From contig OZ001293.3 in the NCBI GenBank assembly GCA_963921275.4, forward strand, positions 2,688,001 through 2,752,000: a stretch of DNA of 64,000 bases. Reading direction: 5' to 3'. The position numbers were made by a program, and so were the translations under genes. This document shows positions 1-64,000 of this stretch, one piece after another. The stretch is from an uncultured Hormoscilla sp. GTDB lineage: Bacteria > Cyanobacteriota > Cyanobacteriia > Cyanobacteriales > Desertifilaceae. The first letter of the stretch is position 1; the number at the start of each line of letters is the position of its first letter. Under the pieces are notes generated by a model. The model did not search any database. It was not told the DNA's origin and worked only from the letters and a program-made list of their open reading frames with translations.

Positions 1-1
1 T

Positions 2-382
2 CGCGCCCAGGCTTATAATAATCGCGGCAATGCCTTTTATGAGTTGGGAAATTATGAGGAGGCGATCGCGGATTACGATAAAGCTGTAGAACTAGGTTTC
101 TCCTCTGCTGAGAAAAACCGCGCGATCGCCCGAGCCGTGTTAGCAGAAGTCGAACGTAAAAAGCGGGAAGAGGAGGAACGCCGTCAACGGGAAGTAGAAG
201 CGCGTCGCCAGCAGGAAGAAGAGGAACGTAAAAAGCGGGAAGTAGAAGCGCGTCGCCAGCAGGAAGAAGAGGAACGTAAAAAGCGGGAAGCAGAAGCGCG
301 TCGCCAGCAGGAAGAAGAGGAACGTAAAAAGCGGGAACGTCGATCATATGGTGCATACTATGACCCGTTTAACTTGCTGTAA
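2..382 (+). CDS. C-terminal part of a TPR protein with a charged E/R/K/Q repeat tail (5' end outside window)
   Basis: Frame open from position 2: AQAYNNRGNAFYELGNYEEAIADYDKAVEL is a TPR consensus; 48-nt tandem repeat encodes ERKKREVEARRQQEEE. Confidence 0.85.
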   Translation, partial: RAQAYNNRGNAFYELGNYEEAIADYDKAVELGFSSAEKNRAIARAVLAEVERKKREEEERRQREVEARRQQEEEERKKREVEARRQQEEEERKKREAEARRQQEEEERKKRERRSYGAYYDPFNLL

Positions 383-616
383 CCCATCGCCGCCGAACCC
401 CGGATCCGAGGCGGGCCCCGATCGGCAATATTATAGATATGCTGACGCTGTGGTCCGACAGGATGGGATTGAGCTGGGGGCACGGGCTTCGCTACCCGAT
501 GTTACAGGTGTTGACAGTACCGAGAAAATAGGTTAAAGTTAGGGAATCCGCCGTGAGAGTAACCGATGGACAGACCGATTTATTGACCGGACAAGATTGA
601 ATAGAGAACAAGAATT

Positions 617-889
617 ATGGACTATGCCTTTGACTGGAAGCCCGAACAAGCTTTACTGGAGAAATTGCTCGCCTTAGCACGTCAACGAGGTCAATCTCCC
701 GAAGCCATTGTCACTGAAATAGTAAAGATATATCTAGAAAGGCAACCGCTAGCAATAGGTGATATGGGCTCAGACCCGTTGGTAGGAATGTTTGCTGGTT
801 CACCGGATTTAGCAACTAAATCAGAAAGGATATTACAAGAAGAAATTAGGGAGAAGTCTGGCTGGACATGGAAGGAAACCCAGTTATAG
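617..889 (+). CDS. Putative antitoxin (ribbon-helix-helix/CopG-like)
   Basis: Small ORF overlapping a downstream PIN gene; LARQRGQSPEAIV and DPLVGMFAG motifs typical of cyanobacterial antitoxins. Confidence 0.7.
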   Translation: MDYAFDWKPEQALLEKLLALARQRGQSPEAIVTEIVKIYLERQPLAIGDMGSDPLVGMFAGSPDLATKSERILQEEIREKSGWTWKETQL

Positions 890-1287
890 GTGACAGTGGT
901 TTTGTTGTGGCATTGCTAAATCAAACAGACTCGTGGCATAGCGAGGTGGCACGGGTTTATGCCCAGCAACAGCAGATATTGTTACCACAAACAGTACTGA
1001 CTGAAGTTGCCTATTTAATAGGTCGTGATGCCGGAGTTGCTACTGTAGTAGCTTTTTTGCGAGGATTGCCAGAGAGTCGCTTTCACCTGGTGGAGTTAAC
1101 AGACTCCGATGTGAGGCGTGTGGCTGAAATTCTCGATGTTTATGCAGATAGTCGAATTGACTTTGTCGATGCAACGGTTATGGCTGTGGCTGAACGCTAT
1201 GGTAGTACCAAGATATTGACTTTGAATCGACGGGATTTTAGATTATTTAGACCCCGGCATTGCGATAGTTTTGAGCTCTTGCCATGA
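868..1287 (+). CDS. PIN-domain (VapC-like) toxin
   Basis: DSGFVVAL...LTEV...DFVDATVMAVAE...ILTLNRRDF PIN motifs. Confidence 0.9.
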   Translation: MEGNPVIGDSGFVVALLNQTDSWHSEVARVYAQQQQILLPQTVLTEVAYLIGRDAGVATVVAFLRGLPESRFHLVELTDSDVRRVAEILDVYADSRIDFVDATVMAVAERYGSTKILTLNRRDFRLFRPRHCDSFELLP

Positions 1288-1529
1288 GGGCGATCGGCAT
1301 GTTACCTTGTGCCCCGACACCAATGGGATCTCCAATATTATTTCAGGGCACGGCATTATAGCATTGTCAAAACCAACTTTTATGTAGCTCTAGGTTGGGT
1401 TTCGTGCCTCAACCCAACCTACAATGATAGTGCCGATGTGTGGCCGATCGCACTTTTGACTATGAACAACCCAACCATTATGTCGCTCAATTCTGTTATA
1501 AATCCGATGGAATAATCGCATCGATCGCT

Positions 1530-1963
1530 TCAGTCCGATTTTTCCGGTAAATGCGAAAATCCCGATCTAATGTTAACACTGTACTGCCTGCGATAGACTG
1601 TATCCCTCGGGAGCGCTATTCGCACTACTCGGGGGATACAGCTCACTCATTCGCACCAAACAAGCATCTGCAAAACCACATGGGCACAGATTTGTATTTT
1701 TGCATCAACTCTCTCACGGCGGTCACTTCATCGCTGAAACTAAAAAGAATCTCAATATAACCGTTACTCACTAAACCCATGACTGCATCCTCTCCCCCAT
1801 AAACATTTTTCAGGAGAAAACACGCTTCACTAATAACAGCTTCGCACGTTAACACCGGTTTGGCAATATTTCCCCATTGATTTACTGCCCAATCATGGTA
1901 GCGATCTCTTTTATCTAAAACCGCTACCAACACTCCTGTATCTAGGATAACTTTTCCGATCAT
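1530..1963 (-). pseudogene. PIN-domain toxin, frameshifted and interrupted by a 44-nt hairpin element
   Basis: ILDTGVLVA...CEAVISEA; frame breaks at VPM; C-terminal IAGSTVLTLDRDFRIYRK continues in another frame beyond the 1598-1641 insertion. Confidence 0.8.
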
Positions 1964-2223
1964 ATCGCCTTATATCCTTTCTTTAGCTCCTGTTTTTCCA
2001 TAGACAGATCGCCTACGCCGCTATCTAAACAACCGATAAACTCCTTTGCTACTTCCAGCATCGATCGGGACTTCTCCTTCATCTTCTACAGTTTCCCTAA
2101 TTTCCTGCTTTTGCGTCTTAAACTGCAAAAATTAAATTATTACCAGAACCGACTGCTGCTGTTGAGTGGTCAAGGTTTGCTTGTTCTAAAATCCTTTGTT
2201 CCTTGCTAACTGCTTGTATCATC
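1960..2223 (-). pseudogene. Degenerate antitoxin gene (DUF2281-like) upstream of the PIN gene
   Basis: Fragments QQQSVL..FLQFK and SMLEVAKEFIGCLDSGVGDLS in broken frames; ATGA overlap with the PIN start. Confidence 0.55.
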
Positions 2224-2293
2224 TTTTTCCTTCAGTTACACTCTTACTCCCACTCCAATAGCTTAGCATACTTTGGCGCAACACGATCGCCCT

Positions 2294-2400
2294 TTTATTC
2301 AAACTCTGATGCCCACACATCAACAGCAGAGAATTCCCACCCCGGCAGTAACTCGGGCACCTCTAAAACATCTGCATCTCCTAGCACTATCGTCAATGTT
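2294..2400 (-). pseudogene. C-terminal remnant of a Uma2-family endonuclease
   Basis: TIVLGDADVLEVPELLPGWEFSAVDVWASEFE* matches the typical Uma2 C-terminus. Confidence 0.55.
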
Positions 2401-2555
2401 ACATATCATTACAAGTAATACCGAGATGGCGATTTGAAAATTTCGCCCCATCGCACAAGGGAGTATCGAAACGCGATTTATGCTGTATAATGGTATGCAG
2501 TTGAAAGGTTAATGAGTTAAAGTCAGTCAAAGGCAAATGGCGCAGGTGTGAAGTA

Positions 2556-3011
2556 GTGATACCAGAATTCGATGAAAACGGCAATCTACCGCCACCGAAT
2601 AATTTTTGCGAATGGGAAGAGTTGAAAGAGAGATTTGGTACAACTTTTCCCAGACAGCGCCTGATAGATGGTTTGTCTCGGGCAATGGCGAAATTAAAAG
2701 CCGCAGGCTGTAGAATTATTTATATTAATGGCAGTTTTGTCACCAGTAAAGTAAAACCTAAAGACTACGATGCTTGTTGGGAAGACGATGGGGTTACTCT
2801 AGGATATTTGAAGTCCGTCGATCCTGTTTTATATAATTTCACCAGGGGTCGTACCGAGCAAAAAAATATCTACAGGGGATATTTTCTCAGCATCTTACCC
2901 TGCTGATTAAGCTGGTAATTATTACCTAGATTTTTTCCAATTCAATAGTAGAAAAGATATACGCAAAGGAATCATTGCTATCCATTTACAGAGGTGGGAA
3001 TATGATGATTA
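2556..3011 (+). pseudogene. Nucleotidyltransferase-like (DUF6932-type) protein, frameshifted
   Basis: MIPEFDENGNLPP...INGSFVTSKVKPKDYDACW; C-terminus YLDFFQ..RKGIIAI lies in another frame after ~2880. Confidence 0.7.
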
Positions 3012-3526
3012 AAAATGAGCAAGAATATCAGATCACATTAGATTGGTTGCGGCGGTTTGAACAGACAGTAGCTAAATTGGATAGCGATGAAGTCTTGAAA
3101 ACTGACGACCCAACGCGCTGGCAACTTTATCGAGACGCTTATCAGAGTCAAGTTGACGAGTTCAAATATGAAATTGCTGAATATGAAAGGCTGATCAATT
3201 GTGACCAAAAGCAGGTTTTGCAAATCAAAGTTGAGAATTTCAATAAACTGCCATGGGTTTTAATTAAAGCCATTCTGACTGCCAAGATTAGCCAGGAAGA
3301 ATTAGCGGAGACACTGGGAATTTCCTCACAGCGGGTGAAGGAGTATGAAGATACAGATTATCAATTTGCCAGTTTTGGAGAGATGATTGATGTCAGCATC
3401 GCTTTGGGTGTGGAAGTTGAAAAGGCTGTAATGCAGGTTGATTTTGAGGAAATCGAGGAAGTAGCACGTATCGCAAAAAAATGGCAAGAGAAGAAAAGAA
3501 AGAAGGCTATGGCCGCGCCGCGCTGA
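3002..3526 (+). CDS. XRE-family helix-turn-helix protein (probable partner of the upstream gene)
   Basis: MIKNEQEYQIT N-terminus and ISQEELAETLGISSQRVKEYEDTDY HTH. Confidence 0.8.
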   Translation: MMIKNEQEYQITLDWLRRFEQTVAKLDSDEVLKTDDPTRWQLYRDAYQSQVDEFKYEIAEYERLINCDQKQVLQIKVENFNKLPWVLIKAILTAKISQEELAETLGISSQRVKEYEDTDYQFASFGEMIDVSIALGVEVEKAVMQVDFEEIEEVARIAKKWQEKKRKKAMAAPR

Positions 3527-3720
3527 GCGATCGCAAACGAGATATTTAAGTTCTGCAGTTCATCTTAACAGGAGGCAGAGCCTCACCGAGACCGTTCCCT
3601 GCCAGAGACAGGGAACGAGATAATAGTTTTAAACTATATTGTTAGTCGGTTTTAACCGACTTTAGCTATTAGCCGGGGGTTTGAACCCCCGGCGGGCTAA
3701 CAGCGAAGTGAAGGAATTTA

Positions 3721-4716
3721 TTACCCGTGCCGCCTTTGATGCCACTGCCAAGCGTGGGCGATAATTCGCTCTAGGTCTGGGTATTGGGGAGTCCAGTTGA
3801 GGATGGTTCTGGCCCGGGAACTGCTGCCCACCAGAACGGAGGCATCGCCTGCACGCCGATCGCACTCGAAGGCGGGAATTTCTCTACCCGTAACTGTTCT
3901 AGCAGTTTCAATCACTTGCTTGACAGAAAAACCATTACCATTGCCCAGGTTAAAGACTTCACTATCACCCCCATCCAGCAGATATTCCAGACCCAAAACA
4001 TGGGCGCTTGCCAGGTCGGTGACGTGAATGTAGTCCCGCACGCAAGTGCCATCGGGGGTGGAGTAATCTCGGCCAAAAATAGACAGAGATTCCCTTTTGC
4101 CTAAAGCCGTTAGCAAGGCCAGGGGAATGAGGTGGGTTTCGGGCTTGTGGTCTTCCCCCAGCAAACCACTGGGGTCGGCCCCGGCAGCGTTAAAATAACG
4201 GAAACAGACTGACTTGAGACCGTAAGCCCGATCGCAATCTGCGAGAATCCGTTCTACCATAGCTTTACTAGCGGCGTAGGGACTGAGAGGATTGTGGGGA
4301 TGATCTTCGGGAATGGGCAGGATCTGGGGTTCGCCATAAATAGCGCAGGTGGAAGAAAAGACAATCCGTTTCACCCCCGCTGCTACCATAGCTTGCAGCA
4401 GGGTTAAGGTGCCACTAACATTGTTCTGGTAGTACATCCCGGGCTCTTTGACCGACTCGCCCACGGCGATAAAGGCCGCAAAATGCATGACTGCCTGAAT
4501 GTTGTGGGTGGCAAATAACTGGTCTAGCAAGGCCCGATCGCTCGTATCCCCAACAACTAGCTTGACCTGGATCACCTGTTCGACTAAATCTTGATGCCCG
4601 TAGACCAAATTGTCTAAAATGATCGCATCATAGCCAGCGCTCTTCAGCGCTAGCACGGTATGGGAGCCAATATATCCAGCCCCGCCAGTAACGAGAATAG
4701 TGGGTAATTGCGACAA
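3721..4716 (-). CDS. galE: UDP-glucose 4-epimerase
   Basis: ILVTGGAGYIGSH, YAASK, RYFNAAGAD, DGTCVRDYIHV. Confidence 0.97.
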   Translation of the reverse strand: MSQLPTILVTGGAGYIGSHTVLALKSAGYDAIILDNLVYGHQDLVEQVIQVKLVVGDTSDRALLDQLFATHNIQAVMHFAAFIAVGESVKEPGMYYQNNVSGTLTLLQAMVAAGVKRIVFSSTCAIYGEPQILPIPEDHPHNPLSPYAASKAMVERILADCDRAYGLKSVCFRYFNAAGADPSGLLGEDHKPETHLIPLALLTALGKRESLSIFGRDYSTPDGTCVRDYIHVTDLASAHVLGLEYLLDGGDSEVFNLGNGNGFSVKQVIETARTVTGREIPAFECDRRAGDASVLVGSSSRARTILNWTPQYPDLERIIAHAWQWHQRRHG

Positions 4717-4847
4717 GTTAAATCCTCTCTGGTGAAATATTTCAGCTTTTAGATTAACGCCAATTGTGGTAATTCGTCTCTGGACGCGACTGGAAAAATA
4801 GTTACACTTAAAAAGGGATCGACTTGCGCGAAAGAGGCATTGTTGGT

Positions 4848-4984
4848 GTCATTGGGAGGGGGGATATGGCAGCAGTAAGTCGGTGAGCACAACTGTTAGA
4901 CCCCCGGAAGCAATCTCCTACCCAGCACGTGGAGATTGCTTCGGAGGGTGTTCCTTCAATTATCCCCCCCCCTCGCTCCGGACA
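4848..4984. repeat. GTCATTG..GAAGCAATC..GATTGCTTC palindromic repeat (second copy 57486-57663)
   Basis: Shared motifs GTCATTG(G/C)GAGGGGGG, GAAGCAATC/GATTGCTTCG stem and CCCCCTCGCTCCGGACA at both loci. Confidence 0.7.
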
Positions 4985-5041
4985 TATTGGCTGCTGGAGA
5001 TCGCGCAGTTCCTGACAGTTCGCAGTATACTAGCTCAATAG

Positions 5042-6529
5042 ATGCTCGATAGCCTAGATCTAAATCTTTCCCTGGATAAGGAGACCTACTCCGAAGAGAT
5101 AGAAGCGTTGATGCGCCAGCTGCGATCGCTACAACAGCATTGTTGGGAAAAAAAGCTGTCCGCGATCGTAGTGCTAGAAGGTTGGGCCGCTGCTGGTAAA
5201 GGTGCCCTGGTGAAAAAAGTAGTGGGATACATGGATCCTCGTGGGTTTGCAGTCCACCCGATCTGGCCGCCAACTCCCCAAGAACAAAAGTATCCGTTTT
5301 TATGGCGGTTTTGGCAGAAGTTACCTAGGTATGGCAGTATCAGTTTGTTCTATCATAGCTGGTACACCCACGTCCTAGAAGACAGGCTGTTCGATTGGGT
5401 CAAGAGATCGGAAATTCCGACGATAATGCGGCATATTAACTCCTTTGAGCGCCAAATGGCAGATGATGGAGTGGCGATCGCCAAATTCTGGATCCACCTG
5501 AGCAAGAAAGAACTGAAGCAGCGGCTGAAAAAATACGCGGAAGACCCCCTAGATGCTTGGCAAGTGCGATCGGAGGACTGGCAGCAGGTGAAGAATTATG
5601 AAAAGTATACTGCCTTTGCCGAAGAAATGCTGATCCAAACCAGCACTGGCCCGGCCCCCTGGACATTGGTGGAGGGAGACTCTCAGCGTTGGGCGAGGGT
5701 GAAGGTTTTAACTACAATTGCCTCTACCATTAGAGAAGCTTTGGATAAACGCCAGGGGTTTGTCCCCGGGCCAACATTGCCTCCGCAGGAAAAGCTAGAA
5801 CCGACCGAACCGGACTTCTTGGCGAGGGTAGATCTGAACGAGTCTCTGTCATCAGAGGAATACAAAAAGCAGTTAAAGGAAGAACAGGTAGGTCTGCGCC
5901 AGTTGCAGAGGAGTATTTTCCAACATCAGGTGCCAGTGCTGTGCCTATTTGAAGGTTGGGATGCGGCGGGTAAAGGGGGAGCAATCAAACGCTTGACAGA
6001 TAACCTGGACCCCCGCAGTTATCAAGTTACCGCCTTTGCTGCCCCGACAGATGAAGAAAAGGGCCATCACTACCTGTGGCGGTTCTGGCGTAATTTGCCC
6101 ACGGCGGGCAAGATCGGGATTTTTGACCGCACTTGGTATGGACGAGTATTTGTCGAGCGAGTCGAAGGTTTTGCTACGGAAGCTCAGTGGCGTCGGGCCT
6201 ACCGGGAAATTAATGAGTTTGAAGCCCAGCTGACTGATGCGGGTTATGTTTTAGTTAAGTTTTGGCTGCACATTAGCCCCGCCGAGCAACTGAAACGATT
6301 TACCGCACGCCAGCAAGACCCGTTTAAGCAATATAAGTTAACAGAGGAAGATTGGCGGAATCGGGAAAAATGGTCGTTGTATGATGTGGCAGTCAATCAG
6401 GCGATCGGGCGCACGAACACGCCGACGGCACCTTGGACGATAATTCCTGCTAATGACAAGTATTACGCTCGCGTGAAAGTGATTCAGACAGTGAGTGAGG
6501 CAGTTGCAGCCAAACTGAAACGTCACTAA
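5042..6529 (+). CDS. pap: Polyphosphate:AMP phosphotransferase (two-domain PPK2)
   Basis: Two PPK2 domains: LEGWAAAGKG and FEGWDAAGKGG, FDRTWYGRV, KFWLHIS. Confidence 0.93.
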   Translation: MLDSLDLNLSLDKETYSEEIEALMRQLRSLQQHCWEKKLSAIVVLEGWAAAGKGALVKKVVGYMDPRGFAVHPIWPPTPQEQKYPFLWRFWQKLPRYGSISLFYHSWYTHVLEDRLFDWVKRSEIPTIMRHINSFERQMADDGVAIAKFWIHLSKKELKQRLKKYAEDPLDAWQVRSEDWQQVKNYEKYTAFAEEMLIQTSTGPAPWTLVEGDSQRWARVKVLTTIASTIREALDKRQGFVPGPTLPPQEKLEPTEPDFLARVDLNESLSSEEYKKQLKEEQVGLRQLQRSIFQHQVPVLCLFEGWDAAGKGGAIKRLTDNLDPRSYQVTAFAAPTDEEKGHHYLWRFWRNLPTAGKIGIFDRTWYGRVFVERVEGFATEAQWRRAYREINEFEAQLTDAGYVLVKFWLHISPAEQLKRFTARQQDPFKQYKLTEEDWRNREKWSLYDVAVNQAIGRTNTPTAPWTIIPANDKYYARVKVIQTVSEAVAAKLKRH

Positions 6530-6681
6530 GTCTCTAATGTTCTTTTCTCTGCGCGGTTGGCTGTCTCCCAATGTCCTGTAGCTTCTTGATATAATTGCCA
6601 AAGGAACATCGGGAGCATCTCAATGATTGAAATGCTCCCTGGCGATCTGGATCCAAAATACTGAGTTTAAGAGATAAGAAG

Positions 6682-7464
6682 ATGACACAAACACGAGGTA
6701 ATTCTAGCAGATTAGACCGGATAGAGGCAATATTGGAACGCACTGTGTCTGACCAGGCAGAACTGCGAGGGTCTCTGATCCAGTTAACGAAGCGGGTAGA
6801 TACTCTCACAGATCGGGTAGATACTTTAACCCAACAGGTAACTGTCCTGACCCAGCGGGTAGATACTTTAACAGAACAGGTAACTGTCCTGACCCAGCGG
6901 GTAAATGACCTGACCCAGCGGGTAGATGACCTGACCCAGCGGGTAGATACTTTAACAGAACAAGTAACTGTCCTGACCCAGCGGGTAGATGACCTGACCC
7001 AGCGGGTAGATGACCTGACCCAGCGGGTAGATGACCTGACCCAGCGGGTAGATACTTTAACAGAACAAGTAACTGCCCTGACCCAGCGGGTAGATGACCT
7101 GACCCAGCGGGTAGATGACCTGACCCAGCGGGTAGATACTTTAACAGAACAAGTAACTGCCCTGACCCAGCGGGTAGATACTTTAACAGAACAAGTAACT
7201 GCCCTGACCCAGCGAGTAGATAATATTGTCGGGAAGATGATTCGATTTGAGGAGAAAACAGATAATAGCTTATCTGATTTAAACCAAGGGCAAAAAGAGA
7301 CAGTTGCTCTCATAAGGCAACTTGTTCAGGGACTAGAGCGAATTGAGCAGGGGCAGGCGGAAATGAGGGAAACTCAGGCATCTTTGATAGCAGGGCGAGA
7401 AAGACAGGAGCGGATTTTGGATTACCTGCTGCGGCGCGTCGATGGTGAAAATGCTGACAACTGA
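6682..7464 (+). CDS. Coiled-coil protein with about 20 heptad repeats
   Basis: RLDRIEAILER N-terminus, 21-nt repeat units (LTQRVDD/LTEQVTV), ERQERILDYLLRR C-terminus. Confidence 0.8.
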   Translation: MTQTRGNSSRLDRIEAILERTVSDQAELRGSLIQLTKRVDTLTDRVDTLTQQVTVLTQRVDTLTEQVTVLTQRVNDLTQRVDDLTQRVDTLTEQVTVLTQRVDDLTQRVDDLTQRVDDLTQRVDTLTEQVTALTQRVDDLTQRVDDLTQRVDTLTEQVTALTQRVDTLTEQVTALTQRVDNIVGKMIRFEEKTDNSLSDLNQGQKETVALIRQLVQGLERIEQGQAEMRETQASLIAGRERQERILDYLLRRVDGENADN

Positions 7465-7548
7465 ATGCTTGCGTTATCAGTTGCTCCAGACGGTGGTCAC
7501 TGGAGGTTGAGTTGGCGCATTACTCAACCTACTGCGATCGCCCTCGCT

Positions 7549-7962
7549 TCATTTGATTTTAAATACTGGTTGATCAGGGTGTGCCGGATTCGGTATCAAT
7601 CGTTGATTGACACAATCGACTAGCACATCTAACTTCTCCAACAATGTCTGACCAATAAGTACCTCATCACCGACAACCAGTGCATCTTCAAAAGCCTTAC
7701 GATCTTGCCACTCAACTAGCATGGGCTCAGTCACGTTGAGCGATTCTTGCCGCCGATCAGCGTACTCAGCCACCTGTTGCTCTAAAATTTCCAAACCGAG
7801 GTTCTGCATCACATGAACTGGAATGACGAAACGCACCGATCCCGTGTCTACCAGGGCGTCAGCTTCATACACGCGCACCTGTTCAGATGTTAGCTGTCCG
7901 CGACGCGCTAGCATCATATCTAGCGCATTCGTTAACTTGACTTTCGCTCGTACTTCACCCAT
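7549..7962 (-). CDS. Clan AA aspartic protease (AF_0612-like)
   Basis: MGEVRAKVKLTN...ALVDTGS...VLIGQTLLEKLD. Confidence 0.88.
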   Translation of the reverse strand: MGEVRAKVKLTNALDMMLARRGQLTSEQVRVYEADALVDTGSVRFVIPVHVMQNLGLEILEQQVAEYADRRQESLNVTEPMLVEWQDRKAFEDALVVGDEVLIGQTLLEKLDVLVDCVNQRLIPNPAHPDQPVFKIK

Positions 7963-8034
7963 AATTTTACCCTCACGCTACTTACTATTATCATAACATT
8001 GAGAGAGCAAATTGTGTTCAAAGAGCACGAAAAA

Positions 8035-8712
8035 ATGTCAGATTGGTTATCGAGATTGCAAGCAAAACGGGCGATCGGGGTGATCCGCACTCCCCAACGA
8101 TCTTTGGGAAAACAGTTGGCCCTCTCGATCGCAGATGGGGGAATGCAACTGATTGAAATTACCTGGAATAGCGATCGCCCGGCTGAGTTAATTGCACAAT
8201 TGCGAACAGAATTACCTGCTTGTTTGATTGGTGCGGGCACTCTGTTAACCCCAGAACACCTGCATGGTGCTATTGCGGCGGGGGCGCAATTCCTGTTTAC
8301 TCCTCACACCAATCCTGCTATAATTGAAATAGCTCTTGCTGCTGGAGTACCGATTATTCCCGGGGCCCTTTCTCCTACGGAAATTGTTACTGCTTGGAAT
8401 GCAGGCGCTACCTGTGTGAAGGTTTTTCCAGTTAAATCTGTGGGCAGTGTTAGCTACATTAAAAGTTTACAAGGCCCATTGGGTCAGATTCCTTTGATCC
8501 CTACCGGAGGTGTTACCCTGGATAATGCTAGGGATTTTATTGCCGCCGGGGCGATCGGGGTCGGACTCGGAGGCAGTCTATTTCCTAAAAATCTCGTAGC
8601 AGCACGAGATTGGCAGGCGATCGCCCAAATAACTCGCACCTTCATGCAAAACTTAACCACTTCGATGTCCGACGGGCGCGCTAAAAGCACTACCCGTCGG
8701 ACATCGATCTAA
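8035..8712 (+). CDS. eda: KHG/KDPG aldolase
   Basis: IEIT, IGAGT, GAQFLFTP, PGALSPTEI, VKVFP, IPTGGV; 3' end carries an in-frame hairpin element. Confidence 0.92.
   Translation: MSDWLSRLQAKRAIGVIRTPQRSLGKQLALSIADGGMQLIEITWNSDRPAELIAQLRTELPACLIGAGTLLTPEHLHGAIAAGAQFLFTPHTNPAIIEIALAAGVPIIPGALSPTEIVTAWNAGATCVKVFPVKSVGSVSYIKSLQGPLGQIPLIPTGGVTLDNARDFIAAGAIGVGLGGSLFPKNLVAARDWQAIAQITRTFMQNLTTSMSDGRAKSTTRRTSI
8663..8706. repeat. 44-nt hairpin micro-element (type copy). Others: 1598-1641, 20764-20807, 20940-20983, 25628-25671, 27782-27825, 31763-31806, 31853-31896, 39863-39906, 40031-40074, 60995-61038
   Basis: 14-bp inverted arms around a 16-nt core (A/C/T)GCGCTA-NNN-GCACTA; 39863 is a variant with GCACAA and imperfect inner arms. 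Confidence 0.92.
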
Positions 8713-8717
8713 AATCT

Positions 8718-9476
8718 ATGCCCATTCTGGCTATTGGCGACATTCACGGTTGTGCCACTGCTTTGGATACCCTGCTGGCAACTGTTAAACCCCAACCTGT
8801 AGATACGATCGTTACCCTGGGAGACTATGTTGATAGGGGACCGAACTCAAAAGGCGTGCTCGATCGCCTGATATCCTTGCACGAAACTGGCAGGTTGGTA
8901 GCTTTACGCGGCAATCACGAACTGGTGATGCTCGACGCAGTATTCAGCAGCCAAAATGAATCCTATTGGCGGATATACGGTGGCGCCGAAACACTCGATT
9001 CTTACTCTGACTATAGAACTGGTCAACTCACAGACATCCCCGCCGCACATTGGCACTTTATCAAAAATATTTGCCGGGACTACTGGGAAAGCGATCGGCA
9101 TTTTTTCGTTCACGCCAACGCCGATCCTCAGAAACCCTTGCATCAGCAATCAGAACAGATGCTATACTGGGAAAAATTCCGCAACCCAGCACCCCACTTC
9201 TCTGGCAAAACTATGGTCTGCGGACATACTAGCCAAAAAAGTGGTAAACCTGTAAATCTCGGTCATGCCATCTGCATCGATACCAGAATTTATGATAACG
9301 GTTGGTTGACTTGTCTGGACGTGACCAGTGGCAAAGTTTGGCAGGCCAATGAACTAGGTCAGCAGCGAACAGCTAGTATTGATGAATTTAAGTCAGCCCA
9401 AGCGCCGTCAGCCCAAGCGCCGTCAGCCCAAGCGCCGTCAGCCCAAGCGCCGTCAGCCCAAGCGCCGTCACCCTAA
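8718..9476 (+). CDS. Ser/Thr protein phosphatase-like metallophosphoesterase
   Basis: GDIHG, GDYVDRG, RGNHE, GHT, CIDT; C-terminal SAQAP x5 from a 15-nt repeat. Confidence 0.92.
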   Translation: MPILAIGDIHGCATALDTLLATVKPQPVDTIVTLGDYVDRGPNSKGVLDRLISLHETGRLVALRGNHELVMLDAVFSSQNESYWRIYGGAETLDSYSDYRTGQLTDIPAAHWHFIKNICRDYWESDRHFFVHANADPQKPLHQQSEQMLYWEKFRNPAPHFSGKTMVCGHTSQKSGKPVNLGHAICIDTRIYDNGWLTCLDVTSGKVWQANELGQQRTASIDEFKSAQAPSAQAPSAQAPSAQAPSAQAPSP

Positions 9477-9574
9477 AGGGTGCGGCTACACAAACAAAGC
9501 CCGCCTGCGCGGGCTATAATAACCTCGTTCCCACTGGCGACCCCTGGGAACGGGATGCTAGAGGTTCTGCCTCA
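9469..9574. repeat. REP-like hairpin cluster downstream of gene (related copies 62451-62550 and 3571-3619)
   Basis: CACCCT(A/C)AAGGGTG, AGCCCGCCTGCGCGGGCT and CTCGTT..GAGG..GCCTC motifs recur at these loci. Confidence 0.7.
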
Positions 9575-9707
9575 GGGCGCATCTCACTTTTGCATAAAAG
9601 CACAAATTCTCGGGTTCGTAGTTCGTAGTTCGTAGTTCGTAGTTATTTTACGATAGCGTACTACATAGGCTAAAATTATCATACATCTGCAAATCTGGGA
9701 TGCTCCC
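9575..9707. mobile_element. MITE with ISKra4-like termini
   Basis: TIR GGGCGCATCTCA/TGGGATGCTCCC, 8-bp TSD CTGCCTCA; termini resemble the IS at 50101-51565; contains TTCGTAG heptamer repeats. Confidence 0.8.
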
Positions 9708-9833
9708 CTGCCTCATGTAATTTGTTGAAGTTTGATAAAGTTATAAAAAAAATCTTAAATCTGCGATATCGCCTTGACAAGGATGCGGGAAAAAAGCTAT
9801 AAATAAGCAAATAGAGTTAACCATCCTGGAAAA

Positions 9834-10828
9834 ATGTCAAAAATTAAATTTCTGTATGCTTTACCGATCGTCCTGGCAGTGACGCCGCTAGTCACCCTCG
9901 ATTTGACCAGTAGTGACAATGGCGGTAGCTTGGTAAGCACGAACCTGGAAGCTTATGCCAAAAGCAGAGGCGGACGCAGCAGAGGCGGTTCCTTCCGCAG
10001 AAGTTCTCCTCCTTCTCGTTCCGGTCCTCGCAGTTCTGGTTCGGGCAGTTCCGGTTCTGATTACTACAGAAATGATGATTCCGATTACTATCCTACAAGT
10101 CCCATCTATAGGCGGAGGAGATATTACAGTTATTCAACTAGATGGGAATTGTTCTGGTTGTATCTGTTTATATTCGTGGCTGGGATCTTGGGATTGATAT
10201 TATTTATATACCTGTTCCAATGGTTCGTAAATCGCCCCAAATCATCTGTACCTAAAGAACTGGCCAATGATATCGTGACAGTGAGTAAGTTGCAAGTGGC
10301 TGGGGAATGCAAAAGAGGTGCAGTCAGAAATCTCGGAACTGATCCGCAATGCAGATTTATCTAGTTCAGAAGGTCTAGCAGAACAGTTACAAGAGGCGAC
10401 CCTGGTATTGCTGCGAAATTCGGCAAGCTGGACTCACGTTTGCGCTAGTTCCCAGAAGGTCAAGGGTAGGGAAAAAGCGGAAATCATCTTCCAGGAATTC
10501 TCGGTTTCCGAACGCAGCAAGTTTAGTTCGGAAACTCTCTCTAATGTTAATGGTCAAATCAGGGAACGGTCCCTCTGTGAGTCCAGAGTCCGATAAAACA
10601 GCTGATTACATTGTTGTCACCTTGTTAGTAGGGACAGAAGATGATAAACCTCTGTTTGCAGAGGTGAATACATTGGCAGAGTTAGAGTCAGCGTTAAAGC
10701 GGATAGCAGCAACTCCCCCAGACTATCTGCTGACCTTTGAACTGCTGCTCAGTCCTCAAGAAGAGTCTGACTACCTTAGCTACGATGAACTCTTGACTGA
10801 GTACCAAGAGATGAGGCTATTGGTTTAG
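9834..10828 (+). pseudogene. DUF1517 family protein split by two frameshifts
   Basis: SRGGRSRGGSF, VTVSKLQV, LQEATLVLLRN, ERSKFSSETLSNVNG, YIVVTLLVGT spread over three consecutive ORFs. Confidence 0.85.
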
Positions 10829-11222
10829 TTAAAATTGAGATGCATCGGTTGGGTTGAGGCACGAAACCCAACCTACGAACTGCTACCTTACCTACGATGA
10901 ACTCTTGACTGAGTACCAAGAGATGAGGCTATCGGGTAGTGGCTCGGAGGCAAACTGTGGCTGAAATTCTTGCTGCGCCGGTGTAGAGGCAGTTGCAGCG
11001 AGTTGCAGCGGACTGGGATTGTTCGCGATCGCTCCTAGTGGGCGTGATAATTTATCTGCGGACGTGGAGATTAGCCGGTTACAATAAGATATCCAGCCAG
11101 CGATCGCGCGCGCATAGAGGGCTAAATCTCACCGCGATCGCGACTGGACTGTTTTTCACCGGTGCAATATGGATATAAGGGCCACTGTCCATTTCACCCG
11201 CCTCGGTTTCGGTTGAAGGCTA

Positions 11223-11342
11223 TAAGTAGTCGTGCAAAATATTTGATGTTTTCGTCAATAAAGCTATAACCCTTGCTCTGTAATAATTTGAAGCTCTCTG
11301 GAGCAAACTCCGAACTCCGAACTCCGAACTCCGAACTACTTA
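11223..11342. mobile_element. Degenerate MITE with TAAGTAG termini
   Basis: TAAGTAGTCGTGCA...AACTACTTA ends like 57301/59834 elements; AACTCCG heptamers inside. Confidence 0.5.
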
Positions 11343-11354
11343 TCTCCGTGCCCC

Positions 11355-12629
11355 CTACGATCGTCTACTGAAGTCCTTGATCAGCGCTGGAACAATCCGG
11401 TTACTAGCCAGCCGGGCCCCAAATAAGTTGCGGGCCACCGGCCCCAGTTGCAATGCCGCCGCTCCCCCCATAATGAAAAGATTGCGTCCTGCCCAGCGAA
11501 GCCTCCCATCCAACACGGGTAAGCCATTGACCAGTGGTAAGGGGTTGGTCGCCCGTATATTGGCTAACAGGGGCCAGTGATTCACATCTAGCGTGCTACC
11601 GGTTGCTAGCCAGATGCGGTCGATCCGTTGTTGGGTAATGCAATGATGAACCTCCGGTTGGTTACAAGTCACGTTCCAGACATCCTCCTGCCATGCTGCG
11701 GACTGAACTGAGCACTGTTCGTAAAAAGATAGCTTGCCGTCTCGTCCCCTGCGTCGCAATTGGGTGAAAACGGCGGGGGTTAGGGAACCCCCATTGCGGG
11801 CAGCTTGAATCATCTGCCAGCGGGTTTCCCAATCGGGTTCGGCGTGGAACCCCTTGAGGTATTTGGGGCCGAGCCATCCAGGTTCGGCATCGAATAGTTT
11901 CTCGTAAAAGGTGCGCCGCGCCATCATGATGACCCTTGCGCCCCGAGCGATCGCCCCCAATGCCAGATGTCCGCTGGTCAGCCCACTGCCGACAATCAAA
12001 ATCGTTTCTCCGGTTAACTGTCGAAGACTGCGCAGATCGACCTGATGGGAGTGAAGGAGGCGATCGCTTGGGTAGTTCGAGGGCAAGGTTTGCATCCATG
12101 CGGGAATGTTGGGTTTACCGCCCGCGATCGCTAACACAACACGCTTGGCCGTCAGCACCCGATCATCGGTGAGTCCTAACCGAAATCGCTGCCATCCTTG
12201 CTGATGAAACAGTTCGATTTGCTGTATTTGTGCTGGAATTACCCGCTCCTGCAATCCCCAGCGCCGAATCACCTCTTGGTAAAAGTCATAGAAGAGTTGA
12301 GTTCCGGGTAGGTCGTAGGGAGGAAAGAGTTCCGATGGGCGTGATTCGGCAAAGGTGCGGAGGGCATGGGGATCGGGGTCGGGATGATGCACTACAGGCG
12401 ATCGCAGGTGGGGAATATTGTAGGCGGCAAACTGGTGTTGCCATTGCTGTAGCCAATCCCCAGCGGGATCGAGCACCACAAAGCGGTTGCGCATGGACTC
12501 CTTCTTTTGCAGCAAATGCGTCACCAACGTTAACGCCTGGGGGCCTGCACCAATGATGGCAATATCTACCTTGTCTACCGTTCCATTTGAGGGGGCCGTC
12601 TTCCAATTACACATCACTTTCCAATTCAT
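11355..12629 (-). CDS. FAD/NAD(P)-binding oxidoreductase
   Basis: DIAIIGAGPQAL, IPHLRSP, IVGSGLTSGHLA, WLATG, ALQLGPVARNL; exact start uncertain. Confidence 0.88.
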   Translation of the reverse strand: MNWKVMCNWKTAPSNGTVDKVDIAIIGAGPQALTLVTHLLQKKESMRNRFVVLDPAGDWLQQWQHQFAAYNIPHLRSPVVHHPDPDPHALRTFAESRPSELFPPYDLPGTQLFYDFYQEVIRRWGLQERVIPAQIQQIELFHQQGWQRFRLGLTDDRVLTAKRVVLAIAGGKPNIPAWMQTLPSNYPSDRLLHSHQVDLRSLRQLTGETILIVGSGLTSGHLALGAIARGARVIMMARRTFYEKLFDAEPGWLGPKYLKGFHAEPDWETRWQMIQAARNGGSLTPAVFTQLRRRGRDGKLSFYEQCSVQSAAWQEDVWNVTCNQPEVHHCITQQRIDRIWLATGSTLDVNHWPLLANIRATNPLPLVNGLPVLDGRLRWAGRNLFIMGGAAALQLGPVARNLFGARLASNRIVPALIKDFSRRS

Positions 12630-12638
12630 CTATAATAT

Positions 12639-12657
12639 GAGAATGATAATCATTCTC
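12639..12657. promoter_or_regulatory. Fur-family (probably Zur) operator between divergent genes
   Basis: Perfect 9-1-9 palindrome GAGAATGATAATCATTCTC. Confidence 0.8.
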
Positions 12658-12683
12658 TTTTTTGTATCTTAAGGCAAGACTGA

Positions 12684-14347
12684 ATGGACTCCATGACGTT
12701 GATTGCGATCGCAGGGCCGCCCGGTAGTGGCAAAACCACCTGGATGAGTCAGTTTCTCTCGAACCAGCATCGTCCTCTGTTTTACTGCTGTCCGGGGATG
12801 GGAGCGGGTTCGGTGGATCGAGCACGGATTGCGTATCGCTTTCCCCGGGTGCATTTGCTTCCCTTTCATCAAACACCGCAGGTCTTCGCCAACCTGCCAG
12901 ACCAGGCTTTGGTCTATCTGGAGCTAGGCTTTCACCTGGATTTGACCGCACCATTACTCGCGTCGCTGCCCTGCCATCGGATCGCCGTCCTGCCATCGGG
13001 TTTGCAAACATCGGAATGGCACGACTGGGCCGACGAGGTGATTTTCGGCAATGACATCACGATGTCTGCTTCCGATAACTTACCAGAGTTATGCTGTACG
13101 CCTTTGACAGGAAGAGTCTTTGACCCACCAAGCCTAGACGAGATTTTGATTGAACTGACGGGCGACGCTTACGGACAGGTGCAGCGAGTCAAGGGTATTT
13201 TTGAACTGCCGGATGGTCGAGCCTTCTACGTTGATTTTGTCGAAGGCTTGCCCGGAATTGAATACACCGAATTGGGTATTCCTCGCTGGCTAGAGGGCCG
13301 TCCCGATCGCTTCAGTGGCATTGAGGTTGTGGGCTGGAACTTGGAAAAGAAAATTATTGCCCAAACCTTACTGGCTGGGTGCTTATCGGATGGCGCGATC
13401 GCCCACTATCAGGAACAGTACAAAGCCCTAATTTCTAGGGTGTGTCATCAATCAAATTGCTTGACAGAAATAGATGGATACGGTATGGAGTCCTTATCCA
13501 GCAATAACAATCAAGAGGGCATGATATGAGACGCTATGGCTTGCGAGACGACCAGTGGGAACGGATCGAACACCTTTTACCTGGTAAAGAGGGTGACCCA
13601 GGCGCTACAGCCAAGAACAATAGATTATTCGTGTTCTGCCGTGTTATATCGATATCGTGCTGGCATTCCCTGGCGGGATTTACCGGAGTGTTTTGGGGAT
13701 TTTCGGGTTGTTCATACCCGCCATACCCGTTGGTCTGAAAAGGGAGTTTGGAAGCAGGTATTCGATGTCTTGGCCTCAGACGCCGATAACGAATACGCCG
13801 CGATTGATGCCACCATCCTGCGTGCCCATCAACGAGCGTGCGGGTGCAAAAAAAAACACCCTCAGATACGTGCGAAACCCAAGCCATAGGCCGTAGTAAA
13901 GGGGGACTATCGACAAAGATTCATGCCACTTGCGATTGCCCAAGGCAATCCCACAGGATTTCATCTTACCCCTGGCCAAGCCCACGACGGGAAAGGCGCT
14001 GACGTGCTATTGGATAAAATCGGTGAGATTGGCGCGCTGCTTGCAGATAAAGCCTATGATGCGGAACAACGTGTGCTCGAGCGCCTGAAAGAGGCGGATT
14101 GGATGGCTGTCATTCCTCCAAAAAGTAACCGCACAGAACACAGAGAATACGATGAAGAAATGTACAAGTGGCGGCATCTAATTGAAAATCTATTCCAAAA
14201 ACTCAAGCAATACAGGGCTCTGGCGACACGCTACGATAAAACGGCTCGCAATTTCTTGGGTGCCATCTACCTCGCGGCAGCTGTAATATGGCTTAATTGA
14301 TGACACGCACTAGTGAAACTAACCAAGAAGAGAGTGTCCTGATATGA
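12684..14347 (+). pseudogene. COG0523/CobW-like GTPase metallochaperone interrupted near its 3' end by IS5 (current ORF 12684-13529)
   Basis: AGPPGSGKTTW P-loop, YGQVQRVKGIF; removing the IS restores ...ALISSETNQEESVLI* overlapping the next ATG. Confidence 0.8.
13438..14310 (+). mobile_element. IS5-family element with frameshifted transposase
   Basis: TIR GGGTGTGTCATCAA/TTGATGACACGCAC flanked by TA (CTAG); [49 protein letters not shown]. Confidence 0.93.
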
Positions 14348-15156
14348 AACTCGCCGTCATTTCCTGCATTCATGGCAACTATGAAGCGTTGAATGCAGTG
14401 ATATCTGATATCGACGCTCAAAAGGCAGACCAGATTTATTGCCTGGGCGATCTAGTCGGTTATGGTCCCCATCCCAATGCCGTCGTCGATCTGATTCGCG
14501 CCCTCGATATTCCCACCTGTCAGGGCTGCTGGGATGAAGATATTGTCGAAGGTTTGAATGCGTGCGAATGCAGTTACCCTTCTCAGCTCGCGGAGGAGCG
14601 AGGACGACTGGCTCATAAATGGACAAACAATGTCATTCATCCAGAGGTGCGCGAGTATCTGGCAACACTCCCGATGACCCTGCGACTGGATAATCTTTGC
14701 TTTGTGCATGGCAGTCCCAATAGCCAACACGAATACCTGCTGCCCAGCATGGATGGCTTTGCGGCATTGGAGCGAGTCTTATCCGCTAATGCCGAGGTGC
14801 TTTTCTGCGGTCACACCCATGTGCCCTATGTACGGACTCTCGAAGAGGGTAACTTGAGCGTTCGGGTTCAACAACCAGGTCAAGATGAATCTACCGCTGA
14901 GATTCAGGTGCCGTTGAAGCTAATGATTAACGCAGGATCGGTGGGAGAACCTCGGCATGGTCGCCCTAATGCAACCTATGTCCTCTATGACACTGATACA
15001 GTACAGGTAGAACTCAGAGAAGTGCCCTACGACTACGAAAAAACCTGCGCCGACATCATTGCCAAGGGTCTGCCGCCGATCTTTGCCTGGCGGTTGGCAC
15101 GGGGGATGGAGTTTGCGGAACGGGCAGACGATCCGAGTCATGTGTGTCAGCGATGA
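14344..15156 (+). CDS. Metallophosphoesterase family protein
   Basis: ISCIHGN, LGDLVGYG, VHGSP, CGHTH, INAGSVG. Confidence 0.92.
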   Translation: MKLAVISCIHGNYEALNAVISDIDAQKADQIYCLGDLVGYGPHPNAVVDLIRALDIPTCQGCWDEDIVEGLNACECSYPSQLAEERGRLAHKWTNNVIHPEVREYLATLPMTLRLDNLCFVHGSPNSQHEYLLPSMDGFAALERVLSANAEVLFCGHTHVPYVRTLEEGNLSVRVQQPGQDESTAEIQVPLKLMINAGSVGEPRHGRPNATYVLYDTDTVQVELREVPYDYEKTCADIIAKGLPPIFAWRLARGMEFAERADDPSHVCQR

Positions 15157-15191
15157 GTGGGTAAGCAGGTTTTCCTCGAGGAGGTGAGCGG

Positions 15192-15896
15192 ATGCAATGG
15201 GCAATTTTGAGTGGTATTGAGGGCAATTTAGCGGCCTATGAAGCGGTGTTGCAGGATATTCGACGGCAGCGCAGCCCGGTCACTGACCTATACATAGTCG
15301 GAGATGTGGTGGGACTAAAGGGGAATAATGAGGCGGTGATTGAGCGACTGCGATCGCCCCGTTCGGGAGAACTCGAACCTCAGGTTTGTATCGGTTGGTG
15401 GGAAGAGCAATGCTTTAGTCTCCATGGGCTGAGTGGATTGCCAGACGCCCCCGAATTGATGGCCCAATGGGGTGGCGATGGGGTCAAGCACCTGTGGGAA
15501 TCGGTATCGCGGGAGTCGGTGGGGTGGTTGCGATCGCGCCACTTTGGCTTTCATGAGTTGGACTGCCTACTGATCCATGGCAGTACGGTGAGCTATGCCG
15601 ATGAAATCACGCCAGAGATACCTGCGATTCAATTGTGCGATCGTCTCATCCGCGCCGATGCTAATACCCTATTTTGTGGGCGATCGGGGCTGACCTTTGA
15701 ATGCTGGGTGACTCCCCGTAAACTCCGCTCAACAGTCACGACCTTAGACGGCAAACAGGAGCCACAGGAACAGGGAAAAACACCCCGCCGCGTTGTCGGC
15801 GTTGGATCTGTAGGGCGCACCCTTGGTCAGGCAACCTACGCCCGATATAACCCTGGCAATGATGACGTAACCTTTAGTACTGTAACCTACGGATAA
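15192..15896 (+). CDS. Divergent metallophosphoesterase-like protein
   Basis: LSGIEGN, VGDVVG, IHGS, FCGRSG, VGSVG: same fold with substituted metal ligands. Confidence 0.85.
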   Translation: MQWAILSGIEGNLAAYEAVLQDIRRQRSPVTDLYIVGDVVGLKGNNEAVIERLRSPRSGELEPQVCIGWWEEQCFSLHGLSGLPDAPELMAQWGGDGVKHLWESVSRESVGWLRSRHFGFHELDCLLIHGSTVSYADEITPEIPAIQLCDRLIRADANTLFCGRSGLTFECWVTPRKLRSTVTTLDGKQEPQEQGKTPRRVVGVGSVGRTLGQATYARYNPGNDDVTFSTVTYG

Positions 15897-16079
15897 ACCC
15901 AAAGCTTTGGACCAACTCAACGTTGAAGCAACTTCCTTGGCACATATCGTTTGACTTTGACTGGGTCACACGTCTTAAGGCTCAGACTCTACATCTCAAT
16001 ACTACCGGCATGGTGTCAGGTTATTGCTAACCGCTTCAACCCGCTGTACTCACTTTGAATGGCGATCGCCCTTGCCTGA

Positions 16080-17210
<1,131 letters not shown>

Positions 17211-17289
17211 GCGAGAGCAGAACTGGGCGATTAGAAGAGCGATCGCTCTTCTGATTCCCCAGATTCATATTGTTACACGACTTGGAAGG

Positions 17290-18060
17290 TTAAGGCTAGC
17301 TCAATCTCCGCTTCGCTAATTTTAATTTCGATCTTGCTGGAATTTATATCAGTCATTGGTATCTTGGAAGCGCTGGGTGCTGGCGGGACTGAGCTTTTTC
17401 TGCCAACAACTTGCGATCCGCCTGAATAGCACTACTGCTATTATAGAACTAGCGACTCCCAAGGCAGCAGATCCGTAGAGTGCTATCCATGTCATTTCTT
17501 GCTGACTTTTCAAAGTCAGCAAGCGACTCATCAACAGACGCTCTTCCTCTGCTATAAATAATTCGACGCGCGCGTAGCGCGCGCGTGCTATTCGTTGCTC
17601 TTTTACCTGCCAGCATAATCTCAGATAATGCTGCTGGCGACTCTGGGGGTTGCTGATTCCGGGTCAGATAAGATTCCAACTCCTCCTGTCTCTGTTCTAC
17701 GGAGCTTTTTATTTCCAGGATTCGCTGACTCTGTTTGGGGTTATCTTTCACTAGATCCCGCAGTTTCTCTAGGGACTCGGAAATAGCTGCGATCGCCTCT
17801 TGATAATGTTCGAGTAACTCTTGATTTTGAGTCAGTTTATATCCGCGCATTCCTGTTTCCGCATCTATCAAGTTCGCGATAATATGTTCCGCAGGGCACT
17901 ATGGGTATGTTGCACCCATTTTTCCGCCTCATATGTCTTCACCTGCAACAACCAAAATATTCCCAAGTATGTCACTCAACTTGAAATCCTAATGGCCGCA
18001 ATTAACATTTTTGCCTACTGTTAACTTCGACCAGTAATTCCCCAAACTCTTTATTATGCT
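17290..18060 (-). pseudogene. CHASE3 sensor-domain gene remnant
   Basis: IDAETGMRGYKLTQ...LVKDNPKQ CHASE3 motif; broken frames and a small palindromic insertion at ~17565-17587; boundaries approximate. Confidence 0.7.
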
Positions 18061-18162
18061 CATCTTTCACCTTCCCTCCGTCTCTTTGATTAATATTAAT
18101 TAACCGGGTTAATAATTATCTCTATCCATGGTATGACATTAACCCGGCTTTCTGGAACATGG

Positions 18163-18561
18163 TTATATTTGATTGAATAAAGTCCGCATTGACTCTATCC
18201 TTTGGCGGTTTACCCCTATATCTGACTGTCCCAAACGAGATGCCGATCGGACGTGAATCACCTTAGCATTATCATCCAATAAAAATTCTACATCATCCAC
18301 GTATCCCATTATTTTACTGGTAAACTCAGCATACAAGTAGTTATCTGAGTCAGTAACTATCTGAGTGCGGGGCTGATTTTGGATCGTTGCCTTCAGTTTG
18401 GCCAAGGCTTCAGTTGGGGTTGAATTATAAGTCAACGGCTGGATATAATGTTGTTGGTCTGTTTCTGGACCTTGGCTACAGACACAGTTAGGCGATTTTG
18501 GACAAGGGGTCAACTTGCCATTTTTGACGCCAATGTTAGTGGGTCGTTTTCCTGCAAACAT
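18163..18561 (-). CDS. DUF1499 family protein
   Basis: LTPCPKSPNCVCSQ, GYVDDVEF, IHVRSASRLGQSDIGVNRQR. Confidence 0.93.
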   Translation of the reverse strand: MFAGKRPTNIGVKNGKLTPCPKSPNCVCSQGPETDQQHYIQPLTYNSTPTEALAKLKATIQNQPRTQIVTDSDNYLYAEFTSKIMGYVDDVEFLLDDNAKVIHVRSASRLGQSDIGVNRQRIESMRTLFNQI

Positions 18562-18919
18562 AATTCATCCTGAATCTTTTTTCTGACTGACCTGGGAGTT
18601 GCGTTCCCAGAACACTCCTTGATTATAACCTGGCCTGGTTCGATCTGAGTGACGAAGATGCTAATTTTTTTTCCGCCCAGCAGCAGGAAGTTGGATCCAT
18701 TTCCATGCCGACATCGAGTCTCCCCAGCTTTTTGGCGACGGTTGTCCCGTCGATGTCCGACGGGTAGTGCGAGTAGACACGCGAGCGGTCTCTTGGGTAG
18801 TGCGAGTAGCGCGGCCTTCGCGAGACACCTCACCGGGAGGCATCGAGCGCCCGTCGGACATCGAAACCCAGTCAGGGGTCGAAAAAGGGTAAGGTGGGCA
18901 GTACACACCCTACAGGTTG

Positions 18920-20665
18920 TCAATGCAGCAATTCTTCTAATTGTTGCTGTTGCCAAAGGTTTTGGTATAAACCGAGTTGTTGCATGAGTTCGGCGTGAGT
19001 GCCGATCTGAACGATCGCACCTTTATCCATGACAAAGATGCGATCGGCGGTAGCAGCAGCGGACATTTGGTGAGAGATAAAAATCACGGTTTGGCGCTTG
19101 GTTCCTTCCGAGAGGTTCCTGAGAATGTTGGTCGCGGTTTGGTTATCCACGCTGGAAAGGGCATCATCTAATATTAACACGGGGGCATCCACAAGTAATG
19201 CTCTGGCTAAGGCGGTGCGCTGTCGCTGTCCGCCGGAAAGGGTTACCCCCCGTTCCCCGACGATGGTTTCATATTGTTGGGGAAAGTTGCCGATTTCTGA
19301 GTGCATTTGTGCTTGTTTAGCGGCGATTTCGATTTCTATACCTTCCAGAACGGGGTCGCCGTAGCGGATGTTATTCTTGATGGTGGTGCTGAACAGAAAG
19401 CTGTCTTGGGGGACGTAGGCGATCGCCCCTCGCAAGTCATCCAGTTTCAGCAGGGTAATATCGTAACCATCCATAAAGATAGTCCGGGGGGGAATATCTA
19501 GCAAGCGGGGCAAAGCATTGGCTAAAGTAGACTTACCAGCACCAATAGGTCCGACAATGGCCACGGTTTCCCCAGGTTTGATGGCAAAATTTACATCCTT
19601 GAGGGCAGGAGTTTTGGCTCCCGGATAGGTATAATTGAGATGTTGGGCTATTAGTTGACCTCGGATAGGAGTTGCTAACTGGGCAGCGTAGTTCAGGTCT
19701 TTAATCTTGGGTTCGACTTGGAAAATGGTCTCGATGCGATCGACACTCACTTCACCCAGTTGATAGGCGCTAATAGTGAAACCGAGTAAAGCTGTGGGGA
19801 AACCCAAGCGTTCCGCGTACAGGAGGAGAGCCAGAAAATCCCCAATGGTGATCGTACCACGGGCGATCGCGCTTGTCCCCAGCCACATTAACACGAGCAA
19901 ACTGAGATTAGCTAATGCTTCTACTAGAGGAAATAGCAGATAGCGAGTTCTGGCCAGGCGCAGATTTGCACCCAACAGTTGACGATTAAACTGACGAAAA
20001 GCGCGACGTTCGTTCTCTTCCTGGGCATATATTTTAATCAAACTAATGCCACTCATATCCTCTTGAATGAGATCGCTGACGCGGGAGAGTTCTTCTTGCA
20101 CTTCCTGCTGCTGACTACGCAGGCGATGGCTAAATAACTGAACAATAACCAACATGAAAGGATAGACTGCGATCGCCCATAAAGTCAGCCGTCCATTAAT
20201 AGACAGCATCAAGGGGAGAGTCAAGCTGTAAGCAAAGATCATATTTGCCAGACTCAGCACCGCAAACCCCACCAGTCGGCGGATATTATCCACATCGCTA
20301 GTAGCGCGGTTAATCAAATCTCCCACCTTATTAGCAGCAAAATAGGCAGGTTCTAAAGTTAACAGCTGCCCAAATATCCTCTGTTTCAGGTCAAATTCTA
20401 CCCAACGTCCGACGCCAAAGATTAACAGGCGCGATGCCATGCGAATTACCCACATTATACAGGCCAGTAGTAGGACGATCGCCACGTAGCCCATGACCTG
20501 ACTAAAGTCGAAATTAATTTGCAGTCGATCGATAGTATTACGAATCTGCAGGGGGATGTAGACGCCTAGTGCGTTGACAATAAATAAAGCTGCGATGCCT
20601 AAAGACACCGGTTTCCAGTGGGGACCCATATAAGCGCCCAGTTTTTGTAACCTTGATTTCGCCAT
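18920..20665 (-). CDS. ABC transporter, fused permease/ATP-binding
   Basis: TM N-domain, GPIGAGKST, LSGGQRQR, LILDD. Confidence 0.95.
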   Translation of the reverse strand: MAKSRLQKLGAYMGPHWKPVSLGIAALFIVNALGVYIPLQIRNTIDRLQINFDFSQVMGYVAIVLLLACIMWVIRMASRLLIFGVGRWVEFDLKQRIFGQLLTLEPAYFAANKVGDLINRATSDVDNIRRLVGFAVLSLANMIFAYSLTLPLMLSINGRLTLWAIAVYPFMLVIVQLFSHRLRSQQQEVQEELSRVSDLIQEDMSGISLIKIYAQEENERRAFRQFNRQLLGANLRLARTRYLLFPLVEALANLSLLVLMWLGTSAIARGTITIGDFLALLLYAERLGFPTALLGFTISAYQLGEVSVDRIETIFQVEPKIKDLNYAAQLATPIRGQLIAQHLNYTYPGAKTPALKDVNFAIKPGETVAIVGPIGAGKSTLANALPRLLDIPPRTIFMDGYDITLLKLDDLRGAIAYVPQDSFLFSTTIKNNIRYGDPVLEGIEIEIAAKQAQMHSEIGNFPQQYETIVGERGVTLSGGQRQRTALARALLVDAPVLILDDALSSVDNQTATNILRNLSEGTKRQTVIFISHQMSAAATADRIFVMDKGAIVQIGTHAELMQQLGLYQNLWQQQQLEELLH

Positions 20666-21584
20666 GTTTGTTGTTGCGCTTTAGCGTTTATTGGTGAATG
20701 GCTGGACATCTACCATCTTACCACTAAGATAAAGGTCATTTAATATCAAGTCGCCACCACCTTCTGTGTCCCCCGGGAGCGCTAAAAGCACTACCCGGGA
20801 GAGACAGACCTCACCCTAAAGGGCAAGACTTACCTTCGCCTGGCGGGCTAGATGACAAAATGGAGATGTCCCTGGCATTTAATATAAAGTAGGGTGGACA
20901 TTGCCTAGGCTGTTGATTTTGGTCATTTTTCGGCTCTGTCGGTGTCCCCTGGGAGCGCTAAAAGCACTACCCAGGGGACACCGATCCCTCACTCCGGGAG
21001 CGTGGGATGGCGCGATCGCCTACAATTCATATAGAGCAATCGATCCACGGTCTCATAACCTTACACAAAAACTGCATGAAGTTTTTTCTGGGGCCATCGA
21101 AGTTCAAGTGTGAACAGCCTACGTGTCACCCGATCCCGGGGCTTCGCCCGACCTTCGAGCGCTAATCAAGTAACTATCGATCCAGAGAACATCTCGACAA
21201 GAGATTGATTTTTTAGCATCTACAAATTTTCTACCTCAGATCCCTAGCAGCTATCAAACAAAAAATTTAAAAGCGTTCCACCGGAGAATAATTAAGGATT
21301 GCAGAATAGGCATTCGATATCCCCCAGAGGGGACGCTCGATGTCTCCGGAGAGCTCGCGCGCTATTCGCACTGCGCATCGCACATCGCGGAGACATCGTA
21401 TTCGCACTACCCCAGAGATATCGAGGCCAGAACTAGAGATAGAATTAAAATTTTCAAGTACCTATTCCGTAATTACCGGAACAACATAGATTAGAAGCTG
21501 AGAAGAAAGCGCGGTTAACCTATGTGATGACATTGCTGCGACGCGGTGTCTCCCGGGGACAGCTCCCAGGAGACACCGCGAAGA

Positions 21585-21698
21585 TATAGCAAGCCGTGCA
21601 GGAGTTGTGCAACCCGTAATTGATAAAAATATTATCCCGTAATGGTTTCAGGGGCGATCCCCCTGACCTGTTGACACAAATGATTTAGGCTAGCTATA
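21585..21698. mobile_element. MITE with TATAG termini (inverted copy 40872-40984)
   Basis: TATAGCAAGCCGTGCAGGAGTTGTGC...CACAAATGATTTAGGCT shared by both copies. Confidence 0.75.
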
Positions 21699-21884
21699 CT
21701 ATCACTATAGTTCCTCTCTTCAAATCGCCCCGGGCTTGACAAGTAAGGAGTAAAAAGCTACCAACTCTCTTGAGCAACCATTTGAGGATAAGGCTGAATA
21801 GGTAACGTTAAGAGATAAATAACCGGGTCGCTCGATGTCTCGGGGACATCGTACTCGCACTACCCACGAGACGGCTAGTTTTTA

Positions 21885-22545
21885 ATTACTTTCTTTGATT
21901 TTTTCGGGATCTTTTCTTGGATTTTCTTTGTCTCTTTGACATCAAAAACATAAAAACGGCAAAATTGTTCCGTTAGTAACTCATCATTGGCATTATAAAA
22001 TCTATACCACTTATTAACATAATATCCCTCTTATTCGATTTTCCGATCGTAAAAAATCTCATCTTTTATTTCCTTCTTATAATTAGTATGGACTCCCTGA
22101 ATCTACAATACCAATAGTCCATTTTAATCTAACATACCCTGTAGCTTGGCCAGCAACTGTTCGTTTTTTTCTCTAGCGGTAATGTGACTAGCAATCCTAT
22201 ACTCACCTTCTTCCTATACCACACATATTACACCTCCCGTTGAAACGTTCGCCTCAAACTTATCCTCTGTTTCAAATTCAGTAATATCTTCACAAATAAA
22301 TTTTACATCTGAAGAAGCTTTTCTTCGCAATTTCCAGCATTTCAGGAGAAAAATAGACACCAACAATCATTTGCCAGTGAGAGCATTTTTTCCGTAAGTA
22401 GTCCAGTTCCTACACCAATATCTAAAACTTTCCTTCTACCACCGAGCAAGTTATACAAAGTCTTGCTAAGTGCCTCAAAGTCAAAGTATCCGCTTATCAA
22501 TAGGTTGTCATAATATTTTACTATCTCAACGTACTCGTTAATCAT
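21885..22545 (-). pseudogene. Class I SAM-dependent methyltransferase remnant
   Basis: VLDIGVGTG motif I followed by multiple frameshifts; AT-rich; 3' boundary approximate. Confidence 0.7.
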
Positions 22546-22753
22546 AAGCTTGTCCTTATCACTTACAATGGTTCAAAACCAACGGCTTTTGAACCGGTAA
22601 ATTTCTGACTTAGACCAAGTCCAGCAGACCTTCTCAAGCTCAACTTCAACTAAAGTTCGGAAGTTATATTCGAGCAAGCCTGGCCAATAATAGCCGCCCT
22701 CCCAATCCTTGTAAGTGATTTAAATCACATTAATAGTGTGACTCTATATACCT

Positions 22754-22880
22754 GAGCCGAGGTCGAGCCGAGGTCGAGCCGAGGTCGAGCCGAGATCGAG
22801 CCGAGATCGAGCTGAGGTCGAGCCAGACCCTCGCCCGAGTCGAGCCATTAGCGAGCCCTAGGCGAGCCGTAGTCGAGCGA
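22754..22880. repeat. 11-nt tandem repeat GAGCCGAG(G/A)TC, degenerating rightwards
   Basis: About six near-perfect units, then degenerate units. Confidence 0.85.
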
Positions 22881-23179
22881 TACCCTCCCCTAATGTATCC
22901 AAACGGAGCCGAGTAGAGGGGCATTAGAGCGCGTGCTAAAGCCACATCCTCACCGTACCCTCCCTACCATATATATAACCTCGCCCATGCCGCTGGGGCG
23001 ACAACCGGCACCCCATCCCCCCAAAGGAGTTCCGAGTTCTCTGTTATCAAAATTGCCAAAAATATCAGATAACATCAACCTGTCATAGCGAGACATTCAT
23101 GTAATGATATCAAGATATAGTTCGCCATAGATAAGCGATCGCAATATACAATCAACCTATCAGCATTTACCATAATTCC

Positions 23180-25516
23180 ATGACAACCACCGTACCCTTC
23201 TCCCCCGAAGAAATAGCCGCCGAAGGACTCACATTATCAGAATACGAAGAAATAGTCAAGCGCTTGGGGCGTCATCCCAACAAAGCCGAACTAGGAATGT
23301 TCGGCGTTATGTGGTCGGAACATTGCTGCTACAAGAACTCCAGACCTCTACTCAAGCAGTTTCCCACCACAGGCGATCGGGTACTGGTCGGTCCCGGAGA
23401 AAACGCTGGCGTTGTAGACCTAGGGGACGGACTGCGACTGGCATTTAAGATAGAATCCCACAATCACCCCTCAGCCATAGAACCCTTTCAAGGAGCCGCC
23501 ACAGGCGTAGGCGGCATCCTCAGAGATATCTTTACAATGGGAGCACGCCCGATCGCCCTATTAAACTCCCTGCGCTTCGGTTCCCTAGCAGAGGCCAAAA
23601 CCCGCAGGCTATTCACAGGCGTGGTAGCGGGAATAGCCAGTTACGGTAATTCCGTAGGAGTACCCACAGTAGGGGGCGAAGTCTACTTCGATCCAGCTTA
23701 CTCCGACAATCTCCTGGTTAACGTCATGGCCTTGGGATTAATGGAAACCCCAGAAATAGTGAAATCTGGCGCATCTGGTATCGGCAACCCCGTACTCTAC
23801 GTCGGTTCCACCACCGGACGAGATGGCATGGGCGGTGCTAGCTTTGCCAGTGCCGAACTGACAGATAAATCAGCAGACGATCGCCCCGCCGTACAAGTAG
23901 GGGATCCATTTCTGGAAAAATCCCTCATCGAAGCCTGTCTGGAAGCCTATCATACCGGGGCCGTAGTTGCCGCCCAGGACATGGGAGCAGCTGGCATCAC
24001 CTGTTCCACCTCAGAAATGGCAGCCAAAGGCAATGTCGGCATCGAACTAGACTTAGATAAAATCCCCGTGCGCGAAACAGGCATGGTCCCCTATGAATAT
24101 CTGCTCTCAGAATCACAAGAACGGATGCTATTTGTCGCCCGCCAAGGCCGGGAACGAGAATTAATTGACATTTTCCATCGCTGGGGACTCCATGCCGTCG
24201 TTGCCGGCACAGTCATTTCCGAGCCCATAGTGAGAATTTTATTCCAAGGTGAGATCGCAGCAGAAGTCCCTACATCGGCCTTAGCAGACAATACCCCCAT
24301 TTACGAGCGATCGCTAATCAAAGAACCCCCAGAGTACGCGCAAGCAGCTTGGAAATGGTCGGCGAACAGTCTGCCAACACCAACAGATACCAGCATAGAA
24401 GTTAAGGGAAAGTTTCAGACCTGGAATGAAATTCTGCTCACCCTGCTCTCTACCAGCACCATAGCCTCAAAACGCTGGGTCTATCGCCAATACGACCATC
24501 AAGTGCAGAACAATACAGTCATTTTACCCGGTGGAGCCGATGCTGCTGTCATGCGATTGCGTCCTCAGAACTCCTCCGGAAGCGATTGGCAACGGGGAAT
24601 AGCCGCTACCGTAGATTGTAATAGTCGTTACGTCTATCTCGACCCCTATGAAGGAGCCAAAGCCGTAGTCGCCGAAGCCGCCAGAAACCTCAGCTGTGTC
24701 GGGGCCGAACCTCTAGCAGTCACGGATAATCTGAATTTCGGCAGTCCCGAAAAACCCGTCGGATACTGGCAGCTAGCAGAAGCCTGTCGCGGCATAGCCG
24801 CAGCCTGTCGCGAACTCTCTACCCCCGTGACTGGTGGGAACGTGTCTCTTTACAACGAAACTCTCGACGCCGACGGCAAACCCCAAGCAATTTATCCGAC
24901 TCCAGTTATCGGCATGGTGGGATTAATCCCCGATCTGACCCAGATTTGCGGTCAAGCTTGGCAAGCTGAGGGGGATTTAATTTATCTCCTGGGAGTGGCC
25001 GTACCCAACCAGATCATCAATTTGGGGGCTTCTGAGTACCTAGCAACCATTCATAATGTGGTTGCTGGCAAACCCCCTGCCATAAATTTTGACTTGGAAC
25101 TGCGAGTGCAAGCCGCTTGTCGCGAAGGCATTCATCAAGGTTGGGTAAAATCGGCCCACGATGCTGCTGAAGGCGGGATCGCGATCGCCCTAGCCGAGTC
25201 CTGCATCAGCGGACAGTTCGGGGCTAAAATTAACCTGGGCTTAAACAATTTACTGCCCGGATGGCGTTGGGACGAACTGCTCTTTGGCGAAGGCGGATCC
25301 CGCATCATCCTTTCAGTGCGGTCAGATGATGCTTCAATTTGGGAATCCTATTTAAGGGAGCAGCTAGGTTCTGATTGGCAAAAGCTAGGAGTAGTTACCG
25401 GTGCCGACCAGCCTTTACAGATTTTAACAGCAGATGGGGTTTGTGTAATCGACCTTAAGGTCAAAGACATGGGCGATCGCTACCACAACGCCATCTCACG
25501 CCAACTCCATCCCTAG
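23180..25516 (+). CDS. purL: Phosphoribosylformylglycinamidine synthase subunit PurL
   Basis: [40 protein letters not shown]. Confidence 0.98.
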
Positions 25517-25703
25517 CCTTCCCCTTCTTCATCGGAATTTTACGCTACCCTGAAGAAGGGGATAGTTAAGAAAAGCTTAAAATTAGGATCTCAATTATCT
25601 TTCCCCGTTCGCGCAGCGACTGCCCTGCGATGCCTGGAGGGTAGTGCGAATAGCGCACCCTCCAGGCATCGAGTATCGCCCAATACCGGAGCAAAGTTGT
25701 AGA

Positions 25704-27209
25704 ATGATTGCCAACCATTCCCCCCACGCAGAAGCATCCGACCCTGAGAACAGTAGCGCGACTATAGTCGCGCACTTCGTATCAAACAAGGATAAACCAC
25801 AAGAAGCCTGTGGTGTTTTTGGCATCTACGCCCCAGAGGAAAAAGTTGCCAAACTCGCCTACTTCGGTCTGTATGCCCTACAGCACCGGGGCCAGGAGTC
25901 AGCAGGGATTGCCACCTTCTCGGGAGAAACAGTGCATATCCACAAACATATGGGGCTAGTGTCTCAGGTGTTTAACGAAACTATTCTTAGCCAACTGACT
26001 GGTAGTATAGCTGTAGGTCACGTCCGTTACTCCACCACAGGTTCTTCCCATCTTGCCAATGCCCAGCCAGTTGTAGTAGAAACTCGCTTGGGCTCCCTGA
26101 CGTTAGCACATAACGGGAATATTGTCAATACCAGAGAACTGCGCCAAAAGTTAGAACAGCGCAACTGTAACTTGCTCGCCACCACCGACTCAGAAATGAT
26201 TGCCCACGCGATCGCCTCAGAGGTCAACAGCGGCAAAGAATGGTTAGAAGGAGCTATCAGTGCCTTTGGCAGCTGCCAGGGAGCTTTTAGCTTAGTCATC
26301 GGCACCCCAGCGGGGTTAATGGGAGTGCGCGATCCCAACGGCATTCGTCCCCTGGTAATTGGCATCTTGGAAAATCATCCCCACCGCTACGTACTCGCCT
26401 CGGAAACCTGTGGTCTAGAGATCATTGGAGCCGAATATCTGCGGGATGTCGAACCCGGAGAATTAGTCTGGATTACAGAAGCTGGACTGGCCTCCTTCCA
26501 CTGGACTGGCAAGCCAGATCGAAAGCTCTGTATCTTTGAGATGATTTACTTTGGCCGTCCCGATAGCGTCATGGAAGGTGAAAGCCTCTATAGCTACCGG
26601 ATGCGACTGGGGTGTTATCTAGCCCAAGAAGCCCCTGCTGATGTAGATCTGGTCATCGGCGTTCCCGACTCGGGTATCCCAGCAGCCATTGGCTTTTCCC
26701 AAGAATCTGGCATTCCCTACGCCGAAGGTTTAATCAAAAATCGTTACGTAGGTCGTACCTTCATCCAGCCAACTCAGAAAATGCGGGAAACTGGCATCCG
26801 CATGAAGCTCAACCCCCTCAAAGATGTTCTGGCTGGAAAACGGATCGCGATCGTCGATGACTCGATCGTTCGGGGCAATACCAGTCGCCTCCTGGTCAAA
26901 GCCCTCCGAGAAGCTAGGGCCAAAGAAGTCCACATGCGAGTTTCATCGCCGCCAGTGACTCATCCCTGCTTTTATGGCATCGACACCGACTCTCAAGACC
27001 AGCTGATTGCTGCGACCAAGTCTACAGAACAGATCGAAAGGCAACTTGGCGTTGACTCCCTAGCTTATCTCAACTGGAAAGGAATGCTCAAAGCCACAGG
27101 AGAAGACCCGAATAGCTTCTGTTCTGCCTGCTTCACCGGAGATTACCCGATTACCATACCAGAACCCCTCAAACAGTCCAAGTTAATGCTGGAGACCGTT
27201 AGCCGTTAA
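25704..27209 (+). CDS. purF: Amidophosphoribosyltransferase
   Basis: EACGVFG, LQHRGQESAG, GHVRYST, VDDSIVRG, FYGID; start placed at ATG 25704. Confidence 0.96.
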   Translation: MIANHSPHAEASDPENSSATIVAHFVSNKDKPQEACGVFGIYAPEEKVAKLAYFGLYALQHRGQESAGIATFSGETVHIHKHMGLVSQVFNETILSQLTGSIAVGHVRYSTTGSSHLANAQPVVVETRLGSLTLAHNGNIVNTRELRQKLEQRNCNLLATTDSEMIAHAIASEVNSGKEWLEGAISAFGSCQGAFSLVIGTPAGLMGVRDPNGIRPLVIGILENHPHRYVLASETCGLEIIGAEYLRDVEPGELVWITEAGLASFHWTGKPDRKLCIFEMIYFGRPDSVMEGESLYSYRMRLGCYLAQEAPADVDLVIGVPDSGIPAAIGFSQESGIPYAEGLIKNRYVGRTFIQPTQKMRETGIRMKLNPLKDVLAGKRIAIVDDSIVRGNTSRLLVKALREARAKEVHMRVSSPPVTHPCFYGIDTDSQDQLIAATKSTEQIERQLGVDSLAYLNWKGMLKATGEDPNSFCSACFTGDYPITIPEPLKQSKLMLETVSR

Positions 27210-27864
27210 TATCTAGCTGCATCGGACCGAGGTACTTGCTCAAGTAAGGGGAAAAAACCTCATAAATTAGAGTGAGGGGGCGTCCATGATGCCAAAACAG
27301 GTAGTGACGCCCCCAAAACGGTCCTCGCTGTCCAAAAGCACAGTCTAAGGCCGGTTCCTGACCATAGTAAATTCCTTGAACATCTCGATATAACTCGGTC
27401 CGCAGGCGAGCCAGACTTGCCCAAATAGGCAAAGATCGATTCTGCAAATACTCATCTACATGGCTGGCTTCCCACCAAGAAGTAGCATAGGCCAACCGCT
27501 GTCCAGAAGCGGTTCGCAGCCACACTTGACGCCGAAGTCGTGGCCCGGGAACTCTGTGAATTTGCACGGGAGCACCATCTGCATCCATACCAATATGAGA
27601 CATATCGATCACGTCCACCTCAGTTGGTTCGCCCGTGAGCAGTTGCAGGTGGCGTGTCGGGGAACCATCTCCCAGCAGCAGCATTTGCCATGCCGGTGCT
27701 AGCTGGCTATGAGGCAATCCTTGCTGAACGATTTCCTCTCCCCCCTGCCAAAGGGGTGTCAGAGCATGCCATGGGGTGGTTCGATGTCCCTCGGGAGCGC
27801 TAAAAGCACTACCCGAGGGACATCGAAGCGTGACTTGATTGCTGGGTCTAATAATGAAGTACAA
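27199..27864 (-). CDS. ubiC: Chorismate lyase (DUF98/Ycf21 type)
   Basis: LLLGDGSPTRHL, RRQVWLR, LAYATSWW, IYEVFSP; in-frame hairpin element near the N-terminus. Confidence 0.88.
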   Translation of the reverse strand: MYFIIRPSNQVTLRCPSGSAFSAPEGHRTTPWHALTPLWQGGEEIVQQGLPHSQLAPAWQMLLLGDGSPTRHLQLLTGEPTEVDVIDMSHIGMDADGAPVQIHRVPGPRLRRQVWLRTASGQRLAYATSWWEASHVDEYLQNRSLPIWASLARLRTELYRDVQGIYYGQEPALDCAFGQRGPFWGRHYLFWHHGRPLTLIYEVFSPYLSKYLGPMQLDING

Positions 27865-28017
27865 GAGTTCTTTACATAACTTTACCTTCTATTTCATGAT
27901 AACAATCTTGGCTAATTCACTTTGCTGATCAGAATATATTTGGGCTGCACTCGATCTGCACCAGAGCCACCTCTGACCAAAAAGACAGAGGTCACTACTC
28001 CTGGGCCAATTAAAAAA

Positions 28018-28099
28018 TGCGGATGGCGAGACTCGAACTCGCAAGGCTTGCGCCACACGCCCCTCAAACGTGCGCGTATACCAATTCCGCCACATCCGC
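28018..28099 (-). tRNA. tRNA-Leu(GAG)
   Basis: GCGGATGTGGCGGAATTGGTATACGCGCACGTTTGAGGGGCGTG...GTTCGAGTCTCGCCATCCGCA; cloverleaf with long variable arm. Confidence 0.96.
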
Positions 28100-28230
28100 T
28101 TGATGTCCCTTGATAGGCATTAGAAACTAGAATATCATGCCTGTCAAGGGATTAAGGGGGAGATAACTAATCTGACTCCCATCTGCGAGATCGAGGGTAA
28201 TCAGTCTATTATACTCTCTACAAGCATAAT

Positions 28231-29101
28231 GGATGGGGTCGAGCCGGGAATCGCTTCCCGACCCTCCCTTTCGGAACCGGACTTGCGATTTTCACCGCAT
28301 CCGGCTACTGGGTACTAGGCCCTTTTCATAGGTAGACTTAATAGGAATTACTTCCGTTAGCCCTTGCCGCCTGTCTTTTCTTCCCTTTCCTGGTTTAGCG
28401 AGTGGTTGTTCTGATAACCGTTAGTATCACCATTTTCAAGTCAGTTTTACCAGTTATCCATACCTTATCCTCCACTTGCGTTTCGGATTAGTTCCGTGGC
28501 TTTTTAGGATTACTCATTCCAGCAGCTTCCTAGTATCACCGACCCACGTCAGCGCTGGCTACCCAGCATCATCTACATTACTGTAGATGTTATCCCAGGA
28601 ATTACCCCGGGCATTCGCTTCTTGGGCCATCCCTCCCCCCGTGGCTTGCGCTTAACATCTAACTTGTCCTGATGGACAGCACACGAGAGGTTACTTCGTT
28701 CCCTAACAACATTTCGCGATACCTTTAGGTCCACACTATACCCCGGGAGCTATTTGAGTACTATATTAGCCAGAGTCTAAAACTAATACTAGCTACCATT
28801 TCCTTTTTAGGCCAGCGCATATAGCCTTATTTCGCTGGTTCCTTATAACGAGGCTTGCACATGTTTGCCTGCTCTAACCTTGGATATCTTTCCTAGCGGC
28901 GTCACCGGCTTAGGCTGCCAGTTATCCTACATTTGAGTCCTCGCTTAGCACCACGATGATGTCGCTTCGTAGCACCGAGGACCGGTGTCACCCCCGTACC
29001 TGGGGGGAGGGGAATTTAACCCCCATGCGGTCAGAGTTCCCGGCTAATGAAACCGGGCTAGCGTTCCGTGTTTGACCACGTTAGGCTAGAACGAATCGCA
29101 C
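28231..29101 (-). mobile_element. ORF-less group II intron (copy 1)
   Basis: 5' GTGCGATTCGTT; DV GTAGCCGGATGCGGTGAAAATCGCAAGTCCGGTTC; DVI; EBS1 AGACT complementary to the 5' flank. Confidence 0.9.
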
Positions 29102-29255
29102 AGACTGATTAAGAGTAAGTCAAGTTATCTTTTACTTGACCGCTTACCAGGAGAGATACCCTGCCAGAGCGTTCGTCTCCTGATTATAGATCGCGATCTT
29201 CCTTCTTGTCCTCTCAAGCTTCTATGCTAACAGATACAGCGCCAAAAGCCCAAAG

Positions 29256-30599
29256 ATGTGTTTTGACAAAGTTCTGATTGCCAACCGAGGAGAAATAGCC
29301 CTCCGCATTCTCCGCAGCTGCGCAGAAATGGGGATTTCCACTGTTGCGGTGTATTCTACGATCGACCAGCACGCCCTTCACGTGCAGCTGGCAGACGAAG
29401 CGGTTTGTATCGGTGAACCTCCGAGCAGCAAAAGTTATCTGAATATTCCCAATATCATTGCCGCCGCCCTGACAACAAATGCTACGGCCATTCATCCGGG
29501 CTACGGCTTTTTAGCAGAAAATGCCAAATTTGCAGAAATTTGTGCCGCTCACCAAATTGCTTTCATTGGTCCAACTGCTACAGCTATCCGGGCGATGGGA
29601 GATAAATCCACCGCTAAGGAAACCATGCAACGAGCCTCTGTACCAACCGTTCCTGGCAGTGAGGGACTGGTGGCAGATGAAACAGCCGCCCTTGCTATCG
29701 CCCAGGAGATTGGCTATCCGGTCATGATTAAAGCTACAGCCGGTGGCGGTGGACGAGGGATGCGCCTGGTGCGGTCTGAAAGTGAACTGGTTAAACTCTG
29801 GCAAGCGGCCCAGGGAGAAGCGGAAGCGGCCTTCGGTAATGCTGGGGTCTATATAGAAAAATTTATCGAGAGCCCCCGCCACATCGAATTTCAAATTCTG
29901 GCCGACAACAATGGGAATGTCATCCACCTGGGAGAACGAGATTGTTCCATCCAGCGGCGTCATCAGAAGCTGTTGGAAGAAGCCCCCAGTCCCGCCCTCA
30001 CCCCAGAACTGCGCTCGAAAATGGGTCAGGCGGCGGCGATCTCGGCCCAGTCCATCAACTACACTGGGGCAGGCACCGTAGAATTTCTCCTGGACAAAAA
30101 TGGCCATTTTTACTTCATGGAGATGAACACCCGCATTCAAGTCGAGCATCCGGTTACGGAAATGATTTGCTCTCTTGATTTGATTGCCGAACAAATCCGG
30201 ATTGCCTCGGGAGAGAACCTACCCCTAACCCAAGAGGAAGTGGTTTTGCGGGGTCATGCGATCGAATGTCGGATCAATGCCGAAGACCCCGATCTCAACT
30301 TCCGTCCCCATCCCGGGCGAATTAGTGGTTATCTGCCTCCCGGTGGCCCCGGCGTCCGCATGGATTCTCACGTCTACACAGATTATGAAATCCCACCGTA
30401 CTATGATTCCTTAATCGGCAAATTAATTGTCTGGGGACATGACCGGTCGGCTGCGATTAAACGGATGAAACGGGCCTTGCGAGAATGTGCCATTACTGGT
30501 ATACCAACCACGATTGCTTTCCATCAAAAGATTCTGGAGACATCAGCATTCAAAGAAGGTGAGGTCTACACCAATTTTGTCGAACAGCACTTCGGCTAG
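29256..30599 (+). CDS. accC: Acetyl-CoA carboxylase biotin carboxylase subunit
   Basis: [41 protein letters not shown]. Confidence 0.98.
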
Positions 30600-30877
30600 T
30601 GCATCATGGTTATTAATCCCTGCTGACCGAGGAGAATTTCTCCCATGAGGGTGAGGATCGCCACCCAAATAATCGGGGTAATGTCTACGCCACCCAAAGG
30701 AGGCACGATTTGGCGCAACGGCACTAACAAGGGTTCCGTAGGCCAAGCAATCAGATTAAAGGGCAAACGATTCAGATTCACCTGAGGATACCAGGTCAGG
30801 ACGATCCGGAAGATGAAGGCAAAGATCATCAGTCCCAGGACTGGACCGAGGACAAGGCTAGCAATGCTCGCAAACAT
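30596..30877 (-). CDS. YggT family membrane protein
   Basis: [25 protein letters not shown]. Confidence 0.92.
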
Positions 30878-30987
30878 GGGTCAATATATGATTGTCAGAT
30901 ATAATCGGGAGTCAAGAAACTGTTCAATATTGTGACAGATGGTTTAAATTAAGATTTAAGCAATTCTAGTGACAGAGGGTGAGGATT

Positions 30988-31107
30988 ATGACTCCTTCGT
31001 TGACAAATTTTTTTTTGAGCCTATTATTGGGGGGCGTGATTGTGGTCATTCCCGTAACGGTGTCGCTGATATTTATCAGCCAAAAGGATAAGATTATTCG
31101 GTCCTAG
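30988..31107 (+). CDS. psbX: Photosystem II protein PsbX (39 aa, not in the ORF track)
   Basis: [46 protein letters not shown]; conserved yggT-psbX-ycf66 order. Confidence 0.93.
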
Positions 31108-31293
31108 ACCAATAGGCACTGAATAACCTTCCTCGTGGGGTCTCGACAGCTGTAGAGATCTGATAGACTGAGGTGGACAAGCGGTAGCTCGGGGTAGTAA
31201 ACTAACGGCAGAACCCGGGAGTTTACTACCCCCGCTGTCAAGTGAGAAGAGACCCAACTGCCACAAAGATAAAACAGGCTGAGGAGAAATGGA

Positions 31294-32160
31294 ATGGTAA
31301 ACATTGGACTGAATCCAGGTGCTATGCTGGGCATTGTCCTGTTTGGGGCAGGGGCTGGGTTATATTTTATGCGATCGGTCCGTCCCGAGTTAGCCCGCGA
31401 TCACGATATATTCTTTATGGCAGTGGCTATACTCAGTGGCGGCATTCTGTTTTTTCAAGGATGGCGGCTGGATCCGATCCTGACTTTCGGTCAGTTCCTG
31501 CTGACGGGATCGGCGATTTTTTTTGCGGTCGAAAGCATTCGTCTGAGAGGGTTAGCTACTTCACAAGCTAAGCGGAATACGCCAATTGTGGATTACGATC
31601 GACCTGTAAGCCGTGTTTATGAGGCGGAACTAGATGACTTTGAACTAGAAGACGATCCGCAGATGACCCGTAGGATGATCGGAACTAGGGAAGGCAGGAA
31701 TACCGGTGTGGACGAATACGATGACGATCTGCCTAGATCGAGCACAACTAGACGTTCGACTTCGAGGTCTCTCGGGAGCGCTACTCGCACTACCCGAGAG
31801 ACCTCGACTCGTACTAGACCAGGTGGTGGTTCAACGGCCAGACGGAGTACTTCGATGTCCGACGGGCGCGCTACTCGCACTACCGGTCGGACATCGACGC
31901 GGCGTCCGCGTCCGACCACAGACCGGAGAATTAGGGATGCTGATGATTGGGAAACACCGAAAGATACTTACGGACGAAGCAGTGAAAATGACTCGCCTAG
32001 GCGCGATCGCCCGACAGCTTCTGCCAAGGGATCGAGAAGAAGTCGTCCCCCCAGATCTTATGATGCTCAAGAGCAAACAAACTATGTTGATTTCCAACCT
32101 GTAGAGAAAAGATCGTCGGACGACGAGGATGATGATAATTCAAGTGGTTTTGACTACTAA
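31294..32160 (+). CDS. ycf66: Ycf66 family protein with two in-frame hairpin insertions
   Basis: RPELARDHDIFF, FQGWRLDPILTFGQ, ESIRLRG. Confidence 0.93.
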   Translation: MVNIGLNPGAMLGIVLFGAGAGLYFMRSVRPELARDHDIFFMAVAILSGGILFFQGWRLDPILTFGQFLLTGSAIFFAVESIRLRGLATSQAKRNTPIVDYDRPVSRVYEAELDDFELEDDPQMTRRMIGTREGRNTGVDEYDDDLPRSSTTRRSTSRSLGSATRTTRETSTRTRPGGGSTARRSTSMSDGRATRTTGRTSTRRPRPTTDRRIRDADDWETPKDTYGRSSENDSPRRDRPTASAKGSRRSRPPRSYDAQEQTNYVDFQPVEKRSSDDEDDDNSSGFDY

Positions 32161-32274
32161 CAGGCGAGACGTATGTAGTGCCTAATGGGTTGACAGAGTA
32201 TTGGGTATATGGTATATTACAATGCTCCCATAAGTTGTGCTCACTGACAACTGACAACTGACAGGAGATAGGCT

Positions 32275-32820
32275 TTGGGAAAACTTTGGTTGCTGAGGTT
32301 AGCCATTCCTTTGAGTATGTCGGGTTTAGTTGTAGCCTGCTCTCAGGTGAAGGGACCGATACTGTCGATGGAACTCAATAGCCGCTACACGGATGAACAA
32401 CCGGCTTTGAGCGGAAATGGTCGATTTGTGGCCTTTGTTTCTAACCGCGATGGTAAGCGTCAGATTCTGGTTTACGATTTGCAGCAGCGCCGGTTTTTAG
32501 AGTTGCCGAGATTGAACTGGCGAGATGCGATCGCGGAATCTCCCAGCCTCAGCTATAATGCCCGCTATCTGGTCTACGTTGCTAGTGACCGAGGCAGACC
32601 GGAGGTGGGACTTTACGATCGGGTGACGGGAACGACAGATATTTTGACAATGGGTTATCGGGGCTGGGTGAGAAATCCGAGTATTAGTCCGGATGGTAGA
32701 TTTATTGTTTTTGAAACCGATCGTCGCGGTCAGTGGGATATTGAGGTGCTCGATCGGGGTCCATTAGTTGAGTTAGATATCCCAGATGGTCCCCTAGGCA
32801 ACTATGACTTGGCGGATTGA
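32275..32820 (+). CDS. TolB-like (PD40 repeat) lipoprotein
   Basis: LVVAC lipobox-like, PALSGNGRFVAFVS, PSISPDGRFIVF. Confidence 0.88.
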   Translation: MGKLWLLRLAIPLSMSGLVVACSQVKGPILSMELNSRYTDEQPALSGNGRFVAFVSNRDGKRQILVYDLQQRRFLELPRLNWRDAIAESPSLSYNARYLVYVASDRGRPEVGLYDRVTGTTDILTMGYRGWVRNPSISPDGRFIVFETDRRGQWDIEVLDRGPLVELDIPDGPLGNYDLAD

Positions 32821-33001
32821 ATATGGTAAAGAAGATATCCGGACAGAACCTTTCGATGTCTCTGCGGTGTCTTCGGGGTTTTTGCCATGCATCCCGAAGA
32901 CATCGAAGAGCTCTTGTCCCAGGGGACATGGCTGCGCTCCCGCAAGGGATACGGCACACAGGAGACATCGCTGATTAGTTTTGTTGACTAACAGAAGAAA
33001 A

Positions 33002-33529
33002 GTGAAACGCTTTGTTTTTATGTCAGCTGTTGCTGTTGCCAGTTTGTCGAGCAGCTGCATGGGCTACCCGCGTTTGCTGAATCAGCCCTTTGACCGAGGT
33101 GGGTGGAGTTTGAACAGTCCTGCAGCGGAGGAAAATCCTCAAATTACCGGTCGCTACATAGTCTTTACTTCCGATCGCCGCTTTAGCCAGGATGTCTATC
33201 TTTATGACATGATAGACAGGCGGATGATAGAACTGCCGAGATTGAATTCTTTAGAGGCGATCTCCTCCCACCCGAGTGTCTCTACAGATGGTCGTTATAT
33301 TACATTTGCTGCCAGTCGTCAGGGACGTTCTGATATTTACCTTTACGACAGGTCAATGGCCCTGCTACGTAACCTCACCAGCAATCTCAAGACAGAAGTG
33401 CGCAACCCTACGATCAGTGCCGATGGCACCACTATTGCTTTTGAGGCGAATGCTAATGGTCAGTGGGATATTTTTGTTTATGACCGGTCTGGACGCCCGG
33501 TCAACAACATATGGGGCAATATACCTTAA
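33002..33529 (+). CDS. TolB-like (PD40 repeat) lipoprotein, paralog
   Basis: LSSSC, PSVSTDGRYITF, PTISADG; start at GTG 33002 inferred. Confidence 0.85.
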   Translation: MKRFVFMSAVAVASLSSSCMGYPRLLNQPFDRGGWSLNSPAAEENPQITGRYIVFTSDRRFSQDVYLYDMIDRRMIELPRLNSLEAISSHPSVSTDGRYITFAASRQGRSDIYLYDRSMALLRNLTSNLKTEVRNPTISADGTTIAFEANANGQWDIFVYDRSGRPVNNIWGNIP

Positions 33530-33949
33530 TAGCCTAGAGCGTTGGTCAAGTAATAATAGTTGACAAACGGAGCTTTTTATGTATATAGCAACTAGCACGG
33601 GAATTTTTATAACAACTGAAATTATTACCCTGTATAGTTTTTTACCGAAGCCAACAGGATAGAATTATCACAAATGATTTATACCCCGTTGGTACAACAT
33701 TTATAAAGTGAGCTGCTCAGTTCAATAGGGGATTGGTTGTTTTTCGGTGTTTTTCGGTCTTCTCTAAAGAAATAAAAAAAGTCACCACAAGGCCTCGGGA
33801 AGTTGAGTCAACTTCCCGGCGCTCGACTCACGTAAGGATTAGATAAATTTCATCTATCTAGCTATGGGAGTATTCCGCGCGGAGTTGGCAAGTGGCGCCA
33901 CCATAGCTAGGGGACAATATGCATGGCTGCGCCCCCAGCGCAGCGCGAT

Positions 33950-35885
33950 CGGAAAATAGTAGGGTAAGAATAAGAGCAAGGGCTAGTATTGTGCTCATGT
34001 TTATGAATCAACAAGTATCACGCAAGTTGGCGTTAGGGGATATTAGATCGCGTCAGGGCATGGCTGCACGCTACGCTGGGGGATGGGAGCTGCTGGTTTT
34101 CGCTCAATTCAGGTATTCTGGCAATGACATGAAGATTATGAACAACCGCTACCGGACGAAGGTCAAACAAATTTTTTCGCCTGACAATATAGCGGGCTTG
34201 ATTTCAACTGCCTTTATCCTACATGAGCAAGAGAATGTTCGACAGCGGTTAGACGAGCGTAGTTTGGCTCGTCCAGATGATGTCATCTGATCGCGCTGCC
34301 CATGGCTGGGCCACGCTACGCTCCGGGGGCGCAGCCATAGCTCTCGCAATTCCTGGCAATATTGTCTCATCCGGATGGATAGAAACACTGGGACGGTTTT
34401 TGCTAGTCGTGCAGGGAGCCTGTAAGGGGCAGACAGCACACGGGAAACTTCACAACTTTACCTGGAGAAAATGGAAGAGTTATTTGATTAGGACATAAGA
34501 TAGAAAAATTATTCCCGTCAAGTACCAAAGCCGTTTTGTCAAAATTCTTGACATTTCTTACAGGCCAAGCTTGGCAAAATATTTGTCAATTTTCCTTCAT
34601 TAACGCATCTACTACTCAAATAAGCGCCATCGATATGTAACTCTACCATCTCTTGGTTTTGCGATTTTAAGTCGCTATCGAGCGACTCCACTACTATCGC
34701 TTCTGCTTCATTGGCAGCAGTTATCCTGACAGCTCGAATTACTCCTAAATCTAAATCTGTCAAAACATGACGTTTGTAGCCATCTCCCGAGTTGACTACG
34801 ATGTCTCCTGTGTGCCGTATCCCTTGCGGGAGCGCAGCCATGTCCCCTGGGACAAGAGCAAGGAGCAGAGATATCGAAGGCTTTTACGTCCATGACCCAT
34901 TTCTGGATCTTCTATAGAAATCCGCCGATTTGGCGTAACTCCTTTTTTGAGGACAGGTTTGCCTGATGTGTTAACTGTCACGTCTTGCTCAATAATGCTG
35001 TTCTCCGATTTCCAGGGTTTTCAGCACTGGCTTCCTCGGGTCAGATAGCATAGCGCTGCCCATGGCTGGGCCACGCTACGCTCCGGGGGGCGCAGCCATG
35101 CTAATTTTTTTTTCAATCAATGCCTCGACAGAATCAAAAGTATTGAGCAGAATTTCTAGTGCTTGCGAAGGTTCATTTAAGTCATCCCAGTTTAAGGACA
35201 ATGCCGCTTTAATAGAAGACCCTAATACTATTTCAGCTCCCCTTGACTTGGCAATATATTCTTGCATAAGTTCCTTGAGTGGCAGCCATCAATCGCCTTT
35301 TTTAGGGTGTGACAAACGCCAATTCTATGTATCCTCTACTTTGCCTGCTCCCCACAAAGGCAAAGAATCCAATAGCGTGGCCCATGGCTGGGCCGCGCTA
35401 CGGGGGGCGCAGCCATAGCCGCCCGCAATTTTCCTGAACCCAAGCCTCGTTTTTCTTTAGCAATCTCTACCCTTCCCTCCATTAAACGTCAGTCTAGTCC
35501 AAAATCAATGATTTTTTGTCGAAACTTGACAAAAGTCCCTTTACTAAAAGGAGGTTTTTACAATGTACCAATTGCCCGGAGCCGATTTTTCCGGAACGGT
35601 GCCATCACCAAGACTTCAATTACTTCATCATCCTCCCGTATTTGTAATATCAAAGCTAAAGCTAGTTGTGCCCGGGGGACTGGACATTTGCCTAGGGTGC
35701 TGTCGTTAAAGATTTCAGCTAATTCTAATTGAAGTTCATCTGAGAATAATTCATGACGGTTTAGGCCGAGAAATGCGATCGCGTAGCGTGGCGCAGCCAT
35801 AGAGTTTTGCTTTAGTAGATGCTCGCGATAATTTCTGATTCATCTGGTGACAGTTCAACCGGCGGATTCCAATTCCGTTCGCCCA
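33950..35885 (-). mobile_element. Heavily degraded IS1182-like transposase pseudogene invaded by micro-repeats
   Basis: Fragments RHELFSDELQLEL..AQLALALILQ, RRISIEDPEMGHGRKS, DGYKRHVL, ELHIDGAYL; boundaries approximate. Confidence 0.75.
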
Positions 35886-36124
35886 TCGCCTATCGCGTAG
35901 CGTGGCGCAGCCATGGGTGGCGCAGCCATGGGTGGCGCAGCCATGGACCCATAAGCAAAACCTCTAATAACGTCATTTGTTATACTACTGAAGAGTGAGA
36001 AATCCGAATGGGAATACTACCTCTTCCTCTAGCTGAAACTCTTGCAGGGAGTCGCTTACAGCCGGACGGAGTCCCTTTATTATCTCATCGTCGGTCTCGC
36101 GGGCCCAAACCCGCTTCCATGCTT

Positions 36125-37035
36125 GGTCGGGGTCGAGCTAGGAATCGCTCCCCAACCCTCCAAGAGCGAAACCGTGCTTGCGACTTTCACCGCACACGGC
36201 TACTGGTTACCAGGTCCTTGTCATGGATAGGCTTTATAGGGGTTACCCACCGTAGGCCCTTACTGTCTACTTGTTGGCTCCTTCTATGTGCAGGTCAGCG
36301 AGCGGTTGTCAAGGAACCTGTGGTCTCTCGCCTAGTTTATATCGCCGTCCGACGGCAGTCACCCTGTTTCACCTACACCTTCACTCATACCTCCATCAGT
36401 CCCCGAGGGGTCCAAATCGGGCTCATAATATATGTGGAGTTACTAATCTGAACAGCATCCTGGTATATCCGTCCCACGTCAGCGTCCTTGTGGACATCAC
36501 CGGGATTGCTCCGGGCGTTATCCCAGGCATTACCCTGGGCATTTGCTTTTTGGGACATCCCTCCTCCCGTGGCTTGCGCTTAATATCTAACTTGTCTAGC
36601 CGGTCGAGACCAGACAGCACACGAGAGGTTACTTCGTTCCTTGATGTCATTTCACGATATCTTTAGGTCCGTACTATTCCCCGACAGTCTTTCGGATACA
36701 TGACTAGCCACTGCCCAAAGCTAGCCCTGACTGCTTCCCCTTTTGGGGCCAGCGTATATAGCCTTATTCCGCTGGTTTTGGTTAACGAGGTTTTTATACG
36801 TTCGCTTGTTCTAACCTTGGATATCTTTCCTAGCGGAGTCACCGATTTAGGCTACCAGCTATCCTACATTTGAGTCCTCGCTCAGCACCACGGTGATATC
36901 GCTCCGCAGCACCTCCGACCGGTGTCAACCCTGCATCTGGGCGGGAGGAATTTAACCCCCATGAACATCAAAGTTCCCGGTTGATGTAACCGGTCGCTCA
37001 TGACCTGTTGCGGGTCATTTACGAACGAATCGCAC
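36125..37035 (-). mobile_element. ORF-less group II intron (copy 2)
   Basis: 5' GTGCGATTCGTT; DV GTAGCCGTGTGCGGTGAAAGTCGCAAGCACGGTTT; ends CGACCCCGACC; EBS1 GGGCAG pairs with flank CTGCTC. Confidence 0.9.
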
Positions 37036-37065
37036 GAGCAGTTATCCAATCGCATATCGTAGCGT

Positions 37066-37572
37066 GCAGCCATGGGTGGCGCAGCCATAGAACTTGGCAC
37101 TATCCAGTATAAGTACATAGGCAAAATTATTTTTATATTTTTCCTAGCCGTCAATTTCCGTATCCCTACGGGAGCGCAGCCATGAAGTTAAATCCCTGAA
37201 AGCCTTATGAGATATGGCTTGAGCGCCCACCCTGCCCGTTCGCGCTTTTCCACAAATAGAAAAATCATTTTGCACAACTACTTACTACATTGATTTGATT
37301 ATAGCACGTCCGTATTCAGCAGCCATGGGTGGCGCAGCCATAGAACTTGGCACTATCCAGTATAAGTACATAGGCAAAATTATTTTTATATTTTTCCTAG
37401 CCGTCAATTTCCGTATCCCTACGGGAGCGCAGCCATGAAGTTAAATCCCTGAAAGCCTTATGAGATATGGCTTGAGCGCCCACCCTGCCCGTTCGCGCTT
37501 TTCCACAAATAGAAAAATCATTTTGCACAACTACTTACTACATTGATTTGATTATAGCACGTCCGTATTCAG
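37066..37572. repeat. 253-bp tandem duplication
   Basis: 37066-37319 repeated at 37319-37572. Confidence 0.92.
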
Positions 37573-38135
37573 TTGTGTTCATTCCGTAGTGAGTGTGGAG
37601 CCTCGCGGCCAATAAGGTCGGAAGGGTATTTTCCAGATAATGGCTGTCAAACTCACTCTTTGTACCCTACTTTCCCCACGACTGTATTGCGTAAATATTG
37701 CTTGATTGGGGTAGCTTTGCCAACATCTCTCGGGATCTGGATAAATTTTCTACCTTGCTCTTTACCAAAATTCCCATAATTTACGTACTACCAGATATTA
37801 ACAGTGCAGTATTTGGGAGGTTTGGCCTATGACTAGATATGTTACAAAGTGAAGTGTGGAATGTGGATTGGACATATGACCACTTTTTTCATAACTGGTG
37901 CAGGTTTGGGACGCCGTACCCCCCCACAGGATAAGGATTTCAGTCCCCAGACAAGATAACAACTCGCTACTGACGTCTCCAGATGCATTGAGATAGCAAT
38001 TTTGTCAATCGTTTCCACTTGACCGACGCTCTAGGGCATCGGTCAAGTAGAAGCTAGAAACCGGGTCTCGGAGTGCCGCTATTAACGAGATATCAATGAT
38101 CTGACCCTTAGTTACTCGGTATCAGTACCGACGTT

Positions 38136-39125
38136 CTAGGTTTGAGATTCCAGATTTTGAACTGACTCGATTAGCGATCGCACCTGTGCAGTTCCTAAAG
38201 AAGGCTCAAAGGAAAGTGGGAATTTTCCCCGTGCTAGCATCCGTAACCCTAGTGGTCCTAGACCGATCAGCCCTTGCATGTCTCGGAAGTAATTTCCTAC
38301 TACCCGCAGGCCAAACTTGCGCTCATCCACCCAGCCGCCTTTTTTGACCAGGTCTATTAACACCTTCCGATGGCGAATTGGCCGACTGGCTTGGTCGTCT
38401 GTGCGTGAGAGTATTTCACTTTTAATTTTGCCAATTTTATCCATCGGCGCCACACCCATGGGACAGACATTATTGCAGTAATAACAACGAGTGCAACCCC
38501 ACACCCCCTGAGTAGTCTGGGTTAATTTGGACAAGCGCTGTTCGGTGTCGGCGTCTCGATTGTCGGCCACCATCCGGTAAGCTTTAGCTAGGGCGTGGGG
38601 TCCGACAAATTCTGGGTTCACTTCTACTGCATTGCACTCGGAATAGCAGGCTCCGCACATGATACAATTTCCTGTCTGGTCGAGCTGTGCTCTTGCTTGA
38701 GGTGTCTGTAAAAACTCACGCTCTGGCAGATCCCTTGCTTTAGTACTGACATAGGGGTCTAGTTTCTGGAGATTGTCCCAGAAACTACTCATATCCACTA
38801 CCAGATCCTTGATCGCTGGCATATTGCCCATCGGTGCTATGGTAATCTCTGGAATTGAGTCTGCCGAATCGGGAACTGAAGGTGCCAGAAAACTGCCGAC
38901 ATTCTCTTTACAAGCCAGGGCTGTAATACCATTAATACCCATGGCGCAGCTACCACAAATGGTATTGCGGCAATTTTTCCGAAATGCTAGAGTTCCATCT
39001 TGAGTCCACTTAATCTGATTCAGGCAGCTCAAGATAGTCTGACTTGTTTCGGCATCTAGGCGGTAAGTCTGTATCCGCCTATTGCTATTTTGTTCGCTGC
39101 GGACTACCTTAAAATTTATTTCCAT
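38136..39125 (-). CDS. sdhB: Succinate dehydrogenase/fumarate reductase iron-sulfur subunit
   Basis: NCRNTICGSC, CIMCGACYSEC, CTRCYYCNNVCP. Confidence 0.95.
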   Translation of the reverse strand: MEINFKVVRSEQNSNRRIQTYRLDAETSQTILSCLNQIKWTQDGTLAFRKNCRNTICGSCAMGINGITALACKENVGSFLAPSVPDSADSIPEITIAPMGNMPAIKDLVVDMSSFWDNLQKLDPYVSTKARDLPEREFLQTPQARAQLDQTGNCIMCGACYSECNAVEVNPEFVGPHALAKAYRMVADNRDADTEQRLSKLTQTTQGVWGCTRCYYCNNVCPMGVAPMDKIGKIKSEILSRTDDQASRPIRHRKVLIDLVKKGGWVDERKFGLRVVGNYFRDMQGLIGLGPLGLRMLARGKFPLSFEPSLGTAQVRSLIESVQNLESQT

Positions 39126-40284
39126 GTTCGCCAGACTTAGATTGCTGAAAATACCTACTATTCTACCCTTTCGGGCCGACCGCAAGCACCCGGAGCGACT
39201 ATTTGTCCGTCAGGTTGTCCCTTGCGGAAGCTAGTCTAGAGCAGTTCGTCTTGTATTTTTGCTCTCAGACTCAATCACCTGCTATAGGGTATGCTGCTGA
39301 CAACCTCGGGAGCATCTCACTTTGGCAATAAGTACAAATGCTCAGATAAAGTCCCTTTTGAGATCAGCACAACGTTGCCTCAAGACTTGATTAACATTTT
39401 CGGATTTCCTAAGAGCACCCTCAAGCTTGATTCTCTGAGCGATGCGCTTAAGCGTCTCAGAGACGGCTCCTGAACCAATACAGATTTCTGCCAGGAAGGT
39501 ACTGGCAATAATCAGGAAGATGAGAGAAGTCCGGTGTGACTTGAGGTGCTGGTTTAATATGGTCTGGGAGTCTCAAGTGAGATGGCCGCGAAATAAAAAA
39601 ATAAAATATTTGGTCATTTATATCAGAATTAAGGCTATATTTTATATAATACTCAGAGAATACCCATTACCCTAAAAAACAGGGGATGCCAGGTGGTTTC
39701 CATAAATCAGCAAAATAGATGTTGACGCTGAACAGCTTCTCTATGGTATTCTAGAAAATGCAACTTGGAGCATAGTCAATCGCGTTAGTTGGAATCGGTA
39801 GTAACCCAACATCCCCCCTAGGCTAAAACCCAGGTTTGGACTTTTCTGGTGCAACTTGCAGGCTGTGTCTCCCCTTTTGTGCGGGCAGCGCTCCCGGGAG
39901 ACACAGCCTGTGTTGGCTGGCCCAGAAAGTCGGTAAAATGGAGATCCTCGGACGGCTATAGGTAAGGGGTTGATCACCTCAAAATCCAGGCTGTCAGAGG
40001 GATATAGTCGTAGTCAGATCCCAAAGGCTTCGATATCTTCTGGGAGCGCTACCCGCACTACCCAGAAGATATCGAGGAGAAATTTTTCTCAATCAGTCTT
40101 TGTGATGTTAGCTAAAATTGCACAAAGGATACCGGTGTAAGGTGTTGCTAACAGAATTGGGGCCATGGCTAACACCACGAAGGAGCGATAAACCCAGGAT
40201 GTGGGCAAAGTTGTGCTCCAGGGTTGGGCTTGACATCAAGTTGACTTACAATCTAAAGAGAAACGAGGAATTAAGGTATAAGTG

Positions 40285-40758
40285 ATGAGTGAAAAAGCAA
40301 AAACAGCCCTGACGGGAAAGGCCCTACTGCAAAAAGTAAAAGAACTCTCAGACAAACCGAGGCGAGAAACAGCAAAGAGCTGTGGATATTACACGACCAC
40401 AAAATCAGGCCAGACCCGTGTGAATTTAACAGATTTTTATGATGCGGTGCTGGCAGCAAAGGGAGTTGCATTAGAGCCGGAAGGCTCAAAAGATGGTCGG
40501 GGCCGAGAGCCAACTTATCGGGTGAGTGTCCACAAAAATGGTCAAATTGTCATTGGCTCGACCTACACCTCGGTGATGGGATTGGAAAAGGGTGATGAGT
40601 TTGAAATTAAGCTGGGCTACAAGCATATTCACCTGATTCAGATAGAAAATCCAGAGAATACAGAGAAAAATGGTAGCCTACCAGCGAGTGAGAACAATGA
40701 TAGCCAACTAGCGGCTGAAAACGAAGAGCCAGAGACTGTGGCAGTAGAAGCGTCATAA
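40285..40758 (+). CDS. Cyanobacterial AbrB-like transcriptional regulator
   Basis: LTGKALLQKVKEL, GRGREPTYRVSVHKNGQIVIG, FEIKLGYKHIHL. Confidence 0.93.
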   Translation: MSEKAKTALTGKALLQKVKELSDKPRRETAKSCGYYTTTKSGQTRVNLTDFYDAVLAAKGVALEPEGSKDGRGREPTYRVSVHKNGQIVIGSTYTSVMGLEKGDEFEIKLGYKHIHLIQIENPENTEKNGSLPASENNDSQLAAENEEPETVAVEAS

Positions 40759-41162
40759 TTTAAGCATGGCTGATGCCACCAGGCTGGAAACCCGCTCTCC
40801 GGGATCGGCTCTCTGAGCTATTATACTTTGCTCACCTCTATACTTTGCTTATCGGGCGCAAGAGGCTCTACTATAGTGAGCCTAAATCATTTGTGCAACC
40901 CTTCTGGGGGATCAGCGCTGAAACCCTTGCAGAGTAATGATTTCAGCAAACCCCTATAGCACAACTCCTGCACGGCTTGCTATATAGGGCTCAGTAGCTG
41001 GGTTGATTGGGTGGCAAAGTATAGCCTATGCTAGCTGCTGCGCAGCACTTCGTATTCTGCAGTTGGAAGGTCAAAAGCGATCGCCCCGATCTAGACGATC
41101 GGGGCGATCGCTTTTGATTCGCATCGGATATTTCCGGAACGTAAGTAGTAAGCAGTCAGTAG

Positions 41163-41345
41163 GGCGTTGCACATTTTGGGGATGATGGTTGCGACGATAC
41201 CAATTCTCAATTCCCAATTCCCAATTTCAAATTCAAATAAGATCTAAACAGCCAGATATAGATATTTATCACCAGAACAGATGCTGGTCACTCGCCCTGG
41301 TACGTGGTCACTTATCACTTATCATCCCGTCCGAAGTGCAACGCC
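41163..41345. mobile_element. MITE with GGCGTTGCAC termini (second copy 54495-54607)
   Basis: TIR GGCGTTGCAC/GTGCAACGCC; 8-bp TSDs GTCAGTAG here and GATAAATT at 54495-54607. Confidence 0.85.
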
Positions 41346-42014
41346 GTCAGTAGTAATTAGACGAGATGCTTTCCATTCCCAGAGATAAAGAGTGAACCTG
41401 TAATTTCCGTCAAACGCCGGTGAAAGCAGTCAAGGCCAAGAGGGTCTATGACTGAGGGTGCTGCCCAGTGAGAATAGTACGGATACTGAAGGGGAAAGCT
41501 GGACTGCTTGAGGCGGTCAGGACAACCCCGATCGCCCAGAACCCCCCTGGGGCGATCGCCATCACCAAGACCCCACTAGCAACTAAATGAGAATAGAGTC
41601 ATAGTTAAATGAGAAAAATTGAGGTTAGATTACCGCCAGTTCTACCAATAAAAATCTGGTGGGGTGTGGGTAAATGCTCTAGAACTGCCGGCGCTTTGCC
41701 ATAGAGATGGAAACAGAACCAGTGCCGGCACATATCGGCTGATTCTGGTTGCAGCGCTAATCCTGGCAAGACTAACAGGCGGACTTCTGGTTTGGTCATT
41801 AGTCCGGACCGATCGCTAACCGCAAAGCTTTGGGCCCAAATCGGATGGCTGGGCAGTCTCATAATTATATAAGATTTTGCTCATAAAAGCTCAAAATCTC
41901 TGATTTTTGGAGGAGATCGGGGGAGAAGGGGGAAAAATCTGTAATGATCGTTAACATAGGAATTAATAAAACATTTAAAAGTTTTACAGAACCCAAACAG
42001 GAGGATGGAACTCG

Positions 42015-43853
42015 GTGAATAAACGGTGGAGAAACGCGGGACTGTACGCGCTGCTAGCAATTGCGGTGATTGCATTGGCAACAGCTTTGTTTGACAAACC
42101 CCCCCAAGCTAGGGAGACATGGCGATACAGTCGGTTAATTTCGGAAGTCGAAAATCAGAAAGTTGATAATATCAGCATCAGCGCCGATCGGTCAAAAGCC
42201 CTGGTGACGGCGGAAGACGGCACCAAAATTATGGTTAACCTACCGTTCGACCGGGATCTGCTCGACATTTTAACTCGGAACAATGTGGACATTGCGGTGT
42301 TGCCCCAAAGTGATGATGGGATGTGGATGCGGGCGCTGAGCAGTCTGTTTGTGCCGATTATACTGGTGGTTGGTCTGTTCTTTCTGCTGCGACGGGCTCA
42401 AAATGGACCGGGTTCTCAGGCAATGAACTTTGGCAAGTCGAAAGCGAGAGTGCAGATGGAGCCCCAAACCCAGGTCACTTTTGGTGATGTGGCTGGGATT
42501 GAGCAGGCGAAACTGGAACTGAATGAAGTTGTCGATTTCCTGAAAAATGCTGACAGGTTCACGGCTGTAGGGGCGAAGATTCCTAAGGGGGTGCTGCTAG
42601 TAGGCCCTCCTGGTACGGGTAAGACTCTGCTGGCAAAAGCTGTAGCTGGTGAGGCGGGCGTTCCTTTCTTCTCTATCTCTGGTTCGGAGTTCGTGGAGAT
42701 GTTCGTCGGTGTTGGTGCTTCCCGAGTCCGAGACCTGTTTGAACAAGCTAAGCAGAATGCTCCTTGTATCGTGTTTATTGATGAAATTGATGCGGTGGGA
42801 CGTCAGCGAGGTGCTGGTTTAGGTGGCGGAAACGATGAACGGGAGCAAACTCTCAATCAGCTGCTGACGGAAATGGACGGGTTTGAAGGTAATACGGGAA
42901 TTATCATTATTGCGGCGACTAACCGCCCAGATGTTTTGGATGCGGCCCTGCTGCGCCCTGGTCGGTTCGATCGCCAGGTGGTGGTCGATCGCCCTGATTA
43001 TGCGGGGCGTTTGGAAATTCTCAATGTGCATTCTCGTGGTAAGACTCTGTCTAAGGATGTGGAACTGGAAAAGATTGCCCGTCGGACCCCTGGGTTTACG
43101 GGGGCTGATTTGTCGAATTTACTCAATGAAGCGGCAATCTTGGCGGCCCGTCGTAATCTGACGGAAATCTCTATGGATGAGATTAATGATGCGATCGACC
43201 GAGTTCTGGTAGGACCGGAGAAGAAAGACCGGGTGATGAGCGAGAAGCGCAAGACTTTGGTGGCTTATCATGAAGCGGGTCATGCTTTGGTGGGTGCTCT
43301 GATGCCAGATTATGACCCGGTACAGAAGATTAGCATTATTCCGCGCGGTCGCGCTGGGGGCCTGACCTGGTTTACTCCCAGTGAAGATCGGATAGATTCG
43401 GGTTTGTATAGCCGTTCTTATCTGCAAAATCAGATGGCGGTGATCTTGGGAGGTCGCATTGCCGAAGAAATTATCTTCGGTGAAGAGGAAGTGACTACGG
43501 GTGCTTCTAATGATTTGCAGCAGGTGGCCCGGGTGGCCCGTCAGATGGTGACCCGGTTTGGCATGAGCGATCGCCTAGGTCCTGTGACTCTGGGTCGTCA
43601 GCAAGGTAATATGTTCTTAGGTCGCGATATCGCGGCAGAACGGGATTTCTCTGAGGAAACTGCGGCGGCGATCGATGATGAAGTCCGCAATTTGGTTGAC
43701 CAAGCTTATCGTCGTGCTAAGAATGTTCTGGTGAATAATCGTCAAGTTCTCGATCAGCTGGCCCAATCTTTGGTGGATAAGGAAACTGTTGATGCTGAAG
43801 AACTGCAGCAGATGCTCACTTCCAATCAGGTGCAGATGGCCGCGATCGCCTAA
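42015..43853 (+). CDS. ftsH: ATP-dependent zinc metalloprotease FtsH
   Basis: [23 protein letters not shown]. Confidence 0.98.
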
Positions 43854-44011
43854 TAGAGGCCCTAAAAGATGGCCCCCTACCTGGTTTCTCAACTTTCACA
43901 ACTGATTTGGAATTGCTATACAATCATGGCGAGATGCAATCAGCGGGCGATCACGCTATTTATTGATCCTATGCTTCTCGGCGGTGACGAACTTCTAGGA
44001 TGTTGATGATG

Positions 44012-46433
44012 GTGCGATTCGTTTAGGGTAAAATGACTTGACACGTGTCAAAAAAGGGGACCGCTAGCAGGGTTTCAATAGCCCTGACAACTTACAGATG
44101 ATGGTGGTGAAAGCCCACCCCTCCAGGTGCTCTCGTGACAGCATCCTCCCGACGGTAGCGATGGCATCAATCCGTAAAGCGGGAAGGAAAGGCGCTCTAA
44201 CTGGTAGCCTAAACCGGTCATCGTCGAGCAAGTAGTCATGATGAGCGCAAGCAAAGGTTCATAAGTGTCGTCAACATCAACCAGTGTAATAAGGCTGAGA
44301 CACTGGCCCAAAAGGGAAAGGATAATGGTCATTAGCGGTTGTAATCCGACTAATAAGCACTGACAACAAACCCGGCATATAGAATCCATCTAAAACTACG
44401 ATTAATCATCTGTAGGAACGAAGTAACCCAGCTAGGCACTCTCCATCACCGGTCGATAGATGGAGTAGTCACCAAAGACGCAACATCTGCTCTCATTTGG
44501 CAGGTCATAGCTGGGAAAGATTGAGTGGAGAAGCAAACGCCTATCTGTAATGGATGGGATAAGCTGACGCCCTCACGGTTTTGTCAATTGTGAAGTTGTG
44601 AGTAGTAGTTAATATGTCACGGAACTTAGCCGAAAAGCAAGAGTATGAATGGAAGGAGGTGCCCTGGCAGGAGCTGGAGCGCCGATCGCGCTAGCGTGGC
44701 GCCAGCCATGTCTTCAAGCTACAAAAGCGAATTTACAGAGCGGCACAGGAAGGCAACAAGCGGAAAGTTCGCAAGCTCCAAGGGTTACTAAATAGGTCAT
44801 GGTCCACGAAGATGATAGCGGTGAGACAGGTAACACAACAAAACCAAGGAAAGAATGCGGCTGGTGTGGATGGTGTGAAAGCACTGACTATGGAGCAGCG
44901 ACTGGAACTGGTAAGTCAGCTCAGAGTATCCAGGAAGGCAAAGGCGAAACCTACACTGCGTGTATGGATACCTAAGCCAGGAAGGGACGAAAAGCGGCCA
45001 CTAGGAAGACCGACGATGCACGACCGCGCACTTCAGGGATTGGTCGTCAAACAGTCGCTTGAGCCCGAATGGGAAGCGTACATGGAAGCCAATTCCTACG
45101 GATTCAGACCAGGAAGGGGATGCCACGATGCGATCGAAACGATATTCACCAGCACCAACAAGAAACCAAAATGGGTGTTAGATGCGGATATTGCGAAATG
45201 TTTCGACAAAATTGACCACTCAGCGCTCCTAGAGAAATTGAATACAACATCACCAATCCGTAGACAGATACGGGCATGGCTAAAAGCCGGGGTGATGGAC
45301 CAGGGAATATGGCAGGACACAGAAGCCGGAACTCCTCAAGGCGGAGTAATATCACCATTGCTAGCCAATATAGCCCTACATGGGTTGGAAAAGGTAGTGA
45401 TGAGTCTTGCCCGCACAAAGAGAGAGGAAAAGAAACTAACGATAGTCAGGTACGCCGATGATTTTGTGGTAATGCACGATGACCGGTCAATGATTGAGCG
45501 AGCACAAGGAGTGATTGAGGAGTGGTTGAAGGGAATAGGACTAGAGCTAAAAGCCGAGAAAACCAGGATATCCCACACACTGGAAGGAGAAAACCCCGGA
45601 TTTGACTTCCTAGGGTTCAATATCCGACAATACAAAGTAGGGAAACACAGAAGCGGCAAACTCAGCAACGGAACCCCCCTAGGATTCAAGACCCTAATCA
45701 AGCCTAGCGATAAATCCATTAGGAATCATAAAGAGCAACTATCACAGATAGTTCGCCGCCATAAATCGGCACCACAGACAGCCTTGATAGTCAAACTAAA
45801 CCCAATGATAAGGGGATGGAGCAACTACTTCAAGACGGTGGTAAGTAAGGAAACTTACAGCGACATGGATAGCTACCTATGGGAGCTGCTGTGGCAATGG
45901 GCAAAGAGAAGGCATCCCAATAAATCGGGCGAATGGATTGCCAAAAATTATTGGGCCATGACCGGTAAGGACCGGTGGAGGTTCATCGGTAAATCCAAGA
46001 AAGGAGAAATAAAGCTAATCCGGCACTCTGAAACTGAAATAATCAGACACACAAAGGTAAAGGGGACAGCTAGCCCGCTTGACGGTAACCTAGTCTACTG
46101 GAGCCAGAGATTACGAAAGAGCCCGGACGTAAGCATGAGAGTGATTAACCTGCTCAAGAGGCAGGATGGCAAGTGCCAGCATTGCGGACTAACGTTTAAG
46201 GACGGCGACAAATGGAAGTGGACCACATCCTGCCAACCTCACTGGGAGGTAAGAACTGGTACTCCAACCTACAGTTGCTGCACGACTACTGCCATGATTA
46301 TAAATCTGCCAGGGATGGCAGCAAAGGCCGTATCCATGACAAGGATGACGAAACTGAGGAGCCGGATGAGGTGAAAGTCTCACGTCCGGTTTTGAAGACG
46401 AGTCGGTACGGTGACGTACTGGCTTAGTTTAAT
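44012..46433 (+). mobile_element. RT-encoding group II intron (chloroplast-like class) in the 5' region of the downstream gene
   Basis: 5' GTGCGATTCGTT; DV GAGCCGGATGAGGTGAAAGTCTCACGTCCGG; ends TTAGTTTAAT; EBS2 AACATC pairs with flank GATGTT. Confidence 0.93.
44614..46427 (+). pseudogene. ltrA: Group II intron RT/maturase/HNH protein with an in-frame TAG at 44692 and a frameshift at ~46210
   Basis: VFKLQKRIY, AGVDG, SYGFRPGR, GTPQGG.ISPLLANI, YADD, CQHC...VDH...HDYCH. Confidence 0.88.
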
Positions 46434-46441
46434 AGTCTCCG

Positions 46442-46885
46442 ATGATTCTAGCAACTGAAGGTACCTCGTCCTATCCCTTTAACCGCCTCATGACTTGGAT
46501 TGAAGCCCTGATTGCTCGCGGGTTTATTCAAGAAGAAGTAGTGGTGCTATCTGGTAGTAGCACCCAAGTACCACCGGAGATCGCGCGCTACGAGTCTAGG
46601 ACTGAGAGTTGTTTGACGGAACTGAGCTGGCAAGCAAGTCGGATTATTAGCGACTGTGATGCAGCGAGGCTGCAATTGCTAGATCGTACCGCTAAACCTT
46701 ACATATTGGTGCCCCGGACTTCATGCTATAATGAGTTTATCGACGATCGTCAAATTGAACTAGTAGCCTCACTGGCATCCTATGGGATTCCTGTTGCCTG
46801 GTGTCCAGGGGATTTAGTCAGATTCCTATCTTCACCCCGGAGGATTTCCCTCCCTATATCTTGGGAAATAGAAGATTTAATCTAG
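46442..46885 (+). CDS. PssE/Cps14G-like glycosyltransferase C-domain protein
   Basis: MILATEGTSSYPFNRLM, KPYILVPR...EFIDDRQIE. Confidence 0.75.
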   Translation: MILATEGTSSYPFNRLMTWIEALIARGFIQEEVVVLSGSSTQVPPEIARYESRTESCLTELSWQASRIISDCDAARLQLLDRTAKPYILVPRTSCYNEFIDDRQIELVASLASYGIPVAWCPGDLVRFLSSPRRISLPISWEIEDLI

Positions 46886-47030
46886 TTTCACTTGAAACCA
46901 GAAACAGAACCGGGGATGGTTGCCTCACTGGTTCTTGAGGCCCGGTCCAAAGTAGCGCTCCTCTGGTCGCGCACTGCGCCTTTGAGATGGGACTGCTGTC
47001 AAATTATGTCTGACTCGACTTGAGGGATAT

Positions 47031-48169
47031 ATGGATAGTCAAACGACTAGCGTTGTGTTTCCGGTCACAGTATTGAAGGAAATCTACTTAGTTCAGTTGC
47101 CCGATCGCTTGACTGTGCTGGAGGCGGTGGCCTTCAAGGACAGTTTTAAGCAATTGTGCCAAGAGAAACCGGCACCAGTGCGAATAGTTCTGGATTTCGG
47201 TAAGACTACTTTTATCGACAGCAGTGGCATCGGAGCACTGGTCAGTAGTCTGAAAATCGCGAGGTCTCACAAAACAGAAGTGGTATTCTGGAGTCTCCAT
47301 CCTCAGGTAAAGATGGTTTTAGAGCTCACAGAACTGAAAGCGGTGTTTACAGTTGATGCCGGAACTGAGGCGATTATACCGACAAAAGTCCAACATGTGA
47401 AGTCAAAGCAAGCACCTTCGGGACCTCTCGGCGCTCGATGTCTCCCGGTGAGGTGTCTCTTGGGAGCGCTAAAAGCACTACCCAAGAGACCACAGCGAGA
47501 CGGTCTAATCGCACTACCCGGGAGACATCGTATTCGCACTACCCGAGAGGTCCCGGTTACTCATCCTTCGGTGCGATCGCTCCCGAAACGCTTAATTGAC
47601 ATTGTCGGGGCTTTGGTGGGTCTTTTGATTACAGCGGTTTTGTACATCCCCATTGTGATTGCGATCGAACTAGATAGCCCCGGACCGATATTTTTTGGTC
47701 AAATCCGCTGTGGTGGATGGGCAGGCGTTTTAATATCTGGAAATTTCGCTCGATGGTGCCTGACGCGGAAGCGCTGAAAGGAAAGATCAAAAATCAAGCT
47801 AAAGGTGCCTTTTTTAAGAATGATAATGACCCACGAGTGACGCAGGTGGGTCGCTTTTTGCGCCGCACGAGTCTGGATGAGTTCCCCCAGTTTTGGAATG
47901 TCCTGAAAGGGGAGATGTCTCTGGTGGGGACTCGACCTCCGACCCCAGATGAAATCGATCGCTATGAAATACCTAAGTGGCGATGCTTGAATGTTAAACC
48001 TGGTATGACTGGGGAGTGGCAGGTGAATGGCCGCTCTCAAATCCGCGATTTTGAAGATGTGATCTGCATGGATCTACGTTATCAAGAAAATTGGAGCCTG
48101 ATGTATGATATCAAGCTGATTGTTAAGACGATCGCCATTTTGTTTAGGAAGAATTCGGGCGCAGTTTGA
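47031..48169 (+). pseudogene. STAS (anti-sigma antagonist) plus sugar transferase fusion; 1-nt frameshift at ~47715 and a 45-codon in-frame nested insertion
   Basis: [57 protein letters not shown]. Confidence 0.85.
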
Positions 48170-48244
48170 TCTGCTTCCGGACCTGTCGCAAGCAATTACA
48201 GTAATTCATTTTATAGGCTACTGTCTGCGGCGACAAGTGGAACT

Positions 48245-48710
48245 TATATCATGTCGGGTTAAATGCACCTGATTAAGCGGCCTTGATTTTTGGCCACCAA
48301 TGATATAAGGTCAACCCCTAAATTAACTCTTGCTGTTGGAGTAATTGGCGACATCGCCCAACTACCAAGTCTTCTACCTCATCAATGCTATTAAACGCTT
48401 TGTTGGCTAACGGTTCATTGATTAACGGCCATAACCGCTCAGCCGGTTACAACTCTGGTGAATGGGGCGGCAGGGGGAACAGGTGAATCCCTTCAGGCAC
48501 CTGGAGCTTTTCCGTCATATGCCAGCCAGCCTGGTCGAGAGGAAGAATTACCCGTTTATCTTTGCCCACTTGGAAATGATTGGCAAAGTCTTCGAGTACC
48601 GCACCGAATAGCTGGCTATTCACGTCGGGGAGAATCCACCAGTAAGTATCTCCTGTTTGGGGTTGAACAAAACCGTACAACCACAACCATTCCCGTATTG
48701 ACCACCTACC
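48245..48710 (-). mobile_element. IS630-family remnant (3' part)
   Basis: WLWLYGFVQPQTG, LDQAGWH, LPPHSPEL*PAERLW; truncated by tandem repeats at ~48700-48805. Confidence 0.85.
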
Positions 48711-48808
48711 TCTAATACAACTGACCACCTACCTCTAATACAACCTACCTCTAATACAACCTACCTCTAATACAACTGACAACTAACCACTGACCACTGA
48801 CCAATGCA

Positions 48809-49330
48809 CTAGAAGTTTTGAGTTTCCGATGCTGGTATTCCTGTGCCTGGTTGCTTGAGGAAGAAGTTTTCGGCGTTATCGTTTTGGTAAATGCAACTAA
48901 TTTTGGGTGAAGCCTCAATATTACCAGTAAAGCCAAAGGTGTTCATCCGGTTTTTACAATCGCTGACCTGATCTCGCGTCACTAGCTTTCTTTGCTCTAG
49001 AATTGCCCAGTTGTTGCGCCGCAAAACACATCCGGGCTGCATAATTGGCTGAGAAATATAGACACTGAAAGGATTGAGAGTAACATAGAGCCTAGTATCC
49101 ATTACCATAGCACTGGCTCCATACTGAACACAAAGCTCCGGGTTAGGCACACTGCGGTCAATAAAGTCACGAGATGCCACATTTTCTGGGGTAAAGGTAG
49201 TCGTAGAGGAAACGGCAATGCCCACTCCAATTCCCAAAATCAATATACCTGCCATAATTGCCAGGTTTGTATAATTGAATGGAGAAGATGCAGTGTTTCC
49301 GGATCTCCGATTCATACTTTTTCTGGTCAT
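48809..49330 (-). CDS. DUF3172 family protein
   Basis: PNPELCVQYGASAMVMD, QPGCVLRRNNW, CKNRMNTFGFTG. Confidence 0.9.
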   Translation of the reverse strand: MTRKSMNRRSGNTASSPFNYTNLAIMAGILILGIGVGIAVSSTTTFTPENVASRDFIDRSVPNPELCVQYGASAMVMDTRLYVTLNPFSVYISQPIMQPGCVLRRNNWAILEQRKLVTRDQVSDCKNRMNTFGFTGNIEASPKISCIYQNDNAENFFLKQPGTGIPASETQNF

Positions 49331-49622
49331 GATTCCTATGCCTGCTAATTGTAAATTGCTAATTGTAAATTAGATTCACTACTCTCAGATCATACTGCTA
49401 ACATTTCTCTGATGCTAACCATTTGTTAGTTTTGCCTGCTGCTGATGCCAGTGCATACCCCGATTGCCGGTACTCTGCTGGTTTGGAGGTGATTCTGGGA
49501 TTGATTGTTAAATCCCTGGAATGCGACAGATAATCCCACACCTAGGATCAGGCGTAGATCAGGCTTAAACCCACTGGGAGGTAATGACTAGCCTTGTCAG
49601 GAGTTTTAATCACTGAATCTAA

Positions 49623-49810
49623 GGCTCTTCGGTACTTGGGAAGCAATTTTCAGGTTCAAAAATCTCCGAAAGCATTGCTATGTAAGGCTTCGGCGACTTG
49701 CTAGACCCTAGTTACCTAAAAAAGGCAGTCGATCGTCTCAAAGCCTTGCTGCGCAAGGCGAGAGCGCCTGAATTGGTTGGCGATTTTACCATACTAAGTA
49801 CCGAAGAGCA
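49623..49810. mobile_element. MITE with ISL3-like termini
   Basis: GGCTCTTCGGTACTT...AAGTACCGAAGAGC inverted termini. Confidence 0.7.
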
Positions 49811-50100
49811 AAATATAATAGCATTTTTCTATCAGCTTTCACTTTTGTTAATTATGACTTTTTTCCTTTGGGTAACGCCTGACAACCCAACCTATTCTCT
49901 TAAGTTAAGTCCAGACTGTTTCTTATATCTTATCATCCACCATCCCTGCTTGTCAACTGTTATCGTAACAGACAATTTTCCTAAAATATGTTAATAATTT
50001 GATCCTCCAGCTTTGGCATGGGGAATACCATCGCTTTTTCTTGCTGTATATTACGCGATCGCATTTATATCCGCAAACGATGTCACTTGAAGTGACATCG

Positions 50101-51565
50101 GGGTGCATCCCAGTTTGGCAATTAGCAAAAATACTCAGAAGCTAAACTGTTACTAACAGGCAGTATGATTAGTTGGCATTAGGTAATGTCATGTCAAGAT
50201 AGACTCACGAAGAGAATACTCCATTGAGATAAGCGCAGCGATGCAGCAAAACCTGGGGGACATTGGCGGCTTTCCACTGCGCTTCGGAGAGCTTCAGCCG
50301 TGCAGATATCTGCTTAATCGTTGATTCGACATCTCCCGAACCAATGGAAATCCCCTCGGCTTGATCATAGCCATAGTTGACAATGCGGTGACGATGCGCC
50401 CGTAACATAGGCCCTGAAGTACCCGTGGATGGTCCCAGTCGTCAAATTCTTTGAGGGCCTCTTCCACTTTGCCTGACCATAAGAGAGCTTTCACTCGTGC
50501 GACGCGCTGGCCGGACCCGCCGACTTTTTCCAGGTTTTCTATCAAGTGATACCAATCGAGGATTTCCAGACTGAAGGTGGTCGGACCAATCTGAGCAAAC
50601 AAGTTCCAAACGCCATCATGACCATCTCCGAGACAGACAAGCGGATTTGCCAAGGGCTGCTGGTTGGCCCATTCGACCAGTCCAGGATTGTCCCGAAAGA
50701 AGGCGGCGACCCCCAGGTCATGCAGATTGACGGTGCGTAAGCGCACTTTCCCCCCTTGAAGTGCTCATTTCTTCAACGACTTCGGAGGTTGTCGGTAACT
50801 CCAAGTCATGGCAGGGCTCCTTCCCTTCTGGATGGCTCATTTCTTCGGCGGCTTGGCAGGCCCTGGGCAATTCCAAGTCATGGCAGGGCTCCTTCCCTTC
50901 TGGATGGCTCATTTCTTCGGTGGCTTGGCAGACCGTCAGCAACTCTCTCGTCATGGCGCTGTACCAGTCGTTGCTGGGTTCCCCGGGAGACGCTCATCTC
51001 CGTGAGCACCTCAATATCTTCCGATGCGTGCTCATACGAAGAGTTCGCGCTCAGCAATAAGCAACATTTCTCCAGATAGGGGCTCCACTGGCTATAGGGC
51101 CTCACATCAATCCGGAGTCCCTTGCTTGGAGGTAATTGAGAGCTTGTCGAGAATGCTGTTTAAAGTTCGGGCTCGCCCTGCTGTGGTACCACTGATGTTT
51201 TGGATAAAAAAAGGGCAATCTCTGGGCCGACGTATTCGAGCAACTGCCCGCGGATAGTGGCTTCGAGCCCTTCGATGGTTTCCAATTGCTCTGGAACCGT
51301 CCCTTGGGCCTCGGAATACAACAAGGCGGCTATGCCCAAGGCATAGGTTTTAATTTGAGCCAAGTTCTCTCTATTCATAGTTTCGGGGGGAACGTTTGCC
51401 TACTCCCTCAGCCGGTAGTGGGTCACAAGTAGTGATTTTAGCGCCTGAAACCCTCGGCGGACCGTAGTCAAATCACTACATTTTGACCACTACCCCTCAG
51501 CCTAACACCATCTCGTCAGTTCATAAACTCAGTTAAAATACTCATTCAAAAACTGGGAGGCACCC
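50101..51565 (-). mobile_element. ISKra4-family IS with broken transposase
   Basis: TIR GGGTGCATCCCAGTTT/AAACTGGGAGGCACCC, 9-bp TSD GTGACATCG; LGDGHDGVWN, ILDWYHL, IGSGDVES; internal 66-nt duplication. Confidence 0.9.
51414..51494. mobile_element. 81-bp MITE nested in the IS, IS1-like termini
   Basis: GGTAGTGG..TCA..GTAGTGATTT inverted termini; 8-bp TSD CCTCAGCC. Confidence 0.8.
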
Positions 51566-51589
51566 GTGACATCGCCCCCTACTTACCCC

Positions 51590-52150
51590 TTACCTCTGAT
51601 AGGCTAATTCAGCTTTAGCGCCACTTAATATATCCAGACAAACCCAACTTTTATCCAGAAATTTGATCTGCAATTTATCTCCTGCAACCACTGCATCTTC
51701 AATAATGTCTTGAGAATATCTCCACCATTCCCTGCCATCGACTCCGATCGCCACTACCCCGATTTCATGAAAGCACAGAATCAATCCACAATCTTTGAGC
51801 TGCAAAAAACAAGAAAATAGGTAATCTAACTCTATTATGAAGTCAATTTTCCGCTTTTTAACACTAACTCCAGACACTTCTCTATTGAATCCCAATAATA
51901 GCATATCTGACTCTGGCAGCAATAACATATGGGGTGATAAGCCATGATATTCAGCACAAATCCCAACTCCAAAATAATGTATTCCCAACCATTGAAAATG
52001 AACAAGCGCCGAATAGAACTTCTGTTTAGAATCAGCATCTTCACTGAGTAATATGCTGCCCAAATCGCATTGTGACAAGCAGCACATCAACTCGCTTTTA
52101 GTTTCCCAATACTGAATTTCTACAACATTTTTGCCAAAAGTAACTAGCAT
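51590..52150 (-). CDS. Hypothetical protein, possible immunity protein
   Basis: 186-aa AT-rich ORF starting 2 nt after the upstream ORF. Confidence 0.6.
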   Translation of the reverse strand: MLVTFGKNVVEIQYWETKSELMCCLSQCDLGSILLSEDADSKQKFYSALVHFQWLGIHYFGVGICAEYHGLSPHMLLLPESDMLLLGFNREVSGVSVKKRKIDFIIELDYLFSCFLQLKDCGLILCFHEIGVVAIGVDGREWWRYSQDIIEDAVVAGDKLQIKFLDKSWVCLDILSGAKAELAYQR

Positions 52151-52152
52151 TT

Positions 52153-52473
52153 TTACTTCTCTCCACTCTTCAATAAAACTGTTATCAGTTTCTCTCCTTC
52201 CCAGGCTGTCTCCATTTTTATTCCACCAAGAGGTCCCATAAGTAGTGATTCTTTAACAACTCTCCCATCCTGCTGGACTCGAACGATATTTGTCGAGTCC
52301 CCAAATACTGAATCTATGTGGTTAGCCACATAACTCCGGTTCTCAGGGGTATCGATAATACCAATATTTTCCAGTTCTGCGAACAGACTTCTAGACCTTT
52401 TGATATTATGTTCCCTGCCACTTGCTTTTCCAAAAATAAAATCTAGCTTTTTAAGATTAGCCTCACTAAACAC
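52153..52473 (-). CDS. Hypothetical protein resembling a polymorphic-toxin C-terminal domain
   Basis: KLDFIFGKASG.EHNI.RS...IGI.D...VVKESLLMGP.G.IK.E..W recalls CdiA/RHS tips (from memory). Confidence 0.55.
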   Translation of the reverse strand: MFSEANLKKLDFIFGKASGREHNIKRSRSLFAELENIGIIDTPENRSYVANHIDSVFGDSTNIVRVQQDGRVVKESLLMGPLGGIKMETAWEGEKLITVLLKSGEK

Positions 52474-52486
52474 GGCACAACCTTGT

Positions 52487-53578
52487 CTACACGTTAAATC
52501 GGAACAGCATTACGTCACCCTCCTGCACTACATAATCCTTACCTTCACTGCGGACTAAACCCTGAGTCTTCGCCGCAGTCATCGAACCCGTGGCCACCAA
52601 ATTCTCATAAGATATTGTCTCCGCCCGAATAAAACCGCGCTCAAAATCAGAGTGAATCACCCCAGCAGCTTGGGGTGCTTTCATCCCCGCTATAATCGTC
52701 CAAGCCCGGGTTTCCTTGGGACCAGTAGTCAAGTAAGTCCGCAAGCCCAAAATTTCATAGGTCGCCCGGATCAGGGATTTTAACCCGCCCTCTGCAACTC
52801 CCAGAGAAGCGAGAAAATCTGCTCTTTCTTCTGCTGGTAACTCAATTAATTCTGATTCCACCTGGGCAGAAATAACTACCACTTGGGCATTTTCGGCTGC
52901 TGCTATTTCCCGCACTTGTTCCACCCAACTGTTCCCCGTTGCCAAGTCATCTTCCGATACATTGGTCCCATAGATGACAGGTTTAGCCGTCAACAACCCC
53001 AAAGGCTTGACAGACTCCGCTTCCTCTGCTGTTAACTCAGCCTGTCGCGCCCCCATACCCTCATTTAACACCGCCATTAGCTTTTCCAGGGCTGCCAACT
53101 CCAGCTGAGCCTCCTTACTTGTACGGGCCTGCTTGCGGGTGCGTTCCATCCGGCGCTCAACTTGGGCCAGATCCGATAAAGCTAACTCTAAATTGATCAT
53201 TTCGATGTCTCGGACTGGATCGATCGTCCCAGAAACATGGATAATGTCATCATTCTCAAAACAGCGCACCACATGGACGATCGCATCTACTTCCAGGATA
53301 TTGGCTAAAAATTTATTTCCCAGTCCTTCGCCCTTGCTGGCACCTTTGACCAAACCAGCAATATCGACAAACTCCACCCGAGTTGGTACGATTTGCTCAG
53401 ACTGGGAGATTTTCGCTAGCACCTGCAACCGCTCGTCCGGCACGGCCACCACCCCCACATTGGGTTCGATCGTGCAGAAAGGGAAATTGGCCGCTTCTGC
53501 TTTAGCATTGGCAACCAGGGCATTAAACAAAGTAGATTTGCCCACATTGGGCAGTCCGACAATTCCAGCTCTTAGCAT
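52487..53578 (-). CDS. ychF: Redox-regulated ATPase YchF
   Basis: GIVGLPNVGKST, NFPFCTIEPN, DIAGLV, IHSDFERGFIRAE. Confidence 0.98.
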   Translation of the reverse strand: MLRAGIVGLPNVGKSTLFNALVANAKAEAANFPFCTIEPNVGVVAVPDERLQVLAKISQSEQIVPTRVEFVDIAGLVKGASKGEGLGNKFLANILEVDAIVHVVRCFENDDIIHVSGTIDPVRDIEMINLELALSDLAQVERRMERTRKQARTSKEAQLELAALEKLMAVLNEGMGARQAELTAEEAESVKPLGLLTAKPVIYGTNVSEDDLATGNSWVEQVREIAAAENAQVVVISAQVESELIELPAEERADFLASLGVAEGGLKSLIRATYEILGLRTYLTTGPKETRAWTIIAGMKAPQAAGVIHSDFERGFIRAETISYENLVATGSMTAAKTQGLVRSEGKDYVVQEGDVMLFRFNV

Positions 53579-53626
53579 CTTAGTATCAGAGTAAAAATTT
53601 AGCTGTTGGTCAACTAGGTTTGTGCA

Positions 53627-54461
<835 letters not shown>

Positions 54462-54684
54462 GACGGGAGGAATAAGTATCTCAGAAGATAAATTGGCGTT
54501 GCACATTTTGGGGATGATGCCCTTTTTTGCACATAACTGAAACTGGCTTGTAGTCTAGGTTTAAGACTTCTGCAACTATGCCCATCATCCCGTAATTGTG
54601 CAACGCAGATAAATTTATCGCGCTGGGGATCAGACAGGTCCCGATTTTTCCTTCAGCGGTGTCAAATCATCACAGAGGTATTTC

Positions 54685-54803
54685 GATCTTCAGTCCCAGA
54701 GTCCGGGTGACATAACTCACGCTAGTCATCTGCCGCACCAAAGAAGATCTTCAGTCCCAGAGTCTGGGTGACATAACTCACGCTAGTCATCTACCGCACC
54801 AAA
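54685..54803. repeat. 61-bp-period direct duplication immediately upstream of the decarboxylase gene
   Basis: GATCTTCAGTCCCAGAGT...CGCACCAAA twice with two substitutions. Confidence 0.9.
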
Positions 54804-56411
54804 ATGGAATTTAACACTCAATCTCAAGCAACAACCCCCATACTGGATGCTCTGTCCACCTGTGCCATGAGGTCTCATGCTGCTTTCTACTCCCCCGGAC
54901 ACAAGCGGGGAGTAGGAATTGACCCACATCTGTCTTCTTTGCTCTCGACAGCTGTCTTTCGAGCTGATTTGCCCGAATTGCCCAGTTTGGATAACCTGTT
55001 CGCCCCGACTGGGGTAATTCAGCAGGCCCAGCAGTTAGCAGCGGCGACCTTTGGAGCCGATCGCACTTGGTTTCTGGTGAACGGTTCCACCAGTGGGGTA
55101 ATAGCGGCAATTTTGGCCACATGTACCGACGGGGACCAGATTATTTTGCCTCGGAACGTGCATCAAAGCGCGATCGCGGGTCTGATCCTCTCGGGTGCGG
55201 TCCCCATCTTTATTAACCCAGAATACGACGCCGATGCAGACCTTGTCTACAGTATCACCCCACGGGCTGTGATGACAGCATTAAGGCAGCATCCGGAGGC
55301 CAAAGCGGTGATGATGGTTTACCCGACTTACCAGGGCGTCTGCGGCGACCTGCAGGAGATAGCCCTTATCACCCACCAACTTAACATTCCCCTGCTGGTA
55401 GACGAAGCCCACGGTCCCCACTTTGGCTTTCATCAGGACTTGCCCCCATCAGCCCTGTCCGCCGGTGCCGACTTAACGGTACAATCCACCCACAAGGTAC
55501 TGGGGGCCATGACTCAGGCCTCCATGCTGCACCTAGTAGGTAACCGCATCTCACCAGAACGGGTGAGTAAAGCCTTGCAACTGGTGCAATCTACCAGTCC
55601 CAGTTATTTACTCCTAGCTTCTCTGGATGTAGCCCGTCAACAAATGGCACTGCACGGAGAACAGCTGATGGCACGCACATTGCAACTGGCCTCTTTGGCC
55701 AGAGACCGCATCAGCCAGATTCCCGGATTGTCCGTCTTGGAACCGGCTTTTACCAAGGGCTTCCTGGCCCTAGACCCCACGCGGCTGACAGTTAATGTGA
55801 CTGGGTTGGGGCTGACTGGCTATGAAGCTGATGAAATTCTCGATCGAGAGTATGCGGTAGTGGCTGAGTTACCATCAACCCAATATCTGACCTTTATCAT
55901 CAGTTTAGGGAACACAGCGGCAGATATTGAGCAACTGGTGCAAGCTTTGACCAGCCTCAGCCAGCAGAAACTCCCCCAGAGTTCGGACGCATCCGCTCCG
56001 CCTGTATCCCCCGGTGCTGCGTCTCCTGGGAGCGCTAATCGTACAAAAGGGGAGACGCCGCGCGCTACTCGCACAAAAGGGGGGATACAGCAGCTAAGTT
56101 GGCAAAATGTCTCCACCAGGTGGAAGGAAGAGTTAATGCATGTTCATCCTTCAACTTTCATCGTTCATCCTGCACTCTCTCCCCGGGAGGCATTCTTTGC
56201 CCCAACGGAAACCCTACCGTGCGAACAGACTGACGCACGAATTGGTGCCGAAATTCTCTGTCCTTACCCACCGGGAATTCCAGCGTTAATGCCTGGTGAA
56301 GTCATTAATCTCGCTACCCTGGACTACCTGAAACAAGTCCTGGCTTTGGGTGGCAAAATTACGGGTTGTAGCGATCCTACCCTCAAAACCTTAAAGGTTG
56401 TGCGACATTAA
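54804..56411 (+). CDS. Orn/Lys/Arg decarboxylase family PLP enzyme, with a nested in-frame insertion
   Basis: SPGHK, FLVNGST, VDEAHG, QSTHK, STSPSY, PYPPGIP. Confidence 0.93.
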   Translation: MEFNTQSQATTPILDALSTCAMRSHAAFYSPGHKRGVGIDPHLSSLLSTAVFRADLPELPSLDNLFAPTGVIQQAQQLAAATFGADRTWFLVNGSTSGVIAAILATCTDGDQIILPRNVHQSAIAGLILSGAVPIFINPEYDADADLVYSITPRAVMTALRQHPEAKAVMMVYPTYQGVCGDLQEIALITHQLNIPLLVDEAHGPHFGFHQDLPPSALSAGADLTVQSTHKVLGAMTQASMLHLVGNRISPERVSKALQLVQSTSPSYLLLASLDVARQQMALHGEQLMARTLQLASLARDRISQIPGLSVLEPAFTKGFLALDPTRLTVNVTGLGLTGYEADEILDREYAVVAELPSTQYLTFIISLGNTAADIEQLVQALTSLSQQKLPQSSDASAPPVSPGAASPGSANRTKGETPRATRTKGGIQQLSWQNVSTRWKEELMHVHPSTFIVHPALSPREAFFAPTETLPCEQTDARIGAEILCPYPPGIPALMPGEVINLATLDYLKQVLALGGKITGCSDPTLKTLKVVRH

Positions 56412-56473
56412 TTATTGCTCTTCGGCTAATTGTTCATTGCCATTAGCAATTCCCCATTCGACATTCCTAACCT

Positions 56474-57070
56474 ATGTCTCTCTGGCCTTATATCACTCCC
56501 GGTATCCCTGACAATCTGTTCGAGAGATTGCCCGGTATTCCCCTGAGTAAGCGGGAATTGCGGTTGCTGCTGCTTTCCGCCCTCCGACTAAAACCAGATT
56601 CGGTGCTGTGGGATATTGGCGCTGGCACTGGCACGATTTCTGTAGAAACTGGTCTGCTTTGTCCTGAAGGTAAGATTATTGCCATAGAACGAGATGAAGA
56701 AGTTGCTGCCCTAATTCGCCGCAACTGCGATCGCTTCGGTGTCCGCAATGTCGAAGTAACCTCAGGCAACGCCCCAGAATGCTTCGCTGATATAGGCCAT
56801 ACTCCCCAGCGAGTCTGCATTGAAGGCGGGCGCCAGATCAAAGCTATCCTGAGAGAAGTCTGGCAATACTTGCCGCGCCAGGGCCGAATAGTCACTACTG
56901 CTAGAAATCTGGAGATCCTTTATGGGGTTTCCGAGAGCTTTTCCCAGTTGCGAGTCCGCAATATTGAGGTAGTTCAGTCTGCTATTAACCGCTTAGAGAC
57001 TCGGGGAACCAATCAAACCTTCGCCGCGGTTAGTCCGATTTTTATCCTCAGTGGCGACAAGCTCGATTAA
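56474..57070 (+). CDS. cbiT: Precorrin-6Y C15-methyltransferase (decarboxylating)
   Basis: PGIPD, SKRELR, LWDIGAGTGTISVE. Confidence 0.92.
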   Translation: MSLWPYITPGIPDNLFERLPGIPLSKRELRLLLLSALRLKPDSVLWDIGAGTGTISVETGLLCPEGKIIAIERDEEVAALIRRNCDRFGVRNVEVTSGNAPECFADIGHTPQRVCIEGGRQIKAILREVWQYLPRQGRIVTTARNLEILYGVSESFSQLRVRNIEVVQSAINRLETRGTNQTFAAVSPIFILSGDKLD

Positions 57071-57300
57071 TTTCTCTTTCCATCCCCTATATTTTGTCTA
57101 TTTTGAGGCTTTCAGGCTCTCGAACTAGGCATTTTACCTTTTTTTTGAAGCTTTCGGGCTCTCAAACCAGGCATTTTACCTCTTTTTTGAAGCTTCGGGG
57201 CTCTCGAACCAGGCCCGAAAGCTTCTAGCGCTACGCGCACTTCGTATCCGCTCTCGTTGCTAGTAGTTATACCTGGTCCAGCAACATTTCAGTACAGAGT

Positions 57301-57429
57301 TAAGTAGGTGTGCATAATTAAACTCAATGGAAGTAAAGTTTTGTTAAGTTGGCTGAAAGCCCCTCCCAGAAAGAGATCATCTTTTTACATTTCTTAACAT
57401 AGGCTGGTTTATTTGTGCCTACCTACTTA
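57301..57429. mobile_element. ~130-bp MITE (inverted copy 59834-59963)
   Basis: TAAGTAGGTGTGCATAATTAAA/TTTATTTGTGCCTACCTACTTA termini; homologous interiors. Confidence 0.85.
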
Positions 57430-57911
57430 CCAGGCGGCGGTTGATAGGTTACTGGTCAATACTTCAAGGTTTTGCATCTTAGAAGTCATTGCGAGGGGGG
57501 GTACTCCGCGATTAACTTATGCTTTATGAGTTAACCCCCCCCGAAGCAATCCCCCCCGCGACCTATGAGATGAAGAGCGCTCCGGCGTCGTCGATTGCTT
57601 CGGGGGGGGATATAAGCGGAGATACTCACAATGTTGGTTTGGACTCCCCCCCTCGCTCCGGACAAGTTATTAACCGAGAAGTATTGGGTTACCGGTAGCG
57701 CAATACCTCAAGGTTTTGCCAGAACTCCTAACAGCCAAGGGGCTGAAATGCTTGAAATACCGTTGTTTTACTTGTCCGGAGGGTGCTTAACCGAAAAGTA
57801 TTGACCGGTAGCGGTGGGAGCGAGAAGTAAGGATTTATGACAAATGACAAATGACTTGAGAAAAATTCGTTAAAGTGTGCAAAAGCCTTTCTTAATCTTC
57901 TTAACCTTCTC

Positions 57912-58829
57912 ATGTCTGGCAACTTCTTCCTCTCTTCTACAACCACTGCGAATAGAGTGCCTTGGTCTCGTATCATCAGTGGCATAGTGGCGATCGCCCT
58001 AGCTTTGTCGATGACATTGCTGGGGGGATGGTACTTTACCATTGGTTTCGGGATTATCATCTATCTGGGTGAACTGGAGTACTTCCAGCTAGTGCGGGCG
58101 ACGGGAATAGCCCCAGCAGGTAAAACCACTTTGGTGGTCAGCCTGATCTTGCTAGCCTTCTGTACCTTGTCTTCCACCTTGGCAGATGCGGTATTGCCAG
58201 TAGCTGGCACGCTGATTTGTTTTTATCTGCTGTTTCAGCCCAAACTGGCGACGATTGCTGATATTGGCTCTTCCATTTTGGGCTTGTTCTATTGCGGCTA
58301 TTTGCCCAGTTACTGGGTGAGACTGCGGGCGCTGGGTACTGAAGGCCACAGTAACTTACCCCTAGGAGGGTTCTGGCCAGAAAACTGGAGTAACTTGAAA
58401 GAACTGCCCCAGGGTCTGACTATTACCCTGCTGACCTTTCTGTGCATCTGGGCAGCAGATATCGGTGCATACAGCTTTGGCAGAGTCTTCGGTCGCACCC
58501 GCCTGTCCCACATCAGCCCCAAAAAGACCGTAGAAGGGGCTGTATTTGGGGTGATGGGTAGCGTGGCGGTAGCTATTTTGGGTGCTTGGTATCTGGACTG
58601 GCCCAGCTTTACATTGACGGGGGCTCTCTTGGGTCTGATGATTGGTATTGCCAGCCTGCTGGGAGATTTAACCGAGTCAATGATGAAGCGAGATGCTGGT
58701 GTCAAGGATTCGGGGCAACTAATTCCCGGTCATGGCGGGATTCTCGATCGGGCGGATAGCTATGTTTTCACGGCCCCTCTAGTGTATTATTTCGTGACCC
58801 TGCTGTTGCCCTTACTGTCCGGTTTGTAG
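57912..58829 (+). CDS. cdsA: Phosphatidate cytidylyltransferase
   Basis: WAADIGAY, ISPKKTVEG, GDLTESMMKRDAGVKDSG.LIPGHGGILDR. Confidence 0.96.
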   Translation: MSGNFFLSSTTTANRVPWSRIISGIVAIALALSMTLLGGWYFTIGFGIIIYLGELEYFQLVRATGIAPAGKTTLVVSLILLAFCTLSSTLADAVLPVAGTLICFYLLFQPKLATIADIGSSILGLFYCGYLPSYWVRLRALGTEGHSNLPLGGFWPENWSNLKELPQGLTITLLTFLCIWAADIGAYSFGRVFGRTRLSHISPKKTVEGAVFGVMGSVAVAILGAWYLDWPSFTLTGALLGLMIGIASLLGDLTESMMKRDAGVKDSGQLIPGHGGILDRADSYVFTAPLVYYFVTLLLPLLSGL

Positions 58830-58867
58830 TCAGCGCTTTAGCCGGTTTGTAGTCAGCGCTTTGGCGC

Positions 58868-59674
58868 TTAGCGAGTTCTTAATCCTTGCTCCTTGAGGAC
58901 GCCATATGCCCAAACAGCATCAGCTTTTGATAATTTGGGTACGGGTTCACAACTGTAATCTATCACTAAATCATAACTACCTTGATCGTATACAGTATGT
59001 AACAATTCTTGGAAAGGAATCATTGGTTAAGGATCTGATTCTGTTGTTAACGGTAAGGGAATGACAGTAATTTTATCTTGAACATTAAAAGCATATAAAT
59101 CAGCTTTTGGGCGAGTGTTACTGCGACTAACTAAAATCCGATAATGGGTCTGAATTTTCTGACTATCCATTGGCATAATTCTGCCTTTGCGCAGCAAATC
59201 AACCTCAATCAAATGGGTTAAGCTGTCCAAAATTTTCTGACGCTTAGTTTCGTAGCTACTACGACCTGGTCCGGCTTTTTTGTTCTTAGGACTCAGAATT
59301 TCAATCACTGTTATCACTGCACCGGTTGCCACATCTCGCACTTCTAAATACCATTCCTTAACTGTTTTCGGTAGAGGCAGGGTAACTTTGACCGGTAAGG
59401 AAGGCGGTGCCGCAACAGCTACATTTGATTCCAGGGAGTGACTAGATGTGGGAGAAGTTTGTACCAAGACATTATCAGGAATACCCACAAGCAGAGAATC
59501 ACCATTTTGGGTGTCATTCGCTGCATAAACTCTTTCTTCAATTTCCATCCGATATTTAGGGCGAATTTGAGGGTTCATGGCATTAGCTATTGCCACGATT
59601 AACCGCTTATGTATTTGAGGCCAAATTTGGGAATTTTCTAAATAGGGATTCATCCCAGGAAATGGAGAAGGCAT
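58868..59674 (-). pseudogene. DUF4058 family protein with a premature TAA at 59027-59029
   Basis: MPSPFPGMNPYLE, IEILSPKNK; frame continues PMIPFQELLHTVYDQGSYDLVIDY to TAA at 58868. Confidence 0.85.
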
Positions 59675-59777
59675 GGGTTGTGTCTCCTACAAGACAGTTT
59701 ATTAGCAGTGAGCAGTACCAGTGCGACTCAGTACCAGTGCGACTCAGTACCAGTACCATGACCTGACCAGTGACAAC

Positions 59778-60012
59778 TATCAACTGACAACTATCAACTG
59801 ACAACTATCAACTGACAACTATCAACTGACAACTAAGCAGGTAGGCACAAATAAACCAGCCTATGTAAAGAAATATAAAATCGCTGAATTCTCTTCTGGG
59901 AGAGGCTTTGAACTAAGTTAACAAAAGTTTACATAGTTAATTTTAATTATGCACACCTACTTATCAACTGACAACTATCAACTGACAACTATCAACTGAC
60001 AACTATCAACTA
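59778..60012. repeat. Heptamer tandem repeats (CAACTGA/CAACTAT), split by the 59834 MITE
   Basis: Alternating 7-mers on both sides of the MITE; STRR-type repeats. Confidence 0.85.
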
Positions 60013-60033
60013 TCATGATAATTATATCCTATT

Positions 60034-60798
60034 TCAAGGCATCACTTTGACTCGACCGTGACAAACTACTAGGCCAGGACTGAGGGTTAATTCTTGGATT
60101 TCTACTTCTTTCCCTAAGTCAAGAGGGAAACTCTCTCGGTTTGGGACTCTTATGTCTGGTGGCATCTGGAGATCTAGGGGATACAGCTGCAATTCATGAT
60201 TGCTAGCCAGTTGCACTCCGCTGCGAATCACCATTGGGGCGACATTGCCATCGGCGTCTAGTAAGCTGCCTGTGACGGTCAAGCCACCAGCTTCTAGGGC
60301 AATCTTGTGCCAGTGCGGGGCGCGGTTTCCGATGACTTCAGAGTTAATTTTGCTGTCCGATGTCAGTAGCTGACAGAGTAAGTCGGTTAAGGCCCGAGAG
60401 AGCAAACTATCTTCTGAGGACAGTCCAGCATTCAGGTCTGCTTCCTCTAGCTGTACCTGACCGACTACGGGCACCGGTGCTCCCAAGCGCAGGGGTTTTC
60501 CCCGCAATATCTGAAGCAGGTTGATGCTAATGCCTTCTGCTACTAGCTGGAGATGACTCAGATGCAATCCTTGATAGACCGCTTTGTCCGCCGATAGGAA
60601 GATTCGGGGGATAAGACCAGCAATCAGCAGGCGATCGCCCGCTTCTATATTTACTTGTAGCTGTGCCACTGACTCTACTTGGGTACGCAACCACCGCTTT
60701 ACTGCCGGCGATAGCACTCTCTTCAGCTTCTGGCTTTGGCGCGAATGCACCTTTTTTCTCTGGTCAAAAGATCCCAAGTTGTCATCACTTCTTGACAT
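60034..60798 (-). CDS. DUF2993 (LmeA-like) protein
   Basis: VLSPAVKRWLRTQVE, AVYQGLHL, INLLQILRGKPLRL. Confidence 0.8.
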   Translation of the reverse strand: MSRSDDNLGSFDQRKKVHSRQSQKLKRVLSPAVKRWLRTQVESVAQLQVNIEAGDRLLIAGLIPRIFLSADKAVYQGLHLSHLQLVAEGISINLLQILRGKPLRLGAPVPVVGQVQLEEADLNAGLSSEDSLLSRALTDLLCQLLTSDSKINSEVIGNRAPHWHKIALEAGGLTVTGSLLDADGNVAPMVIRSGVQLASNHELQLYPLDLQMPPDIRVPNRESFPLDLGKEVEIQELTLSPGLVVCHGRVKVMP

Positions 60799-61192
60799 TA
60801 CTATCCTAGATTATGGTTTTTTTGTCAGGATCTCATGACGAAAATATTCTTAAAAGCCCCAAAAACCAAGAAAATAGTTAAAATTTGTCAAAATAAATTT
60901 GATCTCCTCTTGATCTCCAAGAAAAATTGTTGCAATATGTAAAGAGAGCGATCCCGACGAGCCCAGGCCATTGAATGGCAAGGGAAGCAAAGCCCTGTAT
61001 CCCCCGGGTAGTGCGAGTAGCGCTCCCGGGGGATACAGCAGGAAGTCAAAACGACCGGCAAGAATGCTTGCGTCTGCGCTCCGACCGCCTAGGGCTCGCT
61101 CACACAGCAGAATATAAGCTTGGTGGAAATTGTAGAACTTGGAGTGAGGGAGCGATAGGATCGAGCCGGACAAAATACTGGAGATCAGATCA

Positions 61193-62425
61193 ATGGCAAA
61201 AGAACGCCCACCTTTAGAAGAGATGACCTTACGGCAACTGCGCAAAGTTGCTAGTCAATATGGCATCTCTCGCTACAGCCGGATGCGAAAGGAGCAGCTA
61301 CTAGCTGCGATTAAAGAAATACAACTGCGTAGTAAGTTTTCAACAAATCAATCTCGTTCATTGGAGGCACAAGAAGAAGTGGAAGCAGCAAAATTTGAAC
61401 TGGGTCAAGACGATCGTGTTGGTGGTACTCTGTCTGCTGTAGATGAAGGACTAACGGATTTATCTGCGGGCTATGGTGAAAGCCGCATTGTGCTGATGCC
61501 CCGTGACCCGCAATGGGCATACACATATTGGGATGTGCCCAATGAGCACAAGGAAGAACTGCGGCGTCAAGGGGGACAACAACTGGCTCTGCGCCTGTAC
61601 GATGTCACCGATGTTAACCTGGATTATGAAAGCCCCCACAGCATTCAAGAATATCCTTCTGATGAGTTGGCGCGGGAATGGTATTTGCCCATTCCAGTGA
61701 GCGATCGGGCCTATGTGGTAGATATTGGTTACCGCTGTGCTGATGGTCGCTGGCTAGTGTTGGCTCGTTCTGCGCCCGTACAGATTCCTCCAGTCTATCC
61801 TTCTGACTGGATTGAAGACCATTTCATCACTGTGAACTGGGATGAAGACCTGCGCGGCCAGACCCTGTTTGAACTGGTTCCTCCCAGCAAGAAAGTCGCT
61901 GCCCAAAGCAACCCGATCTATGATGAAATCTTCGGCATGGCAGAAGGGGCAGAAGCTCAGCGGGTTGCTGGTTCTCTGTTCGGTTCCATGCAGCATGTTC
62001 CTGGTTCGATGGTTCCCTCTCAAGCTGTCAGTTCTTATGTCTTCCCCTCGGGCGTGGGTATGTGGGCAGTTCCGACCGCGTCTGGTTTGAATATGTCCGG
62101 TGTGGGCATGTCTGGCGCTGGTTTCTCGGCTTCCGCTATCCCTATGCGCCCCCGCAAGTTCTGGTTAATTGCTGATGCTGAGCTGATTGTTTACGGTGCT
62201 ACTGAGCCTGATGCTACTGTGACGATCGGGGGACAGCCCATCAAGCTCAATCCCGATGGCACGTTCCGCTTCCAGATGTCCTTCCAGGATGGTCTGATTG
62301 ACTACCCAATTATGGCAGTTGCTGCTGATGGCGAGCAAACTCGCTCTATCCACATGAAGTTCAACCGCGAAACTCCTTCTCGCAATACTAACACTAAGGA
62401 AGAAGCGGTTCTGGAATGGGTCTAA
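61193..62425 (+). CDS. DUF4912 protein with Rho-N-like N-terminal domain
   Basis: MTLRQLRKVA..YSRMRK, LMPRDPQWAYTYWD, ADAELIVYGATEPDA. Confidence 0.92.
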   Translation: MAKERPPLEEMTLRQLRKVASQYGISRYSRMRKEQLLAAIKEIQLRSKFSTNQSRSLEAQEEVEAAKFELGQDDRVGGTLSAVDEGLTDLSAGYGESRIVLMPRDPQWAYTYWDVPNEHKEELRRQGGQQLALRLYDVTDVNLDYESPHSIQEYPSDELAREWYLPIPVSDRAYVVDIGYRCADGRWLVLARSAPVQIPPVYPSDWIEDHFITVNWDEDLRGQTLFELVPPSKKVAAQSNPIYDEIFGMAEGAEAQRVAGSLFGSMQHVPGSMVPSQAVSSYVFPSGVGMWAVPTASGLNMSGVGMSGAGFSASAIPMRPRKFWLIADAELIVYGATEPDATVTIGGQPIKLNPDGTFRFQMSFQDGLIDYPIMAVAADGEQTRSIHMKFNRETPSRNTNTKEEAVLEWV

Positions 62426-62556
62426 ATATATCCCAAATCTCATCCCCCCCACCCTCAAGGGTGGGGCTACAGATACAAAGCCCGCCTGCGCGGGCTTTAT
62501 TCTCGTTACCAGGCTCAGCCTGGTAACGTAGGTTTAGAGGCTCCCGCCTCTAGTAT

Positions 62557-63471
62557 GGTCGGGGTCGAGCTGGGAATCACTTCCCAACCCTCCCTTTCGG
62601 AACCTGAAGAGCGACTTTCACCGCACACGGCTACTGGTTGGTAAGCTCTTGTCATCAGCAGGATTACTAGGGGTTACCCCCGTTGTTCCTTGCCCCATGA
62701 GATTTTGCCCCTTTGTGGTTAGCCAACAGACCGTTTTAGTACCTAGCTCCGGAAGGTTCGCGGAGGAGAACCAGCAAACCGCACTAGCCGCTCTTTGCTA
62801 ACATGGTCCCCATTTACTTTTTTACTCGGGGTTCTGAGTTTTTACCCGGCTAGGATTTTAGTCCATCATTCATCCTTTAAGATTGCTCCTTAGTCTATGA
62901 CTTTTTAAGGCTAGTTTCTCCCAAGGCTTCTTACCATATCCGTCCTACGTCTGCATATCCACAGGCATTACCCTGGGCGTTGGCTTCTTAGGACATCCCT
63001 CCCACCCACACTTGCTTGCGCTTTACATCTAACTTGTCCCTGGGGACAGCGACGTGGGGGTTACTTCGTTCCTTGATGCCATTTCGCGAGGCTTTTAGGT
63101 CTCCCCTATATACCGGCAGTTCTTTCGGATACGTCCTTAGCCACATATGAAAGCTAAGGCGCTGCCTGCTTTCCTATTTTAGGCCGGTGTTAGTCAGCCA
63201 TTACACCGGTTAGTATTAACGATACTTACAGGGATTTGCCTGCTCTAACCATGAACCTCTAATAAGCGCGGAGTTGCCAGTTTGGCTACTAGCTATCCTA
63301 CATTTGAGTCCTCGCTTGGCACCACGATGATGTTACTTCGCAGCACTGAGAACCGATGTCAGCCCCGTATCTGGGCGGAGGGAATTTAACCCTCATGGCA
63401 CCAAAGTTACCTGGCAAATAAGACCAGGTCCGATTTTCACCATTACTGGTTTACATCAGAACGAATCGCAC
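62557..63471 (-). mobile_element. ORF-less group II intron (copy 4, degenerate DV)
   Basis: 5' GTGCGATTCGTT; DV GTAGCCGTGTGCGGTGAAAGTCGCTCTTCAGG; ends CGACCCCGACC. Confidence 0.88.
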
Positions 63472-63569
63472 CAATTGACATACCTCATATGATATTTTAT
63501 CAGGCATGTCAATTGATACTGCTTCCTGATTGAAAAAGATGCAAGAGTTCAGATAAAATGTTAGGTGGA

Positions 63570-64000
63570 TGATTTTGGTGGGATACACGAGCGCGTCCAG
63601 ACATAGAAGACATAGGATATATTGGAAATGGTAAAGGTAGAAGAATAATGGTACATAGTAGTCTGGCAGTTATCCCAACACCAGACAACCCAGAAATATT
63701 AGGTTTAGCAGGTCAGGAGGTTTGGATGCGTCCAGCCCCGGTAAAAAAGAAAAAAACCTGTGGTCAACAAAAAAAAGAAAATCTTCGGCCCAGTTGGAGA
63801 TAAATGGGCCCAAATGGTGGAGTCAATAGGTAAAGCTCCATCATCGACAATAGCACCATTATGGGTAAGTGTAGGAGAGAGAAAGTGATGTATTCGATTA
63901 CATTAAACGTTCACAAGCGACTAGGTGGCATTGTTTGACGAGAATTTGTCTTCATCGAGTAATGACAACGGCCTCAGGAACAAAAAGTCACCTTAAAACT
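63570..64000 (+). mobile_element. IS4-family transposase remnant
   Basis: HSSLAVIP..PEILGLAGQEVWMR, KWAQMVESIG, WVSVG..ESDVFDY in broken frames. Confidence 0.7.

Follow-up and report, generated by a model that had tools for sequence, protein, structure and literature searches.

A family of 44–46-nt hairpin-forming mobile DNA elements, present in hundreds of copies in a cyanobacterial genus

Results

Hairpin elements in the window

The window, a 64-kb part of the genome of an uncultured Hormoscilla sp. (G000), contains short hairpin elements both between and inside genes (Table 1), and was compared with the genomes of four congeners (G001–G004). A 44-nt hairpin was confirmed at all eleven sites listed in a sequence-only reading of this DNA. 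The canonical core, which that reading assigned to every copy, was recovered in ten of them; the copy at 39863 carries GCAC followed by AAAAG, not TACCC. The four composite copies, in which hairpins are nested, had been missed.

Table 1. Elements of the family in the window and their state at orthologous sites. A slash marks the insertion point in an empty site.
Feature	Position	Strand	Location	Basis	State in other genomes
Stand-alone 44-nt hairpin, CTG-ended arms	1598..1641	+	Intergenic, between two PIN-domain ORFs	Pfam	Missing in G003, G004, net gain 44 nt; three paralogous empty sites within G000
Stand-alone hairpin	8663..8706	+	3' tail of KDPG/KHG aldolase ORF 7999-8712	Pfam	Missing in G001-G004; 45-nt gain at CCAC/GATC (TT + first 43 nt, then target G)
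Composite, outer hairpin with further nested modules in core	18751..18863	-		Sequence	Simple element in G002, G003, G004
Stand-alone hairpin, 12/14 paired	20764..20807	+	Intergenic	Sequence	Common to G002, G003, G004; family B mini-hairpin inside core in G004
Stand-alone hairpin, 14/14 paired	20940..20983	+	Intergenic	Sequence	Within a stretch missing from G002, G003, G004; locus rearranged
Composite of nested hairpin modules	21315..21423	+		Sequence	
Stand-alone hairpin, 14/14 paired	25628..25671	-	Between purL-like and purF-like genes	Pfam	Missing in G001, G002; family-B insertions in core in G003, G004
Stand-alone hairpin	27782..27825	+	5' part of chorismate-lyase-like ORF 27199-27864 (minus strand)		Missing in G001; family-B inserts in G002, G004
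In-frame copy	31763..31806	+	Inside ycf66-like gene 31294-32160	Pfam Ycf66_N	Missing in G001
Second in-frame copy	31853..31896	+	Inside ycf66-like gene 31294-32160		Missing in G001; 45-nt gain at GTAC/GACG
Stand-alone hairpin, 'GCAC-AAAAG' variant type	39863..39906	-	Intergenic	Sequence	Missing in G004; net gain 46 nt
Stand-alone hairpin, 14/14 paired	40031..40074	+	Upstream of AbrB-like gene		AAAAG-type variant in G002, G003
Composite, three nested hairpins	47419..47555	+	Inside ORF 47031-47777 (STAS domain + start of sugar transferase)		Only simple element in G001
Composite, two nested hairpins, AAAAG variant	56002..56090	+	Inside Orn/Lys/Arg decarboxylase gene 54804-56411, between its two domains	Pfam	Missing in G001, G002; rearranged form with family-B hairpin in G003, G004
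Stand-alone hairpin, 14/14 paired	60995..61038	-	Intergenic	Sequence	Missing in G001, net gain 45 nt; different core insert in G002, G003, G004

Each unit consists of complementary, variable arms of 14–15 bp around a conserved and asymmetric 16-nt core, nGCGCTA-NNN-GCACTA, which itself forms a 5-bp mini-stem on one strand. As had been proposed, these 5 bp, which include a G.T wobble, lengthen the stem on the strand that reads TAGTGC-NNN-TAGCGC (folding energy of the DNA, -20.5 to -21.5 kcal/mol), and the opposite strand has a C.A mismatch (-17.8 to -19.2 kcal/mol). Both strands fold very stably, with Z-scores of -6.6 to -10 for the hairpins, and the RNA hairpin formed by an insert is very stable as well.

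The window contains 12 exact matches to the core pattern GCGCTA-NNN-GCACTA, where chance predicts 0.15; with up to one mismatch the number rises to 16, the exact ones included, which none of 100 shuffles reached. The genome-wide scan suggested earlier returned 277 exact cores in G000, every one on contig C1; the arms pair at 10 or more of the 14 positions in 183 of them and perfectly in 88. When one core mismatch is permitted, G000 contains 235 hairpins of the 14+16+14 form. Right half-cores outnumber full cores (403 versus 221), which indicates that many units are nested; elements sit within one another's cores and also hitch-hike in other repeats. The most frequent arm pair is shared by 12 copies; most have unrelated flanks, and two are nested in other family modules.

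All four congeners carry the core (36–138 cores each, so that counts within the genus run from 36 to 277), whereas 36 other relatives have 0–2 cores each and, across the phylum, four of 400 other genomes have one match each, which is the control level. Among the genomes searched, the family was found only in those of the genus Hormoscilla (about 430 other cyanobacterial genomes: 0–2 cores).

Insertion without target-site duplication

The proposal that the family is mobile and non-autonomous was borne out by empty sites, both in congeners and in paralogous repeats. Empty orthologous sites were seen for the elements at 1598, 8663, 25628, 27782, 31763, 31853, 39863, 56002 and 60995, together with seven paralogous filled/empty pairs, and the element matched neither a known MITE nor any other described family or paper. 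Landing places are spacers, the cores of resident copies and protein-coding genes. Where the junction is clean, the measured gain is 44, 45 or 46 nt. The sequence-only reading had deduced a TCGA target, duplication of CG and a net gain of 42 nt from the flanks. The flanking pattern T/CG...CG/A does hold for six of the seven CG-ended copies (the exception is 25628); nevertheless, the target model is contradicted by the gains and by empty-site sequences such as CCAC/GATC, GTAC/GACG, GCCCA/GAAA and TTCGT/CCAG, which show no consistent duplication. The junctions are also non-uniform, with 0–2 extra bases on the left side, and this, together with the three gain sizes, would be unusual for a site-specific transposase.

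Two classes of insertion-sequence derivative were rejected on these grounds. A MITE of a DDE insertion sequence has invariant terminal inverted repeats and duplicates a target stretch of constant length, and is ruled out by the variable gains and the lack of a consistent duplication in the filled/empty pairs with a readable junction. Elements derived from IS200/IS605 insert on the 3' side of one particular tetra- or pentanucleotide and carry two different subterminal hairpins; here, the bases before the junction vary (CCAC, GTAC, GGGT, GGAG, CCCA, TCGT) and there is one symmetric hairpin only.

Copies inside genes

A quarter or more of the copies lie in frame inside genes, a feature that had been overlooked. 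Because the gene calls are crude ORFs, the genic share is given as a range, 56–95 of the 235 hairpins: 95 fall within ORFs of 120 aa or longer, 78 are bordered on either side by 50 or more open codons, and 56 by 60 or more on either side, with a unique frame. Pfam domains were recognized in 18 of 21 host ORFs tested, and the hosts include topoisomerase I (TopA), PEP carboxylase (PEPC), GlyS, UvrA, Ycf66, ARC6 and an SNF2 helicase. In alignments of TopA, GlyS, PEPC, ARC6 and Ycf66, in-frame copies are missing from orthologues. TopA has an exact 15-aa insert in G000 alone among 13 genomes, right behind the AQEAHEAIR motif, which is conserved in solved topoisomerase I chains. In GlyS, an exact 15-aa insert is found at residue 515 in G000 alone among six genomes and another at residue 658 in three of the six; PEPC has two insertion sites.

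A single unit keeps the frame when it adds 45 nt, or 15 codons. Use of the five open frames is strongly skewed (30/8/8/7/3, chi-square p = 2.7e-8, n = 56), the preferred one encoding S-M-S-P-G-S-A-T-R-T-T-Q-E-T-S, and the frame that contains a stop codon is used by none of the 95 genic copies. At most 12 copies break a frame that is otherwise open after their removal, compared with the 78 that keep it. These frame statistics suggest that the genic inserts are translated as a hydrophilic loop rich in Ser, Thr and Pro.

Arm variation and covariation

Complementarity is maintained while the arms vary, as the sequence-only reading had held: the mean is 12.96 Watson–Crick pairs of 14, versus 9.10 when the partners are shuffled (no more than 9.45 in any of 1000 shuffles), although the 235 copies have 122 distinct left arms and perfectly paired arms come in 63 different types. 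A spanning tree of the arms contains 95 double changes from one Watson–Crick pair to another, 41 of them transversions, against 12.9 expected. Six double changes were seen in 21 comparisons of orthologues; those that occurred in place are confined to three loci, one of which resembles wholesale replacement of the arms. At 18751, three pair positions differ on both sides between G000 and G002/G003/G004, and at 47419 G000 and G001 differ in both members of one outer-arm pair. Pair 4 of the 31763 element is G.C in G000 and G004, T.A in G002 and T x C in G003, and pair 5 of the 40031 element is A.T in G000 and G004 and C.G in G002, with a left-arm change only in G003. At GlyS residue 658, G003 differs at five pair positions together and G004 combines the left arm of one allele with the right arm of another. 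A block change from TACCC to AAAAG is found repeatedly, at two orthologous loci and in different lineages. Selection on one particular strand, which had been envisaged, was not supported: arm mismatches on the core-forward strand comprise 48 of G.T type and 67 of A.C type, which points to neither strand as the one that matters.

Candidate enzymes in the genome

No mobilizing enzyme was linked to the family, in line with the sequence-only reading. The only clear Y1/RAYT-like gene in G000 (C1:241784-242200) is bordered on both sides by a different palindromic repeat, of the AAAGCCCGCCTGCGCGGGCTAC type, and no core of the 44-mer was found in the surrounding 3-kb stretch (240500-243500) at up to three mismatches. 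G000 and all four congeners have a Y1_Tnp gene, and comparable Y1 genes occur in 15 of 16 other genomes searched, from genera with 0–2 core matches. The genus is rich in group II introns that carry reverse-transcriptase ORFs, with one at 44012-46434 of the window and dozens of copies in G002 and G004. At the gathering score, Rfam 15 matched none of the elements in the window; its seven matches there fall on parts of group II introns, a tRNA and a weak CRISPR repeat.

Discussion

Relation to described repeats

The closest known kinds of repeat are the Rickettsia palindromic elements (RPEs), intragenic REPs and the small dispersed repeats (SDRs) of Nostoc. Owing to the in-frame genic copies, the Rickettsia analogue is much closer than had been thought. 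According to two reviews, RPEs are short palindromic and lineage-restricted repeats found between genes and in frame in often essential genes, RPE-1 being a longer palindromic insertion (Ogata et al., 2000, via PMC3184786 and PMC3733652). The present family likewise comprises dispersed palindromes in one lineage (277 cores, 235 hairpins), between genes and in frame in functional genes whose orthologues lack them, with no transposase known. RPE-1 measures about 100–150 bp, whereas the element described here has 44–46 nt (15 codons), it resides in a free-living cyanobacterium whose genome spans 7 Mb, its arms are variable and covarying while the core they surround is fixed, and its copies routinely nest in one another's cores. 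Since the hosts belong to different phyla and RPEs were compared by description, the likeness is one of kind, not of descent.

REPs tagged with GTAG/CGTC are described as having a 5–13-bp stem with an unpaired tag at one end, those with GTAG often adjoining a RAYT gene; their mobility was inferred from uneven distribution, and intragenic ones, notably in replication and repair genes, occur as single units or dimers coding for about 10–30 residues (Di Nocera et al., 2013; PMC3733652). Our elements resemble them as small stem-loops in coding regions, with UvrA, TopA and an SNF2 helicase among the hosts. In contrast to REPs as so described, the conserved part here is the loop and the variable part the stem, and the RAYT-like gene is associated with another repeat. 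Membership of a REP/REPIN–RAYT system was rejected because the RAYT gene is not flanked by the element and there is no conserved stem with a GTAG foot tag; a GTAG-like tetramer lies inside the core only. A REPIN, as reported, is a doublet of two conserved REPs beside its RAYT, with a proposed single-stranded intermediate (Bertels & Rainey, 2011; PMC3116915). It shares with our element hairpin formation, non-autonomy and evolution within the genome; the latter, however, consists of one hairpin whose arms vary, and it lacks a RAYT neighbour.

Nostoc SDRs are reportedly 21–27 nt long, mobile by filled/empty comparison, hairpin-forming and nested in other repeats, with no known enzyme; HIP1 is said to be the insertion site of SDR5. 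Our elements are similarly very small, mobile, hairpin-forming and nesting cyanobacterial repeats, but they probably differ in sequence and, at about twice the size, are set apart from SDRs as these are described. HIP1 (CGATCG) lies within 12 nt of an element end in 4 of 235 copies, versus 8.8 at random places, and this lack of enrichment, with the unit size, excludes membership of the SDRs as described. One account reports that no SDR-like repeats were found outside Nostocaceae (PMC5861425).

Proposed mode of spread

We consider it likely that these elements are a genus-restricted family of selfish, non-autonomous palindromic mini-elements. New copies enter as 44–46 nt of DNA without target-site duplication, and Russian-doll composites result from landing in resident cores. 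The mobile form would be a folded single DNA strand, handled by a hairpin-recognizing enzyme (HUH/RAYT-like) or by the replication and repair machinery. Arm complementarity may be kept partly because only well-paired copies spread and partly because one arm is corrected on the template of the other, or converted by other copies. Within genes, the retained copies would be the ones that lengthen the frame by whole codons and contain no stop codon.

It is unlikely that the elements are REPIN-like units moved by the resident RAYT-like Y1 (HUH) transposase, with single-stranded hairpins cut and joined without target duplication. A Y1_Tnp gene does accompany the family in G000 and its four congeners, the insertions are hairpin-dependent and lack target duplications, and the core holds the reverse complement of the GTAG tag given as typical of REPs (PMC3733652); but the RAYT-like gene has the AAAGCCCGCCTGCGCGGGCTAC-type repeat at its borders and no core in the 3-kb stretch examined, Y1 genes also occur in genera where the element was not found, and the arms, the part that a RAYT would be expected to recognize, are highly variable. 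Spread without a dedicated enzyme, in which replication forks switch template and scattered copies convert one another using the core as homology, would account for the mixed and multiply changed arms at GlyS residue 658, the three pairs altered at 18751, the recurrent TACCC-to-AAAAG change and the variable junction lengths. Conversion could not, however, seed naive sites such as TopA and GlyS residue 515, which had no resident copy, and a conserved core of 16 nt is short for homologous recombination, so that we regard this alternative as quite improbable. An RNA intermediate copied into DNA by a group II intron reverse transcriptase, of which the genus has many, is a distant prospect: the enzymes are plentiful and template switching could yield chimeric or nested forms and ragged junctions, but the mismatch types have no strand bias, copies outside genes show no link to the direction of transcription, and among the loci examined no element stands beside a reverse-transcriptase gene in a retron-like arrangement.

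Selfish DNA also has to be weighed against host-beneficial structural signals (terminators, mRNA stabilizers, or protein or nucleoid binding sites) maintained by selection. A core conserved in 277 copies, a strongly maintained structure with compensated changes at orthologous loci, and stable folding of both strands would suit such signals. They are nevertheless very unlikely, as presence varies between sister species even within essential genes, copies between co-directional genes show no orientation bias (31 same, 40 opposite), convergent spacers are not enriched, there is no U-tract, copies nest mutually and hitch-hike in other repeats, and numbers range so widely within one genus. For the genic copies, it is scarcely credible that the insert stays untranslated because ribosomes jump over it or because it is cut out of the mRNA, as with T4 gene 60 or the mitochondrial 'byp' elements of yeast. 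The TopA insert does follow a conserved motif directly, where a 15-residue loop might hurt, and the insert forms a very stable RNA hairpin. Translational-bypass inserts are tolerated whatever their length or frame, often with stops; skipping would thus make frame and length irrelevant, and the excess of frame-keeping copies (78 versus at most 12), the 30 of 56 in one of five open frames and the complete avoidance of the stop-codon frame (0/95) count against it and led us to reject membership of the byp class.

Anatomy and window copies

The sequence-only reading described the 44-nt hairpin unit (the 44-mer) correctly in its anatomy: a 14-nt arm, a 16-nt core and a second 14-nt arm are present at all eleven positions where stand-alone copies had been placed. 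The core is canonical in 10 of these 11; the copy at 39863 is a core variant in which AAAAG replaces TACCC after GCAC. At no more than one mismatch, the window contains 16 instances of the core GCGCTA-NNN-GCACTA, 12 of which are exact, with 0.15 expected, and 16 was reached in none of 100 shuffles. The T and A flanks described for six of the seven CG-ended copies were also recovered. Four composites of nested units (see table) were absent from that reading.

DNA folding of both strands bore out the proposed asymmetry of the stem. The strand with TAGTGC-NNN-TAGCGC gains an extra 5-bp mini-stem with one G.T wobble (-20.5 to -21.5 kcal/mol), whereas the opposite strand has a C.A mismatch at the wobble position (-17.8 to -19.2 kcal/mol). 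RNA parameters rank the two strands identically, and the folding Z-scores lie between -6.6 and -10. Flank position -1/+1 is complementary in 78 of 156 cases against 54.1 by chance (maximum 72 in 2000 shuffles). A longer palindrome extending beyond the arms was rejected, as flank positions -2 to -6 are not complementary above chance.

Features of the window, with empty sites in four congeners (G001-G004) and gains at clean junctions
Feature	Window position	Empty orthologous site	Gain (nt)	Context
44-mer	1598	G003, G004	44	
44-mer	8663	G001-G004 (all four congeners)	45	3' tail of KDPG aldolase gene
44-mer	25628	G001, G002		
44-mer	27782	G001		5' part of chorismate-lyase-like ORF
44-mer	31763	G001		
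44-mer	31853	G001	45	
44-mer	39863	G004	46	
44-mer	60995	G001	45	
Composite	18751-18863			
Composite	21315-21423			
Composite	47419-47555			
Composite	56002-56090	G001, G002		between two domains of Orn/Lys/Arg decarboxylase
Group II intron	28231-29101			
Group II intron	36138-36204			
Group II intron	44012-46434			
Group II intron	53627-54460			
Reverse-transcriptase/maturase ORF	44812-46374			in one group II intron
Weak Rfam match, CRISPR-DR28	9493-9516			directly downstream of metallophosphatase gene

Abundance and distribution

The genome holding the window (G000; 7.03 Mb, 47% G+C) has 277 exact cores, every one on its main contig C1 and split 147 to 130 between the strands. At least 10 of the 14 arm positions are complementary in the canonical register in 183 of them (88 perfectly), and the remaining 94 belong to nested or rearranged forms. 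With one core mismatch tolerated, 519 cores were found; 235 of these form hairpins in which 11 or more of the 14 arm positions pair, and this set was used for the analyses of arms and genes. The loop triplet of the core is mainly NTC (CTC 82, TTC 52, ATC 46 and GTC 28, with AAA at 24). Right half-cores, TA-NN-CGCACTAC, number 403, as against 221 with the preceding GCGC, so many additional units are present only as shells around inner copies.

Each of the four congeners carries the family, with 36, 94, 87 and 138 cores, while 36 genomes outside the genus but within its family and order hold 0-2 cores each. A longer pattern gave 181 matches in G000; of 400 other genomes drawn from across the phylum, four had a single match each, on a par with the reversed-pattern control. 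A scan of the genome collection using a pattern with only 14 specified bases was discarded, since it returned chance matches in unrelated phyla. Rfam holds no family corresponding to the 44-mer, and five typical core strings had no match in the literature text searched.

Empty sites and insertion junctions

The 44-mers are a real and mobile family with recent activity. Syntenic blocks of the congeners share 83-99% identity with the window, which allows orthologous sites to be compared directly, and many window copies face empty sites in one or more of these genomes (table). Several insertions are present in G000 alone among the genomes compared, and they are polymorphic between sister species. 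Paralogous empty sites exist for seven G000 copies that lie inside other multi-copy sequences. The commonest arm pair occurs 12 times in mostly unrelated flanks, which indicates that it did not spread by segmental duplication; two of these copies are nested in other family modules. The earlier proposal of a mobile family is thus upheld by both orthologous and paralogous empty sites.

The proposed junction was not found. At clean junctions the insertions add 44, 45 or 46 nt, and we saw neither the TCGA target, nor the CG duplication, nor the net 42-nt gain that had been suggested. Beyond the window loci, the gain is 44 nt in the paralogous pairs el19 and el172 and 45 nt in el128, el112, el72, the nested el92, the topoisomerase I gene (TopA) and both GlyS sites. 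For many CG-ended copies, the insert consists of TT plus hairpin nucleotides 1-43, followed by a G that pre-existed in the target; such sites include CCAC|GATC, GTAC|GACG, GGGT|GCAG, GGAG|GAGG and GCCCA|GAAA. At other junctions the full 44 nt and one additional base were inserted. The TopA insert is flanked by a 4-nt direct repeat, CCAG. The octamer HIP1, whose 4754 occurrences mark G000 as a cyanobacterium, in line with the protein atlas, was considered as an insertion target and rejected, as it is not enriched beside 44-mers.

Covariation of the arms

The arms are highly variable, with 122 distinct left arms and 63 distinct perfectly paired arm types among the 235 hairpins, yet 3046 of 3290 arm pairs are Watson-Crick. 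Mean pairing per copy is 12.96, compared with 9.10 when right arms are reassigned to other copies (1000 shuffles gave at most 9.45). On a minimum spanning tree joining 167 distinct arm pairs, 95 two-sided changes keep the pairing (54 transitions and 41 transversions) where 12.9 would be expected if the sides changed independently; one-sided changes on the same tree number 173. Complementarity is therefore maintained despite the variable arms, as the sequence-only reading held, by covariation far above the shuffled and independent expectations. Arm mismatches show no clear strand asymmetry (48 versus 67 by type, inflated by one hitch-hiking subfamily).

In 21 scored comparisons of orthologous copies, after 14 had been excluded because of arm indels, we counted 38 one-sided, six double compensated and two other double changes, the double changes being confined to 31763, 40031 and GlyS residue 658. 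At 31763, G003 looks like an intermediate of the double change. At GlyS residue 658, G003 differs at five pairs simultaneously and G004 is a left/right chimera. In the composite at 18751, three pairs of the outer arms, each on both sides, distinguish G000 from its congeners; the G000 arms are identical to the arms at 8663, a copy specific to G000, and the left arm also equals the one at 31853, a copy that other species share. Together with the double changes, this comparison points to in-place replacement or templated correction, and also to selection among spreading copies. Template switching at quasipalindromes is reportedly an established source of concerted arm changes, from work by Ripley and by Lovett.

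Copies inside genes

Invasion of coding sequence, which the sequence-only reading had missed, is the main addition made here. Ninety-five of the 235 hairpins lie wholly within ORFs of 120 codons or more; the frame stays open for 50 codons or more on each side of 78, and for 60 or more on each side, in a single frame only, of 56 (the strict set). A Pfam scan of host ORFs identified recognisable genes in 18 of 21, among them PEP carboxylase, SNF2 helicase, adenylate cyclase, UvrA, Omp85, CbiG-CobJ, an AmiC-type amidase and NFACT. Topoisomerase I and GlyS carry two copies each, ARC6/Ftn2 two or more, and ycf66 in the window two.

The 44-mer is open in five of its six frames. The strict set uses these 30, 8, 8, 7 and 3 times (n = 56; chi-square p = 2.7e-8), and the stop-containing frame is used by none of the 95 in-ORF copies. 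In the favoured frame, a T and the 44 nt encode S-M-S-P-G-S-A-T-R-T-T-Q-E-T-S. From these frames we infer translation of the in-gene inserts, with selection having acted as a filter on their length as well as on their frame. Arm pairing is 12.91 of 14 inside genes and 12.97 of 14 outside.

Protein alignments place 15 additional residues in TopA of G000 immediately after AQEAHEAIR, a motif conserved among solved topoisomerase I chains; they are missing in all 12 relatives compared. Topoisomerase I can thus accommodate 15 extra residues even in the region of a conserved motif. G000 and G003 alone share another TopA insert, close to the C-terminus. An AlphaFold2 model of the protein, built from a 10-sequence alignment, has a mean pLDDT of 52.7, too low for assigning the insert to a surface loop. 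GlyS has one 15-residue insert in G000 only and another shared by G000, G003 and G004 that is missing from G001, G002 and a further relative, G005. PEP carboxylase carries in G000 a 30-residue composite that G002 shares at the DNA level; a second site in this gene is filled in four species, three of which show further invasion by another mini-hairpin.

Twelve copies break frames that are otherwise open without them, but most of these supposed gene-splitters are artefacts of neighbouring ORFs. The G000 copy at C1:1925177-1925220 has an in-frame TAG within an ORF of about 723 codons; this ORF is a gene broken recently or else a candidate for read-through. In this genus, 44-mers are a source of broken assemblies and of distorted gene models, ORF calls and alignments.

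Nesting and other repeats

From left to right, a composite consists of one arm, a short linker (GAGCT, TCGCT or TG), the inner unit, a second linker (TA-NN-CGCACTA or an entire core) and the other arm. An un-nested paralogous form of the nested pair el92 exists, and the gain there is 45 nt. A second mini-hairpin family, family B, has the form GTTCCCAGGC-N4-GCCTGGGAAC-GAG, and its 10-nt arm motif occurs 164 times on C1 (for example at C1:469276 and 1764491). It inserts into 44-mer cores of some species, as in the orthologues of 20764, 25628 and 27782 in G002-G004. Family B is often paired with an AGAGGC-N4-GCCTC hairpin, and also nests in stems adjoining the RAYT-associated repeat.

A block change from TACCC to A(A/G)AAG directly after the core GCAC is found at 242 sites genome-wide. 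In the window it affects 39863 and 56002-56090, shortening the stem, and its state varies among species at two orthologous loci (40031 and the ARC6 orthologues). The change might be a footprint of family B.

G000 has two other repeats that contain 44-mers, of about 225 nt (C1:1142940 and about 10 similar sites) and about 1 kb (C1:1845390 and about seven). We considered them as parent transposons and rejected this: they are passive carriers into which a 44-mer inserted and was then amplified along, and the ORF listing gives no ORF of at least 150 aa over the 44-mer in either context. Such passive amplification explains the multi-copy imperfect hairpins.

Relation to known systems and possible mechanism

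Intragenic short palindromic repeats occur in Rickettsia and a few other bacteria; to our knowledge, how they move is still unsolved. The 44-mers share the defining features of RPE-like elements (Rickettsia palindromic elements), a likeness of kind and not necessarily of descent. They lack the defining features of REPIN/RAYT systems, of DDE-type MITEs, of IS200/IS605 derivatives and of Nostoc SDR5 as described. The closest kinds are the Rickettsia palindromic elements, intragenic REPs, in-frame repeat fusions, Nostoc SDRs and REPINs. The catalogue of intragenic REPs by Di Nocera et al. gives a bias toward replication and repair genes (PMC3733652); in-frame repeat fusions are covered in a review by Delihas (PMC3184786) and REPINs in PMC3116915, and the Nostoc SDR work (Elhai, 2008) is cited in PMC5861425.

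A role as terminator or regulator is unsupported: 44-mers are not enriched in convergent spacers, they show no orientation bias between co-directional genes (31 in the same and 40 in the opposite orientation), and sister species differ in which of them are present. We found no enzyme linked to them. On both flanks of the sole clear Y1/RAYT-like gene lie arrays of another repeat, and genera without the 44-mer have comparable genes too. Because there is no target duplication, the elements depend on the hairpin and they insert into other hairpins, handling of a folded single strand would fit better than a DDE transposase. The mechanism is possibly unusual. We consider it improbable that the 44-mer represents a new mechanistic class, a self-templating hairpin either without a dedicated transposase or with an enzyme family so far unlinked to mobility. 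If it did, the mini-hairpin of the core would act as the primer for fold-back synthesis of an arm on the template of its partner in every generation, and the arms could drift freely yet remain complementary; ragged, duplication-less junctions and a preference of new copies for the cores of old ones would follow. Read in frame, the family would then be a steady supply of new 15-residue surface loops in proteins essential to a free-living phototroph. The 44-mers offer a clean test system: they are very small, recently active and polymorphic between sisters, their anatomy is sharply defined by a fixed loop and freely varying arms, and their host is of a culturable type.

Other observations in the genome

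The RAYT-like Y1 transposase gene of G000 (C1:241784-242200; with its flanks, C1:241500-242700) has arrays of a AAAGCCCGCCTGCGCGGGCTAC-type palindromic repeat on both flanks, a classical REPtron-like arrangement that is separate from the 44-mers. The CRISPR-DR28 match in the window scores 36.6 bits, where the gathering score is 35. Contig C3 of G000 (31,420 nt) has 17.6% G+C against 47% for the chromosome and is probably foreign to the cyanobacterium, as a contaminant, phage or plasmid. Several group II introns of the window are ORF-less, beside tRNA-Leu and elsewhere, with related copies numbering in the dozens in G002 and G004.

Follow-up and report, generated by a model that had tools for sequence, protein, structure and literature searches.

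Four ORF-less group II introns fitted to their own insertion sites belong to a large, recently multiplied family in a Hormoscilla genome

The window analysed here, a 64,000-nt stretch of DNA from an uncultured Hormoscilla sp., contains four group II introns without an open reading frame (Table 1). The original prediction had described four ORF-less introns of 835-915 nt, and reading of the sequence together with nhmmer matching returned the same sizes and span. All four introns start with GTGCGATTCGTTC, and a bulged A is predicted 8 nt from the 3' end in their folds. No ORF was found in any of the four, the longest stop-free sense stretches being 57-79 aa, and tblastn with the RT encoded in the window gave no match inside any of them. 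Copies 1, 2 and 3 passed the gathering cut-off of the Rfam Intron_gpII model (RF00029, 40 bits). Copy 4 had no match to this model even at E ≤ 1, and folding predicts an atypical domain V that contains a bulged G as well as an internal loop. The plastid domain V families of Rfam matched the window introns weakly, and the introns are candidates for the chloroplast-like/IIB kind.

Table 1 Introns, guide elements, target sites and neighbouring genes in the window.
Feature	Position	Strand	Details
ORF-less group II intron copy 1	28231-29101	-	871 nt; subfamily F00; sequence read, full-length nhmmer match
ORF-less group II intron copy 2	36125-37035	-	911 nt; subfamily F06 (n=5 copies); sequence read, nhmmer match
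ORF-less group II intron copy 3	53627-54461	+	835 nt; subfamily F01 (n=71 copies); sequence read, nhmmer match
ORF-less group II intron copy 4	62557-63471	-	915 nt; singleton subfamily F13; full-length nhmmer match
Copy 1 guide elements	28778-28773; 28845-28841; 28847	-	EBS1 AGACTC; EBS2 TAAGG; candidate EBS2a U
Copy 2 guide elements	36716-36711; 36782-36778	-	EBS1 GGGCAG; EBS2 ACCAA
Copy 3 guide elements	53948-53953; 53881-53885	+	EBS1 TGCACT; EBS2 TCTAG
Copy 4 guide elements	63149-63144; 63216-63212	-	EBS1 CATATG; EBS2 ATACT
Copy 1 5' exon target	29102..29117	-	IBS1 CAGTCT (-6..-1); IBS2 TCTTA (-13..-9); A at -15
Copy 2 5' exon target	37036..37051	-	IBS1 CTGCTC; IBS2 TTGGA, 1 base farther upstream than in copy 1; then A
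Copy 3 5' exon target	53611..53626	+	IBS1 GTGCA; IBS2 CTAGG; A at -14
Copy 4 5' exon target	63472..63487	-	IBS1 CAATTG; IBS2 GGTAT; A at -14
RF00029 match, copy 1 domain V/VI	28233-28309	-	46.4 bits
RF00029 match, copy 2 domain V/VI	36138-36204	-	45 bits
RF00029 match, copy 3 domain V/VI	54383-54460	+	47 bits
RT-encoding group II intron, other RNA clade	44012 to about 46437	+	RF00029 58.5 bits at 46357-46433; nhmmer pieces 44012-44657, 46331-46397; protein frame 44812-46374
tRNA-Leu(GAG)	28018-28099	-
YchF-like GTPase gene, frame	52487-53578	-

An RT-encoding intron also lies inside the span covered by the original prediction and was missing from its list. Its protein frame carries the Pfam domains RVT_1, GIIM and RVT_N and no HNH, a domain that is present in its intact siblings. 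The frame is shifted near residue 469, and the siblings align with it only up to that residue. From its sequence, this intron is probably a defective member of the candidate helper clade considered below.

Comparison with same-genus genomes showed that the insertions are exact and without target duplication. Uninterrupted sites, exact to the base, exist for copy 1 (in G002 and G003) and copy 4 (in G002), and the 3' boundaries are exact. None of four same-genus genomes carries copy 3 at the orthologous place, and the empty site of a nested copy assigns its terminal T to the intron. The flank of copy 2 had no counterpart in these four genomes. Copy 1 lies in the spacer upstream of tRNA-Leu, 131 nt away and on the same strand, and copy 3 lies antisense to the YchF-like gene, some 16 codons before its start.

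The claim that none of the copies interrupts an intact gene stood for the four window introns, all of which are located outside genes, and failed for the family to which they belong. Members elsewhere are inserted in sense orientation into intact genes, splitting zwf, a DUF3352 gene, a SpoIIE phosphatase gene and others at contiguous Pfam positions, and housekeeping genes are among those split in this way. Eight sense insertions were tested, and in four of them a single Pfam domain covers both exon halves, with neighbouring positions at the junction (last residue/next residue: DUF3352 188/189, G6PD_C 137/138, SpoIIE 65/68, DUF6851 107/113). Of the 255 sites, a strict criterion placed 39 sense and 24 antisense insertions inside genes (p 0.077), and a loose one 65 and 38 (p 0.010); this excess of sense insertions is not robust.

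Genome-wide, the search yielded 293 full-length copies without an ORF, which fall into 32 subfamilies and carry 35 distinct EBS1+EBS2 combinations. The proposal of a large non-autonomous family is thereby supported, its scale having been understated. GTGCG, in agreement with the GUGYG start typical of group II introns, forms the 5' start of 292 of these copies and of all four in the window. HMM searches located 474 5' ends and 404 3' ends of introns, and intron material makes up 7.06% of the genome. Among 67 high-scoring 5' pieces of the ORF-less scaffold, not one contains an RT gene within the domain IV that belongs to it. Copies 1 and 3 belong to recent bursts of 138 (F00, 95% linkage) and 71 (F01) near-identical copies, with mean divergences of 0.13% and 0.19%, respectively. 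Copy 1 differs from the F00 consensus at two positions and copy 3 is identical to that of F01; in F00, 64 of the 138 copies equal the consensus and sit at different sites. The 30-nt 5' flank is unique in 255 of the 293 copies and common to another copy in the other 38, and there are three abutting intron pairs and 28 nested copies.

Folding placed EBS1 of all four window introns in a 9-nt terminal loop (TT-NNNNNN-T) on an 8-bp stem. Among 32 subfamily representatives, compensatory changes occur at 8/8 pairs of this stem and 97.6% of cells are paired. EBS2 lies unpaired in a junction on the 5' side of a conserved hairpin, and the RNAalifold consensus of the same representatives shows compensatory changes in most helices. 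The hexamers that had been picked out as EBS loops are thus located where they were said to be, and the EBS/IBS pair counts given with them were right as read from the sequence. Pairing of copies 1-4 with their own flanks reached 10, 9, 10 and 9 of 11 positions, compared with 2-6 of 11 for swapped intron-flank pairs, as the original prediction had required of a match better than shuffling; EBS1-IBS1 of copy 4 accounts for four of six pairs only. The identity assignment of introns to flanks sums to 38, and the next best of the 24 permutations to 29. Across the 255 unique sites own pairing averaged 9.04/11, against 4.94/11 for 7475 cross-family pairs, 128 of which reached at least 9. At the level of subfamilies the own mean was 9.27/11, whereas the mean over 2000 derangements was 4.68 ± 0.26 and their highest value 5.62. 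F03, a single ≥95% cluster, contains two EBS sets, each fitting its own flanks. This confirms the four elements as genuine group II introns without a protein, and the fit of each to its own insertion site.

Site logos were drawn for two subfamilies. In F00 (139 copies), IBS1 is dominated by G at -6 (119), T at -3 (115) and T at -1 (118), and elsewhere C at -13 (92), T at -10 (93), A at -15 (96) and A (96) or G (26) at +1 prevail; in F01 (71 copies), G at -5 (64), G at -3 (67) and A at -1 (64) stand out. Outside the RNA-paired positions, information was present at -15 only (0.56-0.76 bits), where A or G is enriched, and this supports the proposal of relaxed target specificity on the protein side. 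An extra pair was also detected: in 27 of 30 subfamilies (mean 9.7, maximum 20, in 10,000 permutations), the base immediately 5' of IBS2 forms a Watson-Crick match with the intron nucleotide that lies two bases 5' of EBS2. An invariant A separates this covarying nucleotide from the 5-nt EBS2 as delimited here. The match holds in 14 of 16 subfamilies where the intron nucleotide is not U, and all four Watson-Crick combinations occur among subfamilies. Position -14 covaries with an intron nucleotide and is therefore read by RNA, the pair being Watson-Crick in only 46 of 92 sites within F00.

Candidate helper proteins are encoded by the resident RT-encoding introns. The genome contains about 20 intact frames of 567-609 aa with RT, maturase and HNH domains; among solved structures, the maturase RT of Thermosynechococcus elongatus is their best relative (6ME0_C, E 1.9e-105). 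The introns that encode them form a separate deep RNA clade, with 48-62% domain I identity to the ORF-less introns (mean 55%), and recognition of the ORF-less RNAs by these proteins is therefore not assured; an RT-encoding intron with a close scaffold was sought and none was found. Domain IV of F00 and of F03 resembles the stretch around the helper start codon (scores 34 and 37 versus shuffle maxima of 28 and 25, respectively). This similarity was clearly above shuffles in only two of the eight subfamilies tested, and F01, the family of copy 3, scored 18, below its shuffle maximum of 23. ORF-less copies are repeatedly nested in RT-encoding introns and vice versa, so the two kinds share cells and history. 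With no close RT-encoding scaffold, and no RT in domain IV of the ORF-less scaffold, mobilisation in trans is putative.

It is highly probable that these are non-autonomous introns of one RNA lineage, multiplied in the chromosome by retrohoming and retargeted through EBS. In the cycle we propose, a transcribed ORF-less copy would be spliced in vivo with the help of an RT/maturase from an RT-encoding intron elsewhere in the genome, presumably of the resident clade. The lariat-protein particle would then reverse-splice into DNA at a site chosen almost wholly by RNA pairing, namely 6 bp of EBS1-IBS1 (-6..-1), 5 bp of EBS2-IBS2 (about -13..-9) and one Watson-Crick pair at about -14 (EBS2a-IBS2a), together with A or G at +1; no more than one target position (-15) would be read by something other than RNA pairing. 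The RT would make a DNA copy of the inserted RNA. New subfamilies with new targets would arise when the EBS loops mutate, and this would avoid site saturation and allow successive bursts.

A different reading concerns the helper. The copies could be mobile and yet depend on a protein other than those of the resident RT-encoding clade, itself probably chloroplast-like. Candidates are a divergent 600-aa protein of 41% identity (G000:C1:1775402-1777204), an RT that is free-standing, and an autonomous sibling that has been lost or was supplied horizontally. The genome has no autonomous intron with the ORF-less scaffold, domain I is only 48-62% identical to that of the RT-encoding clade, most subfamilies tested lack the domain IV similarity, and at least two more distant RT frames (41% and 35% identity) are present, all of which suit another helper. 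The resident clade nevertheless offers about 20 intact frames, its introns and the ORF-less ones are nested in each other, and F00 and F03 retain a stretch similar to the helper start region, so that a different helper appears unlikely. We give still less weight, as very unlikely, to the idea that the host has co-opted some copies, perhaps to regulate tRNA-Leu or ychF, so that they would not be purely selfish elements. The placement of copy 1 on the strand of tRNA-Leu and of copy 3 in the leader region of the YchF-like gene would fit such a role, but both are absent from same-genus genomes and belong to very young bursts; no conservation was seen for either, and insertions this young, absent in relatives, have had no time for it.

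The least credible of these readings, and a highly implausible one, makes the introns inert remnants that segmental duplication or recombination has spread, with EBS-flank matches that are ancestral or due to chance. Flanks common to more than one copy (38/293), the abutting pairs and the nested copies are what duplication might leave behind. This is contradicted by the 255 unique flanks, whose own-EBS pairing is far above any derangement, and by the exact empty sites in relatives, while the F00 copies identical to the consensus (64/138) lie at different sites. Retrohoming of non-autonomous, retargeted introns remains the preferred explanation.

Some subfamilies are themselves unusual in the catalytic region. 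In F02, F08 and the type of copy 4, the canonical lower helix is missing from domain V, and that of F02 and F08 also lacks the GNRA loop. F02 is nonetheless present at ≥12 different matching sites. A more far-reaching picture, which we regard as improbable, is that of a free-running, SINE-like ribozyme parasite that has lost all its autonomous siblings and lives off the proteins of a distant clade, part of it perhaps needing RNA help in trans. In this picture, other copies might supply the domain V that complements catalysis in these subfamilies. If true, such complementation would take a bacterium one step in the direction of splicing by a fragmented, snRNA-like machinery.

In the plastids of plants and euglenids, many protein-less introns lie inside genes and are served by a few maturases made elsewhere, and organellar ORF-less introns are mostly immobile and old. 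Engineered targetrons are retargeted by altering their EBS loops. The introns described here share with these systems the lack of a protein, the presence of many copies inside genes, a presumed dependence on proteins made elsewhere and retargeting through the EBS loops, and differ from organellar introns in being young and mobile and in residing in the chromosome of a free-living bacterium.

The closest precedent, named in the original prediction and agreeing with the account of Mohr et al. (2010, PMC2882425), is T. elongatus with its TeI3/TeI4 introns, where 28 introns form six families and trans-mobilisation of ORF-less introns was demonstrated by assay; here it is proposed. In both systems, as far as that account describes its own, ORF-less derivatives of introns, chloroplast-like/IIB there and putatively so here, form families defined by diverged EBS, twintrons occur at conserved sites in other introns, and protein recognition is minimal, with A-15 selected there and A/G enriched at -15 here. 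The mechanism proposed here corresponds to that of the T. elongatus introns; the differences are the scale, roughly ten times larger with 293 full-length ORF-less copies and 32 subfamilies, and an ORF-less scaffold without an autonomous sibling. ORF-less and RT-encoding RNAs are described as very similar in T. elongatus (PMC2882425), whereas here they fall into two deeply separated clades whose domain I identity is about 55%. Miura et al. (2022, PMC8919778), in the part of their survey used here, give a maximum of 101 introns per genome, for Arthrospira platensis, likewise a filamentous cyanobacterium with very many introns, chloroplast-like there and probably so here. All 101 are filed there as CL2A with an intron-encoded protein ('No IEP' = 0), whereas most copies here are ORF-less; copy number varies strongly between related species in that survey and between same-genus genomes here. 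Our additional pair at -14 resembles the EBS2a-IBS2a interaction of IIB introns, which, in the passages of Monachello et al. (2021, PMC8643678) drawn on here, is a single Watson-Crick pair between the nucleotide just upstream of EBS2 and target position -14. Those passages class the T. elongatus RT as CL-type and report no statistical support for EBS2a-IBS2a in organellar ORF-less introns; in contrast, the covariation seen here lies inside a bacterial ORF-less family, where it extends to 27 of 30 subfamilies.

An Rfam scan of the window returned four group II intron domain V/VI matches and one tRNA, and repeat finding joined four stretches near 28.2-29.1, 36.1-37.0, 53.6-54.5 and 62.5-63.4 kb. 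Read in the sequence, copies 1-4 (the ORF-less introns of the window) share the 5' start GTGCGATTCGTTC. A profile built from these four copies and searched against the window gave six matches, four of them full length. The last T of copy 3 was counted as intron because a nested copy of the same subfamily leaves its host uninterrupted only when this T is included. Sense stop-free stretches in copies 1-4 reach at most 79 aa, no similarity to reverse transcriptase (RT) was found in these copies, and the four ORF-less introns of 835-915 nt claimed in the original prediction were all recovered. A fifth intron is not ORF-less, as it contains a frame of 520 aa in which RT and maturase domains are recognised. 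This intron spans 44012 to about 46437 (+), and its protein frame (44812-46374) carries a frameshift near residue 469 and is without HNH. In intact RT siblings the protein frame continues through domains V and VI, nearly to the intron 3' end; in one extracted locus (L013) it stops at 2515, inside the stretch (2445-2521) that Rfam matches as domain V/VI.

Introns and RNA matches in the window (window coordinates), and Pfam domains split by sense ORF-less introns elsewhere in the genome (extents of the two domain parts)
Feature	Position or domain parts	Strand or orientation	Length (nt)	Evidence
Copy 1, ORF-less intron	28231-29101	-	871	full-length profile match
Copy 2, ORF-less intron	36125-37035	-	911	full-length profile match
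Copy 3, ORF-less intron	53627-54461	+	835	profile match 53627-54460 plus last T (54461)
Copy 4, ORF-less intron	62557-63471	-	915	full-length profile match
Fifth intron, RT-encoding, two profile pieces	44012-44657 and 46331-46397	+		profile search
Domain V/VI match	28233-28309	-		Rfam scan
Domain V/VI match	36138-36204	-		Rfam scan
Domain V/VI match	46357-46433	+		Rfam scan
Domain V/VI match	54383-54460	+		Rfam scan
tRNA-Leu(GAG)	28018-28099			Rfam scan
Split domain DUF3352	4-188 / 189-489	sense		Pfam
Split domain G6PD_C, glucose-6-phosphate dehydrogenase (zwf)	1-137 / 138-296	sense		Pfam
Split domain SpoIIE	3-65 / 68-190	sense		Pfam
Split domain DUF6851	1-107 / 113-140	sense		Pfam
Weak split domain pPIWI_RE_Z	4-110 / 116-167	sense		Pfam, second half E 0.0075

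The positions of the exon-binding sequences (EBS1, EBS2) were examined in a consensus fold computed from an alignment of 32 representatives, one per genome-wide subfamily of ORF-less introns. The EBS1 hexamer occupies a terminal loop of 9 nt on top of an 8-bp stem; in this stem both-side changes were seen in 8/8 pairs and 97.6% of cells were paired across the 32 representatives. In copies 1-4 the stems are TATTAGTT/GGCTAATA, GGCTAGCT/GGCTAGTC, TGCTGGTT/GGCCAGTA and CCTTAGCT/GGCTAAGG, and the loops TT-AGACTC-T, TT-GGGCAG-T, CT-TGCACT-T and TT-CATATG-T, respectively. EBS2 forms a stretch flanked by two covarying helices, directly 5' of a conserved hairpin. The proposed placement is thus borne out by the consensus fold, with EBS1 in a loop and EBS2 single-stranded, rather than the hexamers falling outside. 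Pairing with the 5' flank was then scored over 6 EBS1 and 5 EBS2 positions in a fixed register, G-U being accepted as a pair. Out of 11 possible pairs, copies 1, 2, 3 and 4 reached 10, 9, 10 and 9 with their own flanks and 2-6 with swapped flanks, and the true assignment summed to 38, compared with 29 for the next best of the 24 permutations. EBS-flank complementarity was therefore clearly better than for shuffled pairs, and the individual pair counts of the original prediction were correct, copy 4 being weakest with 4/6 at EBS1.

The window lies on a 6.88-Mb contig in an assembly of 7.03 Mb, and 16 phycobilisome-protein matches are encoded in the genome, which mark the host as a cyanobacterium. 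At least 151 Rfam domain V matches were present, with 150 of 867 first-look candidates scored. Using blastn, copy 1 retrieved 140 near-full copies at ≥98% identity, copy 3 retrieved 72 at ≥99%, copy 2 retrieved five and copy 4 itself alone. Searching the whole genome with the profile yielded 660 hits, none of them off the main contig, which add up to 388,729 bases (5.5% of the genome); when RT-coding matches are included, the intron total rises to 496,694 bases (7.06%). Under a strict rule 293/660 hits were full length, about 25 hits ending 3-5 profile positions early being excluded from every count. Single linkage at 95% sorted the 293 copies into 32 subfamilies, with 138, 71, 16, 14, 8, 7, 5, 4 and 3 members, four of 2 and nineteen singletons. 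Copy 1 belongs to the largest (F00), copy 3 to the second (F01, 71 copies) and copy 2 to F06 (5 copies), and copy 4 is the singleton F13. In F00, 64/138 copies equal the consensus (mean divergence 0.13%), as do 13/71 in F01 (0.19%); both are very young bursts. An assembly artefact as the source of these repeats was ruled out by the unique flanks within the 6.88-Mb contig and by the presence of the family in all four same-genus genomes. No strand bias along the chromosome was evident in ten bins.

Over the 293 copies we counted 35 distinct EBS1+EBS2 combinations, and 255/293 copies had a unique 30-nt 5' flank. At these 255 sites own pairing averaged 9.04/11 (sd 1.23), with scores of 11 at 26 sites, 10 at 71, 9 at 81, 8 at 52, 7 at 17, 6 at 5 and 5 at 3. 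Cross-family pairs (n=7475) averaged 4.94, and 128 of them reached at least 9. When one random copy was drawn per subfamily, the observed mean was 9.27 (minimum 8.97 over 50 resamples), compared with 4.68 ± 0.26 and a maximum of 5.62 in 2000 derangements. Chance as the cause of the EBS-flank matches is ruled out by both comparisons. The ORF-less intron observation is thus confirmed, and its interpretation as a large non-autonomous, retargeted family is supported by the numbers of copies, subfamilies and EBS combinations.

Within a subfamily, copies with identical EBS occupy many different sites sharing a degenerate consensus. The F00 target reads G(A/G)GTCT at -6..-1 and CCTTA at -13..-9, with A at -15 in 96/139 (n=139) and, at +1, A in 96/139 and G in 26/139; the F01 target is G(T/C)G(T/C)A over -5..-1 and resembles CTAGA around -13..-9. 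In subfamily F03 a single scaffold carries two EBS sets, each fitting its own flanks, a case of retargeting in progress. Some subfamilies show a one-base shift in IBS1-IBS2 spacing, so the fixed-register score underestimates EBS2 pairing.

A further pair was seen next to EBS2. Upstream of the 5-nt EBS2, at a distance of two bases and beyond an invariant A, the intron nucleotide differs among subfamilies and is the Watson-Crick partner of the target base directly 5' of IBS2. At the 206/255 sites with at least 4/5 EBS2 pairs, the counts by intron base were A-T 12/13, C-G 9/13, G-C 2/3 and U-A 109/177. By subfamily majority 27/30 match (permutation mean 9.7, maximum 20 in 10000), including 14/16 of the subfamilies without U; in the window 3/4 copies have the pair and copy 1 does not. 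It agrees with the EBS2a-IBS2a pair of IIB introns (PMC8643678). Upstream of this pair only -15 is informative (A, 0.76 bits in F00 and 0.56 bits in F01; G, 0.69 bits in 79 pooled sites of other subfamilies), with at most 0.20 bits at positions -22 to -16, which supports the relaxed protein-side specificity originally proposed. The enriched -15 parallels the A-15 selected for a Thermosynechococcus elongatus intron (PMC2882425). These site data show nearly all target specificity to be RNA-encoded, position -14 included.

With the intron removed, no long frame spans the junction on the intron strand at any of the four window copies. Copy 1 has a divergent gene on one side and tRNA-Leu on the other, and copy 3 sits in antisense orientation about 16 codons before a YchF-like gene begins. 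The claim that none interrupts an intact gene therefore holds for the window copies but not genome-wide, as genes are split elsewhere. At the 255 unique sites, a loose rule (restored stop-free frame ≥200 aa; random expectation 30% per strand) gave 65 sense and 38 antisense cases (p = 0.010, binomial test of sense vs antisense), and a strict rule (≥150 aa, with ≥50 aa each side; random 26% per strand) gave 39 sense vs 24 antisense (p = 0.077). Genes are under-hit overall, and the sense bias inside genes is suggestive only. We searched the exon parts separately in Pfam for eight sense cases, chosen from those whose frames extend furthest to either side of the junction, one case in an RT gene being omitted. 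Adjoining halves of one Pfam domain were found in 4/8 (DUF3352, G6PD_C of zwf at G000:C1:6446257-6448728, SpoIIE and DUF6851), a further split, of pPIWI_RE_Z, was weak, and in 3/8 consecutive parts of one protein were separated (an Eco57I-type methylase, a class II ribonucleotide reductase and a chromate transporter). These split genes can function only with splicing of the protein-less intron. The class II ribonucleotide reductase gene (L010, G000:C1:848295-852694) contains an intein with a LAGLIDADG domain as well as an ORF-less intron of subfamily F18.

Candidate helper proteins, the RT/maturases of resident RT-encoding introns, are numerous. Searching the genome with the window RT by tblastn gave 180 matches, among which about 20 stop-to-stop frames of 567-609 aa share the same end motif and are apparently intact. 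Both intact frames tested (n=2) carry RVT_N, RVT_1, GIIM and HNH domains. Among solved structures the helper is closest to the T. elongatus maturase RT 6ME0_C (E 1.9e-105, over residues 5-546 of 576). The RNAs of the RT-encoding introns form a separate clade: domain I identity to the ORF-less introns is 47.7-61.8% (mean 55.1; 16 vs 32 sequences), compared with means of 77.6% within the ORF-less group and 84.8% within the RT-encoding group. The RT-encoding intron with a close scaffold that the original prediction looked for did not emerge, the closest domain I identity being only 61.8%. Of 67 high-scoring 5' pieces of the ORF-less type, none has a domain IV that itself encodes an RT, one such piece having a whole RT-encoding intron nested inside, and no autonomous sibling of the ORF-less scaffold was found in this genome. 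A 32-nt stretch around the helper start codon resembles domain IV of F00 (27/32 identical; score 34, shuffle maximum 28) and of F03 (score 37, shuffle maximum 25); the other 6/8 subfamilies tested were at or near shuffle level. Mobilisation of the ORF-less copies in trans by resident proteins would be the most economical reading.

The copy 1 site is uninterrupted in two same-genus genomes (...CTTAATCAGTCT/ATTATGCTT..., the slash marking the junction), with flanks 98% identical in one of them (G002), and the copy 4 site is uninterrupted in G002 (...GTATGTCAATTG/ATACTAGAGG...). The orthologous place lacks copy 3 in 4/4 relatives, where the 3' side has diverged, and the flank of copy 2 had no counterpart in the same-genus relatives. 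The empty sites indicate that the insertions are later than the split from these relatives and made no target duplication, as expected for reverse splicing. In G002 another family member, sharing 68% identity with copy 1, lies about 100 nt downstream of the empty copy 1 site in the same spacer (L015, G002:C2:1926282-1930480). First-look candidates numbered 8, 130, 155 and 198 in the four same-genus genomes vs 465 here. Outside the genus, the family was present in 1/9 other genomes of the taxonomic family, and elsewhere only short domain V matches were seen. Only four sequencing runs, all from one study and possibly underlying the assembly, gave contigs that cover the locus well, and no RNA run of the organism was found. 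These contigs break at repeats; starting in the 5' flank they extend into copy 3 by 24 nt in three runs and by 9 nt in one, and among the contigs listed none crosses an empty site.

Introns were also found within introns. Intron or RT sequence lies on both sides of 28/293 copies; 23 of these 28 are F00, and five are F00 within F00 at one site. At least eight RT frames stop at residue 411, exactly at the start of an antisense F00 copy, and one domain I site in RT-encoding introns recurrently carries F01. Three head-to-tail abutting F00 pairs occur in the genome, and in these a correct IBS flank precedes the upstream copy, whose +1 base is the G of the resident GTGCG. This arrangement agrees with the preference for A or G at +1 and fits a second insertion into an occupied site. 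Abutting F00 copies at G000:C1:824934-826675 and 5447656-5450268 comprise one pair and one triple. In copy 4, F02, F04 and F08 the lower helix of domain V is interrupted by a bulged G and an internal loop, and TTCCA replaces the GAAA loop in F02 (13/16) and F08 (3/3). Despite this atypical domain V, F02 occupies at least 12 different EBS-matching sites.

Other repeats were observed in the window. A palindromic repeat of about 62 nt, with the core GGGAGCGCTAC(T/A)CGCACTACCC, occurs at 27769, 31750, 31840, 40018, 47438, 56016 and 60998, and copies of it elsewhere in the genome are insertion sites of F01 introns. A perfect 253-nt tandem duplication (37066-37571), rich in GGCGCAGCCATGG-like short repeats, directly adjoins the 5' exon of copy 2, and a 14-nt tandem repeat, TATCAACTGACAAC, forms two blocks about 130 nt apart in 59750-60039. 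Single 24-nt matches to Rfam CRISPR-DR28 at 9493-9516 (36.6 bits) and 62474-62497 (30.4 bits), with no array seen, probably reflect chance or a piece of some other repeat.

Group II introns are the probable ancestors of spliceosomal introns. At issue is how they could reach high numbers and shed their own proteins, yet stay tolerated inside genes. This chromosome offers a natural bacterial case, with about 300 protein-less copies, 35 target specificities and two young bursts. Two intact housekeeping genes, zwf and that of class II ribonucleotide reductase, can work only through removal of a protein-less intron helped from elsewhere. The 255 unique sites are also a ready data set for target-site rules, useful for the design of gene-targeting introns.

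The closest known system is that of T. elongatus, for which PMC2882425 describes six EBS families totalling 28 introns, most of them without an ORF and most outside genes, with twintrons, with trans mobilisation shown by assay and with minimal recognition by the protein. The present family resembles the T. elongatus introns on every point testable from sequence and is about ten times larger; unlike in T. elongatus, its ORF-less RNA is far from any co-resident RT-encoding intron. In a 2022 survey of 1,790 representative bacterial genomes, the maximum was 101 introns, in Arthrospira platensis, all filed with an encoded protein (PMC8919778). No bacterial genome carrying several hundred ORF-less copies was described in the papers reached by our full-text searches, though such a paper could exist elsewhere. 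The system is thus of a familiar type, in a form that is extreme and in part new, marked by a non-autonomous lineage with no apparent autonomous sibling, very young bursts and intact genes that probably depend on intron removal.
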